Shown here: piece after piece, positions 1 to 64,000 of the stretch
Numbering within the stretch: position 1 is the stretch's first letter
Layout: every line of letters starts with the position of its first letter
Virus record (IMG/VR): IMGVR_UViG_3300037297_000216
Source of the DNA: an uncultured virus (IMG/VR IMGVR_UViG_3300037297_000216)
Lineage: Duplodnaviria > Heunggongvirae > Uroviricota > Caudoviricetes > Crassvirales
Length of the DNA: 64,000 nt
Strand: one strand, 5' to 3'
Notes under the pieces: generated by a model
Seen by the model: only the letters and a program-made list of their open reading frames with translations
Database searches by the model: none
Told to the model about the DNA's origin: nothing
Made by a program: the position numbers and the translations under genes

Positions 1-133
1 TAACTTCAGGATTAGGTGTTCCCCAACCTCCAGTATTATCTCCAGCATCATATGCTCCAGTATCATCTTGAATTCTAAGAGTTATAGCATCATTAGATTG
101 CAAAGGACCTGCTAAAGCTAAAGAAATAGCCAT
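1..133 (-). CDS. 5' part of a probable virion structural protein (runs off window start)
   Basis: ATG at 133 opens MAISLALAGPLQSNDAITLRIQDDTGAYDAGDNTGGWGTPNPEV without a stop; follows the methyltransferase after 4 nt within the virion operon. Confidence 0.6.
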   Translation of the reverse strand, partial: MAISLALAGPLQSNDAITLRIQDDTGAYDAGDNTGGWGTPNPEV

Positions 134-137
134 TTAT

Positions 138-677
138 TTATTTTTTAATTAATTTCGCAATTATATCATCTATAGCATTCCAATCATGTTTGAATGCTCT
201 ATTACGTATTTCTTCTGATTTTAATGTTAACTCATTAGTAATATAATATTCTAAAGTAATATCAAAATCAGATTTTATCCCATAATGATCTAATTTGTTA
301 TTATCTCTCCACTCCTTACTATAATAATAAAAAGTCCAGTCACAAATAAATCTTCTATGAGTAGGGTCTCCAAAAGCCCTAATAGAAGTATAATAAGGAG
401 CTATTATTGTCATTTTGCCCCCTGGTTTTAATATCCTATATACTTCATCCATAAATTGAATTAAACCATCCCTCTTATCTTCACTTTCAATATCATGAGG
501 AATATGTTCAACATAATGGGAACAGTGTATTTCATCTACACTATTATCTTCGAAAGGCCAAGGATATTTATTTAAATCATGAACAATATCTACACAAGAA
601 TTTTTTGATATATCTACCCCTATCCAATCTTCACCTTTTTTATTCTGACCGCACGCCAAGTCAACCTTCTTTACCAT
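138..677 (-). CDS. Class I SAM-dependent methyltransferase (Methyltransf_11-like)
   Basis: VDLACG motif I, WIGVDI, HDLNKYPWPFEDNSVDEI, HYVEH, EVYRILKPGG. Confidence 0.85.
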   Translation of the reverse strand: MVKKVDLACGQNKKGEDWIGVDISKNSCVDIVHDLNKYPWPFEDNSVDEIHCSHYVEHIPHDIESEDKRDGLIQFMDEVYRILKPGGKMTIIAPYYTSIRAFGDPTHRRFICDWTFYYYSKEWRDNNKLDHYGIKSDFDITLEYYITNELTLKSEEIRNRAFKHDWNAIDDIIAKLIKK

Positions 678-1369
678 ATTTTATCTTTTTTATAATCAAA
701 ATGCCCAACCAGTACACGATTATCACACGCTATTTTAAATCCTTCTTTTACAGCTCTATGATAAAAATAAAAATCCTGAGTTAAAGTTCTAGTACCTTCA
801 GGAGTATCCTCTTGTATAGTTTTAAACCAAGGACTTTCCATCTTCTTAAACATATCTAACTTAAAAAGATTAAACCCCATTCCTAAAGCCTTACATTCTT
901 GAACTTCTCCCGGCTTAGGAATAAGAGGAGTATTACTTTCACCAAATATCATAGGAAAACCATTATCTCCTTTACTCCAATATAATCCCCCAACCACATC
1001 ATACTTATCTATATTTTCATATAATTTAAGTAATCCATCTGGAGGAGGAATATTATCTTCCTCTATAGTTAAGATATATTTAAAATTCTTTAAATAATTA
1101 TTATTAAGTATATACTCAATCATAGTATTATAAGCCACATCTACTTTCATACTTTCTGCAAATATAGGGCCAACTACTTTTTGATTAACAGGTTTCATTA
1201 AATTCATCCATGATTGGACAACTCTTGTAGGAAACATTCCCCTCGTTGGACATATTATTATAGTAGACAAATCTTCATATGCTTTGGATTTATCTATTCT
1301 TTCTATAGACTTCTCTAAGTCTGAATTATGTTCCCCAACGGTATTACCAATTATTATTTTAGGTTCCAT
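671..1369 (-). CDS. GT-A fold (GT2-like) glycosyltransferase
   Basis: IIICPTRG N-terminal strand, LTIEEDN (DxD-like), DVVGGLY, GMGFNL, TQDFYF, C-terminal VGH. Confidence 0.75.
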   Translation of the reverse strand: MEPKIIIGNTVGEHNSDLEKSIERIDKSKAYEDLSTIIICPTRGMFPTRVVQSWMNLMKPVNQKVVGPIFAESMKVDVAYNTMIEYILNNNYLKNFKYILTIEEDNIPPPDGLLKLYENIDKYDVVGGLYWSKGDNGFPMIFGESNTPLIPKPGEVQECKALGMGFNLFKLDMFKKMESPWFKTIQEDTPEGTRTLTQDFYFYHRAVKEGFKIACDNRVLVGHFDYKKDKIW

Positions 1370-1384
1370 ACATATTATAAATAA

Positions 1385-1414
1385 GGGGTAAAGTTCCTTA
1401 TCAGAACTTACCCC
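1385..1414 (-). terminator. Intrinsic terminator-like hairpin upstream of the GT/MT pair
   Basis: ggggtaaagttc/gaacttacccc inverted repeat followed by T-rich tract on the minus strand. Confidence 0.55.
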
Positions 1415-1425
1415 AAATATTAATC

Positions 1426-1827
1426 TTAATCGTGATCAGGACAATATAAATATTCTACATAAAAATCATAATCTGCTGTAACAGCTGAACTAGCACTACT
1501 AGAAGCTATCAACAAATTAACATTTCCACCAGTACCTATATACATTCCACCTGTAGTAAGTAAAGTAATATCTTTACCTACTGTTTGTGCAGGAAGTAAA
1601 GAAATATTAGTTGTAACACCAATAGCAATACTACCTACCCTTGGCTGAACTGTTTGAGCACAACTATTTAAATCTACTACGTCACCAGCCATTACTTTTA
1701 TACCAGTAACAATAGCGCCTGCAGGAATATAAGTATCAGTATCTACATAAGTTGTAGAGTTAGTAACACTTGGAATGGTTATATTCCCAAAAGCAACTCG
1801 TCTTACAATAAATTGATTATTAGCCAT
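1426..1827 (-). CDS. Probable small virion structural/decoration protein
   Basis: 133 aa, Thr/Ser/Gly/Val-rich beta-type composition, inside virion gene block. Confidence 0.45.
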   Translation of the reverse strand: MANNQFIVRRVAFGNITIPSVTNSTTYVDTDTYIPAGAIVTGIKVMAGDVVDLNSCAQTVQPRVGSIAIGVTTNISLLPAQTVGKDITLLTTGGMYIGTGGNVNLLIASSSASSAVTADYDFYVEYLYCPDHD

Positions 1828-1850
1828 AATTACATTATTTTTTTAAATTA

Positions 1851-2858
1851 TTAGAAACTAACATTAGTAAATGCCTTTGGCAATGAAGCCATCCAAGGAT
1901 TAAGAACTGCTAATACATCAGTCATCTGATTAGAAGTCGCAGTATTCGGTATAAATATTTTAGTAGTGATATCTACTTGTTCTTCTCTACCGTCAGCTGA
2001 AGTAAACCAATTTTTATGACGTATTACTGCTGTATCATAAGTTTCACTCTTAACAGTCCTAAAATCAGGTCCAATAACTGGAAAATGAGTCCTATTAGTT
2101 TGTCCTGCATATCCTTGAGACCATTTTTCTTCATCCCTTACTAACCTCCAATGCCCAGACCCTTGTGAAGCATCCGTAGACACATAACGATAAGGATCAG
2201 CAGTTAGAGTATCAAAATTATCAGAGAATAAAAATACCTCAAAAATTATTTGACCATACTCATTAATAGAATCTAAAGTTTCATTATCACCATAACTTCT
2301 GCCAGTAAAAGCTAACACATCTGTACCTGTAGTATATGTTACATCTACTCTACGGTTAACATCAGCATTAATCAAAGCAGCTATAGCAGCTCCTTCAGTA
2401 TCCAAAGTAGCTGAACTTGCAATATAGTGATATGTCTTAGAAAACTGATGTGAACAAGCTATATCCTTATAAACTACTTTAAATATATACTCAGTACCAA
2501 CAACAGGAGTCCATCCAGACAAATCAACACTATACACCATCTCAGCGGGAGCAGCATAAGCTACGCCTGAATATTCAGAAACTCCAGCCCCGTCTATTTT
2601 ATCAGATATTATGTATTCCCTAACATCTGTAACACTTGTACCCGCTTCATTTACATAATCATATGTAGTACTCAATCCTTCTACTATATAAATACTCTCA
2701 GTATCAGCAAAAGTATTGCCAGCAGACATAATATTTTTGTTTTTATCTAGAACGACCACTTCGCCCTCTGCAAGATTATCACCAGATCCTCCTATAACTA
2801 AAGAAGCAGTTCTAGTAATATCCTTACCGATAATAACGCTTTCTACTATTTTTTGCAT
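1851..2858 (-). CDS. Auxiliary capsid protein-like (crAss virion)
   Basis: 335 aa; position after the two ring-like genes downstream of MCP matches crAss gene order; GSGHWRLVRDEEK..GYAGQTNRTHFP and YDTAVIRH segments. Confidence 0.65.
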   Translation of the reverse strand: MQKIVESVIIGKDITRTASLVIGGSGDNLAEGEVVVLDKNKNIMSAGNTFADTESIYIVEGLSTTYDYVNEAGTSVTDVREYIISDKIDGAGVSEYSGVAYAAPAEMVYSVDLSGWTPVVGTEYIFKVVYKDIACSHQFSKTYHYIASSATLDTEGAAIAALINADVNRRVDVTYTTGTDVLAFTGRSYGDNETLDSINEYGQIIFEVFLFSDNFDTLTADPYRYVSTDASQGSGHWRLVRDEEKWSQGYAGQTNRTHFPVIGPDFRTVKSETYDTAVIRHKNWFTSADGREEQVDITTKIFIPNTATSNQMTDVLAVLNPWMASLPKAFTNVSF

Positions 2859-2970
2859 ATTTATTTATTTAAAATTAAAATACAATTGACCTTAAAAGAG
2901 AGCTTATATTAAGGTAGCTCTTCTACTCTGCCTCACGACATTTCCACGTCAAACTCCCTTATCTCAGTCG

Positions 2971-3669
2971 TTATTCCATATTCTGTATTTCTACAGAACT
3001 AGTTTGGTAACGATTGCTACCAATATTTTCCAATGCCAAATTAACTGCCATTTTAACTATTTCTCGATGTGTGTGCTCTGCTAAATCACAATCTATTCCT
3101 CCATCACTGGTAAGAACAGCAGGATTCCTTAAAAATACTATATGATAAGCTGTTACAGAATAATTTCCATCAGTTATCAACTCGACATCATCACCTATAA
3201 ACAAACGTAAAGGTTTTGCTTCCCCGTATTGTAACCTATAATCCCCAAAAGGATCATCTATTCTTGATCTATATGTGTCAGAAGTACATTCTGTAACCCC
3301 TTGCCGTTTAGACTTTACAATTCCCAAAGCATCTGTATACTGAATAGTAACTTCCTCTCCTATTCTATGTTTGTATGTTGAAGACAATGAAGTAAGATCA
3401 GCTAAATACGAATTAGTTTTAGCAGTACCCTCCGTTAAATTTCCCCCACTAATAGTCTCTTGAACTATTAAACTTCTTAAATCATCTAAACGCTTCTGAC
3501 CTTGTTCTAATGATTCTCCTTTAAAATTATTACCACTTAACCTAGTTTCAATAAATTTTTCGACAGCTTGATTTAACCAATAATATATATCTACTTCATT
3601 AAAATAAGGAGCATTTTCATATTGATTTATTTCCCTTTGAAACGAAACCCTCATCTCAAAATTATTCAT
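2971..3669 (-). CDS. Tail ring / head-tail connector protein (crAss)
   Basis: DIYYWLNQA N-terminus and CDLAEHTHREIVKMAV C-terminus; paralog of 3662..4420. Confidence 0.7.
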   Translation of the reverse strand: MNNFEMRVSFQREINQYENAPYFNEVDIYYWLNQAVEKFIETRLSGNNFKGESLEQGQKRLDDLRSLIVQETISGGNLTEGTAKTNSYLADLTSLSSTYKHRIGEEVTIQYTDALGIVKSKRQGVTECTSDTYRSRIDDPFGDYRLQYGEAKPLRLFIGDDVELITDGNYSVTAYHIVFLRNPAVLTSDGGIDCDLAEHTHREIVKMAVNLALENIGSNRYQTSSVEIQNME

Positions 3670-4420
3670 TAGAATTCAATTTTAAAGTTAAAGCATTTGT
3701 TTGAACACGATTTGATTCAATATTTTCAATCATTAAAAACACTGTCAAATCAACTATTCTTTGATGAATATATTTAGGTAACTCACATGTAGTTGTTAAA
3801 GTATCATTATCAACAGTCCTATTCAATTTCTTAGGCTCTCTAATATATACTAAATCTACTTTTTCTAAAGAGGAAGTATAATAATCTACTAATATTACCA
3901 TTCCTCTATTAGGATCAGCAGAAAAAGCTTGACTCAAAAAATAGACAGGATTTTCAAAATAAGGTTTTTGATTAAAAGAATTAATTACATATTTATTTAA
4001 ATCACTAATTGAAATATTATTACAAAAAACTAATCCTCCTGTAACACCAGAACCATCTTCTAGCGTCCTAGTAACATATCCCATAACAACTAGGATGTGT
4101 CTTAAAGTGTAAGTTCCTAAAGAATCAATATTTATATAATAACCTCCTCCAGACATTCCAACCGTCCCAAAAAATCCAGTAATAGCAGCAGCAGCAAAAT
4201 TATCATATTTTATTAAAGGAGACAGTTCTTCATGTATTTCTTTAGTTATTGCATTGTCTGTCTTATTATTTTTATACTCTTTATATCTGTCATATATGTA
4301 TCTATCTTGCCCCACATTAAGCCAATAATCAATTTCTTCTGGTTCAAATGAGGGAAGTTCTAGGGCTGAACTTTTATCCAACCCTAGTTTGACAGCTACA
4401 TGCATCTCAGAAACAGTCAT
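3662..4420 (-). CDS. Tail ring / head-tail connector protein (crAss)
   Basis: FEPEEIDYWLN, YIREP, CELPKYIHQRIVDLTV; paralog of 2971..3669. Confidence 0.7.
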   Translation of the reverse strand: MTVSEMHVAVKLGLDKSSALELPSFEPEEIDYWLNVGQDRYIYDRYKEYKNNKTDNAITKEIHEELSPLIKYDNFAAAAITGFFGTVGMSGGGYYINIDSLGTYTLRHILVVMGYVTRTLEDGSGVTGGLVFCNNISISDLNKYVINSFNQKPYFENPVYFLSQAFSADPNRGMVILVDYYTSSLEKVDLVYIREPKKLNRTVDNDTLTTTCELPKYIHQRIVDLTVFLMIENIESNRVQTNALTLKLNSNE

Positions 4421-5268
4421 TATTTTACTTTACCTATTTTTATTTCTTCATCATCTTTATTGACCTCTTCAGTCCTTAAAGATTTCTTTATTTCCTTATC
4501 TACACTTGCTTTTCCATAAACAGCTTTTTTACCATCTATTTGAGATAATATAGCTATCTTTAAATCCTGATTTTTAGGATTCTTCAAATAATCTACAGCA
4601 TCTTCTAATGTATGCCCTATTATATCTGTTCCATACTTATAAATAGTTTTACTTTTCCTAATAATGTTATTAGCAGCCGCTTCTTCAATAAGAAAATATA
4701 TATCTTTATCTTTATTATCTACCCAAATTTTTAAAAACTCTTGAGGCCTCTCTTCAACTATTTTATACAGCATATCTTCAACTATCTCATTTGCAACATT
4801 TTCTGCATTAAATCCAAATAATCTCAAAGCTTTTCTCATTTCACCAAGAGTAAGCTTATCAAACTCTTGAATAGCTTTACGTTTTGTTCTATTTCGTACA
4901 TTTGCTTCCTTAGCTTCCGACTCTTCTTCAATTAGTTGAAAATCAGCACCAGCTTTAATCCTAGCGCCTGTTGAAACTCTCCTATGATTTTTTAAATGTA
5001 GATATTTTAATTTTTCCTCAGGACCTACTTCAGTATCTATAATAACATCTTTATCTGTTACTCTAATACCAAAATTATCCCAAAATTCTGAATTAGGCTT
5101 TAAATCTACGCCTAAAGCCTTACTTAATTCTTCCTCATCTAATTCACTTAAACCAGTATACCTTTTCCCACTCCTAGTAAGATAAGGTCCTACAACATAA
5201 GCACAATTAGGATATCTATTCCAACCCGAAAATGTATTTTTATTTATTGGGCGTAAAACAACTTTCAT
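4420..5268 (-). CDS. Conserved crAss protein immediately downstream of MCP
   Basis: 282 aa; synteny; C-terminal IGHTLEDAVDYLKNPKNQD segment. Confidence 0.6.
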   Translation of the reverse strand: MKVVLRPINKNTFSGWNRYPNCAYVVGPYLTRSGKRYTGLSELDEEELSKALGVDLKPNSEFWDNFGIRVTDKDVIIDTEVGPEEKLKYLHLKNHRRVSTGARIKAGADFQLIEEESEAKEANVRNRTKRKAIQEFDKLTLGEMRKALRLFGFNAENVANEIVEDMLYKIVEERPQEFLKIWVDNKDKDIYFLIEEAAANNIIRKSKTIYKYGTDIIGHTLEDAVDYLKNPKNQDLKIAILSQIDGKKAVYGKASVDKEIKKSLRTEEVNKDDEEIKIGKVK

Positions 5269-5313
5269 ATTCTTTAGTTTAGAAATTCATTAAACTAGTT
5301 TTAAAAAATAAAC

Positions 5314-5341
5314 AAGGGTTGATTTAACGGGCTCAACCCTT
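5314..5341 (-). terminator. Intrinsic terminator after major capsid gene
   Basis: aagggttga/tcaaccctt stem followed by T-tract on minus strand. Confidence 0.6.
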
Positions 5342-5376
5342 AAAACCTTTACAGATTATATACCAAAGGTATATAA

Positions 5377-6861
5377 TTAATCAACATCTAAAATAAGTTC
5401 ACCACTAGTCGTAGGATCTTTTAACATTATACCCATTTCACCTAAGAAATGAACAGTATAACCATCATAACCATTAGAACGAACTGTTGACCTATTATTA
5501 GAAAAACCTTGTCCGGGAGCAACAGCGCCAGCTACTGACCACATAACCATTTCACGGCCTTTTCGAACAACTTTAACAATATTAGACTCGCCGTCCCTCA
5601 TACTCATATCAACAAAAGTCATACGGTATGATTCTACAGGTTTACCGGAAGTTGGGTGTAATTTCCTACCATGATATAAACTATCATATAATGGAAAATG
5701 TTTAAGTGTTAATACAACACCATTTAACATATTCCAAGTAGTAAACTGTCCTCCAAATGTTAAATTCTGACCTGTACCAGTAACAAATTTAGTATCAATG
5801 AGGGTATAACCTGAAGCTTTTGCTTTTAACACCCTATCTAATTCTTTCATACCCATTTCGCCTGTAAGAGCTACATACCTTCGCTCATTCATACCTCGAA
5901 TATTATATGAAAGATCAGTTAAGAAGTCTTCTAACAAATCATCAGTCAACTTAGTATAAGTTCTTTTATTAGCAGGAGATATTTGCTGTAATAACCCCGC
6001 ACCCAGATACACAGGTCTTCCTGAAGTACCTTTTAACGGAGTAGTTCCATCAGGCCTAGCATTATACCTACTATACACTAATTGATAATCTACTGTCCTA
6101 TACCATTGACGCAAAGCCAACCACTCTTGGTAATCTGTCCAATAACGAGTTGACTTTTTAGTTTTTGGATCCCTCATTTCAATAATCATAACTGAAGCAG
6201 CAGCGCTACCAGTTATGTCATATTTCAACCTCATGGTTGTCAAATGATTACGAAGTTTAACAGGAGCTTGATAACTGATTATATCAGCTTCATAACTTCC
6301 TTCTTCATAAGCAGATCCTACCCTACTTAATTGTTTTCCATCAGCCAGTAAGGAAGGAGGTATATAAGAAGTAGACTGACTATCAGCTACTTGAAGAGTA
6401 TACACCCAGTCATGTCCATCTTGATAGGGTTCCCCCATTACTCTAGCTTGATATTCTTTATCATCAAATTCAACAATCGCACCTGGACCAAAGGCCCTCT
6501 CACTTACCCATACTTGAATAGGAGTACCATTAATACCAGGAACATCAGTAGAACTGATAGAAGATCCTTGCCATTTAGCATCCTTAATAGTTATAGCTTT
6601 ATCAGCTTCAACCATAGCAGACCATTCAAACTCTCTATTTTCTATAGTCAACGTACGTCCCAAACCTCCAGTTAAGAAATCAACTGAACTCTGTTGATCC
6701 ATAGTACCAAATATATATGATAGTACATTAGAAACCACATGGGGCTTAACTAAAAGAGCTTGAGATAACATATTTTCATCAGTTAACCCATGAAAATATT
6801 TAGTACGGTATAGTTGCAATCCATTAAGAATAGTATTTTGCATTCCATACACATTAGCCAT
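5377..6861 (-). CDS. Major capsid protein (crAss-like, HK97 fold)
   Basis: 494 aa; LRNHLTTMR..YDITGSA, GAGLLQQI, LTGEMGM, FGGQF, LKHFPLYD, HPTSGKPVESYR motifs; synteny terminase-portal-scaffold-MCP. Confidence 0.9.
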   Translation of the reverse strand: MANVYGMQNTILNGLQLYRTKYFHGLTDENMLSQALLVKPHVVSNVLSYIFGTMDQQSSVDFLTGGLGRTLTIENREFEWSAMVEADKAITIKDAKWQGSSISSTDVPGINGTPIQVWVSERAFGPGAIVEFDDKEYQARVMGEPYQDGHDWVYTLQVADSQSTSYIPPSLLADGKQLSRVGSAYEEGSYEADIISYQAPVKLRNHLTTMRLKYDITGSAAASVMIIEMRDPKTKKSTRYWTDYQEWLALRQWYRTVDYQLVYSRYNARPDGTTPLKGTSGRPVYLGAGLLQQISPANKRTYTKLTDDLLEDFLTDLSYNIRGMNERRYVALTGEMGMKELDRVLKAKASGYTLIDTKFVTGTGQNLTFGGQFTTWNMLNGVVLTLKHFPLYDSLYHGRKLHPTSGKPVESYRMTFVDMSMRDGESNIVKVVRKGREMVMWSVAGAVAPGQGFSNNRSTVRSNGYDGYTVHFLGEMGIMLKDPTTSGELILDVD

Positions 6862-6886
6862 ATTGCATTATATTTAATTAATAATT

Positions 6887-8107
6887 TTAAAAATTTGGTT
6901 TGGAAAGTTGACTAGAAAATTTATCAAAAATACTATAATCAACTGAAGATTCTCCACCAGAACCTTCATCTTCCATTCCTTTTATTCTCTTAGTTCTCAT
7001 TTCTAATTTTCTCTTAAGATCTTTTGCTGCTTTACTACCAGCTTTTTTGTCTAATTCTGTAATCAATTTATCCCCTTTCATAGTAAAGAAAACTGACTCA
7101 ACAAAGTTCTTAACAAGAGAATTAGTATATTCTTTTTGGTATTTCGTTTTTCCATCAGCCTCTGGTCTAAGCCCATAAGCTAAAATAGCATTTTTATCTG
7201 CCTTACTTAAAGAAATGCCTTTAATATCTTTTAAACTATTTACATAAGATTGTACGTCTGACAAAAACTTATGTTGCTGTTTCCGAGTCTCCTCCTGAAA
7301 TTTTTCTTGTTCCTGTAATAGCTTTTCTGACTTGCTTTTTCTGTAACCTTTTAAAAACTCAGCTGCTTCTTCTGCCTCTTCTTTCAATATTCCTGTATCT
7401 CTATACCTCTCGATACGCTTTCCTATCTTATTACCATCATGTCCTTGTACAGATAAAGATTCTCGAATAGTAAGAACTTGATTAGCCTCATTTTCTAAAT
7501 CAATATTTTCTAAATCAACACCAGAATAAATTTGCTCATAATACTTTTTCAAATCTCCCCCATTACTTACAAACTCATTTAAAGCTGCAACATCTTCATT
7601 AGCAAACTCTGGCTCAGAATTTTCATCAACAACTTTACTAATAAATTCCACTACATCTTCTATAGATTCAAATTTCTTTTCATCTTCACTTAATTCCCAA
7701 CCAAATTTATCATATAATTTTTCTTGTACGTATGCAGAAATTTCAGGTTCTGCTTCCCTCATTTCAAAGTCATCCTCAGAAGAATCCTCTAAATCTTCTT
7801 TAGCATCTTCCTCCTCCTCTTCATCTATTTTATCTTTAAATTTTATACTTGGCTGTTCAACAAAATCCTTTACTTTTGAATCTTTTTTCTCTTTATCCTC
7901 ATCTTTTTCATCTTTTGAAGACTCTTCTTCTTCCTCTTCAATTTCCTCAAGTTCTTCATCTTCTATATCTTCTCTTGGACCGTCTTCAATAGGAAAATCT
8001 TTTTCACCAATATTTGGGTCAAACTCTTGTTGTCCTTTAGAAAGAACTCCAGCAATTGCTTCAAATCCTCCAAATATGTCATCTTTACTACTCATAATAT
8101 TTAACAT
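6887..8107 (-). CDS. Acidic scaffold-like protein upstream of MCP
   Basis: Very D/E-rich N-half, coiled-coil C-half, directly upstream of MCP. Confidence 0.6.
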   Translation of the reverse strand: MLNIMSSKDDIFGGFEAIAGVLSKGQQEFDPNIGEKDFPIEDGPREDIEDEELEEIEEEEEESSKDEKDEDKEKKDSKVKDFVEQPSIKFKDKIDEEEEEDAKEDLEDSSEDDFEMREAEPEISAYVQEKLYDKFGWELSEDEKKFESIEDVVEFISKVVDENSEPEFANEDVAALNEFVSNGGDLKKYYEQIYSGVDLENIDLENEANQVLTIRESLSVQGHDGNKIGKRIERYRDTGILKEEAEEAAEFLKGYRKSKSEKLLQEQEKFQEETRKQQHKFLSDVQSYVNSLKDIKGISLSKADKNAILAYGLRPEADGKTKYQKEYTNSLVKNFVESVFFTMKGDKLITELDKKAGSKAAKDLKRKLEMRTKRIKGMEDEGSGGESSVDYSIFDKFSSQLSKPNF

Positions 8108-8115
8108 TAATATTA

Positions 8116-8670
8116 TTAAACTTTTTTACCTATTTCCTCATCTATTTCTAAAATACCTACTCCTTGTTCTGTCATCATTTCAACCTTATCTAACAAATTC
8201 TTAAACAAAGCTTCTTCTTCTACTTGTTCCTTTAAATACCACTGAATAAACTGGTAAGTTGTATGACAAGGTTCTTTTAAAGCCATAGTAGCAAATTCTT
8301 CATATATAGAAGTTACATACATTTCATGCTCATAACTTTTCTTTAATACATCTACTAAATCTTTAAAATCAGATAATTGTTGTTTAACCGCAGGAGTATC
8401 AGGTAAACAATTTCTATCTAACGCATACTGCCTAAGTTTCTTCATGTGAGCTAACTCTTCTTCAACATGTCTATTCATAAATTTAGCAGTACCAAATAAA
8501 CCTTTATATTCGCACCACGAAGCCATTGCTCTATAAATCTGAGAAGCTTCAAACTCCGCAGCAATATGAAAGTTAATACGATTCATAAGAATGTCAGACA
8601 ATCTTTTCTCTCCTTTTTTAGAAGTAGTAGAACTAGCATTAACTTCCCCTGGTTTTTTTATAGTTGCCAT
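8116..8670 (-). CDS. ftn: Ferritin (non-heme)
   Basis: EFEASQIY, EELAH, EHE, WYLKEQVEEE ferroxidase-centre motifs. Confidence 0.9.
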   Translation of the reverse strand: MATIKKPGEVNASSTTSKKGEKRLSDILMNRINFHIAAEFEASQIYRAMASWCEYKGLFGTAKFMNRHVEEELAHMKKLRQYALDRNCLPDTPAVKQQLSDFKDLVDVLKKSYEHEMYVTSIYEEFATMALKEPCHTTYQFIQWYLKEQVEEEALFKNLLDKVEMMTEQGVGILEIDEEIGKKV

Positions 8671-8674
8671 TTAT

Positions 8675-10978
8675 TTACTTTTTATTATTATTTTTATTCA
8701 TTCTACTTATATTTTCTTGGGCTCGATTTCTACGTTCTGTTTCAATTTGTTTTCTTTCCTCAAGCCTAAGAGATTGCTCTTGTTTACTCTTTTGTAAATC
8801 TACTTTTTCTCGATCTAAACTTCCATCATCAGAACTTTCACGGATATAAGCTACTCGAAGCTCTGTTTCAGCTCTTCTTATAGAATCTTCTTCTTTAATA
8901 TCTAATTCCCTCTCTTTTAAAGCATTCTGATTTTGAGCTATTAATTCTTGAGATTTCAATGCTTGCTGTTCTAATTGTTTTCTCATTAACTCAGTCTTTT
9001 CTAATTTCTGCTTTATTTCTGACATATTGTCACTAGTAATTATTTCTGCAATATCTAATAAACTAGCTCCGTTTTGTACAGCTGCTTGAGTAAGAGATTT
9101 CAATGATTCCAAATTGGTATTTTCTTTAGTAGAATCTGTTACAAAAACACCATGATCTGAATACAAAAAATCTTCACTAATATCTAACAGTACTCTTTCT
9201 GGTCCCGGTAAAACAAAATTAAGTTTTTTAACTTCAGAAACTCTCCAAGCATATTTTGCTACATTTAACAAATAATTAAAAAAATTCTTTTTTGCCTGAG
9301 TATGTCTCCAAAATAAATGTTCAGTAATATGTGAAGATTGTACTATTTCCTGTCTAACATTTCCGACCAAAGAACTTTGATGAATTTGTCCTTGTCTAGC
9401 TTTTGAAACACCAGACATTTCCCCAATCATTTCTTCGATTTTATTAAGTAATTCGATATATTCCCTTATTATATTTTGCATACTTAAATCAACTGAAGTA
9501 ATTTGATTAAAACTAGCAGGTTTTCCTCCTTCTCTGCCAGGAATATCCCAACCTTCATCATAAGGATTTACAAAAACAACTCCCATAGAACTCAAATAAT
9601 GCATCCACTGCATCACATCAATCCCTTGAGACTTAGGAATCTGAGTCATATCCATCAACAAAACTTTACCTTTATCCCTAGCTAAAGTTAACTCTAACCT
9701 ATAAAATACAATAAGATACATATATTGTAAAGGCTTCATAATCATTGCCAAAGATTTACCCGAACTATTATTGTTACTATAGACTACTCCAGTATAAGGT
9801 AGCTTTTTAGCATTAGGGTTATCTATAGAAGTATATTGATATTCTAAAGGTTTTATACCTAAATATAAATCTTGTCCTACCCTATAACCTTCCCACAATT
9901 CAATTATCCAATCCCATTCTATATTATCACCTTCACTTTTCTTATAGGTTTCATCAACAATAGTAGAAATCATTTCTCCATTTTCATCGACAGTAGTAAG
10001 AAATCCTACTTTTTTAAAAGATTTCCACACAGTATGCCAAACTGGTAATAATAATCCTGTACTATGTTCTTCCTCGTTACCAACAAAAAATGAATTTAAA
10101 TCTTTATATACTATATAATTTGTATTTATACTATCCCCAGAACCTGTTGGAATAGAAGACCCTTGTTGACTATTAACTTCCTCAAGAAGTTGATCTAAAT
10201 CATCTTCGTCCATAATATCATAAAATCTATCATAAACAGCAGAAGGAGTCATCCTCATTCTTCGAATAACCCATTCCCCATCCTCAATATTTTTTAAGTC
10301 AGGGTCTCTATCATAGCTTACAGTTATAGGATTAACTCTTTCCCCAAAAGGTTCACCATTAACTATACCACTATAATAAATTTCTTCACCGGCTACAAGA
10401 GCATCTTCCCATCCTTTTAACAATTCATCTGAAAGATTCAGTTGTTCTTTCAAATATCTTAAAGAATTATAAGCAGTCCTTTCTGAAGGATTATAATATT
10501 TACTTTTTACATATCCTTGTATTTCAGAAAGTTCCTCCCTAAGTCTTTGTACTTCTTCTTCTGAATTTTCCTCAGATCCTAACAAAATATGAGATTCCAA
10601 AGTATCATATAAAAGACGCTTTTGTTCCTCCTCAGCATCTACAAAAGCAGATTCCCCTACTTGAAATACTAATAAATTAGTAGGACGTTTGGTTTCTTCC
10701 CCTATTAAAAGCTCTATTTTAGGACGAATAATATTAATGTCTTGAATAGTAGCAGGAAAACCATCTTCAACTTTATAAGGATCAACCACATATTTTAAAT
10801 CTCTTTCATCAAACACACTGTTCATAAGATCATAACAGATCTTCATTTCAGAATGTCTGATAGAAAATCCTGCTTCTCTACCTATTAACGAATCTACACA
10901 AGCTTTTTTCCATTCTTCATTCTTCTTAGATAAAGGAAGTTTTTGAACAGGAAAATTCGTAATTTTATTACTAGTCAT
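8675..10978 (-). CDS. Portal protein (crAss-like)
   Basis: 767 aa; PVQKLPLSKK N-terminus, NIIRPKIELLIGEE, KPLQYMY, RDKGKV, GVSKARQGQI; follows terminase. Confidence 0.9.
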   Translation of the reverse strand: MTSNKITNFPVQKLPLSKKNEEWKKACVDSLIGREAGFSIRHSEMKICYDLMNSVFDERDLKYVVDPYKVEDGFPATIQDINIIRPKIELLIGEETKRPTNLLVFQVGESAFVDAEEEQKRLLYDTLESHILLGSEENSEEEVQRLREELSEIQGYVKSKYYNPSERTAYNSLRYLKEQLNLSDELLKGWEDALVAGEEIYYSGIVNGEPFGERVNPITVSYDRDPDLKNIEDGEWVIRRMRMTPSAVYDRFYDIMDEDDLDQLLEEVNSQQGSSIPTGSGDSINTNYIVYKDLNSFFVGNEEEHSTGLLLPVWHTVWKSFKKVGFLTTVDENGEMISTIVDETYKKSEGDNIEWDWIIELWEGYRVGQDLYLGIKPLEYQYTSIDNPNAKKLPYTGVVYSNNNSSGKSLAMIMKPLQYMYLIVFYRLELTLARDKGKVLLMDMTQIPKSQGIDVMQWMHYLSSMGVVFVNPYDEGWDIPGREGGKPASFNQITSVDLSMQNIIREYIELLNKIEEMIGEMSGVSKARQGQIHQSSLVGNVRQEIVQSSHITEHLFWRHTQAKKNFFNYLLNVAKYAWRVSEVKKLNFVLPGPERVLLDISEDFLYSDHGVFVTDSTKENTNLESLKSLTQAAVQNGASLLDIAEIITSDNMSEIKQKLEKTELMRKQLEQQALKSQELIAQNQNALKERELDIKEEDSIRRAETELRVAYIRESSDDGSLDREKVDLQKSKQEQSLRLEERKQIETERRNRAQENISRMNKNNNKK

Positions 10979-10979
10979 T

Positions 10980-12974
10980 TTAATTTAAATAATGATATGA
11001 ATTATATCTATATATACCATCTGGAAATAATCTATTAGTATAATAAGTTTCTTCTTCTTTCTTTTTTACATTAATATCATGTAACTCTTCTTTATAAATC
11101 ATCACACAAAACATTGCCACCACTCTGTCAAAATTACCTTTATCATTATAAGCAATCAACTCTTCTAATAAGGGTTCAGATAGTATCTTAGTTAAATTTA
11201 GCTTACCAGGCTCATACTCTTCTATCAACCAATCTCTAAGTCTTCCTTCAGCCCAATCTTTTATATCTACAGTCATATGAGTTCCTTTAGATCTCTGAAC
11301 TTTACTATCTTTTACAATTTTAGAAATTATATTAGGCTGATCAGCTAACAAATATTCGACATGTTTGTTTCTAAAATAAACTGATAAACCAGGATTTTGA
11401 TTTTCATATAACAAAGTAGCATTATAATACTTTAAAAGCTTCAAAACGTTTTCATAAAAATCATTTGCTGTTTCTGGCCTACCTGTATATTCAGCTACAA
11501 CCGTATCATAAAAACGTTCAAAACTTTGGAATCTTTTATATATAAAAACAGAACCTAAAGAATTAGTACCAGACTTATCATGATCATAAGGGTCTGCTCC
11601 AGCTATATAAGTTCCATAAGGAGAATCTTCATCTGGATGTTCCCATATAACTACCGCTCCTTTAGGATCACAGCCTTTTCCGACTCTATACGAAGTAAGA
11701 TCACAAGGTACAACCATTTGCTCCCATTTTATCAAACCGTCTTTATCGTATAGTAATCTACCAACTTGTTTAAAATCTTTAATCTTTGAATTCGTCCTTA
11801 TATAAGCCAAATGTTTAGTTAATTCTGCTTTTGGAAATATATTACCGCTTACTTGAAGGGTAGCTTCTTGAGGATTAAATGGATATTCACATATGAACTT
11901 ATCAACAACTGATCTATCTGTAGCATTTTTTATTACCTTTTCTCTTTCATTTAAAGAATACTTAACTGACTTATCAAACAAAGTATTACCATCATCATCC
12001 ATATATGTTTTAGAAATATTCATATAAGTAGGAACAAAAAATCCACAAGGTTTATTTGCCCCCTCATCCCAAATATTTTCTATAGGTAAAACCCCATATA
12101 CTTCAGGTTCATAAAATAAATCTTTTAATCCTTCATAATCAGCGTCTTCTGTACCTCCAGTCCCAAATGCAATCATCAATCCATGAACTGATTCTCCTTG
12201 TTCAACAGAAGGTCTTGCAGTAATCCAAGCAGATTTTAAATTGGGCAATTTACCCGCTTCTTCAAATACAATTAATTTTCCACTTTTTCCTCGAACTTTA
12301 TGAACATCATTTTTTAAAGTAACTCCTATTATTTCTGATTTATACCCTAATTCTGTTTTAACTCCTTCAGCATCAATCACAAAAGAAGCTCTTTTATGCA
12401 TTTTTGTATCTATTTTTTGTCTTTTCTTATACCATGCAGTATTCTCATCAACAAAATCCATTCCATCCCAAGCTTTAGTAAGTATGCCATCTTTTACTAA
12501 AAACTCATTCTCTGCAGCATAAGCGTATGATTTCGATTCTGGTATAAGAAAATAATTTCTACACATCATAGAAGCAATCTTATATGAATATCCTTTACGT
12601 CTCGCTTTTAAAACTGCTAAATGTTTTCCTATCTTTTCAGCTTCTTCAACTATATTAAAAAAAATATAATCATAATCATAAAAATCAGGAAAACCTCTTT
12701 TTTTAATAGCTTTGTCTGTAATAGGATCAATTACAATTTTTACGATAGGAAAGTAATTAAGATAATAATAATGATAACCAGTTATTTTCTCACCATCTTC
12801 TGCAGTATATCCTTCTATGCAACGATTTACTTCTCTATCCCAATACTCGATATAAGCAGTTGTACCTTTTGCTGTAGCTGTATAATATCCGTATTTTTCA
12901 AAATGAATAGCAGCCGGTCTAAATTTGTCACTATTTTTTATTTCCTTTGATTCTATTTTATAATAACCTTCCAT
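10980..12974 (-). CDS. terL: Terminase large subunit
   Basis: LKARRKGYS Walker A-like, VFEEAG Walker B, FGTGG, RNase H-like GADPYD, GNFDRV. Confidence 0.93.
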   Translation of the reverse strand: MEGYYKIESKEIKNSDKFRPAAIHFEKYGYYTATAKGTTAYIEYWDREVNRCIEGYTAEDGEKITGYHYYYLNYFPIVKIVIDPITDKAIKKRGFPDFYDYDYIFFNIVEEAEKIGKHLAVLKARRKGYSYKIASMMCRNYFLIPESKSYAYAAENEFLVKDGILTKAWDGMDFVDENTAWYKKRQKIDTKMHKRASFVIDAEGVKTELGYKSEIIGVTLKNDVHKVRGKSGKLIVFEEAGKLPNLKSAWITARPSVEQGESVHGLMIAFGTGGTEDADYEGLKDLFYEPEVYGVLPIENIWDEGANKPCGFFVPTYMNISKTYMDDDGNTLFDKSVKYSLNEREKVIKNATDRSVVDKFICEYPFNPQEATLQVSGNIFPKAELTKHLAYIRTNSKIKDFKQVGRLLYDKDGLIKWEQMVVPCDLTSYRVGKGCDPKGAVVIWEHPDEDSPYGTYIAGADPYDHDKSGTNSLGSVFIYKRFQSFERFYDTVVAEYTGRPETANDFYENVLKLLKYYNATLLYENQNPGLSVYFRNKHVEYLLADQPNIISKIVKDSKVQRSKGTHMTVDIKDWAEGRLRDWLIEEYEPGKLNLTKILSEPLLEELIAYNDKGNFDRVVAMFCVMIYKEELHDINVKKKEEETYYTNRLFPDGIYRYNSYHYLN

Positions 12975-13105
12975 TAATCTTTATTATCTTCTATCACTTT
13001 TATTTCTGGATATTCTTTCTTTAACTCTTCTAAATACTCTGCAATACTTATACCAGCACAATAGGCCATTCTTATTAACTCACTATATTTTATACTTGTT
13101 ATCAT
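12974..13105 (-). CDS. Small hypothetical protein (43 aa, not in ORF track)
   Basis: MITSIKYSELIRMAYCAGISIAEYLEELKKEYPEIKVIEDNKD; ATGA and TAATG overlaps with both neighbours. Confidence 0.6.
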   Translation of the reverse strand: MITSIKYSELIRMAYCAGISIAEYLEELKKEYPEIKVIEDNKD

Positions 13106-13650
13106 TTTTTAGGAACTTCATATAATCCTATTTCTGTCTGTCCTCTAGCACTTTTTTCTTCTATCTCACTCCTCACTTGTTTGTTTAACATTGAAATTGA
13201 CTTAATTATATTACCAATTTTTTCTGCATTCTGAACTATATCTTTTATATTATAAAGAGGTTTACCAAAGTCATCAACAGCATCTAAATCTATTCGATTA
13301 TTATAAGCCGTAATCTCATCTTCTATATGTTCATAAGAACGAAGCATCCTTAAATGCCTCGTCTCCTGTAGTTGTTCATACTTATCTATAGCTTTCTTTA
13401 TTACCTCATCTGGTTTCCAATCTTCAGTCCCAAAAACATCCTTAATAATAGTTTTTTCTTTAACATCTTCACTTAAATCTCTATAAGGAGAATTAAACGC
13501 ACATAAAAAAACTATATAGGATACTTCATTATAAGCTTTCTCTTTACTAACTGATTTATCCCTATTCCAAACTTTAGCAATCTGAGGAATAGCTAATACA
13601 TCAGGATCTAATATTATTTTAGATTGTACTATATCAAATAACTTAGCCAC
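13102..13650 (-). CDS. Conserved protein upstream of terL (candidate terminase small subunit)
   Basis: 182 aa helical protein in the usual crAss position; function inferred from synteny only. Confidence 0.45.
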   Translation of the reverse strand: MAKLFDIVQSKIILDPDVLAIPQIAKVWNRDKSVSKEKAYNEVSYIVFLCAFNSPYRDLSEDVKEKTIIKDVFGTEDWKPDEVIKKAIDKYEQLQETRHLRMLRSYEHIEDEITAYNNRIDLDAVDDFGKPLYNIKDIVQNAEKIGNIIKSISMLNKQVRSEIEEKSARGQTEIGLYEVPKK

Positions 13651-13853
13651 TATCTAAATCCTATATTTTTACCATCATTAGAACTTTTTAAAGCTTTTCG
13701 ATTATATGACCACCTAAACTTAAAAATACCTAGTAATCTACTAGTCTTTTCCCACTTATAATCATAATTACCTATATCCCTAGCAGCCTCTTCATTATGA
13801 AAACAATATTCTTCTTCAGTGTGTCGCTTAAATATATTCATATTATTATACAA
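13650..13853 (-). CDS. Hypothetical protein
   Basis: 67 aa ORF coupled to next gene. Confidence 0.5.
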   Translation of the reverse strand: MYNNMNIFKRHTEEEYCFHNEEAARDIGNYDYKWEKTSRLLGIFKFRWSYNRKALKSSNDGKNIGFR

Positions 13854-13898
13854 TTAATATTAAAAATAAGTTGTAAAAACAGTTGTAAAAAAATATAA

Positions 13899-14114
13899 CT
13901 ATTCTTTCTTTCTCCATTTCATCCAACAAAATGCTCCAATATATCTTAATCTTATAGGAGTAACATCTTCTTTATCTTTCATCTTATCAGCTACAAAACG
14001 AAAAGGATGACTAACAATAAAGTTAACCACCCTCATATCCATCTTCTCTTCGTCTGATATCTCCTTTACAAATTTATAATGTTTCTTATTATACCTACTT
14101 ATAAACTTAAACAT
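13899..14114 (-). CDS. Small HU/IHF-like DNA-binding protein
   Basis: Two helices then IRLRYIGAF (HU-like I.l.gfG.F turn). Confidence 0.45.
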   Translation of the reverse strand: MFKFISRYNKKHYKFVKEISDEEKMDMRVVNFIVSHPFRFVADKMKDKEDVTPIRLRYIGAFCWMKWRKKE

Positions 14115-14670
14115 TTTTAATTTTATATTTATTACTAAGTTCTAAATCTAATGGATTTGTAGACCAAGGTCTTTCAAACATATCATATCTAGCTTTATTT
14201 GCAAAAGTTGCAACAGCTTCAGTACAATGCATTCTATCATCATCTTTATCTCCTTTACTTCGCCAAACATCGTATCCTTTCTTACTAAGTATAGCCCTAG
14301 CATGAAATAAAATATCAGCATATCCATATCGAGTAGGAATCATAACTGATTTCAAAGCAGCTTTATTAAACCTCTCTTTTTCTGCTTTACTAAACGATTT
14401 CTTAGGAGTAAGAATAATAATATCCTTCCATTTTTTATCTGGATAGGCTTTTTCTATTGGCTGTATATTCATGCCATCAGCTAATGCTTCAACAACATAT
14501 ACCTGACCCCACATCTCTATTATTGCAAAAGCATGATTATATAACTTCTCTCTTTCTGGAAGTCCCAACTTTCTAGCATACTTTTTCATAAAAAGTTGAA
14601 TTGCCTTTGCAATAAAACTAGATCCATGATATAAACCAATATCGCCTACACTTAATTTATCTTTATTCAT
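14107..14670 (-). CDS. Permuted papain-like (YiiX/YaeF, C92) amidase/peptidase
   Basis: GDIGL start, YNHA His, VVEA, Y-G-Y, HCTEAV Cys (His before Cys = permuted NlpC/P60). Confidence 0.75.
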   Translation of the reverse strand: MNKDKLSVGDIGLYHGSSFIAKAIQLFMKKYARKLGLPEREKLYNHAFAIIEMWGQVYVVEALADGMNIQPIEKAYPDKKWKDIIILTPKKSFSKAEKERFNKAALKSVMIPTRYGYADILFHARAILSKKGYDVWRSKGDKDDDRMHCTEAVATFANKARYDMFERPWSTNPLDLELSNKYKIKNV

Positions 14671-15163
14671 TTATATATAACATTTTTAATAGTTTCTTTA
14701 ATTCACTCTTATTTTTTATATTTCCTACATATACAACTTCAGATTCTCCTTTTTTTATCTCTTCTTCTATTTTATTATAATTATCATTCCTATGTACTAT
14801 AATTTTATAATTATTATCCATTATAGGAACATGTAATGTACAGTACAAATAATAAGGAATTGAACCAAGAAGAGTATCTTTTAAATAATAATCATGCCAC
14901 CCAACCCAATTATTTTTTTCCATCTTTTTAAAACCTAAGTTCTCAATGTCTTCTCTGTCTAAGTATTTAACTCTAATTTCCCCACTATCTATCTCAGATT
15001 GAAGAGTATATTCATAAAGTTCACCATCCATCCCCACATCTACATACTCATTAAACGAATCAAATATAAAAGTTCTCCAATCACCTTTACGATCATAATT
15101 AGTCTGATACTCAAACCCAAAATAAAACTCGCTTATATCTGGAATATAGTATTTATCATTCAT
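14663..15163 (-). CDS. Hypothetical protein, paralog of 18477..18893
   Basis: Shared DKYYxPDISEFYxGFE, RVKYLDxEDIExLGFK, NKSELKKLLK blocks. Confidence 0.7.
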   Translation of the reverse strand: MNDKYYIPDISEFYFGFEYQTNYDRKGDWRTFIFDSFNEYVDVGMDGELYEYTLQSEIDSGEIRVKYLDREDIENLGFKKMEKNNWVGWHDYYLKDTLLGSIPYYLYCTLHVPIMDNNYKIIVHRNDNYNKIEEEIKKGESEVVYVGNIKNKSELKKLLKMLYINE

Positions 15164-15536
15164 CTATTTCAAATGTAAAAATTAAACTTACTGTTTTACT
15201 ATCAAAGAATAGGGGTCTCATAATATTATCATTAACTCGCCAATTAATACCGTTGTCAGAAACAAGAGCATTGGTTTTTTTAAGACTTTTTATATATCTT
15301 GACAAGTTAGCTTTATTTATCAAAGTTTCACTTATTATCAGTCGTCTATTTTCTTTACTTACCAAATCATAATCCTTACCTTCAAAAGAATGGTATTCCG
15401 TTCTTTGGTTATAGTCTAATTTTACAAAAACAGCAAAAACATCCAATTCTCTTTCAGATAGTTTATGAAACCCATTGAACAATGTTACATACTCTTTATA
15501 TAATCTATTTCTCCTTATTTTCTTCTTGAATATCAT
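15156..15536 (-). CDS. Winged-HTH (RepL-like) DNA-binding protein
   Basis: LSERELDVF, ISETLINKANLSRYIKSLKK HTH followed by beta wing. Confidence 0.55.
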   Translation of the reverse strand: MIFKKKIRRNRLYKEYVTLFNGFHKLSERELDVFAVFVKLDYNQRTEYHSFEGKDYDLVSKENRRLIISETLINKANLSRYIKSLKKTNALVSDNGINWRVNDNIMRPLFFDSKTVSLIFTFEIDE

Positions 15537-15879
15537 TTTTAATTTCCTCCTTTTTACCTACATTTTCTTCCTTTTCCTCTTGAGGAGGATTTACAGAAGG
15601 TACAAAATGAAGAGATAAAATAGCAGCACAATGACCACAAGATAAACTAATAGCATGAGCATTATTACACATTAAAGGAAACGTTAATCCTCCCTTTATA
15701 TTCTGAAATCTCTTATCTGGAACAAGAGTTTCTTTTCCACAAACATGACAATATACAGAAAGATCTCCATATTCATAAGAAACTATCTCTAATTTCTTTT
15801 CCTCCTTTTGTTCATCTTGTGAAACTTCAGAAGATTCTGCTACCGGTTCTTGTATTTGTTCTTTAACTTTTTTACTCAT
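15505..15879 (-). CDS. Zinc-ribbon protein
   Basis: CHVCG and CGHC pairs. Confidence 0.55.
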   Translation of the reverse strand: MSKKVKEQIQEPVAESSEVSQDEQKEEKKLEIVSYEYGDLSVYCHVCGKETLVPDKRFQNIKGGLTFPLMCNNAHAISLSCGHCAAILSLHFVPSVNPPQEEKEENVGKKEEIKNDIQEENKEK

Positions 15880-15885
15880 AATTAA

Positions 15886-16236
15886 TTATTTAATTGTATC
15901 TGAAGTACTTTTTGGAATTATAATAAATACTCCATCAAATATTTTTAATATACTATCTTGTTTAGATACCACAACACTTAAACTATCAGCATAGTCTTTT
16001 AACTCATTATACTCAACACTTAATTCAGGACTAGTAGTAACAAGAGTAAATAAAGCAGCTCCCAACGCAGTATGAGATACTGCACGATGCCAATATTCTT
16101 TTACATATTTCCATAATCCAGATTTAACCAAAAAAGCTACAACTTTCTTAGCAATCTTAACTATCTGTTCTTTCTTGTTTAAAGCAACTTTAGGTTCTTT
16201 TATTGCCTTAACAACTTCTTTTTCCTTTTTATCCAT
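15886..16236 (-). CDS. Hypothetical protein with hydrophobic segment
   Basis: 116 aa ORF in operon; TALGAALFTLV. Confidence 0.5.
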   Translation of the reverse strand: MDKKEKEVVKAIKEPKVALNKKEQIVKIAKKVVAFLVKSGLWKYVKEYWHRAVSHTALGAALFTLVTTSPELSVEYNELKDYADSLSVVVSKQDSILKIFDGVFIIIPKSTSDTIK

Positions 16237-16646
16237 TATTCAATATTCTTTACTTTAGCAACAATATCGTATCTCTTAAGTAGTACAGGACATTTATCAT
16301 CAGGATCTTTATTAGTAAGTAAATCAAACTTTACTGCCGATTTCTCGGCGTAAACAACCCAATCACCCTCTTTGAATACTTCTATTTCTTCAGGACAAAG
16401 AGCCGAAGTACCTGGTTGATAATTATTAACAAGCTTTGTACCTCTTCCTTTCAATATTTGTCCAACCCTAAAAGCAGTCCTTACCTTTTCCTTGACAGTC
16501 TTTACTTCTCGTATATCGTCTATAGTCTTATCTATATTTTTCTCATCATCAGGAACCTGCATTTCACATATTACTTTTTTAACAGGGCCTGGTTGAACCA
16601 AGATTCTTTCATCAATCGGTTCATACTCTAATTGTTTAAAATTCAT
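16236..16646 (-). CDS. groES: GroES-like co-chaperonin
   Basis: EPIDERILVQ, KEGDWVVY, LLKRYDIVAKV match cpn10 pattern, with enlarged mobile-loop region. Confidence 0.7.
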   Translation of the reverse strand: MNFKQLEYEPIDERILVQPGPVKKVICEMQVPDDEKNIDKTIDDIREVKTVKEKVRTAFRVGQILKGRGTKLVNNYQPGTSALCPEEIEVFKEGDWVVYAEKSAVKFDLLTNKDPDDKCPVLLKRYDIVAKVKNIE

Positions 16647-17184
16647 AATAATTCTTTTAATTTTTCAATCATTTCTTCTATATCTTCTTTTTCATATACA
16701 AGAAACTGTCTTTCATAGTCAAACATTCCATCTCTCTCTAAAATATGAAAATCAGCCTTTATAGACTCTCCCTTTTCCATTTTCTCCATCACCTCAGCAT
16801 ACTGTAAAAACTCTCCTTCATATTCTTGTTTTGGATTATCCAGCATATCAGAGTAAAACCAATCTTTACCTTTATTTGTAGTTTCTCCTTTTACCTTCAA
16901 TCCATCCGTATAACAAGGAGCATAAAATGAATATAAAGTCTTTTCTGGTAAAGACACAAATGTATCATAATCTACAATCTTCATATCGAAAATTTTAATT
17001 CTAATTCTTTCCTAATTGCTTTATTCAATAGTTCTAATAAATTTAATAAAGATGTAGCCTTTAAAACAGGAAATTCAATCAAAGTTTCCTCATTTTCTAC
17101 TTTAGAAACTGAAGGTTCTAACGATTCAAACTCTGCTAAAGCCGCTACATACTCTTTACCATTATTTATCACTTCTATTATCAC
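16643..17184 (-). CDS. Two hypothetical proteins (16643..16984; 16981..17184)
   Basis: ATGA-coupled ORFs in operon. Confidence 0.55.
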
Positions 17185-17533
17185 AACCGTTATTACAAAT
17201 CGTTTCCGTATTTCTTTTATCTTTTATATAACCAGCCATAAGTATAGCATAATTAGCAAGATCTAATAGAGTATCTTCTATTGATTCATCTTTGACACTA
17301 AGTATACCTCGTTTAACAAATGTATTAATACGACTTATCTTATCCATCATACGAGTAAGAAACCCTTGTTCTATAGATGCTATACCACACTCTTCAACTA
17401 CTTTAAAATTACCAAAAGCATTTCTAGTATCATCAAATCCAGCATAATCTTTATTTTTAGCTGTAGTTATAGTTGTCATTTTATCACAACAATACTTATG
17501 AAACTTTAAATACTCTTCCCTATTCATTTCCAA
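17162..17533 (-). CDS. DUF1599 / nucleotide-modification-associated domain 1 protein
   Basis: KNKDYAG, AFGNF, RMMDKISR, DESIEDTLLDLANYAIL. Confidence 0.8.
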   Translation of the reverse strand: MEMNREEYLKFHKYCCDKMTTITTAKNKDYAGFDDTRNAFGNFKVVEECGIASIEQGFLTRMMDKISRINTFVKRGILSVKDESIEDTLLDLANYAILMAGYIKDKRNTETICNNGCDNRSDK

Positions 17534-17855
17534 AATATTCTTTTAAATCAACTATATTTTCAAAAACTGGTATACCCAATTCTTCAGCTATTGCTAATTC
17601 TCTTTTAGTACCTTTAGATGTCTCCCAACCTGGTACTAATATAACTGCATCTGCTTTAGCTAACCAAGGAAGATTATTATCAAAATAGTCACTATATAAT
17701 TCATAACCAAACTTAATACCCATTAATATATCTATAGCAGGCACAAAAACTGAAAACCCCAATTCTTTTACTGCTTGAGCTTGATCCATCATATTACTTA
17801 CATTTTTAATGTATTCAATAGTATCTGGGTCACTAAGCTTCCCTGCTATATACAG
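17520..17855 (-). CDS. Nucleoside 2-deoxyribosyltransferase-like (DUF4406/DUF1937-type) protein; true start ambiguous
   Basis: Frame extends upstream of track ATG to LYIAGKL; LAKADAVILVPGWETSKGTKRELAIAEELGIPVF. Confidence 0.7.
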   Translation of the reverse strand: MYIAGKLSDPDTIEYIKNVSNMMDQAQAVKELGFSVFVPAIDILMGIKFGYELYSDYFDNNLPWLAKADAVILVPGWETSKGTKRELAIAEELGIPVFENIVDLKEYFGNE

Positions 17856-17919
17856 CTTTTGTTTCTTCGATTAAATTTAAATCATCTTTTAACATAACTG
17901 TCAACTTATTAATAAAATG

Positions 17920-18483
17920 TTAAATAAACCAAAATCTCCAAGGGTTATAAAGTCTCCTTATTGTATTACCTCTTTCTATAAAATAACTATACAACCTATC
18001 TATATCATCACTAATCGAAATTAAACTAACTTCTTTTTTCCCTTCATTTACAGCTAACTCACAAGTCCCTACGTCTTCAACAATCTTTTTATCACAAAGA
18101 GATTCAATATAACTAGGAGAAAAAGTATAAGATACTTTATTAGTCTTACTATAATTACCTTTCTTTTCTTCTTTCACATCTTCATAAATATACATTCCAG
18201 TATTTGGATCATAATTGATCGACTCACCTACTTCCATCTTTAAACCACGAATTTTATTTAATAATATTACATCTTTATTCATATTCTTATTTTATTTTAA
18301 TTAAATGTTAAACCAAATTGACCATAATATAGAATTTATTATAGTAATCATAATTATCCTTAAATCATCAGTCTTATAATGCTTACTTAAACTTATACCA
18401 TACTCTATACTTGTAAATATAAACGTTAATAAAAAGTAAATAGATATACCTAATAATCCCATTTTAAATAATACACTTAGCAT
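17920..18483 (-). CDS. Two hypothetical proteins (17920..18282; 18301..18483, latter with two TM-like segments)
   Basis: ORF track; hydrophobicity. Confidence 0.55.
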
Positions 18484-18893
18484 ATATTCAATTGTTTTAA
18501 TAATTTCTTTAATTCACTTTTATTTTCTATTATACCACTGAATCGAGTTACATCCCCATTACCATTTATCGCAATCCTTAAATATTTAGAATCATAATCA
18601 TAATCACAGTAATGATTTTTATCTATATGTTCAAAATAATCTTCATTTAATCCTGCATGAGTTTTAATATATTTAAATCCTAAACTCTCTATATCTTCTT
18701 TATCTAAGTATTTAACTCTTAATTGACCATATTTTTCAAATTGATCATAACGTTCTAATATATATTTTAACCACTCTTTAGTAGTTATATAATATTCAAA
18801 ATCTGTATCAGACTGCTGGTATGCAGATTCAAATTCACATTCAAACCCAACATAAAACTCGCTTATATCTGGGGTATAATATTTATCTTCCAT
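18477..18893 (-). CDS. Hypothetical protein, paralog of 14663..15163
   Basis: Same three conserved blocks at protein and DNA level. Confidence 0.7.
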   Translation of the reverse strand: MEDKYYTPDISEFYVGFECEFESAYQQSDTDFEYYITTKEWLKYILERYDQFEKYGQLRVKYLDKEDIESLGFKYIKTHAGLNEDYFEHIDKNHYCDYDYDSKYLRIAINGNGDVTRFSGIIENKSELKKLLKQLNIC

Positions 18894-19662
18894 TAATAAT
18901 ATTTAATATAATACCAAACACTATCAATTAATATCGCATCATATAAATCAGTAACTGAATCATATTTAATTTTTGTTCCCCTATCTCTTAAATAATCTTC
19001 ACACCTTTTCTTTATATATATAGTATCAACACCTATCTCTTCACGAGTTTGTTTAGCATATTTACCTGTATATAAACTGCAACAGGCAGATATTAACAAA
19101 CTACAAACTATTATAAACTGTATAATTTTATTTGTTTTCATTCATTAAAATATTACTTATAAAAATTAATACAATAAAAGACATTACATCGTCAGCAGTA
19201 AATTCAACATTTAAAAATCTACCTATAATATAAATAAAAAAAATACTTATTCCAAGACAATACCCTACAAACTTACTAAAATTTATTTCCTTAAAATTAT
19301 CATATACCCTTTTAAAAATATTATCCCTGTGAGGAGGAACAATTATTTCATCTATACAACCTCTATTTTTTATTTTCATACTTAAACCCTTTAGAATATT
19401 CATCAATATACCTACTTACAAAATCTTTTAATTGTTTTTTATATTCATCTATATTATTATTAAAAGCAGCTCTTATACTGGGATTTAAATTTTTACCACT
19501 AAAAACTTCTTTAGTATATTCTCTAGCCTCTTGTAATAAATCAGAACCTTCAAGCATTTGTTGGTCCATTTCATCAAATTCCATTAAAGCATGAAAAGTA
19601 AAATTAGAATATTCTTCACTTTCTTTAGCTTTATCTCCAGCACACCATTGTATTAATTCCAT
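18893..19662 (-). CDS. Three small hypothetical proteins (18893..19141 signal/lipobox-like; 19128..19406 membrane; 19363..19662)
   Basis: Overlapping operon ORFs. Confidence 0.5.
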
Positions 19663-19802
19663 TATTTTTTCATTAATTCTTCATATAACCAAGCTATCAA
19701 CTCATCGTCTTCAACATAATTCTGATAATGAATATTATTTTTATCCTTATATAATTTTAAAGCTTCAATTACTTTATCCCTTATCATCTCATGTCTATTC
19801 AT
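19662..19802 (-). CDS. Small hypothetical protein (46 aa), probably leaderless
   Basis: MNRHEMIRDKVIEALKLYKDKNNIHYQNYVEDDELIAWLYEELMKK; ATG 9 nt after CGTA of promoter motif; TAATG overlap. Confidence 0.6.
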   Translation of the reverse strand: MNRHEMIRDKVIEALKLYKDKNNIHYQNYVEDDELIAWLYEELMKK

Positions 19803-19811
19803 ACTTATATG

Positions 19812-19837
19812 TACGTTAGTTGTATAAAAAGGTTACA
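19812..19837 (-). promoter_or_regulatory. Putative late promoter TGTAACC-N15-CGTA
   Basis: Same motif, spacing and orientation recur at 20614-20639 and 20868-20893. Confidence 0.7.
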
Positions 19838-19851
19838 TTTTTGTAATAAAA

Positions 19852-19873
19852 AAGTCCTCTTAATTGAGGACTT
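19852..19873 (-). terminator. Intrinsic terminator
   Basis: aagtcctc/gaggactt stem with T-run on minus strand, just upstream of the promoter motif. Confidence 0.6.
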
Positions 19874-19897
19874 GGTTTAAGTAACTAGATTTAAAAG

Positions 19898-20766
19898 TTA
19901 TCTTCTTTTATATTTAGGACAAAAATGAGGTATTCCTTTACCACTAACTTCCTTATCTTCTAATAAACAAAATGAAAAATTATCTTCATTAACACTAAAA
20001 TATTTACACTCACTGCAATTTCTTTTTTTCATGATATTTTCCTCTTAATTTACTTGACTGCTTTTTCATACAAAACCCATAACATCTTTCAGCTAATTCA
20101 CAATTTTCACAGTCACCACCAAATTGATAATCAACCATAAATAAATTTTAAAGTGTTATACATTTTTTTGCCTTTCTTATGGGTAAACCCATAATGACGT
20201 GATTCTTTTCCTTCAGTAATTTCTAAGAAAAGACCTTCACCCTTATTAATAATTTTAAGATCTATATTTTCATTCATTTTAAAAAAGGATTATCTTGTTG
20301 TTCAGGTTGACTTTTGTAGAACTCATTTAACTCATTCATTTTTTCAGTCAATAAGTCTTTTAAAGTTGCCTTATAATCTTTACTCAAAGAGTTCTTAGTA
20401 AGGATATCTTCAAGTACTTTAGCTTGATGTACTACATCTTTAATTTTCATTATAAATTCTTTTAGCTTCCTCATAACCAAAACAATCAATAAACATATCT
20501 TCAGTACTCTGTTCCGCTTTTGTTATTAACTTTTCAGAGAACCTAGATTTAACACCTTTAGTGTTATGATAATGATACTTTAGATAATCATTTATTAGAT
20601 TCATACTTAATTATACGTAAAAAATAAAACAAGGTTACACAATTTAATCTTTTTTTACTATTATCACACCTCTGCAAGGTTTTTTAAAACTCCCTAATAT
20701 CAAGCCTTTATCTTTGTCTATTAAGACATACCTTTTTGTCATAGGATTTCTTACTTGTACTTTCAT
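19898..20766 (-). CDS. Cluster of tiny ORFs (19898..20032 Cys-rich; about 20010..20138 Cys-rich; 20274..20450; 20440..20604; 20644..20766)
   Basis: Consecutive 40-60 aa ORFs, e.g. MKKRNCSECKYF..., MNLINDYLKY..., MKVQVRNPMTKRYVLIDK... Confidence 0.5.
20614..20639 (-). promoter_or_regulatory. Putative late promoter TGTAACC-N15-CGTA
   Basis: Identical architecture to 19812-19837; ATG (20604) 9 nt after CGTA. Confidence 0.7.
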
Positions 20767-20804
20767 ATTTACACATATATTTATATTAACATAAGGGGTC
20801 CGTT

Positions 20805-20852
20805 CCCTCCCCCTTAACAACCCCCTCCCTAATACACCCCCTATAATCCCCC
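20805..20852 (-). repeat. G-tract cluster (four G5 and two G3 runs on minus strand), G-quadruplex-competent
   Basis: Plus strand ccc t ccccc ttaacaa ccccc t ccc taataca ccccc tataat ccccc. Confidence 0.75.
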
Positions 20853-20867
20853 TTTCTATGGGGATAA

Positions 20868-20893
20868 TACGATGACACTTAACAAAAGGTTAC
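20868..20893 (-). promoter_or_regulatory. Putative late promoter GTAACC-N16-CGTA at head of minus-strand block
   Basis: Third copy of motif. Confidence 0.6.
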
Positions 20894-21145
20894 GTTTTTT
20901 CCTGACTTTTTTTAAAAATTTTGTTATAATTTTTTGCAACAATATGTTTAGGAGAGAGTGTGTCACCCCGCTCAACCTCCCCGCACTGCGAATAGAGCTG
21001 AAAGTACCCCGTTGAAAAACTTAAATTTTGACGGAAAACAAAAGCATGCTTAAGTAACAGAAAAATCATAAGCGTATAGTCCCAAAGGTTGGGGCGGCCA
21101 TACGCAAGGGGTTTGATGCAAACTTAATCAAACTATGATTTACTT

Positions 21146-24100
21146 ATGATATATCAACCCCCTTTATCCCCCACTCATGGGGGAACTAATTTGTCACAAT
21201 TTGATAACTTAAACTATACAATCATGAATGGCACAATTATGGTAGTAGACAGAAAAACTGGTGAAATCAATGTAGTAACCAAAGAAACTAGTACACCTAA
21301 TGCAATCTATTATAACAGGCAAAAATATAATGCTCACCTAGATTGGGCAGCAGATCATATCCATAAGTTTGGTAGATTGTAGTTTGAGGTTAGAGTTTAG
21401 TATAGAGTCAAATCAGTTTAAAGATTAAAGAAAACAAAGTCCTAATAATTAATAAACAATAAGGGGCAGCAAACTGATCCCTGACTCTTTACTTTTTTAA
21501 CAGACATACGCTCAACCACAACTGACTTCGATGTGATAGTAATTAAAATTACTTACACCTTGAATAAATCAAGAATAGATAGTACAAATAATAATTAAAT
21601 CATTAAATTATGGAAGCTCCAGATTATGACTGTTTTACAATAGATGACGATGTTTATCAAAGATTTACTGAAACTTGGCCTCATCAACTTGTGAAGAATG
21701 GTTGTGAAATTATAACCCACTACGAATACAACCAAGCCTTCGACAAAGCTCAATCACAATATTTCAATCAAATTAACTCTTTAAAATAGCTAATCATGAA
21801 TACAGCAAACGATTTAATCAAACAAATAGAAAATAGACAAATCAGTCTAAAAGAAATAATCAAAATACTATTCAAATTTGGAAACGACTACTCTGAATGG
21901 TATTACAAAAATACAGATTTTAATTGGCAAGAACCACCAGATCAAGAAAAAAAATCTGAATTCTTGACCAATTGGATAAACAAAAACATCATGTAAAACA
22001 ATTATTTAAAACATAACTAATTTCATCCAACTTGAAAAAATATACAATAAAACATAATATAACATAAGCAGAAATAATTATTTACTTAATTTAAAATACA
22101 AAACAATGGAACAAAAAACTGAACGACACACAGAAATTGTCAATAATGTAGAAGTATCCATAGAAACTCATCCCTTCAGAACAATGAAAATAGTTGAAAT
22201 AGGTGACATTGACGAATATGCTGAAATACCAGGTCTTAATCTTTCACGAGCATACATACCATTTCAATGCCTAAGCTTAGATTCAATCATTGAAAATGAC
22301 GAAGGCGATACATTCACCGGAACATCCGTAAAGGGTAAGACTGAAACTATTTTTGAAAGCAATTCACCTGTAACATTTGAATGGTTATCCAACCGAGCAA
22401 AAATACAACTTGCAAGTGGGAAGACCCCAAAAATTAACATGCAAAAAGTTGAAGTTACAATACCTCAATATTATCTAAGGGTGAAAAATCAAGAAACAGG
22501 TAAACTTGAGATACAAAAAGACAGCCTTGGTAACCCAGTAGTCCTCAACACCATAACCTTCCTAAGGTGCGAAGATGAAAGCATAAATGGTCGAATTCGT
22601 AGATCAATGAAAAACTTACAATTCGTAGTACCAACAGCGCCTCCCGGTGAAGAACAACAAACTCCTACCGAAAAGGCTTTCAAAGCTGAAGCTTCTGCAG
22701 AAAAGAATAAGAAAAGTGGGGACAAATAGTCCCTCTTTTTTTGAATTTGTTAAAATCTAAATAGCTACTAAATACAATAAATATCAAAAAAAATATGAAA
22801 ACAAGTGAATTAATTGAAAAAGGTTCGAGCATCTTAACTAAAAAAGAAGCTATAGACTTAATTAATAAAGGTGTTATACCTCAAAGAGAATATCATTGTG
22901 AAACTTGGTTAAAATAAATAATTATGCCTAAAATTATACATCTGATACATCCATTAATACAAAATTGGTGGTTTGAAGAAAATGAAACAGCAGAAGTCAA
23001 ATTAGCTGAAGGTATAACTGAAGTAGCATTAAAAAATGGTTTAGATATAGATCAAATTACTAAAATATTTCCATTTATACTTCGTATGTTAAAAAGTACA
23101 AGTCCATGGGCGGATTAACATCACATTTTTATCCTAAAAATCCAACACCATTTGTAATTGTAATTCTCCTAGTTTTAGTTTGGTTATATATAAAATTTCC
23201 TGTTACATTAGCAATTATGAGTGGTGTTTCTTTTATTATTATACTCCAAATAATTAAAAAATCATGAATACAAAAATAACATTTGAAAAATTGCAATATG
23301 GTACTTGTGTTATTACTGTAAAAGGTAAAAATATGTATAATGATACATTCATTCGTCAGGAGATAATAAAAGAAACTGCTGTTTTTGAGGCATTACAAAA
23401 AGCGATTGAAAAAAAACGAAATATTATGACAGCAAAAGAATATTTAGAAAGAGATAATAAAGTATGGAAAAAAATTGATGACATAAACTTAACTAAAGCA
23501 ACTATGATTGAATTTGCCCAAAATTATTTAGACTATATAAGTGAAACTACAATGAACGAAGAAATAACAGAATTAATAAAAAGATTGGAAACTGAAATTA
23601 GCAAAACACCAACAGGAGAACTACGAAATTTATTGTGTGAGGCAAATATAACTATACAAGCATTAAATATAGCTGTTAATAAGGCACATATGTCATTAGC
23701 AAAAATGAAGTTAAAAATAGAAAAACAACAGAACAACATCATTTAAAATAAAAAATAATGAAAAAATCAACAATTTTAGCTTTTATTGTTATATTAGCAA
23801 TAATAATTACGGCTATTTTAATGAATAGCTGTTCAGTAAAAACAATTCATACAAGTACATCATTTGATGAAAAAATAATTAAACTTGCCTATGAAGCAAT
23901 GAAAAATGAAGAATACTCTAGTGAAAGAGTGTTATTGTCATTATCAATATTAAAGAAGCTAGATTTAGAGTATCTACAAGCTGAAATGTCAATTGAATTA
24001 ATAAATAATTTTGTTAAAAAAGCTATAAAAAAAGATATTATTAATTTTCAAAATAACGAAATCATGAACATAAAACAACAAACTATTTTAAGTCAACAAG

Positions 24101-24780
24101 CTTTAGAAATGATAACCAAAACATCTAATGGACCTGGGAGAGGTAAAGTTTTAGATGCTGGGGGATTTAATAAAAAGGACTATCAACGCAAACGACAACT
24201 TAATAAATCAGAAAAATATTACCGGCAAGTTGGGTTAAGATTGATGCAAAACTTATAAAAATATAAAGGATCATACAACGTTCTTTGAATCAGTGAATAA
24301 AAATTAATATAGAAGGTGTTTTTTTGACTTATATTTTCTTTTATAACCGGTATTATTGTAAGAATTATATCTGTAATATCTTCAATGATACCGGAGTATG
24401 GTCCTTTATTTTTAAAATATTAAAAATAGAAAAAGTTATTTAGTTCTTTTATAAAATAAGAAATCAAGTGGCTTTTTTAATTTTCTAACTATTTAAATCA
24501 AAATTTAAAAACAAGTAAAATGAAATTAAAACAAAGGATAAAAATAACAGGCCAATTAGTAGAAGACAAAAAACCTACTACGATATTAGTGACAAGCGAT
24601 TCTATACTAGCTATGCATACAGCTGAAGAATGGGCCAAAGAATTCCCAGAAGCTGCTGTTGTAGCAAAATGGGGTTATTTTAAACCTGAAGAAATATCAT
24701 CTGCAAAGAAAAAAGCCCTTAGTAATTTGTTGGGAGTATTATGTGCTCCATTAAATTTAAATTCATCACCTTTAAAATAA
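21146..24780 (+). CDS. Early-region hypothetical proteins (21146..21382; 21610..21789; 21796..21996; 22106..22729; 22924..23118; 23264..23746; 23758..24258 lipobox-like; 24520..24780)
   Basis: ORFs with A-rich non-SD leaders typical of Bacteroidota translation initiation; no recognisable domains. Confidence 0.55.
22717..22742 (+). terminator. Intrinsic terminator
   Basis: gggac/gtccc stem followed by T-run. Confidence 0.6.
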
Positions 24781-24786
24781 ATAATT

Positions 24787-25182
24787 ATGGCAGAAATAAG
24801 TATACAAGAATTAGCTGAAACTTTAATGAACCTTACCACAAAACAACATATTCAGTTAAAGAAAGAACTTGAAGAAGTTCATGGTTTAGAGATGAATTTA
24901 CCTCAAACAACATCAATGCCAATCAAAGAAGAAGTAGTCAAAGAAGAACCAAAAAAAACTACTTTTAATGTAACATTGAAAAGTTCTGGTGAAAAACATT
25001 TAAGTGTAGTAAAAACCTGGAAACAATACAATGAGAATCAAAACATGAATTTAAAAGAAGCAAAAGAAATAATTGACAGTGCTCCAGTGATATTAAAAGA
25101 AGGTGTTTCTCAAATAGAAGCTGAAGAAATTAAAAAGCTACTTGAAGAGGTAAGTAATGGAGTTGAAATAATTATTGAATAA
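24787..25182 (+). CDS. rplL: Ribosomal protein bL12 (L7/L12), full length
   Basis: N-terminal dimerisation helices (LMNLT..LKKELEE.HG), hinge, CTD KTTFNVTL, LKEAKEIIDSAPVILKEGVS..EAEEIKKLLEE. Confidence 0.88.
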   Translation: MAEISIQELAETLMNLTTKQHIQLKKELEEVHGLEMNLPQTTSMPIKEEVVKEEPKKTTFNVTLKSSGEKHLSVVKTWKQYNENQNMNLKEAKEIIDSAPVILKEGVSQIEAEEIKKLLEEVSNGVEIIIE

Positions 25183-25187
25183 AGAAA

Positions 25188-25252
25188 TTAATCCTGTTGA
25201 AGTTTAAATATGAATTGTTGGGACCCGGGTTCGACTCCCGGCAGCTCCACTA
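25188..25252 (+). ncRNA. ssrA: tmRNA acceptor piece (tRNA-like 3' half) of a permuted two-piece gene
   Basis: GAC-ccggg-TTCGACT-cccgg T-arm, acceptor strand CAGCTCC, discriminator A then CTA; upstream strands pair with coding piece. Confidence 0.88.
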
Positions 25253-25515
25253 AAGCTGGGAACTATTGTTTAATAAATAGAGAATGATATTGATTGATGA
25301 AGTATATCTCCCAGCTTTAAAATATACCATTTATAAAGTAACAGTTAGGGGAATAAGTCGAAAATGAGCCAGTGCACTTACCAGTTAACAGAAATGTTAT
25401 TATAAGTAATACTATAAATTATAATACTATAAATTATAAAGGTAATCAAAAGGATGAGGCTTATTTCCAAACCTGTTAAAAATTAGTGTTTGTTAAATGA
25501 ATACTTTTAAAATAT

Positions 25516-25664
25516 GGGGCTGAATTGGTTTTGACTGCAAGAATTGTTTAGATGTAGGGATTAACAATCGAATAGCTGACAACGTTATTCAATTAAATAC
25601 TACTAAGTACCAAGTTAGACTTGTTGCATAGTGACCCTACTCCCCGGGAATATAGGGGAGTTTC
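25516..25664 (+). ncRNA. ssrA: tmRNA coding piece (5' end plus tag ORF ADNVIQLNTTKYQVRLVA* at 25575-25631)
   Basis: GGGGCTGA..GG..TTGAC 5' signature pairs with CAGCTCC including G3.U70; A-rich resume context; tag ends LVA; terminal hairpin actcccc/ggggagt. Confidence 0.88.
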
Positions 25665-25687
25665 TAATTACTTAAATATTTAATATT

Positions 25688-26632
25688 ATGGCTAAAAAAT
25701 ATTGTATATCAGTAGATAATTGTTTTCAGTGTCCTAATTCTGAAAAATACGATGAACATAGTGCTTATTTATTTAACGAAATGAAATTTGTATTTCCTAG
25801 TAAAATGGGACAATATTACTGTTGGGGACTAGGTAAATTTATCAGTGAAGATATTAACGAATACGAAGAAATTCATCCAGATTGTACATTAGATGATGAA
25901 TAAATAATTTATTATTATGAAAAAAAAGAAAAAGAAAACAAAAAATATTCCTCAATTAGATAATGTTATTAAAACATTTACTGAAGAATATAAACAGTCT
26001 TTAATACCTTCTGAAAAAACAATAACTAAAACTCCTATATATAAAATAATTCATGGAGAACTAAAAGAGGTAGGAATTAAAATAAAGAAAAAAGGTATTA
26101 CCAGACGAGAACAAAAACTCAAAAAAGTAATCAAAAAAGCTGCTAAAAAGATTGTTCTAAAAAATCAAAAGAAACGATAATTTATCAAAAAAAGTAATAA
26201 AATTGAAATTAAATGAAAAAAGCAGAATTAAAAAAATTAGCAACAGAAATGATAAAGGATTATGAAAATCTTATCAAAGAACTTAAATTTCAATACAAAC
26301 CTAATCAAATCATTTCATGGAAAGATATTGAAGATAAAAGTACATTATTTTCTTCTCGATGTAAAGTATGTGTAAAATTTTCGAATTCTTCATGTATATT
26401 TAATTATAACAAATCACGATGGACTGATTCTGGTCCTGCTAACTGTGCGAGACAATCTACTTATCCTGTTAAAAAAACAATAACTCATTTTCGTATAAGA
26501 AAAAATAAATGGCAAGACTTTAAATGTTTATTAGATAATCTTGCTCCCAAGTCATTTAAAAATTCAAATTTTGAAGACATTCAAAAACTGGCACATAAAA
26601 TATTTAATCCATTAGAATCATGTGTGGAGTAG
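25688..26632 (+). CDS. Three hypothetical proteins (25688..25903 Cys-rich; 25917..26180 basic; 26213..26632)
   Basis: ORF track. Confidence 0.5.
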
Positions 26633-27102
26633 TAAGAATAAATCAAATAAACTATAAACCAGGTAGCATGTTAAAGGTATTAACATCTAGTGGTAAAAAA
26701 GAAATGAAATGGGGCATTAGTAAAACACAAATAGTTACGAAAATAGGCAGAACTGAAGAAATTAACAAAATATTATATAATGCCAGAATAGAAACTGTTT
26801 TAGAAGGTAATTTCTGGAATAGTATGATAAAAAATAATTGTGTACTAAAAGTAGATGGTTTTTATGAAAAAAATCAATATTTTATACCTCATTTTCATCT
26901 TCATGATTTGTGGTTACCGGGGCTATATAATAATGAAAACTCATTTGTTTTACTTACTCAAAATGCAGGCCCTTTAGTAAGAAATTTTCATCATAGGCAA
27001 CCTATATTATTATTTAAAGATAATATAGATGAGTATATTCAAGAAGGAAAACTTCTTAAAGCTCTTTCTCATAATAAAAATCATTTAAAATTATCGGCAT
27101 GA
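26620..27102 (+). CDS. SRAP (YedK/HMCES-like) abasic-site processing protein
   Basis: N-terminal MCG, MKWG, YNARIETV, GFYE, FHHRQPILL. Confidence 0.82.
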   Translation: MCGVVRINQINYKPGSMLKVLTSSGKKEMKWGISKTQIVTKIGRTEEINKILYNARIETVLEGNFWNSMIKNNCVLKVDGFYEKNQYFIPHFHLHDLWLPGLYNNENSFVLLTQNAGPLVRNFHHRQPILLFKDNIDEYIQEGKLLKALSHNKNHLKLSA

Positions 27103-29632
27103 TTAAAATTAGCATGATACTTAAAATAAAAAAATTGTTGCAGATTTCGTTACTAAAAGTAATAAGGTTGATCCTCTTAAAGAGGATTGCCTTATTACCT
27201 ATTAACGATGAAACAAATGAAATTATTACTTTAATAAAAGTAAAGAAAATAAAAGATTTTATAGGTAAAAGATCATTAGTGATTACTGATTTATATTTAG
27301 ATGTTAAAAGTATAGAAGAATACAAACTAGAAGCAAAAATACTAAAATTATTTAGAACTTTACAAGCAGGGTATTCAAGGAAAGGTTATTCTTATATTCT
27401 TATTCCTGCAGAAAATATTAAAGTTATTAATAAAAAAGTTTTGCCTTTAATTAAAAATAACTTAATTATAACTATTTTATTAAGTTGTGATTATAAGCGT
27501 AATCACTTAATTAATTTTACTTTTGGAAATACTGCTTTAACACCAACAGTTTTAAAACAATTATATTATATTAAAAGTTTATGAAAAATTTTGGAAATAA
27601 AACTCATCAAACAATAAAAATAAGAACTTTAATAAAGTACTTATTTGGTACTTTTGGAGTTGCTAACTCTAGGGTAAAAAAAATTATAGGTAAGTCTAAA
27701 AAAGAATTATTTAAAGAATCAATAGTAAATAATAATCTTCAAGACATATATATAAAAAATCCTGACCTATAATAGTTTACAAAATATCTTCAAAAAACTA
27801 TTAGAATTTTTTAATAAAAAGAAAATAAAGCAAAAACAAATATTAACAAATTAAATAATAAAACAATGGAAAATACAAATTTGGATAAAACTAATTTTGG
27901 AGATAAACTCCAAATACTTGAATTATTACATCATATTACCTATTCAACCTCTTCTGCTTACACAGAAAAAACAAAAAACGAACTGACAGAAGCTGTTAAT
28001 ACCATAGCTCATGAAGTAGCTGTTGAGTTACCTGTATTTTTAGGAATAGCTTCAAATATTAATAAACCTAATAAAGAAAAAGAATCAAAAAAAGAAGAAG
28101 TTACAACATCTAAATCAACTACAAATTCTGTTGTAAATACTACTGAACAATCATCTACTACAGAAGACTTAACCAAGAAAGTTGAAGAAGAACCGGCTAC
28201 AACAGCTCCTGAGACTAATTTAAATCCTCCTTCTACGGATGATGTGGTTAATGAACTTGGAGGAGAAGAAAACTCAGATGATGCTGAAGAAATTAGTGAA
28301 GGAGAATTAATAACTGCTATTATCAACAATGAAGAAGCAGTTAAAAAGATTAAAGAAACTACTATTGATAAAAATGAAAAAGATATTCCTAATAATGTTA
28401 GGGAAAGTCTAAAAGACGCTCTTATCAAAAGTGGTGGAGAAATTTTTCAAGTATCTAATCCAAAAGATAAACGTGAAAGAAAAGCTAAACGTGCTGAAAT
28501 CAATGAAGCTTTAACTGAAGTATTTAAGATTTTAAAAGAAGAATCAAAAAGAGAGGAACTTTCAATTGATAATCCCGAAAGTCAGCCAACTCCAGAAATC
28601 ACTTCTTCCACAAAAAAGCCTGATTCTGATTCTTCAAAACCTACTGTAGAAAATACAAAAGTGGTAACTACAGAGGAATTGCAAAATAATTCTAATACAA
28701 ATGTAGAAGAAGTAGTTATTGCGGAAGAATTAACAGAAGCAGAAATAGATGCTTTTGTAGAAAAAATTAAAGCAACTAAAGATCCTCTCAAAGAAGTCAG
28801 ATTAGAAATGGAAAAAAGTTTACAAACTTTAGGAGGAAAACTTGATGAAGAAAAGTATAAAAAGTTTAAAAAAAGATTTAGTACTTTGATAATCAAAATG
28901 GCAGAAACAAATAAAAGTAATTACGGAACATTTTTAAATGGAGGAGCTGCTGAAAAAAATAGAGAAAATGTGGTAAAAAGTTTCCTTAAAAAGACAAAAC
29001 CTGCTGTAATTACAGAAGGAAGAGATGGTAAAATAGTTTTTTTATCATAAATTAACATTAAGATATTTCTGCTTGTTTTTATATATTGAAGTGTAAGACT
29101 AGGTATAAAAAATTGTCTAAAAACTATGCAAAGATGTTTAACCGATAATAATATTAGGTATTCAATCACATGGTATAAGGCTAAAAATATTACTGAGTCT
29201 TACACTTTACTTATAAAAATTTATTAAAAATTTAATTATATGAGTCCAGAAATAGAAAAAATAAGATCAAAACTAAAAAAGGCTTCTCTTATTCTTGCAA
29301 AAATGAAATTTTCAATAAGAGAATTAGAAAATACTTTAGTAGTAGCAGAAGATTTATCTATATTAATTAATACTGATGACTTAAGAAAACATCTTCAAGA
29401 AACACTTTTTGCTTTAAAAGAAAAAAGAATAAGAATTGAAAACTATGTAAATGACCAAGCCTTAGAATTAGTAAATCATATTTGTCCCTTATCATTAAAA
29501 GAATTAGAACATTTTAGTCATTTATCATCAAAAGAAATAAAATCTAATTCTATGATAATCAGTGATGTAGAAGGAAATCTTGTAATGATAGATTTAGAAG
29601 AAGGAACTGCAGAAATTATGAAAGATTTTTAG
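27099..29632 (+). CDS. Hypothetical proteins (27099..27584; 27581..27772; 27866..29050 acidic low-complexity; 29240..29632)
   Basis: ORF track; A-rich leaders. Confidence 0.55.
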
Positions 29633-30720
29633 TTATCTCAAATAAGAGATGATTCTTTCCAATGGCCTACTCTGTCTCAGTAGGGCGGACTCCAACAAAC
29701 CTGGGAGCTAAAGGGGTTTAGGACAGGTAGCAAAAAGACAATTAGAATCTTACTTTTTGATCATGGTTGAGGGAATGGTCCAACAGTACATGTAAAAGTC
29801 TTATTATGAGACATCGAAAAGAAAGAGTGAAGATATAGTGACTTCTCCACTTATCTTCTTTTATTATTGGTCATATTGCATTATAAAAGTAGGGGATTTG
29901 TCCCCTACTTTAACACTAATACTTCAGTAAGTTTTTGTGAAGACGATTCTAATTCACATTGACTATTACGGAATCCCTGTCAACATTAGTGGAATATATT
30001 TTTTATTTACTAAAGTGTTAAAACCTTATAGTAGTACTGTAACTACTATATAGAGCATTACCGGTTGTATAGTATAATATTACCGTAGTGAGTAAAGCCA
30101 TCACTTTGCTTAACAGAACTCTTTACTATCCTATCATGGGGATAGATATAGTAAAGTAAGTAAACAGGTAGGGTTAAAACAGACATTAGCCCTGACAATA
30201 ATAGTATACAACACTGCGAATGTCAAGCAAAATTTCTATAAGTTCTGTATATCCTAAATTTTCATATTAACAAAATTTAAGATATGGTTACTTGGAAATA
30301 TTTCATCGTTGGGCAATTATGCCTTATTCGTAACATTTCTTACGAACATAATAAATTTCATATTATTCCATTTGCAATAATATTATTCCTTTATATTTAT
30401 CTTAAGTATTTACGAATAATTTTTATTGTAATTATTCTTCCAATGTAGTATCGATCGTGGATACACAAATGAAGATAATTAATAAAAACTTAAAAAAGAA
30501 ATTTGGTATTAGAGTTTCATTAGAAAGGAATTTCGAATAAGTTATAAAGGAATTAAAGGTTACATGCTCTCGTATTGCAAGGACTTATCCTTTATGATTT
30601 TAAGATCATATATAACTTATGAACAATAAAGGTTATTACTAGGAAAATTTCAAAGCCAAAGAGATTAGAAAGGTAATAGTTCATAATTTAATTCCTTTAT
30701 ACTTTATTTTCATTAAAAAA
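29633..30720 (+). ncRNA. ORF-free structured non-coding island (candidate ncRNA or ncRNAs)
   Basis: About 1.1 kb without ORFs >=60 aa; many long stems, e.g. 30543-30557/30687-30701 perfect 15 bp; double pseudoknot at 29651-29749. Confidence 0.55.
29886..29911 (+). terminator. Terminator-like hairpin
   Basis: aaagtagggga tttg tcccctacttt. Confidence 0.6.
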
Positions 30721-30758
30721 ATTACAAATAAATATTAACAAATTAAAATTTAATTGTC

Positions 30759-32360
30759 ATGACAAAAGTTAAAACAGCAGCACTTTTAACAATCCCTGTA
30801 GTATTAGGCAAAAATGCCTATTTTGTTACCAAGAAAACTGAAGAAAATCTAATTGATATTGAAGTAGTTCCTATACTAGGGGCACAATTTAAAGATGAAG
30901 ACCCTTCTTCTCCAATTCTTGAAATTTCAAGTTTAAATAAAAAACGGTATGATTACCTGGCTGAAAACAGGGGCGGGATAAAAGAATTAGGTCAAATCAT
31001 AATTGATGAAAAAGAAGCAATTGAAACAGCAACTCATTATGCTGAAAAAGATTTGAAAAAAGCAGAAAAAGAATTTGAAAAAGCAAAAGAGAGAGTGAAA
31101 CTTTGTAAAGATGTGGTAAAGATTTTTGATGGTAGAGAAACCCTAGAGCCTCCTAAGGGTGTAGGAAATACAATTATTGTTGATACTTCAGATAGTGAAG
31201 AAGCTGAAGTTGATATTTAGGAGGTTTACTGTCTCGTTGTTAATTTCCTTAATATTTCTCTCACTAGGAAATCCTAAAGAGATTACAACTCAGAAAGTGT
31301 CTGAAAAATCTTATTTACATGAAGATTCAATCAGACCAGTGACTATTATCACTACTCAAAGATTAGAAAGCAGTAACATTTTCAATTCAAGTGATAGTGT
31401 ATTAATGTCACATATAGACAGTACGTTACAAATATTAACAAATGAAATTCAATCTTTAAACAAGATTACTAAGGAAAGAATACAAAAAGAGGCTATAAAA
31501 GATTCCAACAAGGATATTAAGAGAAAAGTTATTATTTATACACTTTTAATATCTTTAATTAGCGCTGTAATTATTCCTAATATTTTTTTTCCAAAATCTG
31601 GAAAAGAAATAAAAATATATTGTTTTTTGATTGGATGGATTTCGGTGATCTTAATGACTTATTTTGTAATAATAAGTTATGTATAAATTTTAAATATTCC
31701 CCCGGTGGTTATGAAGCTGGGGGATTTCAACTTCAAAAATTTAACAAAATGTTTAATCTCTTTTTCAACAAAAATAAAAAACGAAATTTATTATCTTACA
31801 GGATAAAAAGAGCTATACTACTGGAACATTTATCTCCAAAAAATCGAGATACAATCTTTCTTAACAGATCAAAGTATCATTTTACCCCTGAAGTGATAAA
31901 AGTTCACTTTGAAAGAAGAAACAAAATTGATAAACAAAAGCTTCATGCTCATAATAATGGTTGCGGTTGTCTTATCTGCAAATTAACTAATAAGGAAAGA
32001 TCTTATAAACAAGAACTAAAACGACTAAATAATATTGTTAAAAATATTCAATATTATACTAAGCTTAAAGAAAAAGTTGACAATAATGCAACAGTACGAG
32101 AAACTTATAAAAGTGCCGGTGTAGATGATCTGTTATCGTTTTTCCCAATATATATTACTAATAATCTTCCTATTGTATTACCTTTTCATAGTCAAAAAGG
32201 AGAAAAAGCTATTAAAACTCTCTACTTACGTAAAAACAACTGTACTATACAAGGTCCTCAATATAATATTTTAATTAGAAATATAAAAAGTATTGAGGAA
32301 AAAATTATCAAAACTCAAAAAGCTTTAAAAAGATTAAAAGAATTAACTCATTTATATTAA
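30759..32360 (+). CDS. Hypothetical proteins (30759..31220; 31177..31686 membrane; 31749..32360)
   Basis: ORF track; start of last ORF moved past hairpin at about 31697-31727. Confidence 0.5.
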
Positions 32361-32495
32361 CATGATAAGTAAAAACGTCTTAAAAAGAAGGTATCGTAAA
32401 AAAATACAAAAAATTATGGATAAGTATAGCATATCACGAGAAGAAGCTATAAAATTCCATGAGGATAATAAAAAAGTAAACAAAATTGTAAATCA

Positions 32496-33143
32496 ATGAA
32501 ATTAATAAAAGCTTCTTATAACATATTATCAAGAATAAATTCTGATATTATATTAAAATCAATTGAACGAATTGGTAGAACTTGCTATAAATCAGAAAAC
32601 AAAACTACTACAAATTCAGCACAAAAGTTTGTTGAAATGTTAATAAATAGAGGACATGAATCTGTACTTGAACATGAAAAACTTACTATTAAATTTATTT
32701 GCGATAGAGGAGTGTCTCATGAATTAGTACGTCATCGTATTGCATCATTTAGTCAAGAAAGTACTAGATACTGTAATTATAGTAAAGATAAGTTTGATAA
32801 TGAGATAGCTTATATTTTACCATGCTGGTTTACTACTACAAATTTAGAAACTATGAATACTCAAGAGAGTATTTGGTATGGGACTATGAAAGATATAGAA
32901 AATAATTATAATACTCTAATTAGACAAGGTTGGCAACCCCAACAAGCTAGATCTGTACTCCCAAATTCATTAAAAACAGAAATAGATGTGACAGCTAATT
33001 TAAGAGAATGGAGATTAATATTCAAACAACGTACTTCCAAAGCAGCTCATCCTCAAATGAGGGAACTTATGTGTCCTTTACTTGATGAATTAAAACAAAA
33101 AATTCCTATAATATTTGATGATATTGATTATGAAAAATTTTAA
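32496..33143 (+). CDS. thyX: FAD-dependent thymidylate synthase
   Basis: GHESVLEH, RHRIASFSQESTRY signature, ARSVLP, NLREW, AAHPQMR. Confidence 0.95.
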   Translation: MKLIKASYNILSRINSDIILKSIERIGRTCYKSENKTTTNSAQKFVEMLINRGHESVLEHEKLTIKFICDRGVSHELVRHRIASFSQESTRYCNYSKDKFDNEIAYILPCWFTTTNLETMNTQESIWYGTMKDIENNYNTLIRQGWQPQQARSVLPNSLKTEIDVTANLREWRLIFKQRTSKAAHPQMRELMCPLLDELKQKIPIIFDDIDYEKF

Positions 33144-34365
33144 AGAAAAGTTATCAAAAGCAAAAAAGTTAATCCTTGAAAGTAATAATTCAATAACACT
33201 TAGAGAATTAAAGGAAAAATTCAGTTTAACTCAATATGAAACTCAACAGATTGCCTTTGTGTTAAATCATATTGATGATATTATATCTACAAAAGAAGAT
33301 GCTTCAGCATCTGCTTTGATAAAGGTTTCAAAGCTTACCGAAGAGCTAAGCGTTGAAAAGAAAAAAGTAAAAAAACTGCAAAAAGAAGGTATAAGTTTGC
33401 AAAAAACTATAGATCATCTTTCTGAATCTAAGCTTTTTTCTTTAGATGACCTGCAAACAATCTCTCCGATTAACTTGGAAATAGATTCTAATGAAAAAGG
33501 AGGTATTGCTATTGCTGTTTATACTGATCAACACCTTGAAAAGATCATAGAGCCTTATGAAGTAAACAATTGGAATAAACATAATCCGGACGTAGCTGTA
33601 AGTAGATTTTCCCAATTTACTCAAGGAGTACTTGAAGAAATAAAGAAGACAAATATCTTATACCAGAGAAAGAACAAAAAAATAAAGACCTTGTTTTTAG
33701 CATTTCTTGGAGATGGTATTCAAGGATATCTAAGAGATGAGGATTTAAAAACAAATCAATTGTCTCCAACTCAAGCATCCCGATTGTATAAAAGTCTCTT
33801 GGTAGATTGTATTCGAAAAATATCAGAAGATTCTGGTCTAGAGGATATTAGAGTAGTATTTATCTGGGGTAATCATTCAAGAACAACTCCAAAACTAGAA
33901 TTTTCTACTGGGTGGGCAAATAATCATGAATACTTAGCTTACCAAGATGTTGAAAATGTATTTAAGAACTTACTAAGCGGATATAATAATATAAAATTTT
34001 ACGCTCCAAAATCTGGCATACAAGAAGTAGAATTATATCCAGGATTCCCGATTACATTCAGTCATGGATTCAACTTTCGATATATGGGAGGAATAGGTGG
34101 AGTAGAAATTCCTATGTTAAGATGGCATTTTACAAATCAAGAAAGTTTGCCGGCAAAAAGAAGATATATTGGTCATTGGCATCAGTACAAAACTGGTACA
34201 GTATCAATATGTGGATGTGGTATAGGTTTTGATGCTTATGCAATGTCAAAGAACTTTGCTCCAGAATTACCTTCAGGGTTTTTCGAAATGATTGAAATTG
34301 GTAAAGGATTTAGCTTCAATAAGAAAATTATTGTAGATGATTTTTATAAAAATAAAGTCAAATAA
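33130..34365 (+). CDS. Calcineurin-like metallophosphoesterase with N-terminal coiled coil
   Basis: TDQH, LGD, GNH, SHG, GHWH motifs. Confidence 0.8.
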   Translation: MKNFKEKLSKAKKLILESNNSITLRELKEKFSLTQYETQQIAFVLNHIDDIISTKEDASASALIKVSKLTEELSVEKKKVKKLQKEGISLQKTIDHLSESKLFSLDDLQTISPINLEIDSNEKGGIAIAVYTDQHLEKIIEPYEVNNWNKHNPDVAVSRFSQFTQGVLEEIKKTNILYQRKNKKIKTLFLAFLGDGIQGYLRDEDLKTNQLSPTQASRLYKSLLVDCIRKISEDSGLEDIRVVFIWGNHSRTTPKLEFSTGWANNHEYLAYQDVENVFKNLLSGYNNIKFYAPKSGIQEVELYPGFPITFSHGFNFRYMGGIGGVEIPMLRWHFTNQESLPAKRRYIGHWHQYKTGTVSICGCGIGFDAYAMSKNFAPELPSGFFEMIEIGKGFSFNKKIIVDDFYKNKVK

Positions 34366-35371
34366 AGTCAAAGAATCTGTAAATACAATTCATTGCTTAC
34401 TAAAACATCAATTTTATAGGGATAATATTATATTATCTAAAAAAGAAGCAGAAGAATTGAGATGGAAATTAAAAAAAGCTTTAAAAGATGAAGAATATGT
34501 GTCTACTATAGAAGAAGAACAATCAAAAAAGTATTGGGAGGAGTTTGATGAAAGAAAAAAAATAATTAAAGAAAGACACAAACAAGATCAGAAAAGTCTA
34601 GAAGAATACACAAAAGAACTTATGAAAAAATATGCTTCTAAAAAAAGTGATTGTTTAGATAAGGAAGGCTTTGAAAAGTGGATGAATTTTTACAGAAATG
34701 TTCATAAAGAATATATGAAATTTTTAAATAATCTATATGCTAAATAAAAAAAACAAAAGAAGAAGGGTAGGGGATATACTAATGTTCTCTACCCGAGGAC
34801 TTCTTTCTAAAAAAAATGAAAAAGGTGAAAATGAATATGATTTTCTTGTGCCTTTTCAAAAAGCTCTTGCTAAAAAAAGAAAAAATCTTATAAAAAGACA
34901 AAAGTACTTCATGAGGAAAAAGAATATATTTATAGATATTGAACCTCAATTATTAAAACTTTCAGGATGATCATTCAAAACAAAAATAAAAAAAAGTATT
35001 TAGAAGAAAAAATAAAATATGGTAATCCACCAAATCTTGAAGATCTTCAATGTTTAAATTTGTTTATAGATGTTATTCAACCATATTTATCAGAAAAGCT
35101 TGAAAAAGAGATTTCAAAAAAAGAAGTATCTAAATGGAATATAAAAAGATGGATGACTGCTATGTCAGATTCAGAACTTAGAAATAAAACTATCAGAGAT
35201 TCTGGTTTAATATTAAAAGTAGCTAATGAATTTGATATAAATATTCCTTGGAGTTGGATAAAAATATATCTACCTAGATATAAAAAAAGCAGAAAGAAAA
35301 TATTTAAAGAAATTATTCAACTTCAAAGTTGGATAAAGGATTATTTATTAAACAAATTTAATAGTGAATAA
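34337..35371 (+). CDS. Hypothetical proteins (34337..34747; 34737..34970; 34967..35371)
   Basis: Overlapping operon ORFs. Confidence 0.5.
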
Positions 35372-35576
35372 AAATGTTTTATATAATAAGATAAAACTAG
35401 GAATAATAAAATGGATATATATTCAATATTGGAAAAATAAGTTAGCTGCTTATTTGGTTTCCTGCCAAAGGTTCCTTGTCGCTGTTGAATATTGCTTATT
35501 ATATAAATCATATATATACATATTTCCGGTAACGTATCCTATAAGGCACATAGACGAAGGAATGTTGTACATATGA

Positions 35577-36170
35577 GATACTAATTCCGAAGATCGTGAA
35601 AGCCCTCGTACATATACGTTATTAATATTTATTTTAACAACAAATATTTCAAATAATATTCAAAATTAAAAGAAAATATTAGTACAAAGGTTGAAGTTCG
35701 AGTAATGAAGTCGAGGCTAGGAGGCAATAGTACGTGTTCAATCCTTTGAAGTGGGCTAAGAGAGTCCTCTCCAAGACAACAATTAAAATGTTGATCCGTT
35801 TTCGACAAAGTTCAGTAGCTGAGAAATGCTCTAGCAATGATCTGTTAAATCATAGTACGTAGGTTTTGAGTCCTACCTGAAAGATAATGATAAATGGAGA
35901 CCTTAGGGTAAGTAGGTGAAATTCCTACCAAGGAGGGAGTTTTATATGGTATACGCAAATCCATGATCCCTAGTAGATTTAAGGAAAACTTTTGTCATGA
36001 AAAATAAAAGTCTAAAAGTCCTTTTATCGCGAGGTATACTACATATAATTAATCTATTGTACAAAAAGCAGAAAGTTTGAAGTTAATAAATAACAAACTG
36101 CAAAGGTAGCCAAAAGAGCCCGATTGAAACTCGGGAAAAAGTAATTAACAGCTTAATATTCGATATTTTT
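35577..36170 (+). ncRNA. Structured non-coding island with several T-loop-like hairpins
   Basis: No ORF; GC-richer than flanks; stems caaaggttgaa/ttcaatcctttg, gtagg-tgaaatt-cctac, cccga-ttgaaac-tcggg. Confidence 0.5.
35809..35884 (+). tRNA. Degenerate tRNA-Asn(GTT)-like element
   Basis: Anticodon arm atgat-ctGTTaa-atcat, TAGCT..AGC D-arm, T-arm gtagg/cctac with 8-nt loop ttttgagt, acceptor stem only 5 bp, no CCA. Confidence 0.55.
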
Positions 36171-36184
36171 TTAAAATAAACAAA

Positions 36185-36805
36185 ATGAATTCAAAAATTT
36201 ACAAACAAATTTGCAAAGTTTCTCTTTATTTGTTTCCAGAATATTCTTTTGCTAAATTAAATAAAAGAAAAAAAAAGATAATTTTAAAAGAAAAAGGAAT
36301 ATTTGGAAAAAGAAGATCGTTTAAAATAGAAGATTTAGTTTTTTATTATATACCAATGCAGATTTCATTAAATAAATGGCAATCAGAAGATTGGTATAAT
36401 CTCTTTATAAAGGAATGGGTAGAAGGAGAATTATACAAAACAGATAATTATATACCAGAATTAATAGAATTTTTAAAGAATGAGGCTAGAAAAATAGAAG
36501 TTCTAAATACAAGTTCCTTAATTTGCAGGTATAGAAAATTTGTTGACGGTGTCGGAGTAGTTGAAGAGGGTAAGAATAAAAAATCTTCATTATTAGAAAC
36601 AATAACAGAAGATATTTTAAATACTAATAAAATATTTTGGGGAGAAGGGTTGTTAAAATTTGCAACTGTTAAAACAGCTACGTGGGCATTAGTGTTGTAT
36701 TTAAATATAAAACCATTGATAGTAAAGGTAGATTTTTCAAAATTATTGTCAATTCATCCCCTTATTACAGAGATGAAATCTTCACTTTTTTACAACAATT
36801 TTTGA
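36185..36805 (+). CDS. Hypothetical protein
   Basis: 206 aa ORF. Confidence 0.55.
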   Translation: MNSKIYKQICKVSLYLFPEYSFAKLNKRKKKIILKEKGIFGKRRSFKIEDLVFYYIPMQISLNKWQSEDWYNLFIKEWVEGELYKTDNYIPELIEFLKNEARKIEVLNTSSLICRYRKFVDGVGVVEEGKNKKSSLLETITEDILNTNKIFWGEGLLKFATVKTATWALVLYLNIKPLIVKVDFSKLLSIHPLITEMKSSLFYNNF

Positions 36806-36958
36806 AACATTATTAACGTATTATCGTAATAATATTATATTCCCTTTGATAGCAAACTTATAAAATTTGTTTTTGTAGTAGTTACTATTCTAAGGGAATT
36901 TTTCACTCTATAGCTTTGTGTCCTGAGTGAGGCACTAGTGTTAACGAAATTTAATAGA

Positions 36959-37618
36959 ATGAAAAAAGAGATAATTGCTTGTCTAGCAATTCTTTTATTA
37001 CAAACTAACCCAATTTTAATTTCAAAAAAAATAAACAACGAAACAAAACAACTAACTTTCAAAGAAGCATTTAAAAATCAATTAGAATTACTTATCAAAG
37101 AAGAAAATGAGAGTTGGTATTTAAGAGATAGAAAATTAGATAAGTATTTTGGTGAAAAAGAGAGACAAAGAGTAAGAGAAATATCAAAAAAATTAGGAAT
37201 TGAACCTCAATGGCTTTACGAAGTAATTTGGTATGAATCACGAGGTAATCCTCAAGCTGTTAATTATCAAAAAGGTGATAATTTAAATCCAGAAATACGA
37301 TGTAAAAAACGTGCAACAGGATTAATTCAATTTTTACCAAAAACATCTAAAAGATTAGGTACTTCAAATATAAAAATATATAATATGACTGTATTAGAAC
37401 AGTTGGATTATGTAGAAAAATATTTGAAAAAATGTGATGATAAATATAACTTAGAATCATATATTGATACTTATTTGGCTGTTTTTCACCCTATCGCATT
37501 AGGTAATAAACATATAGTTGTATCTGGTAAAGGTGCAGAACAAAATCCTAATGTTGACATTAATAAAGATGGTATCATAACTATCAAAGAATTTACAGAA
37601 TATGCAAACAAATCATAA
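36959..37618 (+). CDS. Lytic transglycosylase (SLT-like) with signal peptide and C-terminal EF-hand-like loop
   Basis: IWYESRGNPQAVN catalytic Glu, ATGLIQF, EQLDYVEKY, QNPNVDINKDGIIT. Confidence 0.85.
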   Translation: MKKEIIACLAILLLQTNPILISKKINNETKQLTFKEAFKNQLELLIKEENESWYLRDRKLDKYFGEKERQRVREISKKLGIEPQWLYEVIWYESRGNPQAVNYQKGDNLNPEIRCKKRATGLIQFLPKTSKRLGTSNIKIYNMTVLEQLDYVEKYLKKCDDKYNLESYIDTYLAVFHPIALGNKHIVVSGKGAEQNPNVDINKDGIITIKEFTEYANKS

Positions 37619-37629
37619 ATCAAAATAAA

Positions 37630-38079
37630 ATGTTACTTTTAAATAAAATTTTTAAAAAGAAAAATAAAATTTTGCTTAAAGAAGCTTTGAAAATAAAAGA
37701 AGATCTTTTTCATCAAATAGGAAAACTTGAAAAAAGTTTAGCTTATTATAATAAAACACAAAAAGAAAAAGAAAGAGAAGAAGCCTTTTCTCAATTAGAA
37801 CAAATAGCAAAAAAATATTCAAAAATATGTAAAATAATATTAAAAGCTAACTTAAAAAGTGGGCAAAATGAATATATAAAACTTCGTGAACTGTTAAATA
37901 GGAGAAAATATATATTATTAGAAATGCCAAGTGGATGTTGGATTCCTAATCCATATTATTCTCCTTTATCAAAAAAACTAATACCTGTACAAAATGTTAT
38001 ACTTAAAACAAAAGAACAGTTAAAAGAAGTTTCAAAGAAACAAGAGGAAATTAACAATAAATATTATGTAAAAATATGA
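37630..38079 (+). CDS. Hypothetical coiled-coil protein
   Basis: 149 aa ORF, ATGA overlap with RNR. Confidence 0.55.
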   Translation: MLLLNKIFKKKNKILLKEALKIKEDLFHQIGKLEKSLAYYNKTQKEKEREEAFSQLEQIAKKYSKICKIILKANLKSGQNEYIKLRELLNRRKYILLEMPSGCWIPNPYYSPLSKKLIPVQNVILKTKEQLKEVSKKQEEINNKYYVKI

Positions 38080-39030
38080 TAGAAAATAAGTTAGGTGAAG
38101 GGGTAGAAAAAACTACCCCTACTTTCTTCACAAGGGAAGAAGTTTATGAACAAACTTTAAAATATTTTGATGATGATAAACTGTTAACTGATATTTGGGG
38201 GGATAAGTATTGTCTTAAAGACTTACAAGGTAATTATTTAGAATTAACTCCAGATGATATGCATAGAAGACTAACCAAAGAATTTGTTAGAATTGAACAG
38301 AAATATAAAAACTCATTAAATGAACAAGAAATTTATGATTTGTTGGTCAATTTCGGTTATATTATTCCTGGAGGTAGTATTTTATATGGAGCGGGAAATA
38401 ACTACTCCTTTAGTTCGCTTGGCAACTGCTTTGTCATCGGGAACAATAGTGACTCTTATGGCGGAATATGTCAAACTGACCAAGAACAAACCCAACTAAT
38501 GAAGCGTCGGGCAGGTGTGGGTCACGATATATCCCATTTAAGGCCATTTTTAGCCCCTGTAACAAACGCAGCAGGCACTTCTAGTGGTATAGTACCATTT
38601 ATGGAAAGATACTCTAATACGACACGTGAAGTAGCTCAGGATAACCGTAGGGGAGCACTAATGTTAACACTTGATATTAATCATCCACAAATATATGATT
38701 TCATAGAAGCAAAAACTGATTTAACAAAGATAACAGGTGCTAATATATCAGTTAAGATTACTGATGAATTTATGAAAGCTGTTGAAAATGATGAAGATTA
38801 TATTTTATATTTTGACAGAAATGGAAATTTTAAAGAAAGAGATATAAATCATAAACTTGAACTATATAAAGATACTTACTTTAAAATTAAAGCTAAACCT
38901 TTATGGAATAAATTAATTCATCAAGCTTGGAAAACAGCGGAACCAGGTGTATTATTTCGGGATAAAATTAAATCTGAATCCATACCTAGTTGTTATGGAG
39001 AAGAATGGGAAGAAACGAGTACTAATCCGT
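38076..39030 (+). CDS. nrdJ: Class II (AdoCbl-dependent) ribonucleotide reductase, exon 1
   Basis: PGGS, SLGNCFV, RRAGVG, RRGALM, ITGANISV, AEPG, ends STNP+T. Confidence 0.9.
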
Positions 39031-39042
39031 AAACTAAACATT

Positions 39043-39210
39043 ATGATAACATATGAAGAACTTTCTTTTAAAGAAAAAACAGAATTTAGAAAAAAATTAA
39101 TGTCAGAAGAAGGATTAAAACAATTTGCAAGAAATATAAAAGAATATAAAGAAGGTTGGAGATGTGTGAAATGTACATGGCCATCTCATATGTGTACTTG
39201 TAATGAATAA
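39043..39210 (+). CDS. Intron-borne small ORF 1 (55 aa, CxxC..HxCxC)
   Basis: In P1 loop; A-rich leader. Confidence 0.6.
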   Translation: MITYEELSFKEKTEFRKKLMSEEGLKQFARNIKEYKEGWRCVKCTWPSHMCTCNE

Positions 39211-39267
39211 AATCCATGCGGATGAAAAATCTCTTCTAATTGTGTTTTAAACTATAAATAATCAAAA

Positions 39268-39381
39268 ATGTCAAACGAAAAATTTACCTTATTAATTGCA
39301 GCAATATCTTTTATAGGAGGTTTATTCTTTGGATATCATTTTCCTAAGAATGAATCAGAAAACGATAACTTGGAAGGCTAA
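39268..39381 (+). CDS. Intron-borne small ORF 2 (37 aa, single TM-like)
   Basis: MSNEKFTLLIAAISFIGGLFFGYHFPKNESENDNLEG. Confidence 0.55.
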   Translation: MSNEKFTLLIAAISFIGGLFFGYHFPKNESENDNLEG

Positions 39382-39423
39382 TTACAAGCCGACAGGGCGC
39401 AAGCAAACTTAAAATTTAAAAAT

Positions 39424-39600
39424 ATGATAATAAAAAATATTGAAGATTTATTAGAGCACTTATTAATATGGGAAGAACAAGGTTTCTTGATTAAAGAAGC
39501 TAAAGAAGTTGTGCAGCGTGAGAGGGTAAACGAAGAGACTACTATAGAGGATAAAGATCAATATAATTATTATCCAGAAGATAATTATGATCTTTGGTAG
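39424..39600 (+). CDS. Intron-borne small ORF 3 (58 aa, acidic), overlaps ribozyme core
   Basis: MIIKNIEDLLEHLLIWEEQGFLIKEAKEVVQRERVNEETTIEDKDQYNYYPEDNYDLW. Confidence 0.5.
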   Translation: MIIKNIEDLLEHLLIWEEQGFLIKEAKEVVQRERVNEETTIEDKDQYNYYPEDNYDLW

Positions 39601-39641
39601 TAGATGCGGTGCTCCAAATTAATAAATGAAATGTAATTGAA

Positions 39642-39818
39642 ATGATAAAAGTAAAACAAAAATTCGGAGATAATTCTCTTAGTGAAGAATATTTTATTAA
39701 AGAAGAAGAATTAGAATTAATTAGAATTGGAAATTTGTATTGGGCAAATAGATTATGGTTATACAAAAATAATAAACCTAACCATGTAGCTCATATAAAT
39801 ACATTAATTTTTGTTTAA
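39642..39818 (+). CDS. Intron-borne small ORF 4 (58 aa)
   Basis: Enclosed by the 10-bp P9 stem; stop codon abuts the 3' strand. Confidence 0.6.
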   Translation: MIKVKQKFGDNSLSEEYFIKEEELELIRIGNLYWANRLWLYKNNKPNHVAHINTLIFV

Positions 39819-39832
39819 CATTTATTAACAAG

Positions 39833-41526
39833 GTGGTGAAATTCCACTCTGTCCTTACGATAGTTGTAGGTTAATGAGTGTGAATTTGTACTCGTTTGTA
39901 GAAAACCCATTTACAGACAAAGCTTTTTTTAACTATGATAAATTTAAAGACGTAGTGTATAAAGCACAACGTTTAATGGATGATGTTGTAGATTTAGAAG
40001 AAGAGAAAATTAATAAAATACTTAATAAAATTGAAAACGATCCAGAACCTGAAGAAATTAAGAAGATTGAGAAAGACTTATGGACTAAAATCAAAGGAAA
40101 ATTACTCTCCGGTAGACGTACTGGTCTTTCTGCTATTGGTCTTGCTGATTGTTTGGCTGCTCTCAATGTTACCTATGGATCTGAAGATTCTATAAAATTA
40201 GTAGAAAAAATATACAAACAATTTGCTATATCTGCTTATAAAAGTAGTATAGATATGGCTAAAGAAAGAGGAGCTTTTCCTATTCATAATATTGAACTAG
40301 AAAAAGAAAATCCTTTTTTGAAAAGATTTTGGAAAGAAGTAGGACAAAATGAAATATCAAATGCCAAAACAGATATAAAAATTGGATTTGGATTTTCTAA
40401 AGAAGATAAAGAACAAACTTATCTTTGGAAATATAAAGAATATGGACGTAGAAATATTGCTTTATTAACTATACCGCCATCAGGCACAATAAGTCAAATG
40501 GCAAGTATATCTTCAGGTATAGAGCCTGTTTATCAATTATTACACAAAAGACGATATAAAATATTAGGAGATCAAGAATATGACTATGTTGATAAAACTG
40601 GTGATAAATGGCGTGAATATACTGTATTACATCCTAAATTTAAAGAATGGTTTGATATATGGGGAAAACCAAAAGATGTGGTCAATCCTACTATTGAAGA
40701 ACTTAATAAACTAAATCTATGGAATACTTTTAGACAATATGGTAATATTACAAATCTTGAAACTTTCATAAAAATATCTCCTTATTATAATTCTACAGCA
40801 TATGAAATAGATCCTATACAAAGAGTTAAATTACAAGCTACTATTCAGAAATGGATTGATCACAGCATAAGCTCAACAATTAACTTACCTAAATCAGCTA
40901 CAGAAGAAGAAGTGTCTAATCTTTATATAGAAGCATGGAAACAAGGTTGTAAAGGTATAACCATCTATCGTGATGGTTGTAGAGAAGGAATATTAACATC
41001 AATTAATCAAAAAGATACAGAATTCAAACAACATGATGCTCCTAAAAGACCTAAATCTTTGCCTTGTAATATTCATTCTACTACAATTAAAGGAGAAGGT
41101 TTTTACGTACTAATAGGCTTATATGAAAATAAACCTTATGAAGTGTTTGTTATTAGAAAAGATATTCATTATTTTACTGAAAAAGAAGGTATTATTTCAA
41201 AATTAAATAAAAAACAGTATGATATTCAACAAAAAGATTCTGAAGTAGGCTGGATAATGACAGAAGCTTTATCAGATAATGAAGCTACTATAACTAGATT
41301 AGTATCAACTGCTTTAAGACATGGTACTGATATAAAATTTATAACGGAACAGCTTAATAAAACTCAAGGAGATCTTACTAATTTTGGTAAAGCAATAGCA
41401 AGAGTATTATCAAAATATATTAAAAAAGAAACAGGATTAGAATGTCCAGAATGTAAACAAAATACATTAATAAGAGAATCAGGTTGTATAAAATGTACGA
41501 ATTGTGGTTATTCTAAATGCAATTAA
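39833..41526 (+). CDS. nrdJ: Class II RNR, exon 2 (spliced product 882 aa) with C-terminal TSCPD-like domain and Zn ribbon
   Basis: GEIPLCPYDSCRL, RRTGL, TIPPSGT, SSGIEP, QKWIDHSISSTINL, GCKGITIYRDG, APKRP, CPEC..C..CGYSKC. Confidence 0.92.
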
Positions 41527-41527
41527 T

Positions 41528-41881
41528 ATGAGAATGTGGATGATAAATCCTAAAATGTTATGTGATAAGCATTTATTAGGTGAATATGCAGAAATATTTA
41601 AACATCGACATAATTTTGTTAAACAACATTCTATTAAAGGACGTATTGGACAAATAGAACCTTTACAAATGAGTAAACGAGTTGAAGAATTACGACAAGA
41701 AGGTCTTAAACGAGGATTCAAAATGAATGCTATTTATACAATGCCGAATTTAAATTATTTATCAAATGAAGAAAAAAATTCAAAAGTAGATATAAATAAA
41801 TCTATTAATGATTTATCCATAAGATGTACAAAATGCAACAAATTAATAAATAAATATAAAAATGAAAAAAAAAGTTTATAA
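41528..41881 (+). CDS. denV: Pyrimidine dimer DNA glycosylase / endonuclease V family
   Basis: MRMW.INP.MLCDKHLLGEY.EI, ELRQEGLKRGF. Confidence 0.8.
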   Translation: MRMWMINPKMLCDKHLLGEYAEIFKHRHNFVKQHSIKGRIGQIEPLQMSKRVEELRQEGLKRGFKMNAIYTMPNLNYLSNEEKNSKVDINKSINDLSIRCTKCNKLINKYKNEKKSL

Positions 41882-42036
41882 CCAAAAAGAGTCTTATATT
41901 CTTAGAGAAACAGCTAAAAAACTTTATAAAGGAGAAATTTTATGTACTATTACTGATATAGTAAATACAAAAATTTATTTAACAATATTAGATAAGGATT
42001 ATGAAATAACCATAAGAGAAATGTCTTAGCATTAAA

Positions 42037-43641
42037 ATGAAAATCATAAATTATGAAAATAACAAATACAGAATTCCTTCATTGTATGAACTTAAAAATG
42101 ATTTTAAATACGAAGAATGGAATGATTGTTTCAAAAAATGGGAAAAAAAGAAGTGGGTAGATATTTCTAATCTTATAAAAAAATATCCTTGGTATGGTAT
42201 ACAAACTATCCTTAATTTGTATGAAGATAACAGAGAATTTTTTAAAAAAGTTTTAAATGATAAAAAAATAAGAGTATTTATAGATAAAAGCGATTTTTTT
42301 TATGAACTTCATAGGTTTTATAATTTATGGGCTTTAAAATTACCAGGAAAATTTATTTCACATAATACTTTAATAATACAAAAACTTGTACGAAAAAAGT
42401 ATGATGAAGCTTATAAATATATCAGAAATTTATTACAAAAAGAAAAACATTTAATACAAGGATATTTTTTTGAAGAATTTATTAAATTATATTTAGATTA
42501 TTTATTAAAAAGATTTTATATAAAAATAGGAATATATTCTAGAATCAATTTTCATGACCATACTGTAGCCGGAGGACCTTACATTTCTACAGAAAAACCA
42601 TTTAAACTAAAAATTAGTACAAGCTTAGAAACTAATATAAACTTGGAGGCAAAGCCGATGAAGAGTAAGAATAAAATAAAAATATTGCAACAACAAAACG
42701 AATTATTATCAAAATTACGAAAAGAAGTCCAAGAATTACCTTTAGAAAACTATATAGTTTATTATTTTGATAAAGACGCTGGAACCAATCACTCGATGAC
42801 TATTGTAGCAAGAACACTTAAAAGAGTATTTAATAAGTTAAAAATTCAATATAAGATAAATCCAGATCATGTTCTTTGGATACGAAAAGAAAAAGAACCG
42901 AGTATTGATTTATATCTAAGAAAAAAGGAAATTGTAAATAAACTTAACTCAAAAGAATGGGTAAAAATAAAAAAGTCTCAATATCCTACAACAAAATATA
43001 TTTCTTACGATAAAAAAGTTTGTATAAAAAGACAACTTGAAGATAAATCATGGGAAATAAAAAGAGTATGGAAAAGTGAAATAGGTAAAGTATATAGCTC
43101 TCATGAATGGTCATATTGTCCTAAAAAACTATATAAAGCTTTAGGAAGACCTTTAAAACAAATAAAAACTGTCAAAGTTGATCTTTATAAAGCTTCTGCG
43201 AGTTCTTATGAATATAATAATGAAGAGTGGAAATCTTTAACTAAATTAAAACAAAGTCTTTCAGATCTCTATACAGCAAAAGATACGGATAGTAATTGGA
43301 AAAAGATTATAGAAGTTGAAAAAAAGATTAAAGATTTAAAGTATAAAATTAGAGGAAGAAGGTTAGAAAATAAAGAAAAAGTTTATAAAGAAGATAAATA
43401 CGGTAATAGAAGATACAAATATAAAAACAAGATAATAAAAGTATCTCAAAAAACAATACCGTTATCTCAAAAAGAATATATTAATCCTCCTAAACCAGGT
43501 TATAATTATTTTTACAAGAAAAAACATAAGTTAGATCTTTGGAAAAAACGTAATAAAACTTGGAGAGGATATATTAAATCAAAGCGAGTTATACGAAACA
43601 AAAGTTTAAAACAAAAACATTTACAAAATAATTACAAATAA
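42037..43641 (+). CDS. Large basic hypothetical protein (534 aa)
   Basis: Long ORF, Lys/Tyr/Trp-rich, no recognised motif. Confidence 0.6.
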   Translation: MKIINYENNKYRIPSLYELKNDFKYEEWNDCFKKWEKKKWVDISNLIKKYPWYGIQTILNLYEDNREFFKKVLNDKKIRVFIDKSDFFYELHRFYNLWALKLPGKFISHNTLIIQKLVRKKYDEAYKYIRNLLQKEKHLIQGYFFEEFIKLYLDYLLKRFYIKIGIYSRINFHDHTVAGGPYISTEKPFKLKISTSLETNINLEAKPMKSKNKIKILQQQNELLSKLRKEVQELPLENYIVYYFDKDAGTNHSMTIVARTLKRVFNKLKIQYKINPDHVLWIRKEKEPSIDLYLRKKEIVNKLNSKEWVKIKKSQYPTTKYISYDKKVCIKRQLEDKSWEIKRVWKSEIGKVYSSHEWSYCPKKLYKALGRPLKQIKTVKVDLYKASASSYEYNNEEWKSLTKLKQSLSDLYTAKDTDSNWKKIIEVEKKIKDLKYKIRGRRLENKEKVYKEDKYGNRRYKYKNKIIKVSQKTIPLSQKEYINPPKPGYNYFYKKKHKLDLWKKRNKTWRGYIKSKRVIRNKSLKQKHLQNNYK

Positions 43642-43655
43642 TGTAATAAAACAAA

Positions 43656-44846
43656 ATGTGGGAAAGAATAGTATATAAATTAGATGATTGGGCCATTAAA
43701 AAATATAAAGGTTCTTCACCAGTAGGTGTAGAACAATATATATATTTAGCATTACCTACTTTTATTGATGATACCTGGCAACAAAAAAAAGAAATTATAA
43801 ATAAATGCCGGATAATGGAAATCGAAAGTGATCCTATTTCAAAAACTCATGAAATTTATACAATAAATGGTCATTATGGTTATAAATTAGATAGTATGAT
43901 GACTATTGATTTTCCAGACAAAAATATAACAAATTATATAATACCAAGACCTATGACAGATCAAAAAGAAATACATATACTTGATGTTGTACGAAAAGTA
44001 AGAAATCATACTAAAGCTGGATACCAAGCTTGTAAAGAAGCAATAGAACAAGCTATTAACGAAGGAATAAAATTAGAAAAAGAAATAATAGAAAGAGCTT
44101 TTTCTATATTAGCTTCTAAAAAACAAATAACAAGTAGTACCACTATATCAGATTTCAAAGAAGGAAGAATAGCAGTGGATACTAATTTTGATAAAACAGC
44201 AGGTGTTATCATAGCCTTAGGTTGTAAATCTGAAGCTGCTACTAACACAGAAATATTTATAAAATTATTAGATAATATAATAATAAAAGCTGTAAATAAT
44301 CTTCCAGAAACTACTATTGATTTATTATCTTCAAATTATTGCAATGAAGATCATACGATTGCTGAAGAAATATCTAATGTATCAGAGATATTAAAAGAAG
44401 AGTTAAAATTACTGTATTACAGTATGATGAAAGTACCAACTGATACACAAGTTATTAGCTGTTATGAGCACTATGTATCTAATGGATGTAAGTTAGGAAC
44501 TTTAGGTATGTTTGAAAAATCAAAAGAATCCGAAGATCTATTTATAAACATTTTAATGCAAATTGCAGCTTATAATCCTTTATGTAAGTCAGAAGATGAG
44601 TTGTTACCAGAGATTATTTTAAATGAAAAGAATATAATTTTTGAAGAATTAACAGAGGATCCAAAACTTAAAAATAAACCAATAGAAGTAAAAGAAAAGA
44701 TAACTGAAAACAAATTAAAAGCATTTTTTGAAGAAGCTTTATTATATAATCAAAAATTAAGTACACAACCTAACTTTACTGTAAAAGAATATATGGATAA
44801 ATATAAAATTATCTTATTCGATTTTGAAAGATATAAAATAGGTTAA
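43656..44846 (+). CDS. tsf: Elongation factor Ts-like protein with about 100 aa N-terminal extension
   Basis: VRKVRNHTKAGYQACKEA (UBA-like N-domain), EGRIAV, MQIAAYNP, KPIEVKEKITENKL..FFEE..L..Q, TVKEY, FERYKIG. Confidence 0.85.
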   Translation: MWERIVYKLDDWAIKKYKGSSPVGVEQYIYLALPTFIDDTWQQKKEIINKCRIMEIESDPISKTHEIYTINGHYGYKLDSMMTIDFPDKNITNYIIPRPMTDQKEIHILDVVRKVRNHTKAGYQACKEAIEQAINEGIKLEKEIIERAFSILASKKQITSSTTISDFKEGRIAVDTNFDKTAGVIIALGCKSEAATNTEIFIKLLDNIIIKAVNNLPETTIDLLSSNYCNEDHTIAEEISNVSEILKEELKLLYYSMMKVPTDTQVISCYEHYVSNGCKLGTLGMFEKSKESEDLFINILMQIAAYNPLCKSEDELLPEIILNEKNIIFEELTEDPKLKNKPIEVKEKITENKLKAFFEEALLYNQKLSTQPNFTVKEYMDKYKIILFDFERYKIG

Positions 44847-44870
44847 AAGATTAAACATAACATTGCATAC

Positions 44871-44897
44871 AGAGAAGCGCTAAGGCGCTTTTCTTTT
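44871..44897 (+). terminator. Intrinsic terminator
   Basis: gaagcgc taag gcgcttt followed by T-rich tract. Confidence 0.65.
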
Positions 44898-44917
44898 CTA
44901 ATATAAATAAAATAACA

Positions 44918-45475
44918 ATGGTATACTTTATATCAGACACACATTTTGGTCATAAAGGAAGCTTAAAATGGCCAAATGGAGCAGCGCGCAACTTTAAGGA
45001 TTTGAATGAAATGCATGAAACTATTATAAATAATTGGAATTCTGTAGTAAAAAAAGATGATATTATATACTTTTTAGGGGACTTTGCATATAAATGCTCT
45101 GAAAAACAAATAAAACATTTTTTTGATTCATTAAATGGTACAATTATTTTTATAAAAGGTAATCATGACGGAAGAACACTAAAGGCAAATCAAAAATATC
45201 ATAGGTTTCAATCAGTTCATGAGTTATTACACCTTACTATTAACAATAAAGAATTTATTTTATGTCATTACCCAATAGAAAGTTGGAATGGTAAAAATAG
45301 AGGAGCAATTCATCTTCATGGACATACTCACGAAAGAACTCCCAACATAACAGGTAATATAATGAATGTTTCATGCGAAGTAGTAAATTATACTCCTGTT
45401 TCAATTGAGGAGGTAATTAATAAATTTACAACTTCTTCTAATAAACTATTAAAAGATGATAAAACTAATAAGTAA
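44918..45475 (+). CDS. Calcineurin-like metallophosphoesterase
   Basis: SDTHFGH, LGDF, GNHD, LCHYP, LHGHTH. Confidence 0.9.
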   Translation: MVYFISDTHFGHKGSLKWPNGAARNFKDLNEMHETIINNWNSVVKKDDIIYFLGDFAYKCSEKQIKHFFDSLNGTIIFIKGNHDGRTLKANQKYHRFQSVHELLHLTINNKEFILCHYPIESWNGKNRGAIHLHGHTHERTPNITGNIMNVSCEVVNYTPVSIEEVINKFTTSSNKLLKDDKTNK

Positions 45476-46145
45476 AATATCACCAATAAAACTGTTATTT
45501 GATTTACTATTTTGGAAGATAACAAAATATCATAATTTAAGGGAAAGTCACTCTAATTTTTGTGAAATTTGTAATTGTTTTTTTAAACTAAGAGACAAAA
45601 CTATTACAACTGTAAGTAAATATAAATTACATAGTAAACCTTACACAAAATTTAGTAAAAAATATCAACACTTAGGATATACTCAGTTAGGGGTATTTGA
45701 TTCTTGGAAACCAGTAATAAAAGAAACAATTATAAAATTAGAAAAATATATTTGGCCAAGATGGTTACCTTTATTCGTAAAAAGATGGATACATTACTGG
45801 GCTACTGAAAATTCCGTAGTTAGAGTAAAAAATAGATTTTGGTACAATATTGAAAATAAATTAACTAAAGGTTTTTCTATTTTTGATATAAAAGATAAGT
45901 GGGGAGGATTATGACTGTATATGTCTTATTATGATAACAAAATAGAAGAGATAATTGAAGAAGCTGTTAAAAAGTGTGAAAAAATTTGTGAAAAATGTGG
46001 TAGTAATAATGATGTTCAACTAACTGATACTCCTTGGATTCATAATTACTGTAAAGAGTGTAGAGGAAATTCTAATGCAAAAGTTATTGATAAAAAAAAT
46101 AATAACAGATTTATATCTATAAATATAAAAGTACCTAAGACATAA
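45456..46145 (+). pseudogene. Phage protein split by a single in-frame TGA (45912-45914)
   Basis: Two track ORFs are in frame: IKDKWGGL*LYMSYY...CEKICEKCG..YCKEC. Confidence 0.5.
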
Positions 46146-46149
46146 GAAC

Positions 46150-46876
46150 ATGAGACCAAAAGAAAGAATACCAGTCTTTTTTAAACTAATAGATTGGAAA
46201 AAACTTAAAGAAAGATGGAATATAGATTTAGCTCCAATATTAAAATTTGATAACATTACAGAAATTAACAGATATTGGGAAGAAAATCCAGATCAACGAT
46301 TTGGACAGGTATTAATTAATCTAGGATTTGCTCCAGATGAATTTAAAGTTTGGAATGATGAAGAAACAAATATACTTTTAAGTCAAGGAATAGCTCCTGA
46401 AGAAGTTTTATATTGGACTTCAATATTTAATAAAGATGAAACATTACGAAATAAACCAGTAACTAAGTTACTTAAGGATTTAGAAACAAATCATATAAAA
46501 GCAATTTTAGAAACACAGACACATTTATCAGATTTATATATAAAAACTTTTAACAAAATACTAAAAAATAGAAATGAAACAATATTATAAATTTTTCGTA
46601 GAAGAAAAAACAATACCTGGTATGGAACCAAAAAGAATAATGGGTCAGTTTTATCAAGAAGACAAAATAAAAACAGAGCCTGTTATTGCTTTATTATCTG
46701 AAATATCTTTAGAGAATTTATGTAACTTTATGAATAAAACTATGGTAGTTAGACCATTTAATTCAAAAGATATTACTAAGGTAAGTAAAAAGATGGAAAT
46801 TTCTAGAAATGAAGCTAAGGAACTATTGGAAAGATATAAATATGTATCGAGAATACCTGAACATATTAAAAAATAA
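46150..46876 (+). CDS. Two hypothetical proteins (46150..46590 with PDQRFGQ motif; 46574..46876)
   Basis: ORF track. Confidence 0.55.
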
Positions 46877-46881
46877 GTAAA

Positions 46882-48867
46882 ATGATTTACTTCGTTAGTA
46901 GAAATATAAATAGTAATGTATTAAAAAATAATAACATTACGTTAACAGGTGTCGAAAAAGTTATAGAGGATTTACAAAATGAAACTGAAATTTGTCTAGA
47001 TACTGAAACAACCGGTTACAGTCCTATCTATAACGATATAATTTTATTACAGTTTGGAACTTTAAAAGGTAATCAGTACGTAATAGATACTAGAGATTTT
47101 GAAGTAAATCATTTTAAACGTTTACTTGAAAGTGAAACTAAAACTTTCATAGGTCATAATATAAAGTTCGATTATAATATGTTAAAAAAACATGGTATAG
47201 TCCTAAGAAATGTATATGATACTATGATTGTTGATAAGGTGATATTTAATGGAGCTTATGGACAAGACTTTATTCGTAAAAATAAAAGATTTTCATTAGC
47301 TGGTGTGTACAAACATTATTTCAACAAATATATAGAAAAAAAAATAAGAGAAGATTTTGTCAGATGGAGAAATAAACCATTTACATACGATCAAATAACA
47401 TATGCTGCTTTAGATGCTTTATATCCTTTTCATATAAAAGAAAAACAACTAGAATTAGTAAAAAAGTATTTGTTAGAAGAGACTGTAAAGCTTGAAAATA
47501 AAGTAGTTTTAGCAATAGGAGATATTGAATATAATGGAATGAGACTTGATCCTGTCAAATGGAGAAATGTTGTAAATAAGTATAAAATCAGGGCAGAACA
47601 AAGTGAAACAAAATTAGACGAAATGCTTTTATTGCAGCCAGGAACTCAAAAGTATAAAAAAATAGCAACCCAATTGACATTATTTGATGAACCAGAAGAT
47701 AAAAGAAAATCAATAATAAACTGGAATAGTGATCAACAAGTATATGAAGTATTATCAAATATATTCAAAATATATCCTAAAGATAAACATGGTAAACCTT
47801 CTTCTGGTGCTGATGCTATTGAAATGTTATCCACATCCCACCCATTTACAAACTTATTATTAAAATATCGAGAGGAAACAAAAGTTATAACTTCGTTTGG
47901 TGAAAAATTTTTAGGAAAATTAAACCCAGATAGCAGAATTAGAACGTCTTTTAATCAAATAATGAACACAGGTAGAGTAAGTAGTAGCAATCCTAATATG
48001 CAACAAATCAAAAGATACAATAAAGAAGACCCTGATTCCAAATACTTTAGAGAAGCTTTTTGTGTAAAAGAAGATAAATGTTTATCTACTGCTGACTATT
48101 CTCAACAAGAAGCTCGTATAATGGCTGATATGGCTGATGACAAAGATTATATAAAATTTTTCAATGAAGATGGAGGAGACAGTCATAGTTTTGTAGCTAC
48201 TAAGTTATTTTCTGCAAAGTTTAAAAAAGAATTTAAAGTATCTAAAACAGAAAATGAAGAATATAGATATAAAGGAAAAATACTTAATTTTAGTATTTCT
48301 TTTGGTATACAAGCAAATACATTATCTAAATGCCTTAAAGTATCTATAGAGGAAGCTCAGGAGCTCATAGATGCGTTTTATGAAGGTTTTCCTACTCTAA
48401 AGATATTTTTTGAAAAGTCTCATGAGGAAGCTCTTTTTAAGGGTTATATAAGGACTAATAATATAACAAATAGAATCAGGTGGTTTCCCGAATGGCGCAA
48501 ATATTTAGAATTAAAAGATAATCGAAGCAGAGATTGGTCTGGTAACAAAGAACTTTCTATTATTGAAGGAATAATAAAACGAAGAGCTCAAAATACTAAA
48601 ATTCAAGGTACAGCTGGAGATATGACAAAATTAGCTTTAGTATATATAAGAACAAAATTGATAGAAAATAATATATTACCTTTATATGAAGCTTCAGTAA
48701 AATTGGTTAATGTCATACATGATGAAACAGTATTAGAAAGTATCCCAGAATTAGTTAATAAATGGTCTACAATTCAAAGAGAATGTATGGAAAAAGCGGG
48801 AGAAGCTTTCTGTAAAAAAGTAAAAGTAACAGCAGATTTTAGTATAGGTCAACATTGGGAACATTAA
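46882..48867 (+). CDS. polA: Family A DNA polymerase with 3'-5' exonuclease
   Basis: DTETTG, GHNIKFD, YAALD, TGRVSSSNPNMQQI, ADYSQQEAR, RYKGKILNF, IQGTAGD, IHDE. Confidence 0.95.
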   Translation: MIYFVSRNINSNVLKNNNITLTGVEKVIEDLQNETEICLDTETTGYSPIYNDIILLQFGTLKGNQYVIDTRDFEVNHFKRLLESETKTFIGHNIKFDYNMLKKHGIVLRNVYDTMIVDKVIFNGAYGQDFIRKNKRFSLAGVYKHYFNKYIEKKIREDFVRWRNKPFTYDQITYAALDALYPFHIKEKQLELVKKYLLEETVKLENKVVLAIGDIEYNGMRLDPVKWRNVVNKYKIRAEQSETKLDEMLLLQPGTQKYKKIATQLTLFDEPEDKRKSIINWNSDQQVYEVLSNIFKIYPKDKHGKPSSGADAIEMLSTSHPFTNLLLKYREETKVITSFGEKFLGKLNPDSRIRTSFNQIMNTGRVSSSNPNMQQIKRYNKEDPDSKYFREAFCVKEDKCLSTADYSQQEARIMADMADDKDYIKFFNEDGGDSHSFVATKLFSAKFKKEFKVSKTENEEYRYKGKILNFSISFGIQANTLSKCLKVSIEEAQELIDAFYEGFPTLKIFFEKSHEEALFKGYIRTNNITNRIRWFPEWRKYLELKDNRSRDWSGNKELSIIEGIIKRRAQNTKIQGTAGDMTKLALVYIRTKLIENNILPLYEASVKLVNVIHDETVLESIPELVNKWSTIQRECMEKAGEAFCKKVKVTADFSIGQHWEH

Positions 48868-48878
48868 AATATACAAAC

Positions 48879-49637
48879 ATGAAAACAAGAATAGCACCTA
48901 GTCCTACTGGATATTTTCATTTAGGAACATTAAGAACAGCTCTATTAAATTATTTGTTAGCAAAAAGTAATAATGGAACTTTTTTATTACGAATAGACGA
49001 CACTGATCAACAAAGAAGTAAAAAAGAATATATTGATTTTATTTACCAGGAAATGTCAAAATTTGGTTTATCTTATGATGAAACATTCAAACAATCAGAT
49101 AGAATAGATCGATATAAAGAAGTAGCAGAAAAAATTGGTTATAAAGATAAAGAAAATGATTGGATATGTTTTGACATGGGATTTAAAATGATACTAATTA
49201 GAGAAAACGGATATCCTACTTATAATTTTGCTACTGTTGTTGATGATTATGATTATAATGTAACTCATATTATACGAGGAGTTGATCATATTCAAAATAT
49301 TGATCGTCAAAAAATATTGTGGGATGAAATAGTTTCTGTATATGGAAATAAAAACTTTCCAGAAATAAAACATGTAGGCTTACTATTCGAAGGAAATAAA
49401 AAATTATCAAAAAGAGATAATAATGGAACTACTTCAAACTATAATAATTATAAAAAATCAGCTTTATTAAATTGGTTATTTAAATTTGGTTGGTCACATC
49501 CTGATCCAAATTTTGATAGTAAATATAAAATATTATATTTAAAAGACATGATTAACTTATTTAATGAAGGAAATCTTTCTACTTCTAATTGTAAGATAGA
49601 CAAGAATAAATTAGAGTGGTTAAATAAAAGACATTAA
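48879..49637 (+). CDS. Minimal glutamyl-tRNA synthetase-like protein (catalytic domain only)
   Basis: RIAPSPTG.FHLG, LRIDDTD, QSDR, YNFATVVDD, THIIRGVDH, KLSKR; no anticodon-binding domain. Confidence 0.85.
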   Translation: MKTRIAPSPTGYFHLGTLRTALLNYLLAKSNNGTFLLRIDDTDQQRSKKEYIDFIYQEMSKFGLSYDETFKQSDRIDRYKEVAEKIGYKDKENDWICFDMGFKMILIRENGYPTYNFATVVDDYDYNVTHIIRGVDHIQNIDRQKILWDEIVSVYGNKNFPEIKHVGLLFEGNKKLSKRDNNGTTSNYNNYKKSALLNWLFKFGWSHPDPNFDSKYKILYLKDMINLFNEGNLSTSNCKIDKNKLEWLNKRH

Positions 49638-49644
49638 GAGAACA

Positions 49645-50814
49645 ATGATGAAAACAAAATTTAAAGAAATTCCAAAACATATAGATAAAAAAGAAGGGTT
49701 ATGTTGTTTCAATAAAAATTTAGATAAATTGGACAAAGTATCTCTATTAAAAAATAATTTTGTGTTAGAAGAAAAGGATGATTATATAAATATATACTTT
49801 ACTAAAAAAAGTAATTTTAATATATTTAAAGATTATAAGAACTTTTACTATATGGATGGATTTAGCCCAAATTTGAACAAAGAACTCCATATAGGACATT
49901 TTTCTAATTTAATAATTGCAAAAGCTCTACAAAAATTAGGCATCGTAAAAAAGACTATTTCAATGCTTGGGGATACTTTAGAAGGAAATATCTCAAATAA
50001 AGAAGGTTTTAGATTATTCAAAAATATAATAAAAACTTTTAACTATAAAGTAAGCAGAATATTTTTTGCATCAAAACTGAAATATCAAGGAAAACTTGAA
50101 GAAGGTAAAGGTAAATATGAAGGTACTAAAATATTTGATACTAATGAAGAATTAATTGTCGCAATAAAAAAAGACGGTACAACTTCATATACTTATCATG
50201 ATATTGCTTTGGCAAAAAAACTAGTTAAGGACACATTGTATTTGACTGGATATGAACAAAAAGAACACTTTAATAAAATAAAAAAAGTATTTAAAAATGT
50301 ACATCATTTTCCTTTAGGGTTGGTAAAAATATCTAATTCAAAAATGTCAACGAGAGAAGGAAATATAATATTAATAAAAGATATTCTAGATGAACTTAAT
50401 AAAACTTTTAAAAATAATAAGTTAAGTTACAATGTTTTTGCAGGATATATTTTAAAGTCTTCTCCAAATACAGATAAAAACATAAATATAAAAAATATTT
50501 ATAATTATAAAAATTCCCCTGGTTTGTACTTAAGTTATACAACAGCAAGGTTATTAAGTGCGGGATGTAAAATACTTCCATTTAAGATAACAAATAATAA
50601 ATTATTAGAATATTATTTTATACTATCTAAAAATGAACTTAATCCTTCATTATTATTCAATAAATTAATAGACTGTTGTAAAACTTTAAATACATTATAT
50701 GAAACAATAAAAATAAAAGGTAATTTAAAAAATAAAATAAATATGTCCATCAAGCTAACAGAATTAAATTATTATATGAAAAAAATAGGTTTATACTTAA
50801 TTAAAAAGGTATAA
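49645..50814 (+). CDS. Shortened arginyl-tRNA synthetase-like protein
   Basis: FSPNLNKELHIGH, KDGTTSYTYHDIA, YLTGYEQKEHF, KMSTREGN, PGLYLSYTTAR. Confidence 0.8.
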   Translation: MMKTKFKEIPKHIDKKEGLCCFNKNLDKLDKVSLLKNNFVLEEKDDYINIYFTKKSNFNIFKDYKNFYYMDGFSPNLNKELHIGHFSNLIIAKALQKLGIVKKTISMLGDTLEGNISNKEGFRLFKNIIKTFNYKVSRIFFASKLKYQGKLEEGKGKYEGTKIFDTNEELIVAIKKDGTTSYTYHDIALAKKLVKDTLYLTGYEQKEHFNKIKKVFKNVHHFPLGLVKISNSKMSTREGNIILIKDILDELNKTFKNNKLSYNVFAGYILKSSPNTDKNINIKNIYNYKNSPGLYLSYTTARLLSAGCKILPFKITNNKLLEYYFILSKNELNPSLLFNKLIDCCKTLNTLYETIKIKGNLKNKINMSIKLTELNYYMKKIGLYLIKKV

Positions 50815-50836
50815 ACCTTTAATATTATTTAGAACA

Positions 50837-51430
50837 ATGATATTAGAATTAGATTTACATTTACTTTATAAATCTGGTCTTAGTCCTAACCAATTCATAT
50901 TTTGTGACTTATTAAGAGAAGGTCACTATCTAATACTTCAAAAATTAATAAAAACGACAGGTTTTGTAAATAAAGAAAGTATAACAGATTTATTAAGTAA
51001 AAAATATGTAATTTCTAATGAATATTTTAATTTAAATGATTTTAATTCTACAATAAGATTTTTAAGCATAACAGATAAATTCAAAAGTATATTACCAGTA
51101 AAGAATAATGACCCGTTTCAAGATATATTAAACCTATACCCAACAAAAACATTAAGACCAGACGGTAATACTGATTATTTAAAAACAGGTATAAAAAAAT
51201 GTAATACAAAATATAACAACATAATAAAAAGAAATCCATCAAAGCATGAGTTAATTGTAGAAGCTTTAAAATATGAGTTAAATATTCGTAAGAAAGAAAA
51301 CACGTTAAAATTTATGAAACGTCTTCCTAAATGGATTAGTGATGAAGAATGGGAAGTATTCATCCAAAGAATGGAAGATGATAATGGTAATAATAAAGTA
51401 AATAATAATTATGGAGGAAACCTCTTATAA
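50837..51430 (+). CDS. Replication protein upstream of helicase (initiator/loader-like)
   Basis: N-terminal wHTH-like part, F..ILNLYP, C-terminal KFMKRLPKWI..EEW; overlaps dnaB. Confidence 0.5.
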   Translation: MILELDLHLLYKSGLSPNQFIFCDLLREGHYLILQKLIKTTGFVNKESITDLLSKKYVISNEYFNLNDFNSTIRFLSITDKFKSILPVKNNDPFQDILNLYPTKTLRPDGNTDYLKTGIKKCNTKYNNIIKRNPSKHELIVEALKYELNIRKKENTLKFMKRLPKWISDEEWEVFIQRMEDDNGNNKVNNNYGGNLL

Positions 51431-52406
51431 CAATATTTTACATTATAAACATATAGAACATTCAACTAACGAAATACTTAGTTATATCAAAAATAGAAAA
51501 GAAAAAACAATCAAATCACTAAAAACTCGTTGGGAAAAATTTAATAACCAGTGTATGGGGGGAGTAGAACCCAATACTATTTACACTATAGCCGGTATAA
51601 GCGGTAGTGGAAAAAGTTCATTTGTAAATTCCCTCGAAACAGATTTATTTGATTTAAATCCTGATGTTGATTTTGTAGTTTTATCATTTAACTGGGAAAT
51701 GTTATCATCACGTCAAATAGGTAGAAAATTATCATATAGAATGAACAGGACTACTAGTGATTTATATAGTAGTAAGAATTCATTAAATGATGAAGAATAT
51801 AGAAAAGCACAAACTATAGCAGAAGAAATAAAACAAATACCTATTTATTACGTAGATACACCAGGTAGTGTTGAAAATGTAAGAAATACTATAATTCATT
51901 TTTCTAATAACGAAGGTAAAGGAAAGTGGATAGTAATAATATTAGACCATACCTTATTAACACGTGGAAGACTAGGTGAGTCAGAAAGAGAAACATTATC
52001 AAGACTTCAATATATGTTCATGGAAATGAAAAAATATAATCAAAACACTATAATTCAATTAAGTCAAATGAACAGAGATATTGAATCTACAGAAAGAATT
52101 GCAAACAGTTATATGCATTTTCCTATGCGGAAAGACCTGTTTGGGGGCGACTCAGTCATGCAAGCAAGTGATTATGTAGTAGTAATGCACAGGCCAGAGA
52201 TGTTAAATATACAAGATAATGAATATGGTCCTAAAAATTGGCCTGTTAAAAACTTAATATACCTACATTTTTTAAAAAACCGAGAAGGAGAATTAGGTAT
52301 AATAGTATTTGAAAACAATCTCAAATACAATAGAATTGATGAAACTTCTTTAGACAATAGGAAAACTTATGAAGAAGATTTTAGTCCAATTAATTACAAT
52401 TATTAA
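51411..52406 (+). CDS. dnaB: DnaB-like (SF4) replicative helicase
   Basis: AGISGSGKS, FNWEM, IILDH, LSQMNR, DLFGGDSVMQASD, KNREG. Confidence 0.9.
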   Translation: MEETSYNNILHYKHIEHSTNEILSYIKNRKEKTIKSLKTRWEKFNNQCMGGVEPNTIYTIAGISGSGKSSFVNSLETDLFDLNPDVDFVVLSFNWEMLSSRQIGRKLSYRMNRTTSDLYSSKNSLNDEEYRKAQTIAEEIKQIPIYYVDTPGSVENVRNTIIHFSNNEGKGKWIVIILDHTLLTRGRLGESERETLSRLQYMFMEMKKYNQNTIIQLSQMNRDIESTERIANSYMHFPMRKDLFGGDSVMQASDYVVVMHRPEMLNIQDNEYGPKNWPVKNLIYLHFLKNREGELGIIVFENNLKYNRIDETSLDNRKTYEEDFSPINYNY

Positions 52407-52428
52407 TTAAAATTAAAACAAAAATAAT

Positions 52429-53506
52429 ATGATTTATAACAGAATTAGTGTTCCAGAAACAAAAGATCCTTGGAATATAAATAGAGTAAATGATGCTTAT
52501 AACTATAAAGAAGATTTTTCATTACTCTCTTTATTAGGGATACTTGGAGGAATATGTCGTCCTCCTAAGAAAAAGAATTTACGTAATAAAGAAAACGGTT
52601 GCTTTTCAGTAATAATTTCTGATGTACTATATTTAAGTTCTTTATTAGAATTAGCTTCTTTTAATGGTTTAACAATACGAGGAGATGGTACAGCAAAAAG
52701 TAAAAAAAATTTAAATATTAACGAGGGGGATATAATAACCTTCGGGAACTCAAAAAGTTTTGACGTTGATTTCATATCTGACCCAGAATATGTAAGAAAA
52801 AACAAACTTATTCCTATTTATGATATTGTAGATGATTATGATACTATTTGGGAAGCTATAAAGGATATGAAAAAAGAGAAAAAAAGTCTTAGTGAAAAAG
52901 CTGGTTGTCCAGAAGAACCTTTGTACCGTCATCTTAAAGGAGTTAGTTCTAAAAAAAGTGAAACTATCAATTCCAAAAAAAAGATATCTGTATCAACTAA
53001 TTGGATGGTAATTGATGGTCAACTGTATCCAAAATATTATAACGATAATGTTATAATTATTAGGTAATATGTCATCTGACTTAACAATATTTAATAAAAA
53101 AAGAAGAGTAGGAGAAAAATATTGCTACTCTCTTTTTTTTACTTTAAATGATTTTTTAAAATTTACAAAAGTATTAAGTAAAAAAACTAGATATCGAAGT
53201 GTTAAACACAATTTAAAACTATTATTAAATAATATAAAATTAAATATGAAAAAATTAGAAGAAATTTACAAAGAAAGTGGTTTAAAAGATGAAATTTTAA
53301 AGGAATCTTTAGAGCAGGCAAAATGTAATTTAGAAACTGAAATAGAAAACTGTAAAGAATTAATAGCAAAAGCAAAATTAAGTATATTGCAAATACTAGA
53401 AGATACTCCGTTTGATTCATCTAGTTTATTAGATGATTTTGAAGAACAAAAAGTTGAAGAAAAAAAATTAGAATTATTATTAGAAATTAAAAAACAATTA
53501 TTTTAA
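52429..53506 (+). CDS. Two hypothetical proteins (52429..53067; 53246..53506) separated by a terminator hairpin (about 53103-53140)
   Basis: ORF track; agagtag/ctactct stem plus T-run argues for start at 53246. Confidence 0.55.
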
Positions 53507-53513
53507 ATAATAC

Positions 53514-54215
53514 ATGGCAAGAAAAATACTTACATTGGGACCTTCCGGTTCAGGTAAGTCCACAGCCATAGAAAATTTAGACCCAAAAGAGACATTCATA
53601 ATATTACCAGACAGTAAAGGGCTACCTTTTAAAGGATGGAAATCTAAATATACAACTGTTTTCAAGGAAGATGGTAAATTAGATATACAAAAGTCTAATC
53701 TATATGAAACTAAAGATCCTCCAACTATATTAGCTTTGTTAAAAGCAATATCTGCACAAAGATCAGATATAAAAGTTATAATAATTGATACCATTACTAT
53801 GATGATGGACCATAGTTATATGAATAGAGCTAAAGAAAAAGGATTCGATAAATATACAGATTTAGCATTAGAGGTTTACAATATACTTGCATCATTAGAT
53901 AATTTAAGACAAGACTTGACCTGTATAATTATAGGTCACGTGCAAAATGACTATGATGCGGTAGGTGAAAAAAGAACAAGTTTTAAAGTAATAGGAGGTA
54001 AATTAATTGGCGAAAAAATAGAAGTAGAAGGAATGTTTAATGAAGTTTTTTATTCAGAAGTTGTAATGGAAGACGGCAAACCTAACTATTATTTTAGAAC
54101 TCAAAGTAATGGAAAAGATACTTGCAAATCTAGTAGAGGATTGTTCGATGAACTCTACATACCAAATGATTTCAAATTTATTTTAGACAGAATAAAAGAA
54201 TTCGAACAAAATTAA
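53514..54215 (+). CDS. AAA-family ATPase (Sak4/AAA_24-like)
   Basis: GPSGSGKST, IIIDT, GH, GK, EGMF, CKS..GLF...IPND. Confidence 0.85.
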   Translation: MARKILTLGPSGSGKSTAIENLDPKETFIILPDSKGLPFKGWKSKYTTVFKEDGKLDIQKSNLYETKDPPTILALLKAISAQRSDIKVIIIDTITMMMDHSYMNRAKEKGFDKYTDLALEVYNILASLDNLRQDLTCIIIGHVQNDYDAVGEKRTSFKVIGGKLIGEKIEVEGMFNEVFYSEVVMEDGKPNYYFRTQSNGKDTCKSSRGLFDELYIPNDFKFILDRIKEFEQN

Positions 54216-54254
54216 ACAAATAAGTTAAGTGTAATAATTTAAAACAAAAATAAT

Positions 54255-54875
54255 ATGTCAACTTTATATAATACAGCAATAGTAGACAATGATAACAGAG
54301 ACAAACCTACTTTCGTAGACGTAGGAATTCATGATAACATCAAATTAGTAAATGTTAGAAGTGAAATTAGTAAAAATAATAATCCTTTTTTATCATTTGA
54401 TTTTGAAAATGAAAAAGGGGATAGATTGTTTAAAACGTTATGGGAAGTAAAATCTAAGAAACCTTTACAAGAAATGACTGAACAAGAAAAATCAAATTTT
54501 GAATACAGAATAAAATGTCAAATAGGACTTGTAAAGCAAATAATCGAAACCTTTGTCCCTAAAGGTTCGTATAAGGAAGCAGAAGTTAATTCTTTTAAAG
54601 AGTTTGCCGACTGGGTAGTTTCTACTCTAGGAAATTCTTATAAAGAACAAAAAATTAGAGTAAAAGTAGTATATGATAACAGAAACTTTGCTACTTTACC
54701 TGATAATATTAACAGCACATTTATTGAAAATATGTGTCCAAAAGAAGAATCTAAAATAAGACTTTTACCTACTGATAAGATGGAACGAGTTTTACCAGAT
54801 AAAGAACCTTACAGGCAAAACTCATTAACTTCTTCTACAGTTGAAGATAAAAGCAATAATGATTTGCTTTTTTAA
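54255..54875 (+). CDS. Probable single-stranded DNA-binding protein
   Basis: Between AAA ATPase and primase; acidic/hydrophobic C-terminal tip NDLLF. Confidence 0.55.
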   Translation: MSTLYNTAIVDNDNRDKPTFVDVGIHDNIKLVNVRSEISKNNNPFLSFDFENEKGDRLFKTLWEVKSKKPLQEMTEQEKSNFEYRIKCQIGLVKQIIETFVPKGSYKEAEVNSFKEFADWVVSTLGNSYKEQKIRVKVVYDNRNFATLPDNINSTFIENMCPKEESKIRLLPTDKMERVLPDKEPYRQNSLTSSTVEDKSNNDLLF

Positions 54876-54898
54876 TTTGTTAATTTGTAATTATTTTG

Positions 54899-54927
54899 TG
54901 AAGGGAATATAATGTTCCCTTCATTTT
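54899..54927 (+). terminator. Intrinsic terminator
   Basis: tgaagggaat/gttcccttca stem plus T-run. Confidence 0.55.
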
Positions 54928-54938
54928 AAATATTTAGA

Positions 54939-55919
54939 ATGAATTACTATAAATTTGATCTTTTATATAATTCTAAAGCATTAACCACTGAATATGTAAT
55001 TAACAGATATGGAGAATATAACATATATTCTTATTATTTAGGTTATAATTTTGATATAAATACAGTATTTAATAGCCCTTTTAGAGAAGATAACAATCCT
55101 TCATTTGGAATATTTAAAAGTAAAAATGGTAGATTATTATTCAAAGATTTGGCTACAGGAGAAGGAGGTACTATCTTAGACTTTGTTAAAATAATATACC
55201 CGGAATTACAAAGAAGAAAAAGTATTTTATTACAAATACATATGGATTTATCAACTAATAGAAAACAATTTATTTTTAAACCTGAAAACGGTATAAAAGA
55301 AAAAACAAAAAGTATAATAGGAATCAATAGAAACAGTTTTAGTAAGGAAGATTTAGAATATTGGTCAAAATATAATATTACTGAAGAAATATTGAGTAAA
55401 TTTGAAGTTTATAAAGCTGAAAGGGTATATTTAGATGATAAAATAATATGGATATATGATAATAATAACCCTATTTATGCTTATAAAATTTATAATCATT
55501 TTAAAATATACCGACCATTTGCAGATAAAAAACATAAATGGTTAGGTAATTGTGATAGACATGATATATTTGGTTATTACCAATTACCTGAACAAGGGGA
55601 TTTAGTAATCATAACAAAAAGTGCAAAAGATGTAATGTGTTTATACTCCTTAGGTTATAATGCAATATCACCAGCAAGCGAAACATGTGCTATACCTGTA
55701 AAAGCAATAAAAGATTTAAAACAAAGATTTAAAATAATATTGGTATTCTTTGATAATGATGAACCTGGTATAAAAGCAGCAGAAAGGTTAGAAATAAAAT
55801 ACGATTTAAATTATTTTTATATACCTAAAGAAACATTAATCAAAGATATTACTGATTACTGTGACCAAAAAGGTACAGAAAAAACTAAAGAATTATTAAA
55901 AAGATTAATTAGTGTCTAA
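54939..55919 (+). CDS. dnaG: DNA primase (Toprim)
   Basis: SPFREDNNPSF, FKD, KIYRP, ITKSAKDVM, FDNDEPG, KDITD. Confidence 0.88.
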   Translation: MNYYKFDLLYNSKALTTEYVINRYGEYNIYSYYLGYNFDINTVFNSPFREDNNPSFGIFKSKNGRLLFKDLATGEGGTILDFVKIIYPELQRRKSILLQIHMDLSTNRKQFIFKPENGIKEKTKSIIGINRNSFSKEDLEYWSKYNITEEILSKFEVYKAERVYLDDKIIWIYDNNNPIYAYKIYNHFKIYRPFADKKHKWLGNCDRHDIFGYYQLPEQGDLVIITKSAKDVMCLYSLGYNAISPASETCAIPVKAIKDLKQRFKIILVFFDNDEPGIKAAERLEIKYDLNYFYIPKETLIKDITDYCDQKGTEKTKELLKRLISV

Positions 55920-56340
55920 AAAGTCTACAAATAAAAAAATAAAAAATGCTACCCCTGTAAATTGTGATGGTATACATTTTAAAAGTAGACTTGAAAAATA
56001 TTGTTATAAAAAATTAAAAGAAAATAAAATCAAAGCAGAATACGAAAAACATACATATACTTTAGTAGAAGGTTTTGAATTTGATGGTAAGAAAATAAGA
56101 CCAATGACATATACACCTGACTTTGTTGGTAAAAACTTTGTAATAGAATGTAAAGGACAGCAAAATGATGCATTCCCATTAAGGTGGAAATTATTTAAAC
56201 TATATTTACACAATAAAAAAAAGAATGTCAAACTATATTTACCTAGGAATTTAAAACAAGTGGATGAAGTAATTGAAATGATAAAAAATGAATGCGTTAA
56301 AAAAAAGATGGAAGGGTATAAGAGTTACCCTGTTAAATAA
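55912..56340 (+). CDS. PD-(D/E)xK endonuclease (DUF1064/endonuclease I-like)
   Basis: DGIHFKSRLE, YTPDF, IECKG. Confidence 0.8.
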   Translation: MSKKSTNKKIKNATPVNCDGIHFKSRLEKYCYKKLKENKIKAEYEKHTYTLVEGFEFDGKKIRPMTYTPDFVGKNFVIECKGQQNDAFPLRWKLFKLYLHNKKKNVKLYLPRNLKQVDEVIEMIKNECVKKKMEGYKSYPVK

Positions 56341-57304
56341 AATTAAATGCCCAAAACTTTTTAAAGCTTGTATTGACGGTGAGTTTGAAGAAGATTATCC
56401 TTGGTTATCTATAGGTACAAAACTACATATGTACTTATTAGAACCAGAAAAATTTAAAGAAAATTATACTTATTTAGAATTTGAGACTCCTTCTAGTTTA
56501 AAACAAAAAGAATTTTGTGAAAAATTAGTTGAATCAAAAAAAACAAATTCTATAATAGATGAAAAATATACTACTTTAGCTCCTAAGATATATTCAAAAA
56601 TATATACAGTAAAAGGCAAATCTGAAGAAAAAATTAAAGAAGAAGCCTTAAAATTACTAAAATCATTACAAAAATATATTGAATATCTTACCAAAAGAAA
56701 AGAATATAAAGATATACTTAATTACTCCACACTTGATTTTCTTAGAAAAGCTAAGCTAGAAGTAGGTAAACATATAAAAGCAAATGAATTAATATTAAAT
56801 TTTAAAAACAACACTGAACATAAATCTGAATTAAATATATTATGGGAACATCCTTTTATAGAGTTAGATGGAGAAAAAGTAGTAATTAGTTCAACTGTTG
56901 ATAGGTTTATAATAGACCATGAGAATAAAGAAATTATACTTATCGATATAAAAACAACTAGCGACTTAAGTAACTTTGAAGAAAGTTTTATTAAATATAA
57001 CTATGCCAGACAAATGTGTGCTTATTGGCTAGCACTAGCGTACTACATGAATCAGGATGAAAAACTTAAGAAAATACTACAAGAATATAATAATAAAACA
57101 TATATTGTAGCAATACAAACACAATCAAATAATAATCAAACGCCGATTGAATGTAAGGTATTTCCAGTTTCGGAGGCAACATTAGCGGAAGGATATAGTA
57201 GTTTAACAGAAGCTTTAAATGAAGTAGTATGGCATTTTGAAAATGATAAATGGGATCATACTAGGCAGTATTATGAAAATAATGGATTAGAAAAAACATT
57301 ATAA
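56288..57304 (+). CDS. PD-(D/E)xK exonuclease (RecE/exonuclease VIII-like)
   Basis: IGTKLHMYLLEP, SEL, VDR, IDIKT, YARQMCAY. Confidence 0.8.
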   Translation: MNALKKRWKGIRVTLLNKIKCPKLFKACIDGEFEEDYPWLSIGTKLHMYLLEPEKFKENYTYLEFETPSSLKQKEFCEKLVESKKTNSIIDEKYTTLAPKIYSKIYTVKGKSEEKIKEEALKLLKSLQKYIEYLTKRKEYKDILNYSTLDFLRKAKLEVGKHIKANELILNFKNNTEHKSELNILWEHPFIELDGEKVVISSTVDRFIIDHENKEIILIDIKTTSDLSNFEESFIKYNYARQMCAYWLALAYYMNQDEKLKKILQEYNNKTYIVAIQTQSNNNQTPIECKVFPVSEATLAEGYSSLTEALNEVVWHFENDKWDHTRQYYENNGLEKTL

Positions 57305-57315
57305 TACAAAATTTT

Positions 57316-57954
57316 ATGAAATTTAAAACATGGAATAATATAGATTTAAAAGGAAAGTGGTTATTTACTTACAAAATTGACGGAGTAAGTTGTATTAATA
57401 ACAATGGAAAAATGATGTCAAAAGATAACAAACCTTTATATAATATTCCAAATTTTCAAGGTGAAAGAGCAGAAATTTATTGCGGATCATTTAAAGAAAC
57501 TATTAAAATTGTACGGTCATACAACAATAGACAAATAAAATCAAACGAAATTTATGTACTAGAACCAAAAATAGATCCTAGATTAATAATAAAAGAAATC
57601 ATAGATCCTGTAAAAGAAACAATAAAAATAGAACTAGACAAAGCTAATTATGAAGGATATGAAGGTTTAGTACTATGGTCCGAAGATAAAAAAACCTTAT
57701 ATAAAGTTAAAAAAATAAAATCAGAGGATGTTAGAATCTTAAATATAATTGAAGGAAAAGGAAAAAATAAAGGCAAACTAGGCGCATTCATGACAAAAAA
57801 AGGAAATGTGGGAGTTGGTTTTACTGACGAAGAACGTCAAAAATACTTTTCTAAAAACCTAATTAATTCTTACATTGAAGTAAAATATATGGAATTAACA
57901 GAAAAAGGAAAATTTAGACATCCAAGATTTTATAGATTAAGAGAAGATAAATAA
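57316..57954 (+). CDS. Minimal ATP-dependent DNA ligase
   Basis: YKIDG motif I, EGLVL, YKVK, OB domain GVGFTDEER, RHPRF..LREDK. Confidence 0.85.
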   Translation: MKFKTWNNIDLKGKWLFTYKIDGVSCINNNGKMMSKDNKPLYNIPNFQGERAEIYCGSFKETIKIVRSYNNRQIKSNEIYVLEPKIDPRLIIKEIIDPVKETIKIELDKANYEGYEGLVLWSEDKKTLYKVKKIKSEDVRILNIIEGKGKNKGKLGAFMTKKGNVGVGFTDEERQKYFSKNLINSYIEVKYMELTEKGKFRHPRFYRLREDK

Positions 57955-57962
57955 ATATTTAT

Positions 57963-58487
57963 ATGAATCAGACTGAGAAATTTATTTTACCAATGATATC
58001 CACTGCGGATATGAAAAATAAGTTCTTTATCAATAAATACTTTATAGGGTGTTATATAGGTGATACAAATAACAACAGATTTCAAGATAAAATAATGATA
58101 GCTTACAAATTCGAACCATCAATACCTTTTATAGAATTTGAAAAAGAACTATCTAAAAATCCATATATAAGATATGGTGAAGAGTATGATTATGATGAAA
58201 AGAATGTAGTCATATATGTGTTTAATGTACCAAAAGAACATATGGAAGATTATTATTTAATATTAGATGGTAAGTATTCAGAAATAAGTAATATTTTAAA
58301 ATTAAAAATACTGAAATTTTGGGGAGAAAATGAAATCTCTTTATTGTATTCAATATTATTCAAAACAGAGAAAATAAAAGAATTTTGGGAAAAGACTGAT
58401 AAAAATTACAAAATATTTTGTGCAGACGAAGAGTACTGGTATTTGCCAAAGTTAGATAATGAAATATTTAATATAAAAGATATTTAA
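57963..58487 (+). CDS. Hypothetical protein
   Basis: 174 aa ORF; DGKYSEIS segment. Confidence 0.6.
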   Translation: MNQTEKFILPMISTADMKNKFFINKYFIGCYIGDTNNNRFQDKIMIAYKFEPSIPFIEFEKELSKNPYIRYGEEYDYDEKNVVIYVFNVPKEHMEDYYLILDGKYSEISNILKLKILKFWGENEISLLYSILFKTEKIKEFWEKTDKNYKIFCADEEYWYLPKLDNEIFNIKDI

Positions 58488-59039
58488 ATGAAACAACTAC
58501 AAGAAACAGTATTACAGTGTACCAAATGTAATCTAAGGAACACATGCAATCAAGTTGTATTCGGAGATAGCAATCCCAAAGCTAAAATAATGATTATAGG
58601 AGAAGCTCCTGGTGCTGAAGAAGACAGATTAGGGAAACCCTTTGTAGGACGATCTGGACAACTATTAAATAAAATTTTAGAAGCATGTAATCTTGACAGA
58701 AACAAAGATGTGTTTATAAGTAATATTGTAAAATGTAGACCTCCTAATAATAGAATACCCACAATAGAAGAAATTAATACATGTTTACCATGGTTAAAAA
58801 AACAGATAGAAATAATAAACCCTTCAATTATTCTTTTATTGGGAGCAACTGCTTTAAAGGTTGTATTAGGAGAAAAATATAAAATAACAAAAGATCACGG
58901 AAAGTGGTTCAAATGGGAAGGAATAAATGTAATACCTACATATCACCCTTCAGCATTATTAAGAAATCCCTCTTTAAAACAAAGTGCTTGGGAAGATTTC
59001 CAAAAGATAGTAAAAAAAGTTCAAGAAATTCATCATTAA
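58488..59039 (+). CDS. udg: Uracil-DNA glycosylase family 4 (Fe-S)
   Basis: CTKCNL, GEAPG, PFVGRSG, NIVKCRPP.NR.P, TYHPS. Confidence 0.93.
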   Translation: MKQLQETVLQCTKCNLRNTCNQVVFGDSNPKAKIMIIGEAPGAEEDRLGKPFVGRSGQLLNKILEACNLDRNKDVFISNIVKCRPPNNRIPTIEEINTCLPWLKKQIEIINPSIILLLGATALKVVLGEKYKITKDHGKWFKWEGINVIPTYHPSALLRNPSLKQSAWEDFQKIVKKVQEIHH

Positions 59040-59195
59040 AATAAGTCATACAAAACTCGATAAGTTCAGCTGTAGCAAGATGGAACCTCTACAAGTATGT
59101 GAAGCCAGGAATGGATTGTGAAGGGAAAAAAGGTTTGTAGTACCATCAGATTAAAAGGAAGTCTTGAGCAGAAACCTTGCGTATGATTTATTTTA
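59037..59195 (+). ncRNA. Long irregular hairpin with central bubble (6S-RNA-like architecture)
   Basis: 15-bp closing stem; gttcag/ttgagc; bubble; gatgg/ccatc; ctacaag/tttgtag; followed by terminator-like hairpin 59218-59243. Confidence 0.4.
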
Positions 59196-59274
59196 AGATA
59201 TAAAAGAATATAAGAACAAAAGGGTCATTAATTTGACCCTTTATTATTTTAATAACAAACTTAAAACAAACAAT

Positions 59275-60277
59275 ATGAATTTAAAACAATTAAAAGTCAG
59301 TAAACAAAAATTTGAATTTTTAACTAGTGTACTAGAATATGCTAAAAAAGAATATGAAGATATTTTAAATGAATTAGATACAAACAATCTTCAAGAAATA
59401 GTACTAGAAATTATAAATAAGCATAGAGTTGATAATAATTTACTTATTATTAACATGGATTCAGACGGAAATAATTATATAAGTGAATTATACGCAAGAG
59501 ATATTAATTTTAGAAAGTATGAAAATGTAGAAGATTTTGAAAAAAAGTGGTATTTTAAAGGATTTCCCTGGTCTCCTGTAAAAACCTTGGATGATCTTTA
59601 TTATGTCAATAACTATGATCTTTATTACAAATATTTAAATGATAAAAAAGAAGAAGAAAAACAAAAAAGTATTAAAAAAATTGATGAGCAAATAAATAAA
59701 AGAAATGAACTGCTTGAAAAAACTAAGAAATTTGGATTAGAATTACCTGATGAAAATTTAATTAAACAATTAGAACTTATTGAAAAGATAAAATCTAATG
59801 ATACTTCATTAGAGGATTCTTTAAAAGCTTTTAAATTATTAACTGAAAAAACTTACCCATCACTTGAAGATGATTATTAGTAAATTTTTAATGAATTTAA
59901 TTTAAAGCTATTTTTAAGCCTTCTACCGCACTTATCGATAAAATGAATATATATTATTACTTTAACATAGATCGTGCGTTAGAGGGCTTCTATTGAAGTC
60001 ATTTTTAAAAATTTATAAAATTTTAACTATGATTCATACTTTACCTACAAAAAGATATAATAATGCTTATTTAAAATTTAAAAGACATTTAAACGGTATA
60101 AAAATAATTAATATTGAGACTAACCAGAAATTAGTTGTTACCCCTAGGGAACATCTTCATATAAAAACTAAATATCCAATAGACGAAAACATTATGTATA
60201 ATTTAATATTTGATACTTTTAAAATGGATTATTCTTTAGTTGAAAATATTGAATTAATATTTGACGGAAATATATAA
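59275..60277 (+). CDS. Two hypothetical proteins (59275..59880; 60029..60277)
   Basis: ORF track with starts moved to ATG. Confidence 0.5.
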
Positions 60278-60307
60278 TTTCCATTTGTTTTGAAAATTAA
60301 GTAAATA

Positions 60308-60344
60308 AAAAAGGGGTTGAATTTATCAGCCCCTTTATTTTTTT
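60308..60344. terminator. Bidirectional intrinsic terminator ending the replication block
   Basis: aaaggggttga/tcagccccttt flanked by A- and T-runs. Confidence 0.7.
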
Positions 60345-60449
60345 GTTATATAAATAATTACCTATTTGTAGTAAACCATGAAATTTGATTAATATATAAC
60401 TTTTTTGATCTTTTTACGTATATACATTTATAATTCAAATTTAAATATT

Positions 60450-61064
60450 ATGTGTATATATTTAATAATAAATTTACAAAATAATAAAATATATATTGGT
60501 TCAGCTGTCAATTTTAATAAACGAAAAAATTATCATTTAAGTTATTTAAGACGAAATAAACACATTAATTATAAGTTACAAAATGATTTTAATATATATG
60601 GGGAAGAATGGTTTGTGTTTAAAATATTTAAGAAAGCAAATAACGATTACAAAAAATTATTAAAATTAGAACAATCTTTTTTAGATTCACTAAAACCAGA
60701 TTATAATATAGCAAAATATGTAGAACAGCCTTATTACGGAAGAAAACATTCTAAAGAAACAATTGAAAAAATCAGAAAAGCAAATACAGGAATAAAATTT
60801 TCAAAAGAACGATGTGAACGAATATCAAAAGCTAACAAAAATAAAAAAAGAAAACCTTTATCTGAAAAAACAAAAAACAAGTTAAAAGAACTAAGAGTTT
60901 CAAAACCTGTCAACCAATATGATTTGAATAATATTTTTATAAAATCTTACCCAAGTATAAAAGAAGCTGAAAGACAAACAAAAATAAATAGAGGAAATAT
61001 TAGTGACTGTTGTAATAACAATATAACAAAAACTGGAGGATTTATTTGGAAGTTTAAATCTTAA
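60450..61064 (+). CDS. Free-standing GIY-YIG homing endonuclease with NUMOD3 and NUMOD1/IENR1 repeats
   Basis: CIY..YIGSA..R..H, HSKETIEKIR, KPVNQYDL..YPSIKEAER...TGGFIWKF. Confidence 0.88.
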   Translation: MCIYLIINLQNNKIYIGSAVNFNKRKNYHLSYLRRNKHINYKLQNDFNIYGEEWFVFKIFKKANNDYKKLLKLEQSFLDSLKPDYNIAKYVEQPYYGRKHSKETIEKIRKANTGIKFSKERCERISKANKNKKRKPLSEKTKNKLKELRVSKPVNQYDLNNIFIKSYPSIKEAERQTKINRGNISDCCNNNITKTGGFIWKFKS

Positions 61065-64000
61065 TTACGTAGCCAAGCAATTTGATCTTCAACGTCTCGT
61101 AACCTATATATTTGTTTCATACCAGGTACAAAATTTGTAAGTGTTTTACTTATTTTTAACCTACCTCGCCAATTACCTCTTTGATATCTTTCAAAAGCTA
61201 AATCTCCACTCCACAAAGGATCTATCAATTGGCCAAATAACTTCATAGTATTTTCTATTACAGACATTGATGCTGCTGGGGATCTTAATATTCTCATAGC
61301 CTCTTGAGGATTAAAAAAGAAACCAAGTTCTGCCCTAAACCTTAAAGCTTGATATCCTAGAAATGAATACAACCATTCTTCATCATCAACTTCACCTTTC
61401 ATTTTTACAAAAACACTGCCCATTATAATAGCAGCTAGTAAAAATACTATCTCACCAAGAGTACGTTTAACATTAGCTTTTTCCATTCGTGTAAGTTCCT
61501 GCCAATTTTCAGACATTAAACTTAACTGAAATGTTTTTAAATCTTTTAACAAGTTACCTACAAATCTAAAAAATGTCCTGTAAGTTCCTTCAACAAAATC
61601 ACCTTGAAAATTATTAACATATTTTTTACCATACCTACGTCTAAATCCGGGTACAATAAATTTCCTAAACATATAAGCCATCCTACCTAAAGCTAACCTT
61701 TGAATAGCAACTCGACCTAAATCTGAATATTCCCCGTGTAATCTTGACAATAATCGCTTGACCTTGCCTTCAAACTCAAATTGCTCCCTTTCTCCAAAGT
61801 TAACTACTTTTTCGCCATTTTTACCTTCAAATGCTAATTTACCCTCTTTGACTTTAACAACATCTAACATACTACCGAGTACATTTCCTTTTTCATCTTT
61901 AGCCTTAATAGTATCTAGCATTGCTAACATTAATTTCGTTTGCATATAATGTTCACCAGCATGTGAAGTAAAGAATAAAGTATTAGTAGAAAGAAGTTGT
62001 CTAAACTTAGAGTTCTTCCTAAACTTACCCCCAACGTACTCATTCAGTATATCAAATCTTTCATTTAATAAATTAACAACATTTTCTGGAGCCCTCATAC
62101 CTATATCCCCAAGTAATCCAGCCATATTTTTAAAATAATAACCATTTGCTTTAGCAAGATTCTTAGGACTATAATATTGTTTACCGAAAGCTTCAATAAT
62201 TTGTAAACTACTACCTAATATAACATTAGCTGTCCCTTGAATAAAATTAGCACCTAGTAAATTTAAAGCTGTATATCTGTTTAATAAATCAACAGCTCTA
62301 CCAAAGTCTATTTCTGCCCCAAATATATTTAATGTTCCTTCTTCTTTAGTTCTTTGACCATATACCACAGCATCAAACCAATCATTTAATTGAGCAGCAA
62401 TAAGTGATTTATTACCACTTTCTACTCTTTCTTTACTTTTTAATGCTGCATCTTTAATAACATTACCTTTTGAATCTCTAGTAATAACTTCTCTATTATT
62501 TATAAAAAATCTTGTCATTTCTAATTCTGGTAAGATAGCTACCTTTTCAGAATAATCTATAGTCATACTAAAGTATTTAAAATATATATCGGCTATATCA
62601 TAAGATTGGTCTTTTACATCTAAACTACCAGTAAAATATATAGGTAAAAAATTAACAGGATTATTAGATTCATCTGTTATTTCTGTCCTATCCCCCCGTT
62701 CCTCATATTCACTAGTTACGGCAAGACCTTTTTTTATAGTGCCTTTTAATAAGGTAGCTATATTATCACCAGCTTTTATTCGTTGATTAAAATCTTTCAT
62801 AACTGCCGGTAATCTTAAATGTAACCTATGAGCATAAGGTAATAATCTTTGGTGTTCATCAATAGAATTAACTAAAAAGTTATAAAAATCTATCCTTGGA
62901 TCATTAGCAACATTATCTCTAACTGCTTTTCGCTGCTCATCAATTGAAGCTTTTAAATTACCACCAGCCATCTTAACTAAACCAGACCATTGAGGGTTAT
63001 ACCAACCACCTTCTTTTCTTACTAAAGCTTTTTTCTTTGTATCAAATTCAAACCTATGCATAGTGTGAGGTTCTCTGTAATTTCTAGTATTCTCCACTAA
63101 CCAGTTTGTTATTAATTCTGAAGCTTTTTCATTTTTTACTATTTGATCTACTCTTTTCCATTTTTCTACTAATTCGGGGTTATTATTTATAAGTCTGAAT
63201 ATTTTATCATTATTTTTTATACCTTGAAACTCATCCTTAGTAATTAACTTTTGATCAACTAAAGTTTGAATATAATCATATTTAGCTTTTTCAAATTTTT
63301 TATATTTTAAAGGAGCATTCCAATTTTTCCATTGCCTCTTCCTTAAAATCATTTCATCAAAAGATATATGTTTTGCTTCAACTTCTGATTGTAAAAAATC
63401 ACCATATTTTTTATATTCTTCCCACATATCGTTTCGATATACATCTATTATATAAGGAGTAAAATTTCCTTTTCTGTCCTTTTCAATTAAAAATTCATAA
63501 AACTTCTTATCATCTTTTAATATACCTGATTTATCTTTTTGAAACTCCTCTAAAGCTCTTAATTTTTTAAGTAAAGCATTCCTAAACTCTATTTGTTTTA
63601 ATCTGGATTTATATTCTGTTTCAGCTACTGCTTTAGCTAATGCAGAAACTATTAAGTCTGGACTGTCCAAAACATTATCTAACCAACGCATCATTTGATT
63701 TATATCCCCATAAGCTTTGATTAATTCCTTTGATATAGCTTGTCTAGATTTTTCTTGTAATTCCTCAAATCTTATATCTAATTGTTCTGAAATATATTCT
63801 TCAACATCAATTTTATTTCTTTCAGCTTTTGAAAGTTTATTATACTCTTTTTCAATTATTTCTCTATACTTTGCAGCAATATGAGTACTATAAGGTAACA
63901 AAAATCTAGTAACAACATCTACTCCCTCGTCAATATAAGCTTGTTGTATTTCATTTTTCTGTTGTACAGCTTCTGTTAATTTTTCTAAATCTAAAGCATC
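61061..64000 (-). CDS. C-terminal part of a giant virion (ejection / virion RNAP-module) protein; continues beyond window
   Basis: Frame is open through 64000 (DALDLEKL...); more than 970 aa; position convergent on the replication block as in crAss-like phages. Confidence 0.6.
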   Translation of the reverse strand, partial: DALDLEKLTEAVQQKNEIQQAYIDEGVDVVTRFLLPYSTHIAAKYREIIEKEYNKLSKAERNKIDVEEYISEQLDIRFEELQEKSRQAISKELIKAYGDINQMMRWLDNVLDSPDLIVSALAKAVAETEYKSRLKQIEFRNALLKKLRALEEFQKDKSGILKDDKKFYEFLIEKDRKGNFTPYIIDVYRNDMWEEYKKYGDFLQSEVEAKHISFDEMILRKRQWKNWNAPLKYKKFEKAKYDYIQTLVDQKLITKDEFQGIKNNDKIFRLINNNPELVEKWKRVDQIVKNEKASELITNWLVENTRNYREPHTMHRFEFDTKKKALVRKEGGWYNPQWSGLVKMAGGNLKASIDEQRKAVRDNVANDPRIDFYNFLVNSIDEHQRLLPYAHRLHLRLPAVMKDFNQRIKAGDNIATLLKGTIKKGLAVTSEYEERGDRTEITDESNNPVNFLPIYFTGSLDVKDQSYDIADIYFKYFSMTIDYSEKVAILPELEMTRFFINNREVITRDSKGNVIKDAALKSKERVESGNKSLIAAQLNDWFDAVVYGQRTKEEGTLNIFGAEIDFGRAVDLLNRYTALNLLGANFIQGTANVILGSSLQIIEAFGKQYYSPKNLAKANGYYFKNMAGLLGDIGMRAPENVVNLLNERFDILNEYVGGKFRKNSKFRQLLSTNTLFFTSHAGEHYMQTKLMLAMLDTIKAKDEKGNVLGSMLDVVKVKEGKLAFEGKNGEKVVNFGEREQFEFEGKVKRLLSRLHGEYSDLGRVAIQRLALGRMAYMFRKFIVPGFRRRYGKKYVNNFQGDFVEGTYRTFFRFVGNLLKDLKTFQLSLMSENWQELTRMEKANVKRTLGEIVFLLAAIIMGSVFVKMKGEVDDEEWLYSFLGYQALRFRAELGFFFNPQEAMRILRSPAASMSVIENTMKLFGQLIDPLWSGDLAFERYQRGNWRGRLKISKTLTNFVPGMKQIYRLRDVEDQIAWLRN

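Follow-up and report, generated by a model that had tools for sequence, protein, structure and literature searches.

A crAss-like phage with translation genes at three separate places

The stretch of DNA that we analyzed, 64,000 nucleotides long and referred to here as the window, belongs to a crAss-like phage. Its capsid protein is 58-62% identical to those of cr118_1, cr52_1, and their relatives, its portal and terminase fall into PHROG families (E ~1e-137), and the crAss tail ring protein PF25710 is found as well; capsid, portal, terminase, and tail ring are thus all of the expected type and confirm membership in Crassvirales. The window is best explained as the early/replication region of a ~98-kb genome from an environmental crAss-like phage. 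Its translation components (Table 1) all lie on one strand and are spread over 26 kb at three separate places, with replication and nucleotide-metabolism genes, including ThyX, RNR, and PolA, as neighbors. A preliminary description of this DNA had these components occurring together in the early/middle block; they form three groups rather than one.

Table 1. Translation-related genes and RNA features of the window, with the evidence used to identify each.
Feature	Position	Strand	Basis
bL12: full-length, divergent; N-terminal domain, charged hinge, C-terminal domain	24787-25182	+	PF00542, TIGR00855, BLASTP
tmRNA gene, circularly permuted, two-piece	25190-25665	+	sequence reading and family comparison
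tmRNA acceptor piece	25190-25250	+	sequence reading, cmscan alignments, two-strand fold
tmRNA intervening segment, 265 nt, opening with a long hairpin	25251-25515	+	between the two pieces
tmRNA coding piece	25516-25665	+	sequence reading, fold
tRNA-like cloverleaf, degenerate, anticodon GUU; doubtful component	35809-35884	+	RF00005 with relaxed filters only
EF-Ts homolog	43656-44846	+	PF00889, TIGR00116, alignment
mini-GluRS, class I catalytic core	48855-49637	+	PF00749, PDB alignment
mini-ArgRS, compact ArgRS-fold enzyme, 389 aa	49645-50814	+	PF00750, AlphaFold2, Foldseek

We established the gene identities, the architecture of the RNA, and the distribution of the components across relatives. 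Five of the six components listed in the preliminary description are real, namely a bL12, a permuted tmRNA, an EF-Ts-like protein with an altered motif, and shortened GluRS-like and ArgRS-like synthetases, while the sixth, a tRNA-like RNA, is weak. The four proteins all score under the corresponding NCBIfam equivalog cut-offs.

bL12 and the two-piece tmRNA

The C-terminal domain of the window bL12 (residues 60-128) matches PF00542 at E 2.4e-15, with 57.1 bits against a cut-off of 25.9, and residues 1-128 cover positions 1-124 of the 125 in TIGR00855, the NCBIfam L12 model, at 65.6 bits against an equivalog cut-off of 84.4. Residues 5-128 are 36% identical to a cellular-type bL12 by BLASTP. Since it is matched over nearly its whole length, the protein is full-length and divergent, and its earlier characterization as truncated was wrong.

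The tmRNA gene begins 7 nt after the bL12 stop codon. Its acceptor piece comprises the 5' strands of P2, a T-arm (CCGGG/UUCGACU/CCCGG), the 3' acceptor strand CAGCUCC, and a discriminator A followed by C; CCA is incompletely encoded, the DNA having CUA. This piece is near-identical to the corresponding part of permuted tmRNAs that ARAGORN calls in three other records, L012, L004, and L013. The coding piece provides the 5' acceptor strand GGGGCUG, with which the G3.U pair is formed, a D-loop analog, and the 3' strands of P2. Sequence reading, cmscan, and two-strand folds agree on a tRNA-like domain with a 7-bp acceptor stem containing the G3.U pair and a T-arm. A tag frame encoding (A)DNVIQLNTTKYQVRLVA opens at 25575 (or 25578), separated from P2 by only ~12 nt, and closes with TAG at 25629-25631; it is followed by a terminator-like hairpin (25639-25661) and a U-rich tail. 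The intervening segment is presumably removed by tRNA-end processing, by analogy with the processing described for known two-piece tmRNAs in PMC9004378 and PMC11915505.

Standard annotation does not recover this RNA. ARAGORN makes no tmRNA call in the window, and a default whole-window Rfam search at gathering score reports none. With relaxed settings and a 651-nt search, RF00023 reaches 48.2 bits against a cut-off of 47 as a 5'-truncated match to the 3' piece only, and the permuted tmRNA model RF04321 reaches 30.0 bits against a cut-off of 47, also with relaxed settings. The identification rests on sequence reading and family comparison.

That comparison supports the permuted architecture. 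Folded independently, five lineages (the window, L012, L016, L017/L018, and L004/L013) adopt the same structure, with a 7-bp acceptor stem between the pieces, a T-arm, and a three-part P2 helix. Compensatory changes replace T-stem pair C41-G55 by G-C in L016, T-stem pair G42-C54 by C-G in L017/L018, and P2c pair U31-A24 by C-G in L004, a small sample of three pairs taken from piece-wise alignments of 5 lineages. In 6/6 family members the tag frame stops between nt 94 and 116 of the coding piece with a hydrophobic ending (LVA, MVA, LAA, AAA, AAA, and MAA), a hairpin lies 3' of the tag in the window, L012, L016, L017, and L018, and the spacers measure 51, 75, 216, and 265 nt. No pseudoknots were identified in the window tmRNA. 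Its 5' strand is a Bacteroidota tmRNA signature found on 68 genome contigs; of these, 60 were examined, and a standard tmRNA is present on 45. A search for SmpB found none among 80 ORFs scanned in the window, which covers 64 kb of the ~98-kb genome and leaves ~34 kb outside.

A degenerate tRNA-like element

The tRNA-like RNA sits inside a 610-nt non-coding stretch (35576-36185). It scores 33.7 bits against the RF00005 cut-off of 29 with relaxed filters only, and its minimum-energy fold is a cloverleaf of -16 kcal/mol. ARAGORN calls no tRNA at this position, the acceptor stem has 5 bp and the T-loop 8 nt where a tRNA has 7 bp and 7 nt, and the z-score of the fold is -1.13. There were zero blastn matches to it in 50,697 phage records.

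An EF-Ts homolog without the exchange wedge

Like bacterial EF-Ts (PF00889, TIGR00116), the window protein has a UBA-like N-domain, an entire core, and the MQIAA motif, a feature of 121/121 EF-Ts-type sequences, this one included. The core matches PF00889 at E 8e-26 (91.3 bits against 27) over profile positions 1-203 of 204. Unlike bacterial EF-Ts, it carries an additional, novel N-terminal domain (residues 1-110) and an 8-aa insertion in the UBA-like domain, and residues 110-396 score 85.3 bits with TIGR00116, short of the equivalog cut-off of 104. The extra domain matches 5 proteins among 1.84 billion representatives, and structure comparison found no structural neighbor for these 110 aa (best Z 3.0).

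A further departure is in the wedge. The TDF(V) wedge of the core displaces Mg2+ and GDP from EF-Tu. TDF is kept in 119/121 retrieved EF-Ts-type sequences and is missing in only two, P0002 and the window protein, where it is replaced by SEA. With the wedge lost, a role as modulator or adaptor is more likely for this protein than efficient nucleotide exchange. Three members of the EF-Ts-like family share 100 invariant positions. The gene is diverging far faster than its surroundings: comparison with L030, which is syntenic with the window, gives 40.5% identity for the EF-Ts-like gene and 60-87% for the genes flanking it, a difference that could also mean relaxed constraint.

Two compact class I synthetase cores

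The two synthetase genes are adjacent in the window. Both enzymes resemble GluRS and ArgRS in having class I cores with HIGH and KMSKS-type motifs, and both retain the catalytic motifs while probably having little tRNA-recognition apparatus. The mini-GluRS matches PF00749 at E 9e-53 (179.6 bits), carries FHLG and KLSKR as its two motifs, and scores 227.5 bits against the gltX_bact (TIGR00464) cut-off of 289.95. Aligned to a 475-aa GluRS in the PDB, query residues 8-95 fall on chain residues 10-98 and 111-258 on 177-316. Compared with solved GluRS structures it is missing ~65-80 residues of the insertion that follows the first Rossmann half, together with the entire anticodon-binding domain, ending at about chain residue 316 of 475. 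Absence of the anticodon-binding domain is a feature shared with GluQRS (YadB), but with the GluQRS model (TIGR03838) the protein scores 130.3 bits, under the cut-off of 276.7 and below its own GluRS score; it is nearer to GluRS (227 bits against 130) and additionally lacks the first-Rossmann-half insertion. The family has at least 120 members of 243-284 aa that are 58-96% identical among the matches listed. The median length of the 120 listed proteins is 273 aa, and K[LMI]SKR is found in 117 of them.

The mini-ArgRS matches PF00750 at E 2e-10 (40.5 bits, cut-off 23.3) and scores 63 bits with argS (TIGR00456; cut-off 261.65), and it has no PDB sequence match at E<=0.01. In 30 aligned sequences, H81, G83, and H84 of HIGH and K232 and M233 of KMS are invariant and S234 nearly so. 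The AlphaFold2 model (pLDDT 90.8) finds only ArgRS among its top 12 Foldseek matches (best E 1.6e-15, TM 0.63-0.72). Solved ArgRS structures, at 573-606 aa, are ~190 aa longer than this protein of 389 aa. Pfam reports no DALR match; the model shows a small beta domain at the N terminus and a four-helix bundle at the C terminus, and these may correspond, in reduced form, to the N-terminal additional domain and the DALR anticodon-binding domain. Among 120 listed proteins of a family of 307, the median length is 394 aa and H.GH is present in 120/120. Both families are large and conserved in length, and the near-complete genomes carrying them are at least 190 kb, all 12 near-complete IMG/VR records with mini-ArgRS measuring 191-676 kb. 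The statement of the preliminary description that such sets are mainly associated with jumbo phages agrees with these sizes and with the account in PMC7162821.

Distribution of the components across phages

The best matches of both synthetases are in huge phages. Identity to LR745206 is 66.5% for mini-GluRS and 43.3% for mini-ArgRS, and in that genome the two genes are 368 kb apart. Among GenBank phages, the best matches to mini-GluRS, mini-ArgRS, and bL12 are "uncultured phage" records of 634-735 kb; the four proteins match no named crAss-like phage among GenBank phage records, and a few of the records that they do match are unannotated, unclassified fecal "Bacteriophage sp." scaffolds.

Within the window lineage, L030 keeps the EF-Ts-like gene without either synthetase gene: its PolA is followed directly by a homolog of window 50837-51430, with no synthetase genes between. 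Among 44 phage records with mini-ArgRS, none has EF_TS or a crAss capsid, 8 have a bL12 domain above cut-off, and 5 have mini-GluRS orthologs, which lie 12-43 kb from mini-ArgRS and are never adjacent to it. Four huge GenBank phages have no EF_TS, and just one of them has a tmRNA, in standard form. bL12, EF_TS, GluRS-type, and mini-ArgRS proteins are each found in 0/5 records with a tmRNA of the window type, including the sole complete phage among them. As most of these records are under 90% complete (4/5 of the tmRNA family and 32/44 with mini-ArgRS), absences from them are weak evidence.

The preliminary description had proposed a coordinated system centered on the EF-Tu cycle, to be abandoned if the components proved patchily and independently distributed. 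Such a distribution is what we find in the relatives compared, from the L030 genome to the EF_TS counts of 0/44 and 0/4 and the 0/5 tmRNA records. The best reading is that the components form no single coordinated system and were separately acquired, with the caveat that independent distribution in distant phages does not strictly exclude cooperation within the window lineage.

Independent helpers, counter-defense, or a common system

We favor, with a probability of roughly 0.6, at least three separate acquisitions of jumbo-phage-style translation genes by a crAss-like phage of ~98 kb, which then serve as independent helpers and not as one machine. Only bL12 and the tmRNA plausibly constitute one functional unit, and the two are probably co-transcribed because the tmRNA starts 7 nt past the bL12 stop. 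From these sequences we infer how the RNA would be processed and charged, what the proteins would bind, and what their physiological effects would be. Cleavage of the precursor by host tRNA-processing enzymes would yield two RNAs, an acceptor piece (~61 nt) and a coding piece (~150 nt), that stay joined through P2 and the acceptor stem; the 3' end would be finished by the host CCA-adding enzyme, and the G3.U pair would direct charging by host AlaRS. Host SmpB and EF-Tu would then deliver the tmRNA to ribosomes stalled on broken mRNAs, and the tag would mark the stalled peptides for proteolysis, so that ribosomes and amino acids become available for making phage proteins. Phage bL12 would swap into the stalk of the ribosome, the EF-Ts-like protein probably still binds host EF-Tu, and the two mini-synthetases probably supplement charging of Glu-tRNA and Arg-tRNA with relaxed tRNA recognition.

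Host defenses attack EF-Tu and tRNAs, and the same genes might instead be spares or decoys against a host translation shutdown by EF-Tu attack, tRNA cleavage or depletion, or ribosome stalling. If so, a wedge-less EF-Ts-like protein could shield or sequester EF-Tu while the mini-synthetases and the tmRNA sustain charging and rescue. We regard this as unlikely, although it would account for the loss of the exchange wedge alongside retention of the MQIAA core motif and the UBA-like domain, for the rare, lineage-specific N-terminal domain, and for divergence of the EF-Ts-like gene well beyond that of its neighbors, as expected in an arms race; fast divergence fits relaxed selection too.

A less probable reading is the coordinated EF-Tu-cycle system itself, in which EF-Tu is recruited by bL12, recycled or captured by the EF-Ts-like protein, and fed by the mini-synthetases, and in turn delivers the tmRNA, so that host translation is redirected or rescued. 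Its appeal lies in the single strand and 26-kb span of the early/middle block, in the 7 nt between bL12 and tmRNA, in the specific and distinct dependence of trans-translation on bL12 described in PMC12548414, and in a similar "interception" network proposed for huge phages in PMC7162821. Against it stand the distribution data above. In addition, ThyX, RNR, PolA, and other replication genes lie scattered among the components, an EF-Ts-like protein without the wedge is unlikely to speed up the cycle, and EF-Tu as a common denominator is not specific, since nearly every component of elongation touches it.

A narrower variant, which we hold to be a long shot, would restrict cooperation to the window phage, L030, and P0243, where the EF-Ts-like protein might be an EF-Tu-capturing adaptor rather than an exchange factor and might work with bL12 and the two-piece tmRNA. 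If this were true, the novel N-terminal domain would tether host EF-Tu to a phage process, giving a genuine lineage-restricted EF-Tu system that steers ribosome rescue in favor of the phage; a further consequence would be that the two-piece tmRNA arose independently in phages from a one-piece Bacteroidota tmRNA.

Least probable of all is that these are decaying passengers, captured by chance from co-infecting large phages or the host and losing function, as the wedge loss and fast divergence of the EF-Ts-like gene, the shortened synthetase genes, the defective tRNA-like element, and the sub-equivalog scores of all four proteins might suggest, because all ORFs are intact, the short synthetase lengths are family-wide and the catalytic motifs are kept in at least 117 of the 120 proteins listed for each, identity among the listed mini-GluRS matches is high, compensatory changes maintain the tmRNA helices, and the invariant positions of the EF-Ts-like family persist.

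Significance and comparison with known systems

crAss-like phages, which belong to the most intensively studied uncultured phages, are to our knowledge not known to carry translation machinery; a search of full-text literature for crAss-like phages or Crassvirales with tmRNA, EF-Ts, ribosomal protein L7, or tRNA synthetase found no report. The acquisition of independent helpers favored here means that "jumbo-phage" translation genes can enter a genome of ~98 kb. The tmRNA is a minimal two-piece form whose tRNA domain is of the Bacteroidota type; standard annotation tools overlook it, and phage tmRNAs may for this reason be under-counted. An EF-Ts occurring in nature with its exchange wedge lost and a domain of unknown fold added is a testable object, and the tRNA specificity of two very compact, highly conserved class I cores could show what a minimal sufficient synthetase is. 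The negative result is informative too: the fact that translation genes occur together in one phage gives no evidence of a coordinated system.

Among the closest known parallels are the translation sets of huge phages, for which PMC7162821 describes the same types of gene, EF-Ts, rpL7/L12, tmRNA, and aminoacyl-tRNA synthetases, with no genome in that account having the full set. The window differs in its carrier, a crAss-like phage of ~98 kb. bL12 genes in phages were also already known, and the window protein is alike in being a phage copy of an exchangeable stalk protein within the ~30-40% identity to cellular bL12 given in PMC6375957. Most of the phage cases reported there are C-terminal domains within larger proteins, whereas the window bL12 is free-standing and full-length, has its N-terminal domain, and directly adjoins a tmRNA gene.

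That tmRNA shares with known two-piece tmRNAs, including that of OM43 phage Melnitz, the order of acceptor piece, spacer, and coding piece, a tRNA-like domain formed between the pieces, the G3.U pair, and a hydrophobic tag end, as described in PMC9004378 and PMC11915505. Of the 53 phage two-piece tmRNAs counted in PMC9004378, 50 are marine or aquatic, and bacterial permuted tmRNAs are described in PMC11915505 for Alpha- and Betaproteobacteria and Cyanobacteria. Unlike those bacterial forms, the window RNA has a tRNA-like domain of the Bacteroidota type, and it further departs from the known two-piece tmRNAs in being minimal, with no recognizable pseudoknots and with CCA not fully encoded.

Distribution of the translation components among relatives

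The translation-related genes of this crAss-like phage lie at three places in the window (table), namely bL12 with a two-piece tmRNA, an EF-Ts-like gene alone, and a pair of genes for short aminoacyl-tRNA synthetases (mini-GluRS and mini-ArgRS) 8 nt apart, and replication genes separate the three sites. The preliminary description had read these components, together with a tRNA-like RNA, as one coordinated system centred on the EF-Tu cycle, and had itself set independent, patchy distribution against that idea. Among the relatives that we compared, the components are distributed independently, which gives no support to the idea of a single EF-Tu-centred system.

Features of the window, with the matches or readings that define them
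Feature	Position (nt)	Strand	Evidence or content
Head and tail module	138-19662	minus	
Ferritin-like gene	8116-8670		PF00210, E 5.5e-29
ORF-free stretch, 2.4 kb	19662-22106		no ORF of at least 80 aa
Replication and nucleotide-metabolism block	~22 kb to 61 kb	plus	
bL12 homologue	24787-25182		Pfam C-terminal domain, 57.1 bits; NCBIfam L12 model matched over the whole length
tmRNA acceptor piece	25190-25250		T-arm CCGGG/UUCGACU/CCCGG, then CAGCUCC, discriminator A, C; direct reading
tmRNA spacer			265 nt between acceptor and coding pieces
tmRNA coding piece	from 25516		starts GGGGCUGAAUUGGUUUUGAC
ORF-free stretch, 610 nt	35576-36185		no ORF of at least 80 aa
tRNA-like element (doubtful)	35809-35884		33.7 bits on the tRNA model, under relaxed filters only
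Ribonucleotide reductase gene	38076-41526		interrupted
EF-Ts-like protein	43656-44846		PF00889 matched across the whole profile
mini-GluRS	48855-49637		
mini-ArgRS	49645-50814		
GIY-YIG/NUMOD homing endonuclease	60405-61064		

The closest comparison is with L030, a syntenic metagenome relative that shares with the window the Pyr_excise gene (87.5% identity), a 534 aa protein (60.6%), the EF-Ts-like protein (40.5%), the metallophosphatase (80.6%), PolA (82.0%), the gene at window 50837-51430 (71%), and DnaB (80%). Both synthetase genes are missing from L030, where only a few nucleotides separate the end of PolA (6874) from the start of the following gene (6884).

No named crAss-like GenBank record is among the matches of the four proteins; a few of the matches are unannotated fecal “Bacteriophage sp.” scaffolds, which we left unclassified. 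The best matches of the two synthetases and bL12 are “uncultured phage” genomes of 634-735 kb, with identities of 66.5% for mini-GluRS, 43.3% for mini-ArgRS, and 37.7% for bL12, and in one such huge phage, LR745206, the two synthetase genes are 368 kb apart. Across the four huge GenBank phages, neither an EF_TS domain (0/4) nor a permuted tmRNA (0/4) was found, and one standard tmRNA scored above threshold.

The mini-ArgRS family occurs on 45 IMG/VR contigs, one of which, a fragment of the window’s own phage, was left out to give a panel of 44. Neither the crAss capsid nor EF_TS occurs in this panel (0/44 each), and a bL12 domain exceeds the cut-off in 8 records (12 at E<=0.001). Some GluRS-type gene is present in 17 of the 44, but a mini-GluRS orthologue in only 5; these five are 62-66% identical, are encoded by ORFs of 274-289 aa, and lie 12-43 kb from the mini-ArgRS gene. 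The twelve panel records with a completeness of at least 90% range from 191 to 676 kb, and the shorter contigs, at 3-79% completeness, are therefore fragments of larger genomes. A search of the panel with a tmRNA 3′-end pattern was unspecific, the 6 loci checked comprising 1 standard tmRNA, 4 tRNA arrays, and 1 with nothing. Conversely, the five records carrying tmRNAs of the window’s type, only one of them (69 kb) complete, contain no bL12, EF_TS, GluRS-type, or mini-ArgRS gene (0/5 for each).

Five of the six components that had been listed, including all four proteins, are real; the sixth, the tRNA-like RNA, is doubtful. It has two mismatches atop the acceptor stem and an 8 nt T-loop, is not called by ARAGORN, shows no folding advantage over shuffled sequence (z −1.13), and is without a relative among GenBank phages. 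It lies in the shorter of two long ORF-free stretches, where G+C is 32% as against 28% for the whole window; the longer separates the divergent modules.

An N-extended EF-Ts-like protein without the TDF motif

The EF-Ts-like protein is the most unusual of the window’s components. Aligned with cellular EF-Ts, it begins with a novel extension of about 110 aa, followed by a UBA-like N-domain with an 8 aa insertion. A search with the extension against 1.84 billion representatives returned only five proteins, one of them a doubtful match to an Hcp-repeat protein (P0242); this 45-residue similarity is probably spurious. The extension is modelled confidently (pLDDT 85.3), and the model has no structural neighbour: Foldseek returned nothing at E<=0.001, and the highest VIA Z was 3.0.

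The Asp-Phe of the TDF motif acts as the wedge by which GDP is driven out of EF-Tu. Of 121 EF-Ts-type sequences, 119 keep this motif; the two exceptions are the window and L030 proteins, and P0243, the third N-extended member, retains it. Given the loss of the motif and the role of its Asp-Phe, we infer that the protein may be a binder or modulator of EF-Tu and not an efficient exchange factor. The window gene and its L030 counterpart (1985-3184) diverge far more than their neighbours, at 40.5% identity against 60-87% for the flanking genes, a pattern that could reflect either an arms race or relaxed constraint. Searches for related loci in IMG/VR with the EF-Ts-like protein alone, with a two-sequence EF-Ts alignment, and with the neighbouring SRAP gene found no relatives.

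A minimal two-piece tmRNA adjacent to bL12

Across the whole window, neither ARAGORN nor Rfam at gathering score reports any RNA. A relaxed cmscan of the 500 nt gap after bL12 matched the tmRNA 3′ piece (48.2 bits in a short search) and the permuted tmRNA model (30 bits). The first seven bases of the coding piece pair with the CAGCUCC of the acceptor piece, and a G3.U pair is formed. No pseudoknots were identified in the window tmRNA.

IMG/VR pattern scans recovered the same architecture in L012, a complete 69 kb phage, and in the contigs L016, L015/L017/L018, and L004/L013, in some of which ARAGORN calls a permuted tmRNA. In two-strand folds of five distinct lineages, different sequences yield the same structure each time, with an acceptor stem between the pieces, a T-arm, and a P2 helix in three segments. 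We compared the genes by piece-wise alignments and folds, since spacer length varies and a whole-gene MAFFT alignment therefore put the L012 and L004 coding pieces in the wrong place. In the piece-wise alignments, T-stem pairing is kept by compensatory changes from C-G to G-C in L016 and from G-C to C-G in L017/L018, and P2c pairing by one from U-A to C-G in L004, a covariation signal from a small sample.

All six members have a tag frame with a stop at nt 94-116 of the coding piece, ending in LVA, MVA, LAA, AAA, AAA, or MAA; in the window this frame encodes (A)DNVIQLNTTKYQVRLVA and stops at 25629-25631. A hairpin lies 3′ of the tag in 5/6 members, and the terminator rule of our promoter/terminator scan missed the one in the window. 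At L017 195-749, the ARAGORN tag AGFLHLLIY conflicts with the frame shared by the family (...YFMPQVKAAA); automatic tag calls on these minimal phage tmRNAs can be wrong.

The 5′ strand motif GGGGCTGAHTTGGTTTTGAC occurs on 68 genome contigs (L083-L150), mostly Bacteroidales and Flavobacteriales MAGs, and is a Bacteroidota signature. Among the 60 motif loci examined were 45 standard one-piece tmRNAs with tags such as GENNYALAA, 1 permuted form resembling that of L012, and 14 without an ARAGORN call. Several of the uncalled loci come from MAGs with the labels Opitutales, Zixiibacteriota, Bacillota, Omnitrophota, or archaeon; these could be phage contigs that were binned wrongly. The phage RNA therefore has a tRNA domain of the Bacteroidota type, together with a gene order that is permuted and a tag that is unrelated. 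CCA is incompletely encoded in the window gene, where the DNA reads CUA, no SmpB was found among the 80 window ORFs scanned, and the tmRNA would have to rely on the host for SmpB, AlaRS, EF-Tu, and CCA addition.

Six high-GC viral IMG/VR contigs (L006, L007, L008, L009, L010, and L014) carry short elements, about 85 nt long, in which a tmRNA-like tRNA domain stands alone (GGGGCUG ... CAGCUCCAC); the tag region is absent, and ARAGORN makes no call. A CDS-less phage tmRNA form is mentioned in the literature (PMC11915505).

The acceptor piece begins 7 nt past the bL12 stop, and of the links between components this adjacency alone has some backing from other work. A compound that binds the bL12 N-terminal domain is reported in a 2025 study to block trans-translation, not normal translation (PMC12548414), the implication being a distinct mode of bL12 use by tmRNA-SmpB. 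The adjacency is not kept in the other tmRNA-bearing phages, which are without any bL12. The phage bL12 is itself full-length, contrary to an earlier reading of it as truncated, and residues 5 to 128 align with cellular-type bL12 at 36% identity. An IMG/VR search for related loci with bL12 found no relatives. In the 735 kb phage, bL12 lies upstream of 11 tRNA genes; judging from ORF sizes only, the bL12 match in MT836236 probably stems from a contaminating bacterial rplKAJL-rpoB operon. A pairing of a partial bL12 with a GluRS-type gene recurs in five mini-ArgRS phage records (G012, G019, G041, G048, and G051; contigs of 61-340 kb, 5-79% complete by CheckV), in which a short ORF matches the bL12 C-terminal domain at model positions ~5-40 with 20-29 bits, ~0.1-2 kb from the GluRS-type gene.

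Two reduced aminoacyl-tRNA synthetases

The 260 aa GluRS-like protein scores 227 bits against bacterial GluRS and 130 bits against GluQRS, and on these scores we rejected its assignment to GluQRS. It aligns with a 475 aa GluRS structure in two blocks (query 8-95 with chain 10-98, and query 111-258 with chain 177-316). It therefore has neither the insertion that follows the first Rossmann half nor any of the anticodon-binding domain; FHLG and KLSKR are kept. The ArgRS-like protein (389 aa) is very divergent, with 63 bits on argS and no PDB sequence match at E<=0.01. Its AlphaFold2 model, built with 30 homologues, is confident (pLDDT 90.8), and ArgRS structures rank first among the structural matches of the model (E 1.6e-15, TM 0.63-0.72 over the query). 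In the family, HIGH and KMS vary little or not at all. The mini-ArgRS family has 307 proteins, and its listed members are 41-63% identical with a median length of 394 aa; the listed mini-GluRS members are 58-96% identical, with a median of 273 aa. Both proteins come from tightly conserved phage families and appear to be functional designs and not accidents.

In one complete 369 kb jumbo phage (L082, G031:279887-282909), a mini-GluRS orthologue lies directly downstream of genes for tRNA-Glu(ttc), tRNA-Gln(ctg), and tRNA-Ala, which suggests that the mini-GluRS charges phage tRNAs. ARAGORN finds no tRNA genes in the window. A stop-codon “code change module” of suppressor tRNA and synthetase was rejected, as the large genes are intact under table 11 and no suppressor tRNA was found.

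The phage and its habitat

Matches to PHROG families (E 1e-131 to 1e-139) identify the major head protein, portal, and terminase, PF25710, the crAss tail-ring protein domain, is found in the window, and the capsid is matched by 149 GenBank phage records. Database clusters of the window’s proteins sit on a contig of 97,831 bp, a normal genome size for a crAss-like phage. The plus-strand block encodes ThyX, a split ribonucleotide reductase, PolA, DnaB, primase, a Sak4-like recombinase, ligase, and UDG, and ends with the homing endonuclease; the ferritin-like gene is within the head module. The ribonucleotide reductase gene is broken at the TNP|CGE active-site motif: the last residues of exon 1 are ...STNP, at 39032, and the sequence resumes in frame as (C)GEIPLCPYDSC... 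a little before 39874. The 0.8 kb insert is probably an intron; no Rfam intron family matches it at E<=1. A sigma-70 promoter scan, which does not cover Bacteroidota promoters, gave 10 sites against 9.0 +/- 2.9 expected.

The closest GenBank capsids, at 58-62% identity, are from human-gut crAss-like phages such as cr118_1 and cr52_1, yet the public runs containing window DNA carry the labels of wetland, marine-sediment, and rhizosphere metagenomes, which points to an environmental phage and not one from the gut. Beyond the probable source, three more wetland studies contain 20-46% of the sampled words. All of the runs containing window sequence are DNA runs, with no RNA run among them. The nearest record, G001, comes from this very phage, as a 16 kb fragment with 100% identity, and is uninformative as a relative.

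Comparison with known systems

Phage-borne bL12 (PMC6375957) and phage translation gene sets (PMC7162821) have been published, and a survey of phage tmRNAs counts 53 two-piece forms among 133 unique ones, 50 of the 53 being marine or aquatic (PMC9004378). The main text of a tmRNA database paper (PMC11915505) describes permuted tmRNA for Alpha- and Betaproteobacteria and Cyanobacteria; Bacteroidota-type permuted genes, the type to which the window tmRNA belongs, are not mentioned in that main text. Our literature search found nothing specific on tmRNA, EF-Ts, ribosomal protein L7, or tRNA synthetase in crAss-like phages or Crassvirales. Since the types of gene set are already published and nothing specific was found for this group, we regard the window as carrying a phage auxiliary translation gene set, a known kind, here in a crAss-like phage, with two noteworthy variants: an N-extended EF-Ts that has lost the wedge and a minimal two-piece tmRNA of the Bacteroidota type.

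Follow-up and report, generated by a model that had tools for sequence, protein, structure and literature searches.

A phage ribonucleotide reductase gene interrupted by a group-I-type intron that probably carries four small passenger genes

The usual picture of a group I intron is a ribozyme, either bare or equipped with a single homing-endonuclease gene, and databases of such introns look for large ORFs only. The td, nrdB and nrdD (sunY) introns of phage T4 carry I-TevI, I-TevII and I-TevIII, and phage group I introns in general usually hold one endonuclease ORF or none. In fungal mitochondria, the mL2449 group I intron hosts rps3. The T4 nrdB and nrdD cases are covered in the available portion of PMC3653736. 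Group I introns with multiple homing-endonuclease genes are described in the accessible part of PMC11835236, a database in which only ORFs of at least 120 aa were screened. For the 'Jug' phages, metatranscriptome reads support the splicing of 37 of 76 predicted introns (PMC12880540, in excerpt).

Here, we analyzed a 64,000-nt stretch of DNA from an uncultured virus (IMG/VR IMGVR_UViG_3300037297_000216, hereafter the window), in which positions 39031-39832 probably constitute a group-I-type self-splicing intron whose four ORFs would be expressed passenger genes. The locus resembles the T4 introns in its position in a nucleotide-metabolism gene and in a conserved catalytic region, its in-frame stop at the intron start and its ORFs in peripheral loops. 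In contrast to the T4 introns, which carry one endonuclease ORF each, it holds four non-endonuclease ORFs, one of them in a J3/4 insert, and its core is unrecognized by the Rfam model RF00028. It shares an AT-rich phage genome, SD-less hosts, small core-gene introns and inteins as alternative invaders with the crAss-like and Jug Bacteroides phages; however, the portions of PMC7886860 and PMC12880540 consulted describe no introns with multiple small non-endonuclease ORFs, of which the present intron has four. The mL2449 and multi-endonuclease introns likewise contain several ORFs or a host gene, but these organellar introns hold rps3 or endonucleases, whereas the present one belongs to a phage and has ORFs of 37-58 aa that are exchanged between the loops of related copies. 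Searching the literature by topic and by motif, we came across no report of several small ORFs other than endonucleases in one phage group I intron. The features of the locus are as follows.

38076-39030, plus strand: exon 1 of a ribonucleotide reductase (RNR) gene (class II, B12-type, NrdJ-like), ending in ...TNP and T, the first base of the Cys codon
39025-39030, plus strand: 5' strand of P1, AUCCGU; the last exon base, U39030, pairs with G39218
39031-39832, plus strand: predicted group-I-type intron, 802 nt; its final base, G39832, is the terminal (omega) G
39043-39210, plus strand: ORF1, 55 aa, inside the P1 loop; a long helix, then a terminal C-x2-C-x4-H-x-C-x-C motif
39214-39223, plus strand: internal guide sequence CCAU-GCGGAU, of which 39218-39223 pair with exon 1 (P1)
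39230-39236, plus strand: 5' strand of P3, UCUCUUC; partner GAAGAGA at 39532-39538
39243-39367, plus strand: J3/4 insert, 125 nt, closed by UGUUUU (39243-39248) and AAAACG (39359-39364)
39268-39381, plus strand: ORF2, 37 aa, containing a single hydrophobic segment of 20 residues; within and overrunning the J3/4 insert
39369-39396, plus strand: P4 (CUUG/CAGG) and P5 (GGCU/AGCC) with an A-rich J4/5; family covariance match, E 0.042
39397-39519, plus strand: region containing P6, GCGC (39397-39400) with GCGU (39516-39519)
39403-39410 with 39506-39514, plus strand: P6a; within P6 and P6a lies the beginning of ORF3, up to codon 27
39424-39600, plus strand: ORF3, 58 aa, acidic; begins in the P6a loop, with its stop TAG in the 3' strand of P8
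39522-39528, plus strand: 5' strand of P7, G(A)GGGUA, with a bulged A; partner UGCUCC at 39610-39615
39539-39603, plus strand: P8 hairpin, CUACUA/UAGUAG and AAAGAUC/GAUCUUU; fold z -3.33, with 0 of 200 shuffles as good
39604-39615, plus strand: J8/7, AUGCGG, and the 3' strand of P7, UGCUCC
39619-39828, plus strand: P9, a 10-bp stem (39619-39628 with 39819-39828) enclosing ORF4
39642-39818, plus strand: ORF4, 58 aa, in the P9 loop
39833-41526, plus strand: RNR exon 2, beginning GT GGT GAA (C-G-E)

Exon 1 finishes with ...ACT AAT CCG T, and removal of the 802 nt from 39031 to 39832 rebuilds TNP-C-GE around a catalytic Cys codon that is split after its first base. The predicted exon-exon joint (39030/39833) reads ...AATCCGT followed by GTGGTGAA, and the predicted full-length RNR polypeptide is ~880 aa. 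The Pfam profile Ribonuc_red_lgC is matched over positions 3-196 upstream of the gap and 214-523 downstream and is continuous across it, so that both this profile and the joining of the exons bear out the proposal of the first-pass annotation that splicing would restore TNPCGE. A comparison of two intron-bearing lineages gave dN/dS values of 0.19-0.33 for the RNR exons at dS ~1; neither exon is disrupted, and the two evolve under purifying selection. Among 31 related RNR loci, the Cys codon is uninterrupted in 22, one (L001) carries the same intron with the same ends, and six have an in-frame insert beginning at the Cys; three of these six inserts were scanned with the Pfam Intein_splicing profile, which scored above the cut-off in L008 and L009 and was borderline in L003. 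The nearest virus record (G001) gave no RNR match. Inteins at the RNR Cys share the target codon and are removed at the protein level, whereas the window insert has exon-frame stops from its first codon. As the exon-1 frame runs into a TAA at 39030-39032, exactly at the splice site, an intein identity of the window insert was ruled out.

The guide CCAUGCGGAU would pair with both exons: with the final bases of exon 1 to form P1, which places a U.G pair at the splice site, and with the start of exon 2 to form P10, in which guide bases 39214-39217 (CCAU) pair with GUGG at 39833-39836. This guide block is identical among L001 and L070-L075, and the same P1 pairing and splice geometry are found in family members within other genes, for example L048. 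Judging from sequence and comparison, excision at G39832 would rebuild TNPCGE. Metatranscriptome contigs from two runs cover only 39819-40194, in pieces, with no joint across the intron among them; the sole RNA-library contig spanning a splice site (39819-39969, the 3' site) is unspliced, and the contigs indicate neither splicing nor its absence.

The insert is a member of a large, compact (~200 nt) group-I-type ribozyme family. In an alignment of 40 compact cores with 31 pairs (P3-P8, including the P3/P7 pseudoknot), 99.2% of the cells are paired and 23 pairs display compensatory changes; none of 500 shuffles attained as high a pairing and covariation score, and in slid controls 39-49% are paired. 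Members of the family hardly vary in the J3/4 junction. Compensatory changes are also present inside the sublineage of the window, where P6 is GCGC/GCGU, GGGC/GCCU or GCUG/CAGU and where the P7 of the window departs from the family consensus by a compensatory C-G to G-C swap in addition to two G.U pairs. Compact copies at the same NP|C site were found in the IMG/VR contigs L045, L059, L047 and L067 and in Roseobacter phage CRP-118 (OR420741.1), whose RNR is annotated as two CDS. These copies have the same core sequence and helices, target AAUCCGU, guide GCGGAU and splice geometry as the window. On sequence grounds, the compact family is widespread; its ordinary members (~200 nt) are either ORF-less or hold a single GIY-YIG gene in P8 (of 11 ORFs tested, 6 scored above the Pfam cut-off), whereas the window copy, of 802 nt and with four loop ORFs, falls in an AT-rich sublineage.

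RF00028 gave no match in the window at the gathering score, and with E up to 10 on 38900-39950 only chance-level matches to unrelated families were returned. None of 14 family loci matched RF00028 at the gathering score and none of 8 compact members at E up to 1; the search itself works, as it does find a different, unrelated second intron in L045 (114.6 bits). Our own covariance model, R1, matched L071 (3e-8), L075 (5e-8) and L001 (1.7e-7). Its strength is confined to relatives that lack the J3/4 insert, its alignments of these three loci are forced in the 3' half, and on the window it aligned only a 28-nt piece (39369-39396, E 0.042). The group I assignment of the first-pass annotation is supported by the U.G pair of P1, by P10, by the terminal G and by a covarying P3-P8 with the P3/P7 pseudoknot, but not by any Rfam match.

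The core of the window (P3-P8) would fold with the P3/P7 pseudoknot; all pairs of P3 (7/7), P4 (4/4), P5 (4/4), P6 (4/4) and P7 (6/6) can form. Four more pairs, one in P6a and three in P8, can form by mapped coordinates, and the P6/P6a and P8 stems reappear in the thermodynamic fold. When the J3/4 insert and P6 were folded, the closing stems were recovered, with z values that are not significant (-1.19 and -1.39, respectively). For the P9 region the fold favors an alternative long stem, in which the start of ORF4 is paired with its end; the P9 stem is kept in relatives regardless of the enclosed ORF. Neither L001, L071, L072, L073 nor L075 has the J3/4 insert, and one DNA contig of run X2 also lacks it. 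Together with the two P7 G.U pairs and the 187-nt P1 loop, this 125-nt insert could weaken catalysis.

The four ATG ORFs (55, 37, 58 and 58 aa) lie on the same strand, as first annotated, and cover 636 of the 802 nt, leaving gaps of 12, 57, 42 and 41 nt. Dinucleotide-preserving shuffles (2000) contained a mean of 0.44 ORFs of 35 aa or longer, and neither four ORFs nor 636 nt of cover occurred in any of them. Each ORF does have the A-rich leader attributed to it: the leaders are 45-65% A and resemble those of the phage's own genes, with an average of 53% A for its 47 long ORFs, none of which has an SD-like core, and of 37% for all ATGs in the window. No Pfam or PHROGs family, endonuclease or other, matched any of the four ORFs, in agreement with the initial observation that none resembles GIY-YIG, HNH or LAGLIDADG; relatives do carry LAGLIDADG genes. 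Codon-usage log-likelihood was rejected as coding evidence, because it scored the four ORFs as gene-like and a minus-strand ORF of 74 aa equally so. An alternative genetic code was likewise rejected, given that TAA, TGA and TAG end 55, 11 and 7 of the 73 ORFs of at least 100 aa and that the window has no tRNA.

ORF1 lies in the P1 loop as first described, enclosed by P1 (39025-39030/39218-39223). Alignment with an ORF in the P9 loop of the related intron L074 covered 55 of 55 codons with 73% identity, a dN/dS of 0.28 and all Cys and His residues kept. A third member of this family (E 9e-15) is also 55 aa, so that the length is fixed in three members. In a search of 5.8 billion proteins ORF1 matched itself only, scanning the three-member alignment over viral contigs yielded no relative among 177 pattern matches, and the ESM Atlas features search gave a score under 0.9. 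The AlphaFold model was weak (mean pLDDT 68.9) and consists of one long helix. In all likelihood, ORF1 encodes a genuine small protein that binds zinc. ORF3, as proposed, starts in the P6 loop, and its frame continues through P6', J6/7, P7, P3' and most of P8, remaining open through the core in all seven loci in which the region is visible. Its siblings differ by an indel of 63 nt that keeps the frame, and their N- and C-terminal modules are recombinant; the window ORF3 has no zinc ribbon and carries the 63-nt deletion relative to them. Compared with relatives it has a dN/dS of 0.7-0.8, and the part conserved in its middle coincides with the ribozyme core. By these comparisons of sequence, the read-through frame of ORF3 is conserved across the intron lineage.

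ORF2 had been placed between the P4 and P5 strands; the family alignment assigns it instead to the J3/4 junction, between P3 and P4, with its last codons and stop overlapping the 5' strands of P4 and P5. Near-identical siblings are its only known homologues, 37 aa being too short for a homology search. ORF4 is enclosed by the 10-bp P9 stem, as had been described; its single homologue is one 98%-identical sibling, and the Atlas search gave no usable match. Homology supports ORF1, through its conserved family, and not ORF2 and ORF4. Open frames and leaders make it plausible that the latter two are coding.

The idea of a cargo platform, put forward in the first-pass annotation, is supported in part by the comparison of related introns. 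Seven related introns have other ORFs in the same slots, and the ORF1 family occupies the P9 loop in L074 and the P1 loop in the window. LAGLIDADG_2 is matched in L001, L071 and L075, each time in a different slot; in L071 the domain is fused in frame to the read-through frame and to a C-terminal zinc-ribbon tail typical of ORF3-type ORFs. The P1-loop ORF of L072 (386 aa) and a gene that stands free in the window (49645-50814) share 63% identity over 388 aa, and the P1 ORFs of L001 and L075 have a dN/dS of 0.34. We propose that in this sublineage four positions (the P1 loop, the J3/4 insert, the region from P6 to P8 and the P9 loop) were opened into long stem-closed loops, each of which would hold one same-strand ORF with a phage-type A-rich leader. 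Slot contents, including ordinary phage genes and LAGLIDADG endonucleases, would be exchanged between related introns, and it is on account of these swapped contents that the window ORFs are read as expressed passengers on a mobile, hard-to-delete intron, whose window copy has at present no endonuclease of its own.

Alternatively, the intron may be real and its ORFs kept merely as open frames, with ribosome cover, while transcription and translation are coupled, shielding an 800-nt intron from premature termination or decay until it has folded; ORF content would then be free to drift and swap. The near-complete tiling (gaps of 12, 57, 42 and 41 nt), the rapid turnover of slot contents while frames remain open, the lack of wider homologues of ORF2 and ORF4 and the dN/dS of ORF3 (0.7-0.8) all fit this explanation. 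We nevertheless consider it unlikely, because the ORF1 family has a dN/dS of 0.28, invariant Cys and His residues and a length of 55 aa in three members, the P1 ORFs of L001 and L075 show similar constraint (0.34), the slot of L072 contains a full-size conserved gene, and compact members of ~200 nt demonstrate that the ribozyme needs no ORFs. A less probable possibility still is that the ORFs are remnants of one or more decayed homing-endonuclease genes in an immobile relic. LAGLIDADG genes do occur in relatives, the L071 fusion joins one to the read-through frame and zinc-ribbon tail of ORF3-type ORFs, and the window ORF3, lacking the ribbon, has a 63-nt deletion relative to its siblings. However, no window ORF matches the LAGLIDADG ORFs of L001, L071 or L075 (BLASTP, E up to 0.01), HMM searches gave no endonuclease family match for the four ORFs, four intact ATG ORFs with gene-like leaders are unlike frameshift decay, and ORF1 is under purifying selection with no endonuclease relative.

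The insert might also have ceased to splice, leaving an RNR that is either dead or made as two separate polypeptides, as in the split nrdA of Aeromonas phage Aeh1. Consistent with this are the metatranscriptome contigs, which contain no spliced RNA within their coverage of 39819-40194, and the unusual insertions in the core; split yet functional phage RNRs exist, according to the available portion of PMC3653736. Set against these points, the first in-frame start of exon 2 is the ATG at 39874, 14 codons in, and a second polypeptide begun there would lack the active-site C, G and E. This start, together with the division of the Cys codon between the halves, rules out a split of the Aeh1 type. 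Both exons are, moreover, intact and under purifying selection at dS ~1, and compensatory changes occur in P6 and P7 inside the sublineage. Loss of splicing thus appears very improbable, and the reading of the locus as an intron with expressed passenger genes is the one we favor.

This phage intron lineage would then combine several small, exchangeable, apparently coding ORFs with a working-looking ribozyme. If true, phages would be carrying and exchanging accessory genes by an overlooked path, the intron, small-protein annotation within introns would need revisiting, and the tolerance of a group I core to insertion at J3/4 would be relevant to ribozyme engineers. The current Rfam model misses the large ribozyme family, whose presence leaves RNR split into two annotated fragments in one isolate genome or more.

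All four ORFs end in or adjoining a ribozyme strand, suggesting that translation and folding are mutually exclusive on one transcript. The proposal that translation of the cargo gates splicing, and hence dNTP supply, is physically plausible, and its regulatory use is speculation. More tentatively, the intron could be a modular gene carrier, in which four or five stem-closed slots, including J3/4, acquire ORF-sized cassettes and swap them between slots and between phages, homing into the active-site codon of RNR spreads the cargo and guards it against deletion, and the competition of translation with folding times RNR maturation. The cassettes of such a carrier would range from small zinc-binding peptides and endonucleases up to a full-size tRNA-synthetase-like phage gene.

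Genes for portal protein, large terminase, major head protein and DNA polymerase (PHROGs) identified the window as a tailed phage. Its genome suits translation table 11, with TAA, TGA and TAG all in use as stops, and no tRNA genes were found in the window. A B12-type ribonucleotide reductase (RNR) gene begins at 38076, in a stretch (37000-42000) whose composition profile runs at about 20-45% G+C, and its closest DNA matches are recorded as 'vitamin B12-dependent ribonucleotide reductase' of crAss-like Bacteroides phages. The gene is interrupted after ...ACT AAT CCG T (39030) and picks up again at 39833 with GT GGT GAA. As the first-pass annotation had claimed, taking out 39031-39832 joins the exon ends exactly and restores TNPCGE, and the Pfam barrel-domain profile runs on over the gap (positions 3-196 upstream, 214-523 downstream). 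Because a TAA at 39030-39032 closes the exon-1 frame and the first in-frame start of the second half lies at 39874, an active RNR needs the 802 bases taken out at the RNA level. Compared with those of the related loci L001 and L070, the window's RNR exons show dN/dS of 0.19-0.33, at dS of about 1.

The reading of this insert as a group I intron held for its helices, topology, covariation and U/G ends but not for a database match: RF00028 of Rfam found nothing in the window, whether at the gathering score or with the E cut-off relaxed to 10. To recruit relatives, viral contigs were searched with a 16-base core motif common to the window and L001, and a guide-sequence pattern added more. Typical members of the resulting family measure about 200 nt, and RF00028 also misses these compact ribozymes. 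The Rfam search itself was working, since it returned an unrelated canonical group I intron in L045 (1335-1557, minus strand; 114.6 bits), which lies about 450 bases downstream of a family intron that interrupts the same gene for RNR. Two further loci, L046 and L057, each carry two family introns about 350-470 bases apart. Many members occupy the same NP-C site in diverse RNR genes, and others lie in other phage genes, for example in L048.

In an alignment of 40 distinct compact cores, RNAalifold recovered P3, P4, P5, P6 and P8, and P7 was added as a pseudoknot before pairs were counted. Across the 31 pairs, 99.2% of cells were paired, and 23 pairs had changes on both sides; none of 500 shuffles scored as high, and sliding the partners by 1-3 columns left just 39-49% paired. 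The helix order, P3 [P4 P5 P5' P4' P6 P6'] P7 P3' P8 P8' P7', corresponds to that of group I introns; U is the last base of the 5' exon and pairs with a G of the guide sequence immediately upstream of P3, and the introns end in G. On these structural grounds, despite the failed Rfam match, the family appears to be of group I type. One compact member (2501-2710) interrupts the RNR of Roseobacter phage CRP-118 (OR420741.1), where the intron is unannotated and the RNR is recorded as two separate CDS (gp44, gp45).

Every family helix is predicted to be able to form in the window's intron, in which P2 is absent.

Paired segments of the window's intron
P1: 39025-39030 with 39218-39223
P10: 39833-39836 with 39214-39217
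P3: 39230-39236 with 39532-39538, 7/7 pairs
P4: 39369-39372 with 39393-39396
P5: 39376-39379 with 39387-39390
P6: 39397-39400 with 39516-39519
P6a: 39403-39410 with 39506-39514
P7: 39522-39528 with 39610-39615, 6/6 pairs, bulged A retained, two G.U pairs, one C-G to G-C swap
P8: 39539-39544 with 39598-39603, plus an inner stem
P9: 39619-39628 with 39819-39828

Automated scoring counted 27 of the 31 pairs in the window; the remaining four reflect a trimming artefact of P6a and P8 and do pair by the coordinates of those helices, and the fold reproduces the P6/P6a and P8 stems. The family's own covariance model, broken up by the inserts, finds just a 28-nt P4-P5 piece here (E 0.042). Within the AT-rich sublineage P6 is compensated (GCGC/GCGU, GGGC/GCCU, GCUG/CAGU), which together with the RNR dN/dS suggests that ribozyme and host RNR are still under selection, and hence that the window's intron probably splices. 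Metatranscriptome contigs from two runs cover only parts of exon 2; at this coverage one 151-nt contig crosses the 3' splice site unspliced, and none contains the joint across the intron.

The earlier description of four same-strand ORFs nearly tiling the intron was borne out.

Open reading frames of the intron
ORF1: 39043-39210 (+), 55 aa
ORF2: 39268-39381 (+), 37 aa
ORF3: 39424-39600 (+), 58 aa
ORF4: 39642-39818 (+), 58 aa

Together these four ATG-initiated ORFs, each 35 aa or longer, span 636 of the 802 nt, whereas 2000 dinucleotide-preserving shuffles yielded a mean of 0.44 such ORFs and never four; they are real open frames, far above chance expectation. Their 20-nt leaders contain 45-65% A, compared with means of 53% for the phage's own long ORFs (SD-like core in 0 of 47) and 37% for all ATGs in the window. 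A codon-usage score was uninformative, as a minus-strand ORF also passed. No Pfam or PHROG family matched any of the four, in agreement with the earlier statement that none is an endonuclease. That annotation had also named an alternative, in which the ORFs are fragments of one decayed endonuclease, and the intact frames speak against it: the window's copy is without endonuclease, yet is not ORF debris. Among phages, split RNR genes that carry introns and inteins are well known (PMC3653736). A recent intron database limited its ORF screen to those of 120 aa or more, and described the presence of multiple endonuclease genes within a single intron as unreported (PMC11835236). A phage group I intron holding several small non-endonuclease ORFs was not described in the part of the literature searched. 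The probable intron and its four ORFs stand as genuine features, a variation on a known type of element.

The norm in the wider family is no ORF or a single ORF of about 200 aa in P8; among 11 of 22 such ORFs tested, GIY-YIG passed the cut-off in six and was sub-threshold in one. In L090, L126 and L129 the longest GIY-YIG P8 frame, as with ORF3, overlaps the ribozyme core, here by an upstream extension that may reflect no more than TTG or GTG start calls. Comparison of cargo among orthologous introns, as had been suggested, showed that slots differ among the eight sublineage members (the window, L001 and L070-L075). The P1 slot holds six unrelated contents (the window type, the L001/L075 type with dN/dS of 0.34 between its ORFs, and those of L070, L072, L073 and L074), J3/4 three and P9 five. 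L072 is nearly identical to L001 in exon 1 and ORF3, but its P1 loop differs, holding a 386-aa ORF (1327-2487) with HIGH- and KMSKS-like motifs. Over 388 aa, this ORF shares 63% identity (E 5e-168) with a free-standing 389-aa gene of the window (49645-50814, plus strand) with a class I tRNA-synthetase (ArgRS-type) catalytic domain (Pfam 40.5 bits, cut-off 23.3). LAGLIDADG endonucleases occupy three positions: L071 has one in the P6 loop, L001 at the J8/7-P7 boundary and L075 in the P9 region. The exchangeable slots, set against the family norm, lend real comparative support to the proposal that the intron acts as a cargo platform, a reading that these sequence comparisons support in part. The 211-aa LAGLIDADG gene of L001 (5555-6215) is enclosed by a 9-11 bp stem, and its insert is flanked by a short repeated AUAGU that results in two alternative P7 3' strands.

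Homology searches of the individual peptides recovered 55-aa relatives of ORF1. This ORF, in the P1 loop, is 73% identical to a 55-aa ORF (825-992) in the P9 loop of L074, with DNA similarity limited to the ORF, ATG to stop, and 3 flanking bases on each side, as if the ORF had moved as a unit. The pair has a dN/dS of 0.28 with all Cys and His kept, and a profile search of 1.84 billion representatives added a third 55-aa member (E 9e-15), which shares the C-x2-C-x4-H-x-C-x-C end. ORF1 very likely encodes a genuine small protein. ORF2 had been placed between the P4 and P5 strands and instead sits in a 125-nt J3/4 insert (39243-39367). J3/4 is nearly invariant across the family, and among 95 anchor rows (duplicates and one false positive, L054, included) only the window, L070 and L074 carry an insert there, in all three closed by a terminal stem. 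One DNA contig of sequencing run X2 skips exactly 39243-39367 and represents a relative's intron without the ORF2 cassette; its P1 loop also differs and is very short, and its upstream exon has another end.

ORF3 does start in the P6 region, in the P6a loop, and reads on through P6', J6/7, P7, P3' and P8; its frame is open in all seven loci in which the region is visible (window, L001, L070, L071, L072, L074, L075). DNA contigs of runs X2 and X3 contain 63 extra bases (21 codons, in frame) at 39471/39472, matched by a 21-aa in-frame insertion in sibling proteins including P0006, and the window's ORF3 is a deletion variant. One sibling is a recombinant with a window-type N-terminus and an L070-type zinc-ribbon tail, and the ORF3-type frame of L071 carries a fused LAGLIDADG domain; the window's ORF3 has neither nuclease domain nor zinc ribbon. 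Its dN/dS, 0.7-0.8, is difficult to interpret, since these bases are also under constraint as part of the RNA core. For ORF4, the search yielded a 98%-identical sibling and no other homologue.

Every ORF ends within or next to a ribozyme strand. ORF1 stops 4 nt upstream of the guide sequence, the last codons of ORF2 cover the P4 and P5 5' strands, ORF3 covers P6' through P8, and ORF4 stops directly beside the P9 3' strand, with 14 nt left before the 3' splice site. Since ribosomes unwind the RNA they read, these overlaps would make a translating ribosome and a folded core mutually exclusive on one RNA, and translation of the cargo may thereby gate splicing. Studies of T4 introns reportedly link translation and splicing. 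In its lowest-energy fold, the P9 region pairs 39642-39666 with 39806-39828, the start of ORF4 with its end, in place of the conserved 10-bp P9 stem. The first 8 codons of ORF4, AUG included, then pair with the P9 3' strand and the final codons of the ORF.

Across 31 related RNR loci, the Cys codon is uninterrupted in 22, and six have an in-frame insert starting at Cys. Three of the six were scanned with Pfam: Intein_splicing scored above the cut-off in L008 and L009, and 0.7 bit below it in L003, whose insert also contains a LAGLIDADG_3 domain. One contig (L010) stops 15 bases past the Cys codon, and L001 carries the same intron as the window, with identical first and last bases. This distribution points to the Cys-codon site of RNR as a target of mobile elements. 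The remaining locus, L007, has a different insertion (4850-6066) 5 bases downstream of the window's site, with exon ends ...TGTGGT and an insert ending in G, and a second insertion (6982-7882) further along the same RNR gene.

Follow-up and report, generated by a model that had tools for sequence, protein, structure and literature searches.

The stretch of DNA analysed here (the window) covers 64 kb of a crAss-like phage genome of ~98 kb. On the plus strand, polA (46882..48867) encodes a Family A DNA polymerase with a 3'-5' exonuclease domain (Pfam DNA_pol_A, E 6.6e-70; DNA_pol_A_exo1, E 2.7e-28). After a gap of 11 nt comes a gene for a 252-aa GltX-derived catalytic core, which we call mini-GluRS (48879..49637, plus strand; Pfam tRNA-synt_1c, PF00749, E 1.3e-52), and 7 nt further on the same strand lies the gene for a compact ArgRS-like protein of 389 aa (49645..50814, plus strand; Pfam tRNA-synt_1d, PF00750, E 2.2e-10). 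Downstream are a 197-aa ORF (50837..51430, plus strand) that has no Pfam or PHROGs match and, among the loci fetched, is confined to the window's own lineage, and a gene for a DnaB-like replicative helicase (51411..52406, plus strand; Pfam DnaB_C, E 4e-24). Read from a TTG start, the mini-GluRS ORF spans 48855-49637; the ATG at 48879 coincides with the start of the family alignment and gives the length of 252 aa. The ORFs of the window and the Pfam matches bear out an earlier, sequence-only reading of this DNA, which took both genes to be real and intact at these positions and both proteins to be far shorter than their cellular counterparts.

The same reading described the pair as inserted between polA and the helicase genes. 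Placement between polA and the DnaB-like helicase gene holds. Since the window polA is only ~29% identical to the polA of known crAss-like phages, and the stretch after polA in IAS virus consists of small genes unrelated to this locus, insertion is plausible, but there is no empty site to show it. The phage collection searched contained no near-identical DNA; the nearest record was a 16-kb fragment with identical sequence across the locus. The two synthetase-like proteins matched only function-unknown families in PHROGs, and neighbouring genes had no PHROGs matches. As the earlier reading had noted for tRNAs, ARAGORN detected no tRNA genes in the 64 kb of the ~98-kb genome that were scanned, and no Rfam families were found there. 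This phage also carries EF-Ts-like and L7/L12-like genes.

Class I signature motifs, which the sequence-only reading assigned to both genes, can be read directly from the DNA. In the translation of mini-GluRS, the HIGH-type signature is HLGT (48918..48929, plus strand) and the KMSKS-type signature is KLSKR (49401..49415, plus strand). The best 120 clusters of the family are 58-96% identical and 243-284 aa long. The first HIGH position is H in 108 of 121 family sequences and Q in 13, and the G is invariant. All 121 share R4, S8, Y115, N116, R133 and KLSKR, including K175, S177 and K178, and the stem-contact residues N198, W199, G204 and W205 are conserved to the same degree as the pocket. The AlphaFold model (pLDDT 94.3) has GluRS structures as its top matches and superimposes on residues 2-317 of Thermus thermophilus GluRS (1j09) with a Z score of 28.2 and an rmsd of 1.8 over 242 residues. 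Mini-GluRS shares with bacterial GltX the Rossmann fold and the stem-contact fold, 31-42% identity over 237-246 aligned residues (GluRS structures), and the motifs PSPTG...H.G, PTYNF, RG.DH and KLSKR. It differs in having D40 and V135 where three aligned GluRS have acidic residues (E and D/E, respectively).

Mini-GluRS also differs from GltX in what is missing. The entire C-terminal anticodon-binding domain is absent, as the sequence-only reading had claimed, with the profile match ending at position 315 of 470. A second loss went unremarked in that reading: mini-GluRS aligns with a 475-aa GluRS in two segments (2-87 with 12-98, and 103-250 with 177-316), and therefore also lacks ~78 residues of the acceptor-binding insertion. 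Positions ~88-173 of the gltX profile are unmatched, with ~15 residues in their place, and the identical gap is present in all five phage records that carry mini-GluRS. The protein thus retains the Rossmann fold and the stem-contact fold, without either of the domains that position tRNA in GluRS. We considered a split gene or an anticodon-binding domain acting in trans and rejected both, since Anticodon_2 occurs solely inside full-length GluRS genes; it was not detected among the scanned window ORFs of at least 100 aa or elsewhere in two phage genomes that we checked (G014 and G010).

Each of these losses has a partial parallel. Urzymes are engineered class I cores, laboratory constructs of ~130 residues from which the insertion and the anticodon-binding domain have been removed. 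The identical two modules are gone from mini-GluRS, which, in contrast to urzymes, is natural, has 252 aa and keeps the stem-contact fold. Loss of the insertion (pZBD) has a natural precedent in working bacterial GluRS, as described for Methylacidiphilum, Akkermansia, Phytoplasma and others (PMC4381286). The loss in mini-GluRS is larger: compared with the pZBD-deleted Methylacidiphilum GluRS, ~42 residues of the catalytic half (7-288) are still unmatched. Another protein, of 403 aa, is without the insertion but has the anticodon-binding domain, and it reaches 415.8 bits, over the gltX cut-off.

The argS score (TIGR00456) of the ArgRS-like protein, 63 bits, is far under the curated cut-off of 261.65, and a single-sequence phmmer search of the PDB gave no match; a profile of the family matches yeast ArgRS (E 6.8e-8). 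The best 120 clusters of this family are 41-100% identical and mostly ~390-415 aa long. H82, G84 and H85 of the HIGH signature (49888..49899, plus strand, from the translation) are invariant in all 121 family sequences. At the KMSKS position, KMSTR (50341..50355, plus strand, from the translation) aligns with MSTR of yeast ArgRS, and K233 is present in 121 and M234 in 118 of the 121. The SPN motif, Y182, D186 and Q205 align with S151-N153, Y347, D351 and Q375 of the yeast enzyme, where N153, Y347, D351 and Q375 are presumably arginine-binding pocket residues. Their phage counterparts N76, Y182, D186 and Q205 are invariant (121/121). The net charge of the protein is +33.

The predicted structure of the ArgRS-like protein (AlphaFold pLDDT 92.9) has ArgRS as its top matches. 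Z scores to 13 ArgRS entries are 24-29, with end-to-end alignment; against yeast ArgRS (Z 29.2), 359 residues are aligned between model positions 1-389 and chain positions 53-607. The C-terminal helical domain is included, as the alignment reaches the last ArgRS residues (model 389 with chain 607). By sequence, Pfam DALR gave no match, and a weak profile alignment joins 334-392 to positions 543-606, in the C-terminal part of yeast ArgRS. At the other end, model residues 1-65 fall inside alignments that begin at chain positions 23-53, and would correspond to a much reduced N-terminal Add1 domain. Overall, a small N-terminal domain of ~65 residues precedes a Rossmann catalytic domain whose insertions are cut back, and the C terminus is short, helical and of the anticodon-binding type, with a trimmed bundle. 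The whole protein is ~190 residues smaller than the ArgRS of E. coli or yeast.

Genomic neighbourhoods link this family to tRNA-Arg. A tRNA gene lies within 6 kb of the ArgRS-like gene in 18 of 40 viral loci, and the nearest one is tRNA-Arg in 10 of these 18, compared with 3.6 expected from a per-locus random draw (P ~2e-5; loci were dereplicated at 90%, and kinship beyond that is ignored). In all five near-complete huge phages tested, the mini form is the sole argS-type gene; the same search recovered canonical ArgRS in every one of 14 control genomes. The sequence-only reading had suggested non-canonical roles for both proteins. For the ArgRS-like protein, this evidence instead favours ordinary charging of tRNA-Arg, which that reading had named as an outcome contrary to its proposal. 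In all likelihood the 389-aa protein is a genuine, compact ArgRS with all domains kept in trimmed form. It probably holds tRNA-Arg through its reduced N- and C-terminal domains and is predicted to load arginine. Such arginylation would aid translation of the AT-rich genome, as AGA (59%) and AGG (18%) together make up 77% of the Arg codons in the window.

We found no such association for mini-GluRS. Eight of the 40 loci examined, which were not dereplicated, hold tRNAs, and the nearest is never tRNA-Glu (Ala in three, Gln in two, Met in two and Trp in one). One complete 368-kb phage has all three of its tRNA-Glu genes 1.2-3.3 kb upstream of mini-GluRS. Two of the five records with mini-GluRS, both huge phages, also contain a full-length GluRS, which argues against mini-GluRS being a simple redundant GluRS. 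Across 16 loci there were no conserved neighbours, mini-GluRS itself being the only gene common to all.

In our searches, both families were restricted to viral contigs and a few contigs binned into metagenome-assembled genomes (MAGs). Searches of representative cellular genomes revealed no close relatives of mini-GluRS, all four matches being full-length GltX; for the ArgRS-like protein, only one of the 80 best loci held a true relative, and that locus was a MAG contig of 5 kb. This distribution indicates that the genes are not recent host copies. Neither gene is a pseudogenised recent host capture, a possibility that the sequence-only reading had named as counting against its proposal: both come from conserved phage families whose catalytic residues are invariant.

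The sequence-only reading further proposed that the pair might act together. Cooperation, as a complex or in successive steps on one substrate, would fit the direct adjacency of the two genes in the window and the presence of both on several large phage contigs, including LR745206. Elsewhere, however, the genes are far apart (~12 kb in G014 and ~368 kb in LR745206), and the tandem order was seen only within the window's own lineage. Of five near-complete huge phages that carry the ArgRS-like gene, none had mini-GluRS, and none of five records with mini-GluRS had the ArgRS-like gene. Among 46 ArgRS-like loci, an unclassified GluRS-like fragment was found only in one (L042), the other two matches being full-length GluRS. 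The independent distribution of the two families makes a joint function unlikely, and we consider cooperation exceedingly improbable.

Several roles are conceivable for mini-GluRS on its own. GluQRS (YadB), to which the sequence-only reading likened it, is also a stand-alone GluRS-type catalytic domain without an anticodon-binding domain, and mini-GluRS might, in the same way, glutamylate a modified anticodon-loop base such as queuosine in tRNA-Asp. Genes for tRNA-Asp lie ~0.7-3.5 kb from mini-GluRS in loci L009, L082/L083 and L020. Beyond the shared absence of the anticodon-binding domain, the likeness breaks down. Mini-GluRS scores 226.9 bits with gltX_bact (TIGR00464), under the curated cut-off of 289.95, but only 130.5 bits with the GluQRS model (TIGR03838; cut-off 276.7), and the gltX score was the higher one in all 16 short forms sampled. 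The structure match to GluQRS is also weaker (Z 23.1, compared with 28.2 for the GltX type). In a quick tree (30 rows, midpoint root), two GluQRS sequences split from a clade of all GltX and mini sequences with an SH-aLRT of 99, placing mini-GluRS on the GltX side as a lineage separate from GluQRS. Finally, GluQRS is described as keeping the insertion/pZBD, with the zinc motif in 46 of 61 cases (PMC4381286), and this domain is gone here. A GluQRS-like activity is therefore improbable.

We judge it very improbable that mini-GluRS lacks catalysis and serves as a binder or decoy, for instance to capture a toxin or host factor aimed at GluRS or tRNA-Glu, or that one or both genes are decaying captures. 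Loss of the first HIGH His in 13 of 121 family members and scores that are all under the curated cut-offs could be read in this way, but the remaining pocket and signature residues that we checked are invariant in all 121. Both genes are long, intact and stop-free members of phage-wide families, their viral-contig distribution does not fit recent host copies, and the mini clade has a long stem (2.94 changes per column in the quick tree). A more serious alternative, which we nonetheless consider rather unlikely, is that mini-GluRS passes activated glutamate to an acceptor other than a tRNA 3' end, such as a small molecule, a protein or a modified nucleotide. MshC, a CysRS relative that joins cysteine to a sugar, is a parallel, and synthetase paralogues with non-tRNA acceptors are catalogued in PMC9437257. 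Loss of both tRNA-positioning domains, coexistence with full-length GluRS in two of five records and the lack of a specific tRNA-Glu neighbourhood at the 40 loci are consistent with this idea, as is the finding that two complete phages with only the mini form have no stand-alone GluRS anticodon-binding domain. Against it, none of the 16 loci shows a conserved neighbour that might provide or consume an acceptor of this kind, and the stem-contact fold, which contacts tRNA in GluRS, is conserved like the pocket. In addition, known GluRS require tRNA for glutamate activation (PMC4393105; PMC2034488), the GluRS-type enzymes needing the tRNA 3' end (PMC4393105). Of the two proteins, only the GluRS-like one may have a non-canonical acceptor.

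The explanation that we think probable for the locus as a whole is that both proteins are separately acquired phage-lineage synthetase derivatives, a streamlined ArgRS and a GltX-derived glutamyl-transferring core. Judging from the tight gene packing, both genes probably share transcripts with the replication genes of the crAss-like phage. With its glutamate/ATP pocket intact, mini-GluRS probably still makes glutamyl-adenylate and would then hand the glutamyl group to an acceptor. We infer that this acceptor is most likely tRNA, gripped via the retained stem-contact fold with neither anticodon reading nor the acceptor-arm clamp. More specifically, we propose tentatively that the family is a natural 'urzyme-like' class I enzyme of 250-285 aa, reduced to the Rossmann and stem-contact folds but still an active glutamyl transferase during phage infection, that either charges tRNA in an anticodon-blind manner or uses an acceptor other than the tRNA 3' end. 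Anticodon-blind charging could reach tRNA-Glu, tRNA-Gln, tRNA-Asp or suppressor tRNAs alike. Stop-codon recoding as a motive for an anticodon-blind GluRS was considered and rejected, as the window ORFs are open in table 11 and a suppressor tRNA is absent.

Four class I synthetases, GluRS and ArgRS among them, are reported to require tRNA for amino-acid activation, and the reason for this requirement is described as an open question (PMC4393105). Mini-GluRS, a conserved natural core without any known tRNA-positioning domain, is a ready test case. It could reveal the minimum protein needed to activate and transfer glutamate, and the ways in which synthetase cores are reused. The compact ArgRS family, ~2/3 of the cellular size and tied to phage tRNA-Arg genes, illustrates the extent to which a functional synthetase may shrink, and could serve as a small orthogonal enzyme.

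Both proteins are shortened variants of already known synthetase types. Full-text literature searches found no description of shortened phage GluRS or ArgRS forms. Huge phages are reported to encode up to 15 tRNA synthetases each, with a GluRS subtree near Bacteroidetes hosts (Al-Shayeb et al., 2020, PMC7162821); the passages of that article cited here present host-related synthetases and make no mention of shortened forms. In our quick tree, mini-GluRS falls outside the Flavobacteriales-like group of full-length phage GluRS. The closest relatives of both proteins sit in huge phages whose genomes measure 364-676 kb, whereas the genome studied here is only ~98 kb. Translation genes deemed typical of huge phages are thus also present in a crAss-like phage of ordinary size.

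The window belongs to a crAss-like phage. One ORF matches the major capsid protein of Crassvirus at 593.9 bits, and the minus strand encodes a crAss tail-ring protein; the capsid protein is ~58-62% identical to capsids of human-gut crAss-like phages, and the window's G+C is 24-34%. A 97,831-bp contig encodes a protein that, apart from lacking the first residue, is identical to the window's ArgRS-like protein. Between 46.9 and 52.4 kb, five plus-strand genes lie head to tail, overlapping or separated by 7-22 nt: polA (46882-48867), a GluRS-like ORF (mini-GluRS; 48879-49637, 252 aa counted from the ATG matching the family start), an ArgRS-like ORF (mini-ArgRS; 49645-50814, 389 aa), a 197-aa ORF without an assigned function and a DnaB-like helicase gene. 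The translations carry the signatures HLGT and KLSKR (GluRS-like) and HIGH and KMSTR (ArgRS-like), confirming the tandem between polA and the helicase gene that the sequence-only reading had described. That reading had noted no cognate tRNAs, and a scan detected no tRNA genes of any kind in the 64-kb window, which covers all but ~34 kb of the phage genome; no Rfam families were found in the window either. In IAS virus, a known crAss-like phage, other genes lie downstream of polA. An empty insertion site is not demonstrable, given how far the replication module has diverged (polA is ~29% identical to polA of known crAss-like phages).

Of 3293 candidates for the mini-GluRS family, 3131 proteins reached E ≤ 0.001, and the best 120 clusters share 58-96% identity and are 243-284 aa long. 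The ArgRS-like family contains 307 proteins among 8000 candidates scored, with the best 120 being 41-100% identical and mostly ~390-415 aa. Viral contigs of great length (reaching 656-676 kb) carry many members, one such contig bearing the source name "uncultured marine phage"; within the phage collection, two huge phages, LR745206 (634 kb) and LR756504 (636 kb), gave the top matches. In the ESM Atlas, mini-GluRS is nearest to a 382-member cluster that is 71% viral. Representative bacterial and archaeal genomes contained no close mini-GluRS (four matches, all full-length GltX); of their 80 best mini-ArgRS loci, a single one, from a MAG contig of 5 kb, was a mini-ArgRS, and the remainder were partial matches of 21-38% identity. 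We aligned 121 sequences for each protein and checked positions that we take to have pocket or signature roles in GluRS and ArgRS. These were invariant or nearly so, including mini-GluRS R4, S8, Y115, N116, R133, D136, H137 and K175-S177-K178, all invariant. The sole exception was the first His of HIGH in mini-GluRS, which is Gln in 13 of the 121 members; at loci L004 and L081, for example, MQIGN replaces FHLGT while all other pocket residues are still invariant. Membership of large, mostly viral families with conserved signature and pocket residues argues that neither gene is a decaying host capture, an outcome the earlier reading had left room for.

The AlphaFold model of mini-GluRS (pLDDT 94.3) matches residues 2-317 of T. 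thermophilus GluRS (Z 28.2, rmsd 1.8 over 242 residues) better than it matches GluQRS structures (Z 23.1 and 21.3). Two sequence segments align with a 475-aa GluRS, residues 2-87 with 12-98 and residues 103-250 with 177-316, and the match to the gltX model breaks off at 315 of its 470 positions; therefore, two modules are missing. These are the acceptor-arm insertion, with its putative zinc-binding domain (pZBD), and the anticodon-binding domain in its entirety. The protein retains the Rossmann and stem-contact folds. The proposed likeness to GluQ-RS/YadB holds for the missing anticodon-binding domain only. GluQRS retains the insertion (PMC4381286, Table 2), mini-GluRS scores 130.5 bits with the GluQRS model versus 226.9 with gltX, and a quick midpoint-rooted tree of 30 rows (one fragment and two duplicates excluded) sets the two GluQRS sequences apart from every GltX and mini sequence (SH-aLRT 99). 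In this tree, a single clade with support of 100 and a long stem (2.94) unites the mini-GluRS family, and the full-length GluRS of LR745206 and locus L067 group with a Flavobacteriales GltX (support 98). A second short lineage, L089 plus L091 (282-291 aa), has a separate origin. These two proteins, from viral contigs, are GltX-like and ~35% identical to the window's mini-GluRS.

Each loss, taken singly, has precedent. The pZBD is naturally absent from 7 of 212 bacterial GluRS, which a passage in PMC4381286 assumes to be functional. The pZBD-less Methylacidiphilum GluRS is among the best structural matches to mini-GluRS, although ~42 residues of its catalytic half have no counterpart there. An exhaustive search of cluster representatives returned many GltX-like proteins of 250-330 aa. 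All 16 short forms that we sampled scored higher with gltX than with GluQRS, and some realigned to the gltX model from position 141-155 or 168-172; a 403-aa protein in this sample lacks the insertion, has the anticodon-binding domain and, at 415.8 bits, exceeds the gltX cut-off. Along this graded series of reductions, the mini-GluRS family thus occupies the far extreme. Full-text literature searches returned no description of the combined double loss; the supplements of PMC7162821 list huge-phage synthetases and may include these genes.

What might such a protein do? Evidence for catalysis, for a tRNA acceptor and against a plain GluRS leads us to predict that mini-GluRS is probably an active glutamyl-adenylate-forming transferase, with a tRNA as its probable acceptor. 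It would form glutamyl-adenylate and then pass the glutamyl group to that acceptor. Catalysis is favored by the invariance of pocket and signature residues across 121 sequences, with which a decoy or decaying protein, a very improbable reading, is hard to reconcile. In favor of a tRNA, the stem-contact region is conserved as strongly as the pocket, and glutamate activation by known GluRS requires bound tRNA, according to a passage in PMC4393105. In addition, all three tRNA-Glu genes among the 62 tRNA genes of the complete 368-kb phage genome G014 lie 1.2-3.3 kb upstream of mini-GluRS; locus L009 has the same arrangement, and the two probably reflect one event.

Other observations argue against a plain GluRS. 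Mini-GluRS has neither acceptor clamp nor anticodon reader, carries lineage-specific D40 and V135 in place of GluRS acidic residues, and occurs together with a full-length GluRS in two of the five records searched (LR745206 and G009). No separate Anticodon_2 protein was found in two complete phages with the mini form only, and at the 8 of 40 mini-GluRS loci that have tRNAs, the nearest is never tRNA-Glu. Charging of the tRNA 3′ end is thus predicted only tentatively. These same features would fit a non-tRNA acceptor, which the conserved stem-contact region renders unlikely, and a GluQRS-like modification, suggested by the shared lack of an anticodon-binding domain, is improbable given the profile scores and the tree. 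The tRNA genes of the 368.5-kb G014 genome (loci L101-L119) cover all 20 amino acids and include a CUA-anticodon tRNA (tRNA-Pyl by ARAGORN) and several tRNAs with odd anticodon loops; L009 has a UCA-anticodon tRNA (tRNA-SeC call) 1.6 kb upstream of mini-GluRS.

The ArgRS-like protein is, with good confidence, predicted to be a working compact ArgRS. Residues 1-389 of its AlphaFold model (pLDDT 92.9) align with residues 53-607 of yeast ArgRS (Z 29.2, 359 residues aligned) and 23-577 of E. coli ArgRS (373 residues aligned); CysRS and MetRS rank next (Z 21-24) and cover only residues ~60-389. Since the model aligns full-length to ArgRS, the protein is not a bare core. As modeled, a small N-terminal domain precedes a catalytic domain whose insertions are shortened, and a short helical C-terminal domain follows, with the same end point as in ArgRS. 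In the family profile, the motifs SPN...HIGH, KSDG.TSY.YxD, EQ..H and KMS(S/T)R match the corresponding segments of yeast ArgRS, whose aligned N153, Y347, D351 and Q375 are presumably arginine-binding. The protein is strongly basic (69 K+R, 36 D+E). At least one tRNA lies within 6 kb at 18 of 40 ArgRS-like loci dereplicated at 90% identity, and the nearest is tRNA-Arg at 10 of these 18, versus 3.6 expected under random choice among the tRNAs of each locus (P ~2e-5, with ancestry controlled by dereplication only). The anticodons of these tRNA-Arg are CCU, UCU, UCG and ACG, and their position relative to the gene varies, being upstream at some loci and downstream at others. Each of five huge phage genomes with 97-100% completeness has the mini form as its sole argS-type gene; in the 14 control genomes, the same search detected canonical ArgRS every time. 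Arginine codons in the window are 59% AGA and 18% AGG. In LR745206, a 19-tRNA array that includes three tRNA-Arg precedes mini-ArgRS, as does a 392-aa ORF resembling class II synthetases of the Asn/Asp type. This ORF (4785-5963 of L002, LR745206.1) lies downstream of the array and directly upstream of mini-ArgRS, and a counterpart at 65% identity occurs in L048; short for a class II Asn/Asp-type enzyme, it may be another trimmed phage synthetase.

The suggestion that the two proteins act together on one substrate fared poorly, and they probably do not. Among the loci examined, the tandem order is confined to the window's lineage; the genes are ~12 kb apart in G014 and ~368 kb apart in LR745206, and reciprocal tests found the partner gene in 0 of 5 and 0 of 5 records. 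No phage-collection record matching either protein is crAss-like by name, versus 149 records matched by the capsid protein, and the window phage is therefore an unusual carrier.

The window holds other genes of note. A translation factor gene carried by this crAss-like phage (43656-44846, plus strand) encodes 396 aa, of which the C-terminal 214 match elongation factor Ts (Pfam EF_TS, E 8.2e-26); the protein's ~180-aa N-terminal extension has no match, and the protein has none in PHROGs. A 131-aa protein (24787-25182, plus strand), also without a PHROGs match, carries a C-terminal domain of the ribosomal L7/L12 type (E 2.4e-15). A ferritin-like protein (8116-8670, minus strand; E 5.5e-29) is encoded in the structural block, one ORF past the major capsid gene. 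The ribonucleotide reductase large subunit occupies two plus-strand ORFs (38076-39032 and 39874-41526), covering barrel domain positions 3-196 and 231-523. The ~840 nt between them contain only small ORFs and no group I or II intron at the Rfam gathering score; the gap is possibly an unrecognized intron or a true split. A small protein (17162-17533, minus strand) matches DUF1599, "nucleotide modification associated domain 1", at E 3.6e-5, a score slightly short of the Pfam cut-off. Finally, a homing-endonuclease-like ORF with GIY-YIG and NUMOD1 domains (60405-61064, plus strand) sits at the point where both the coding strand and the GC skew change over.
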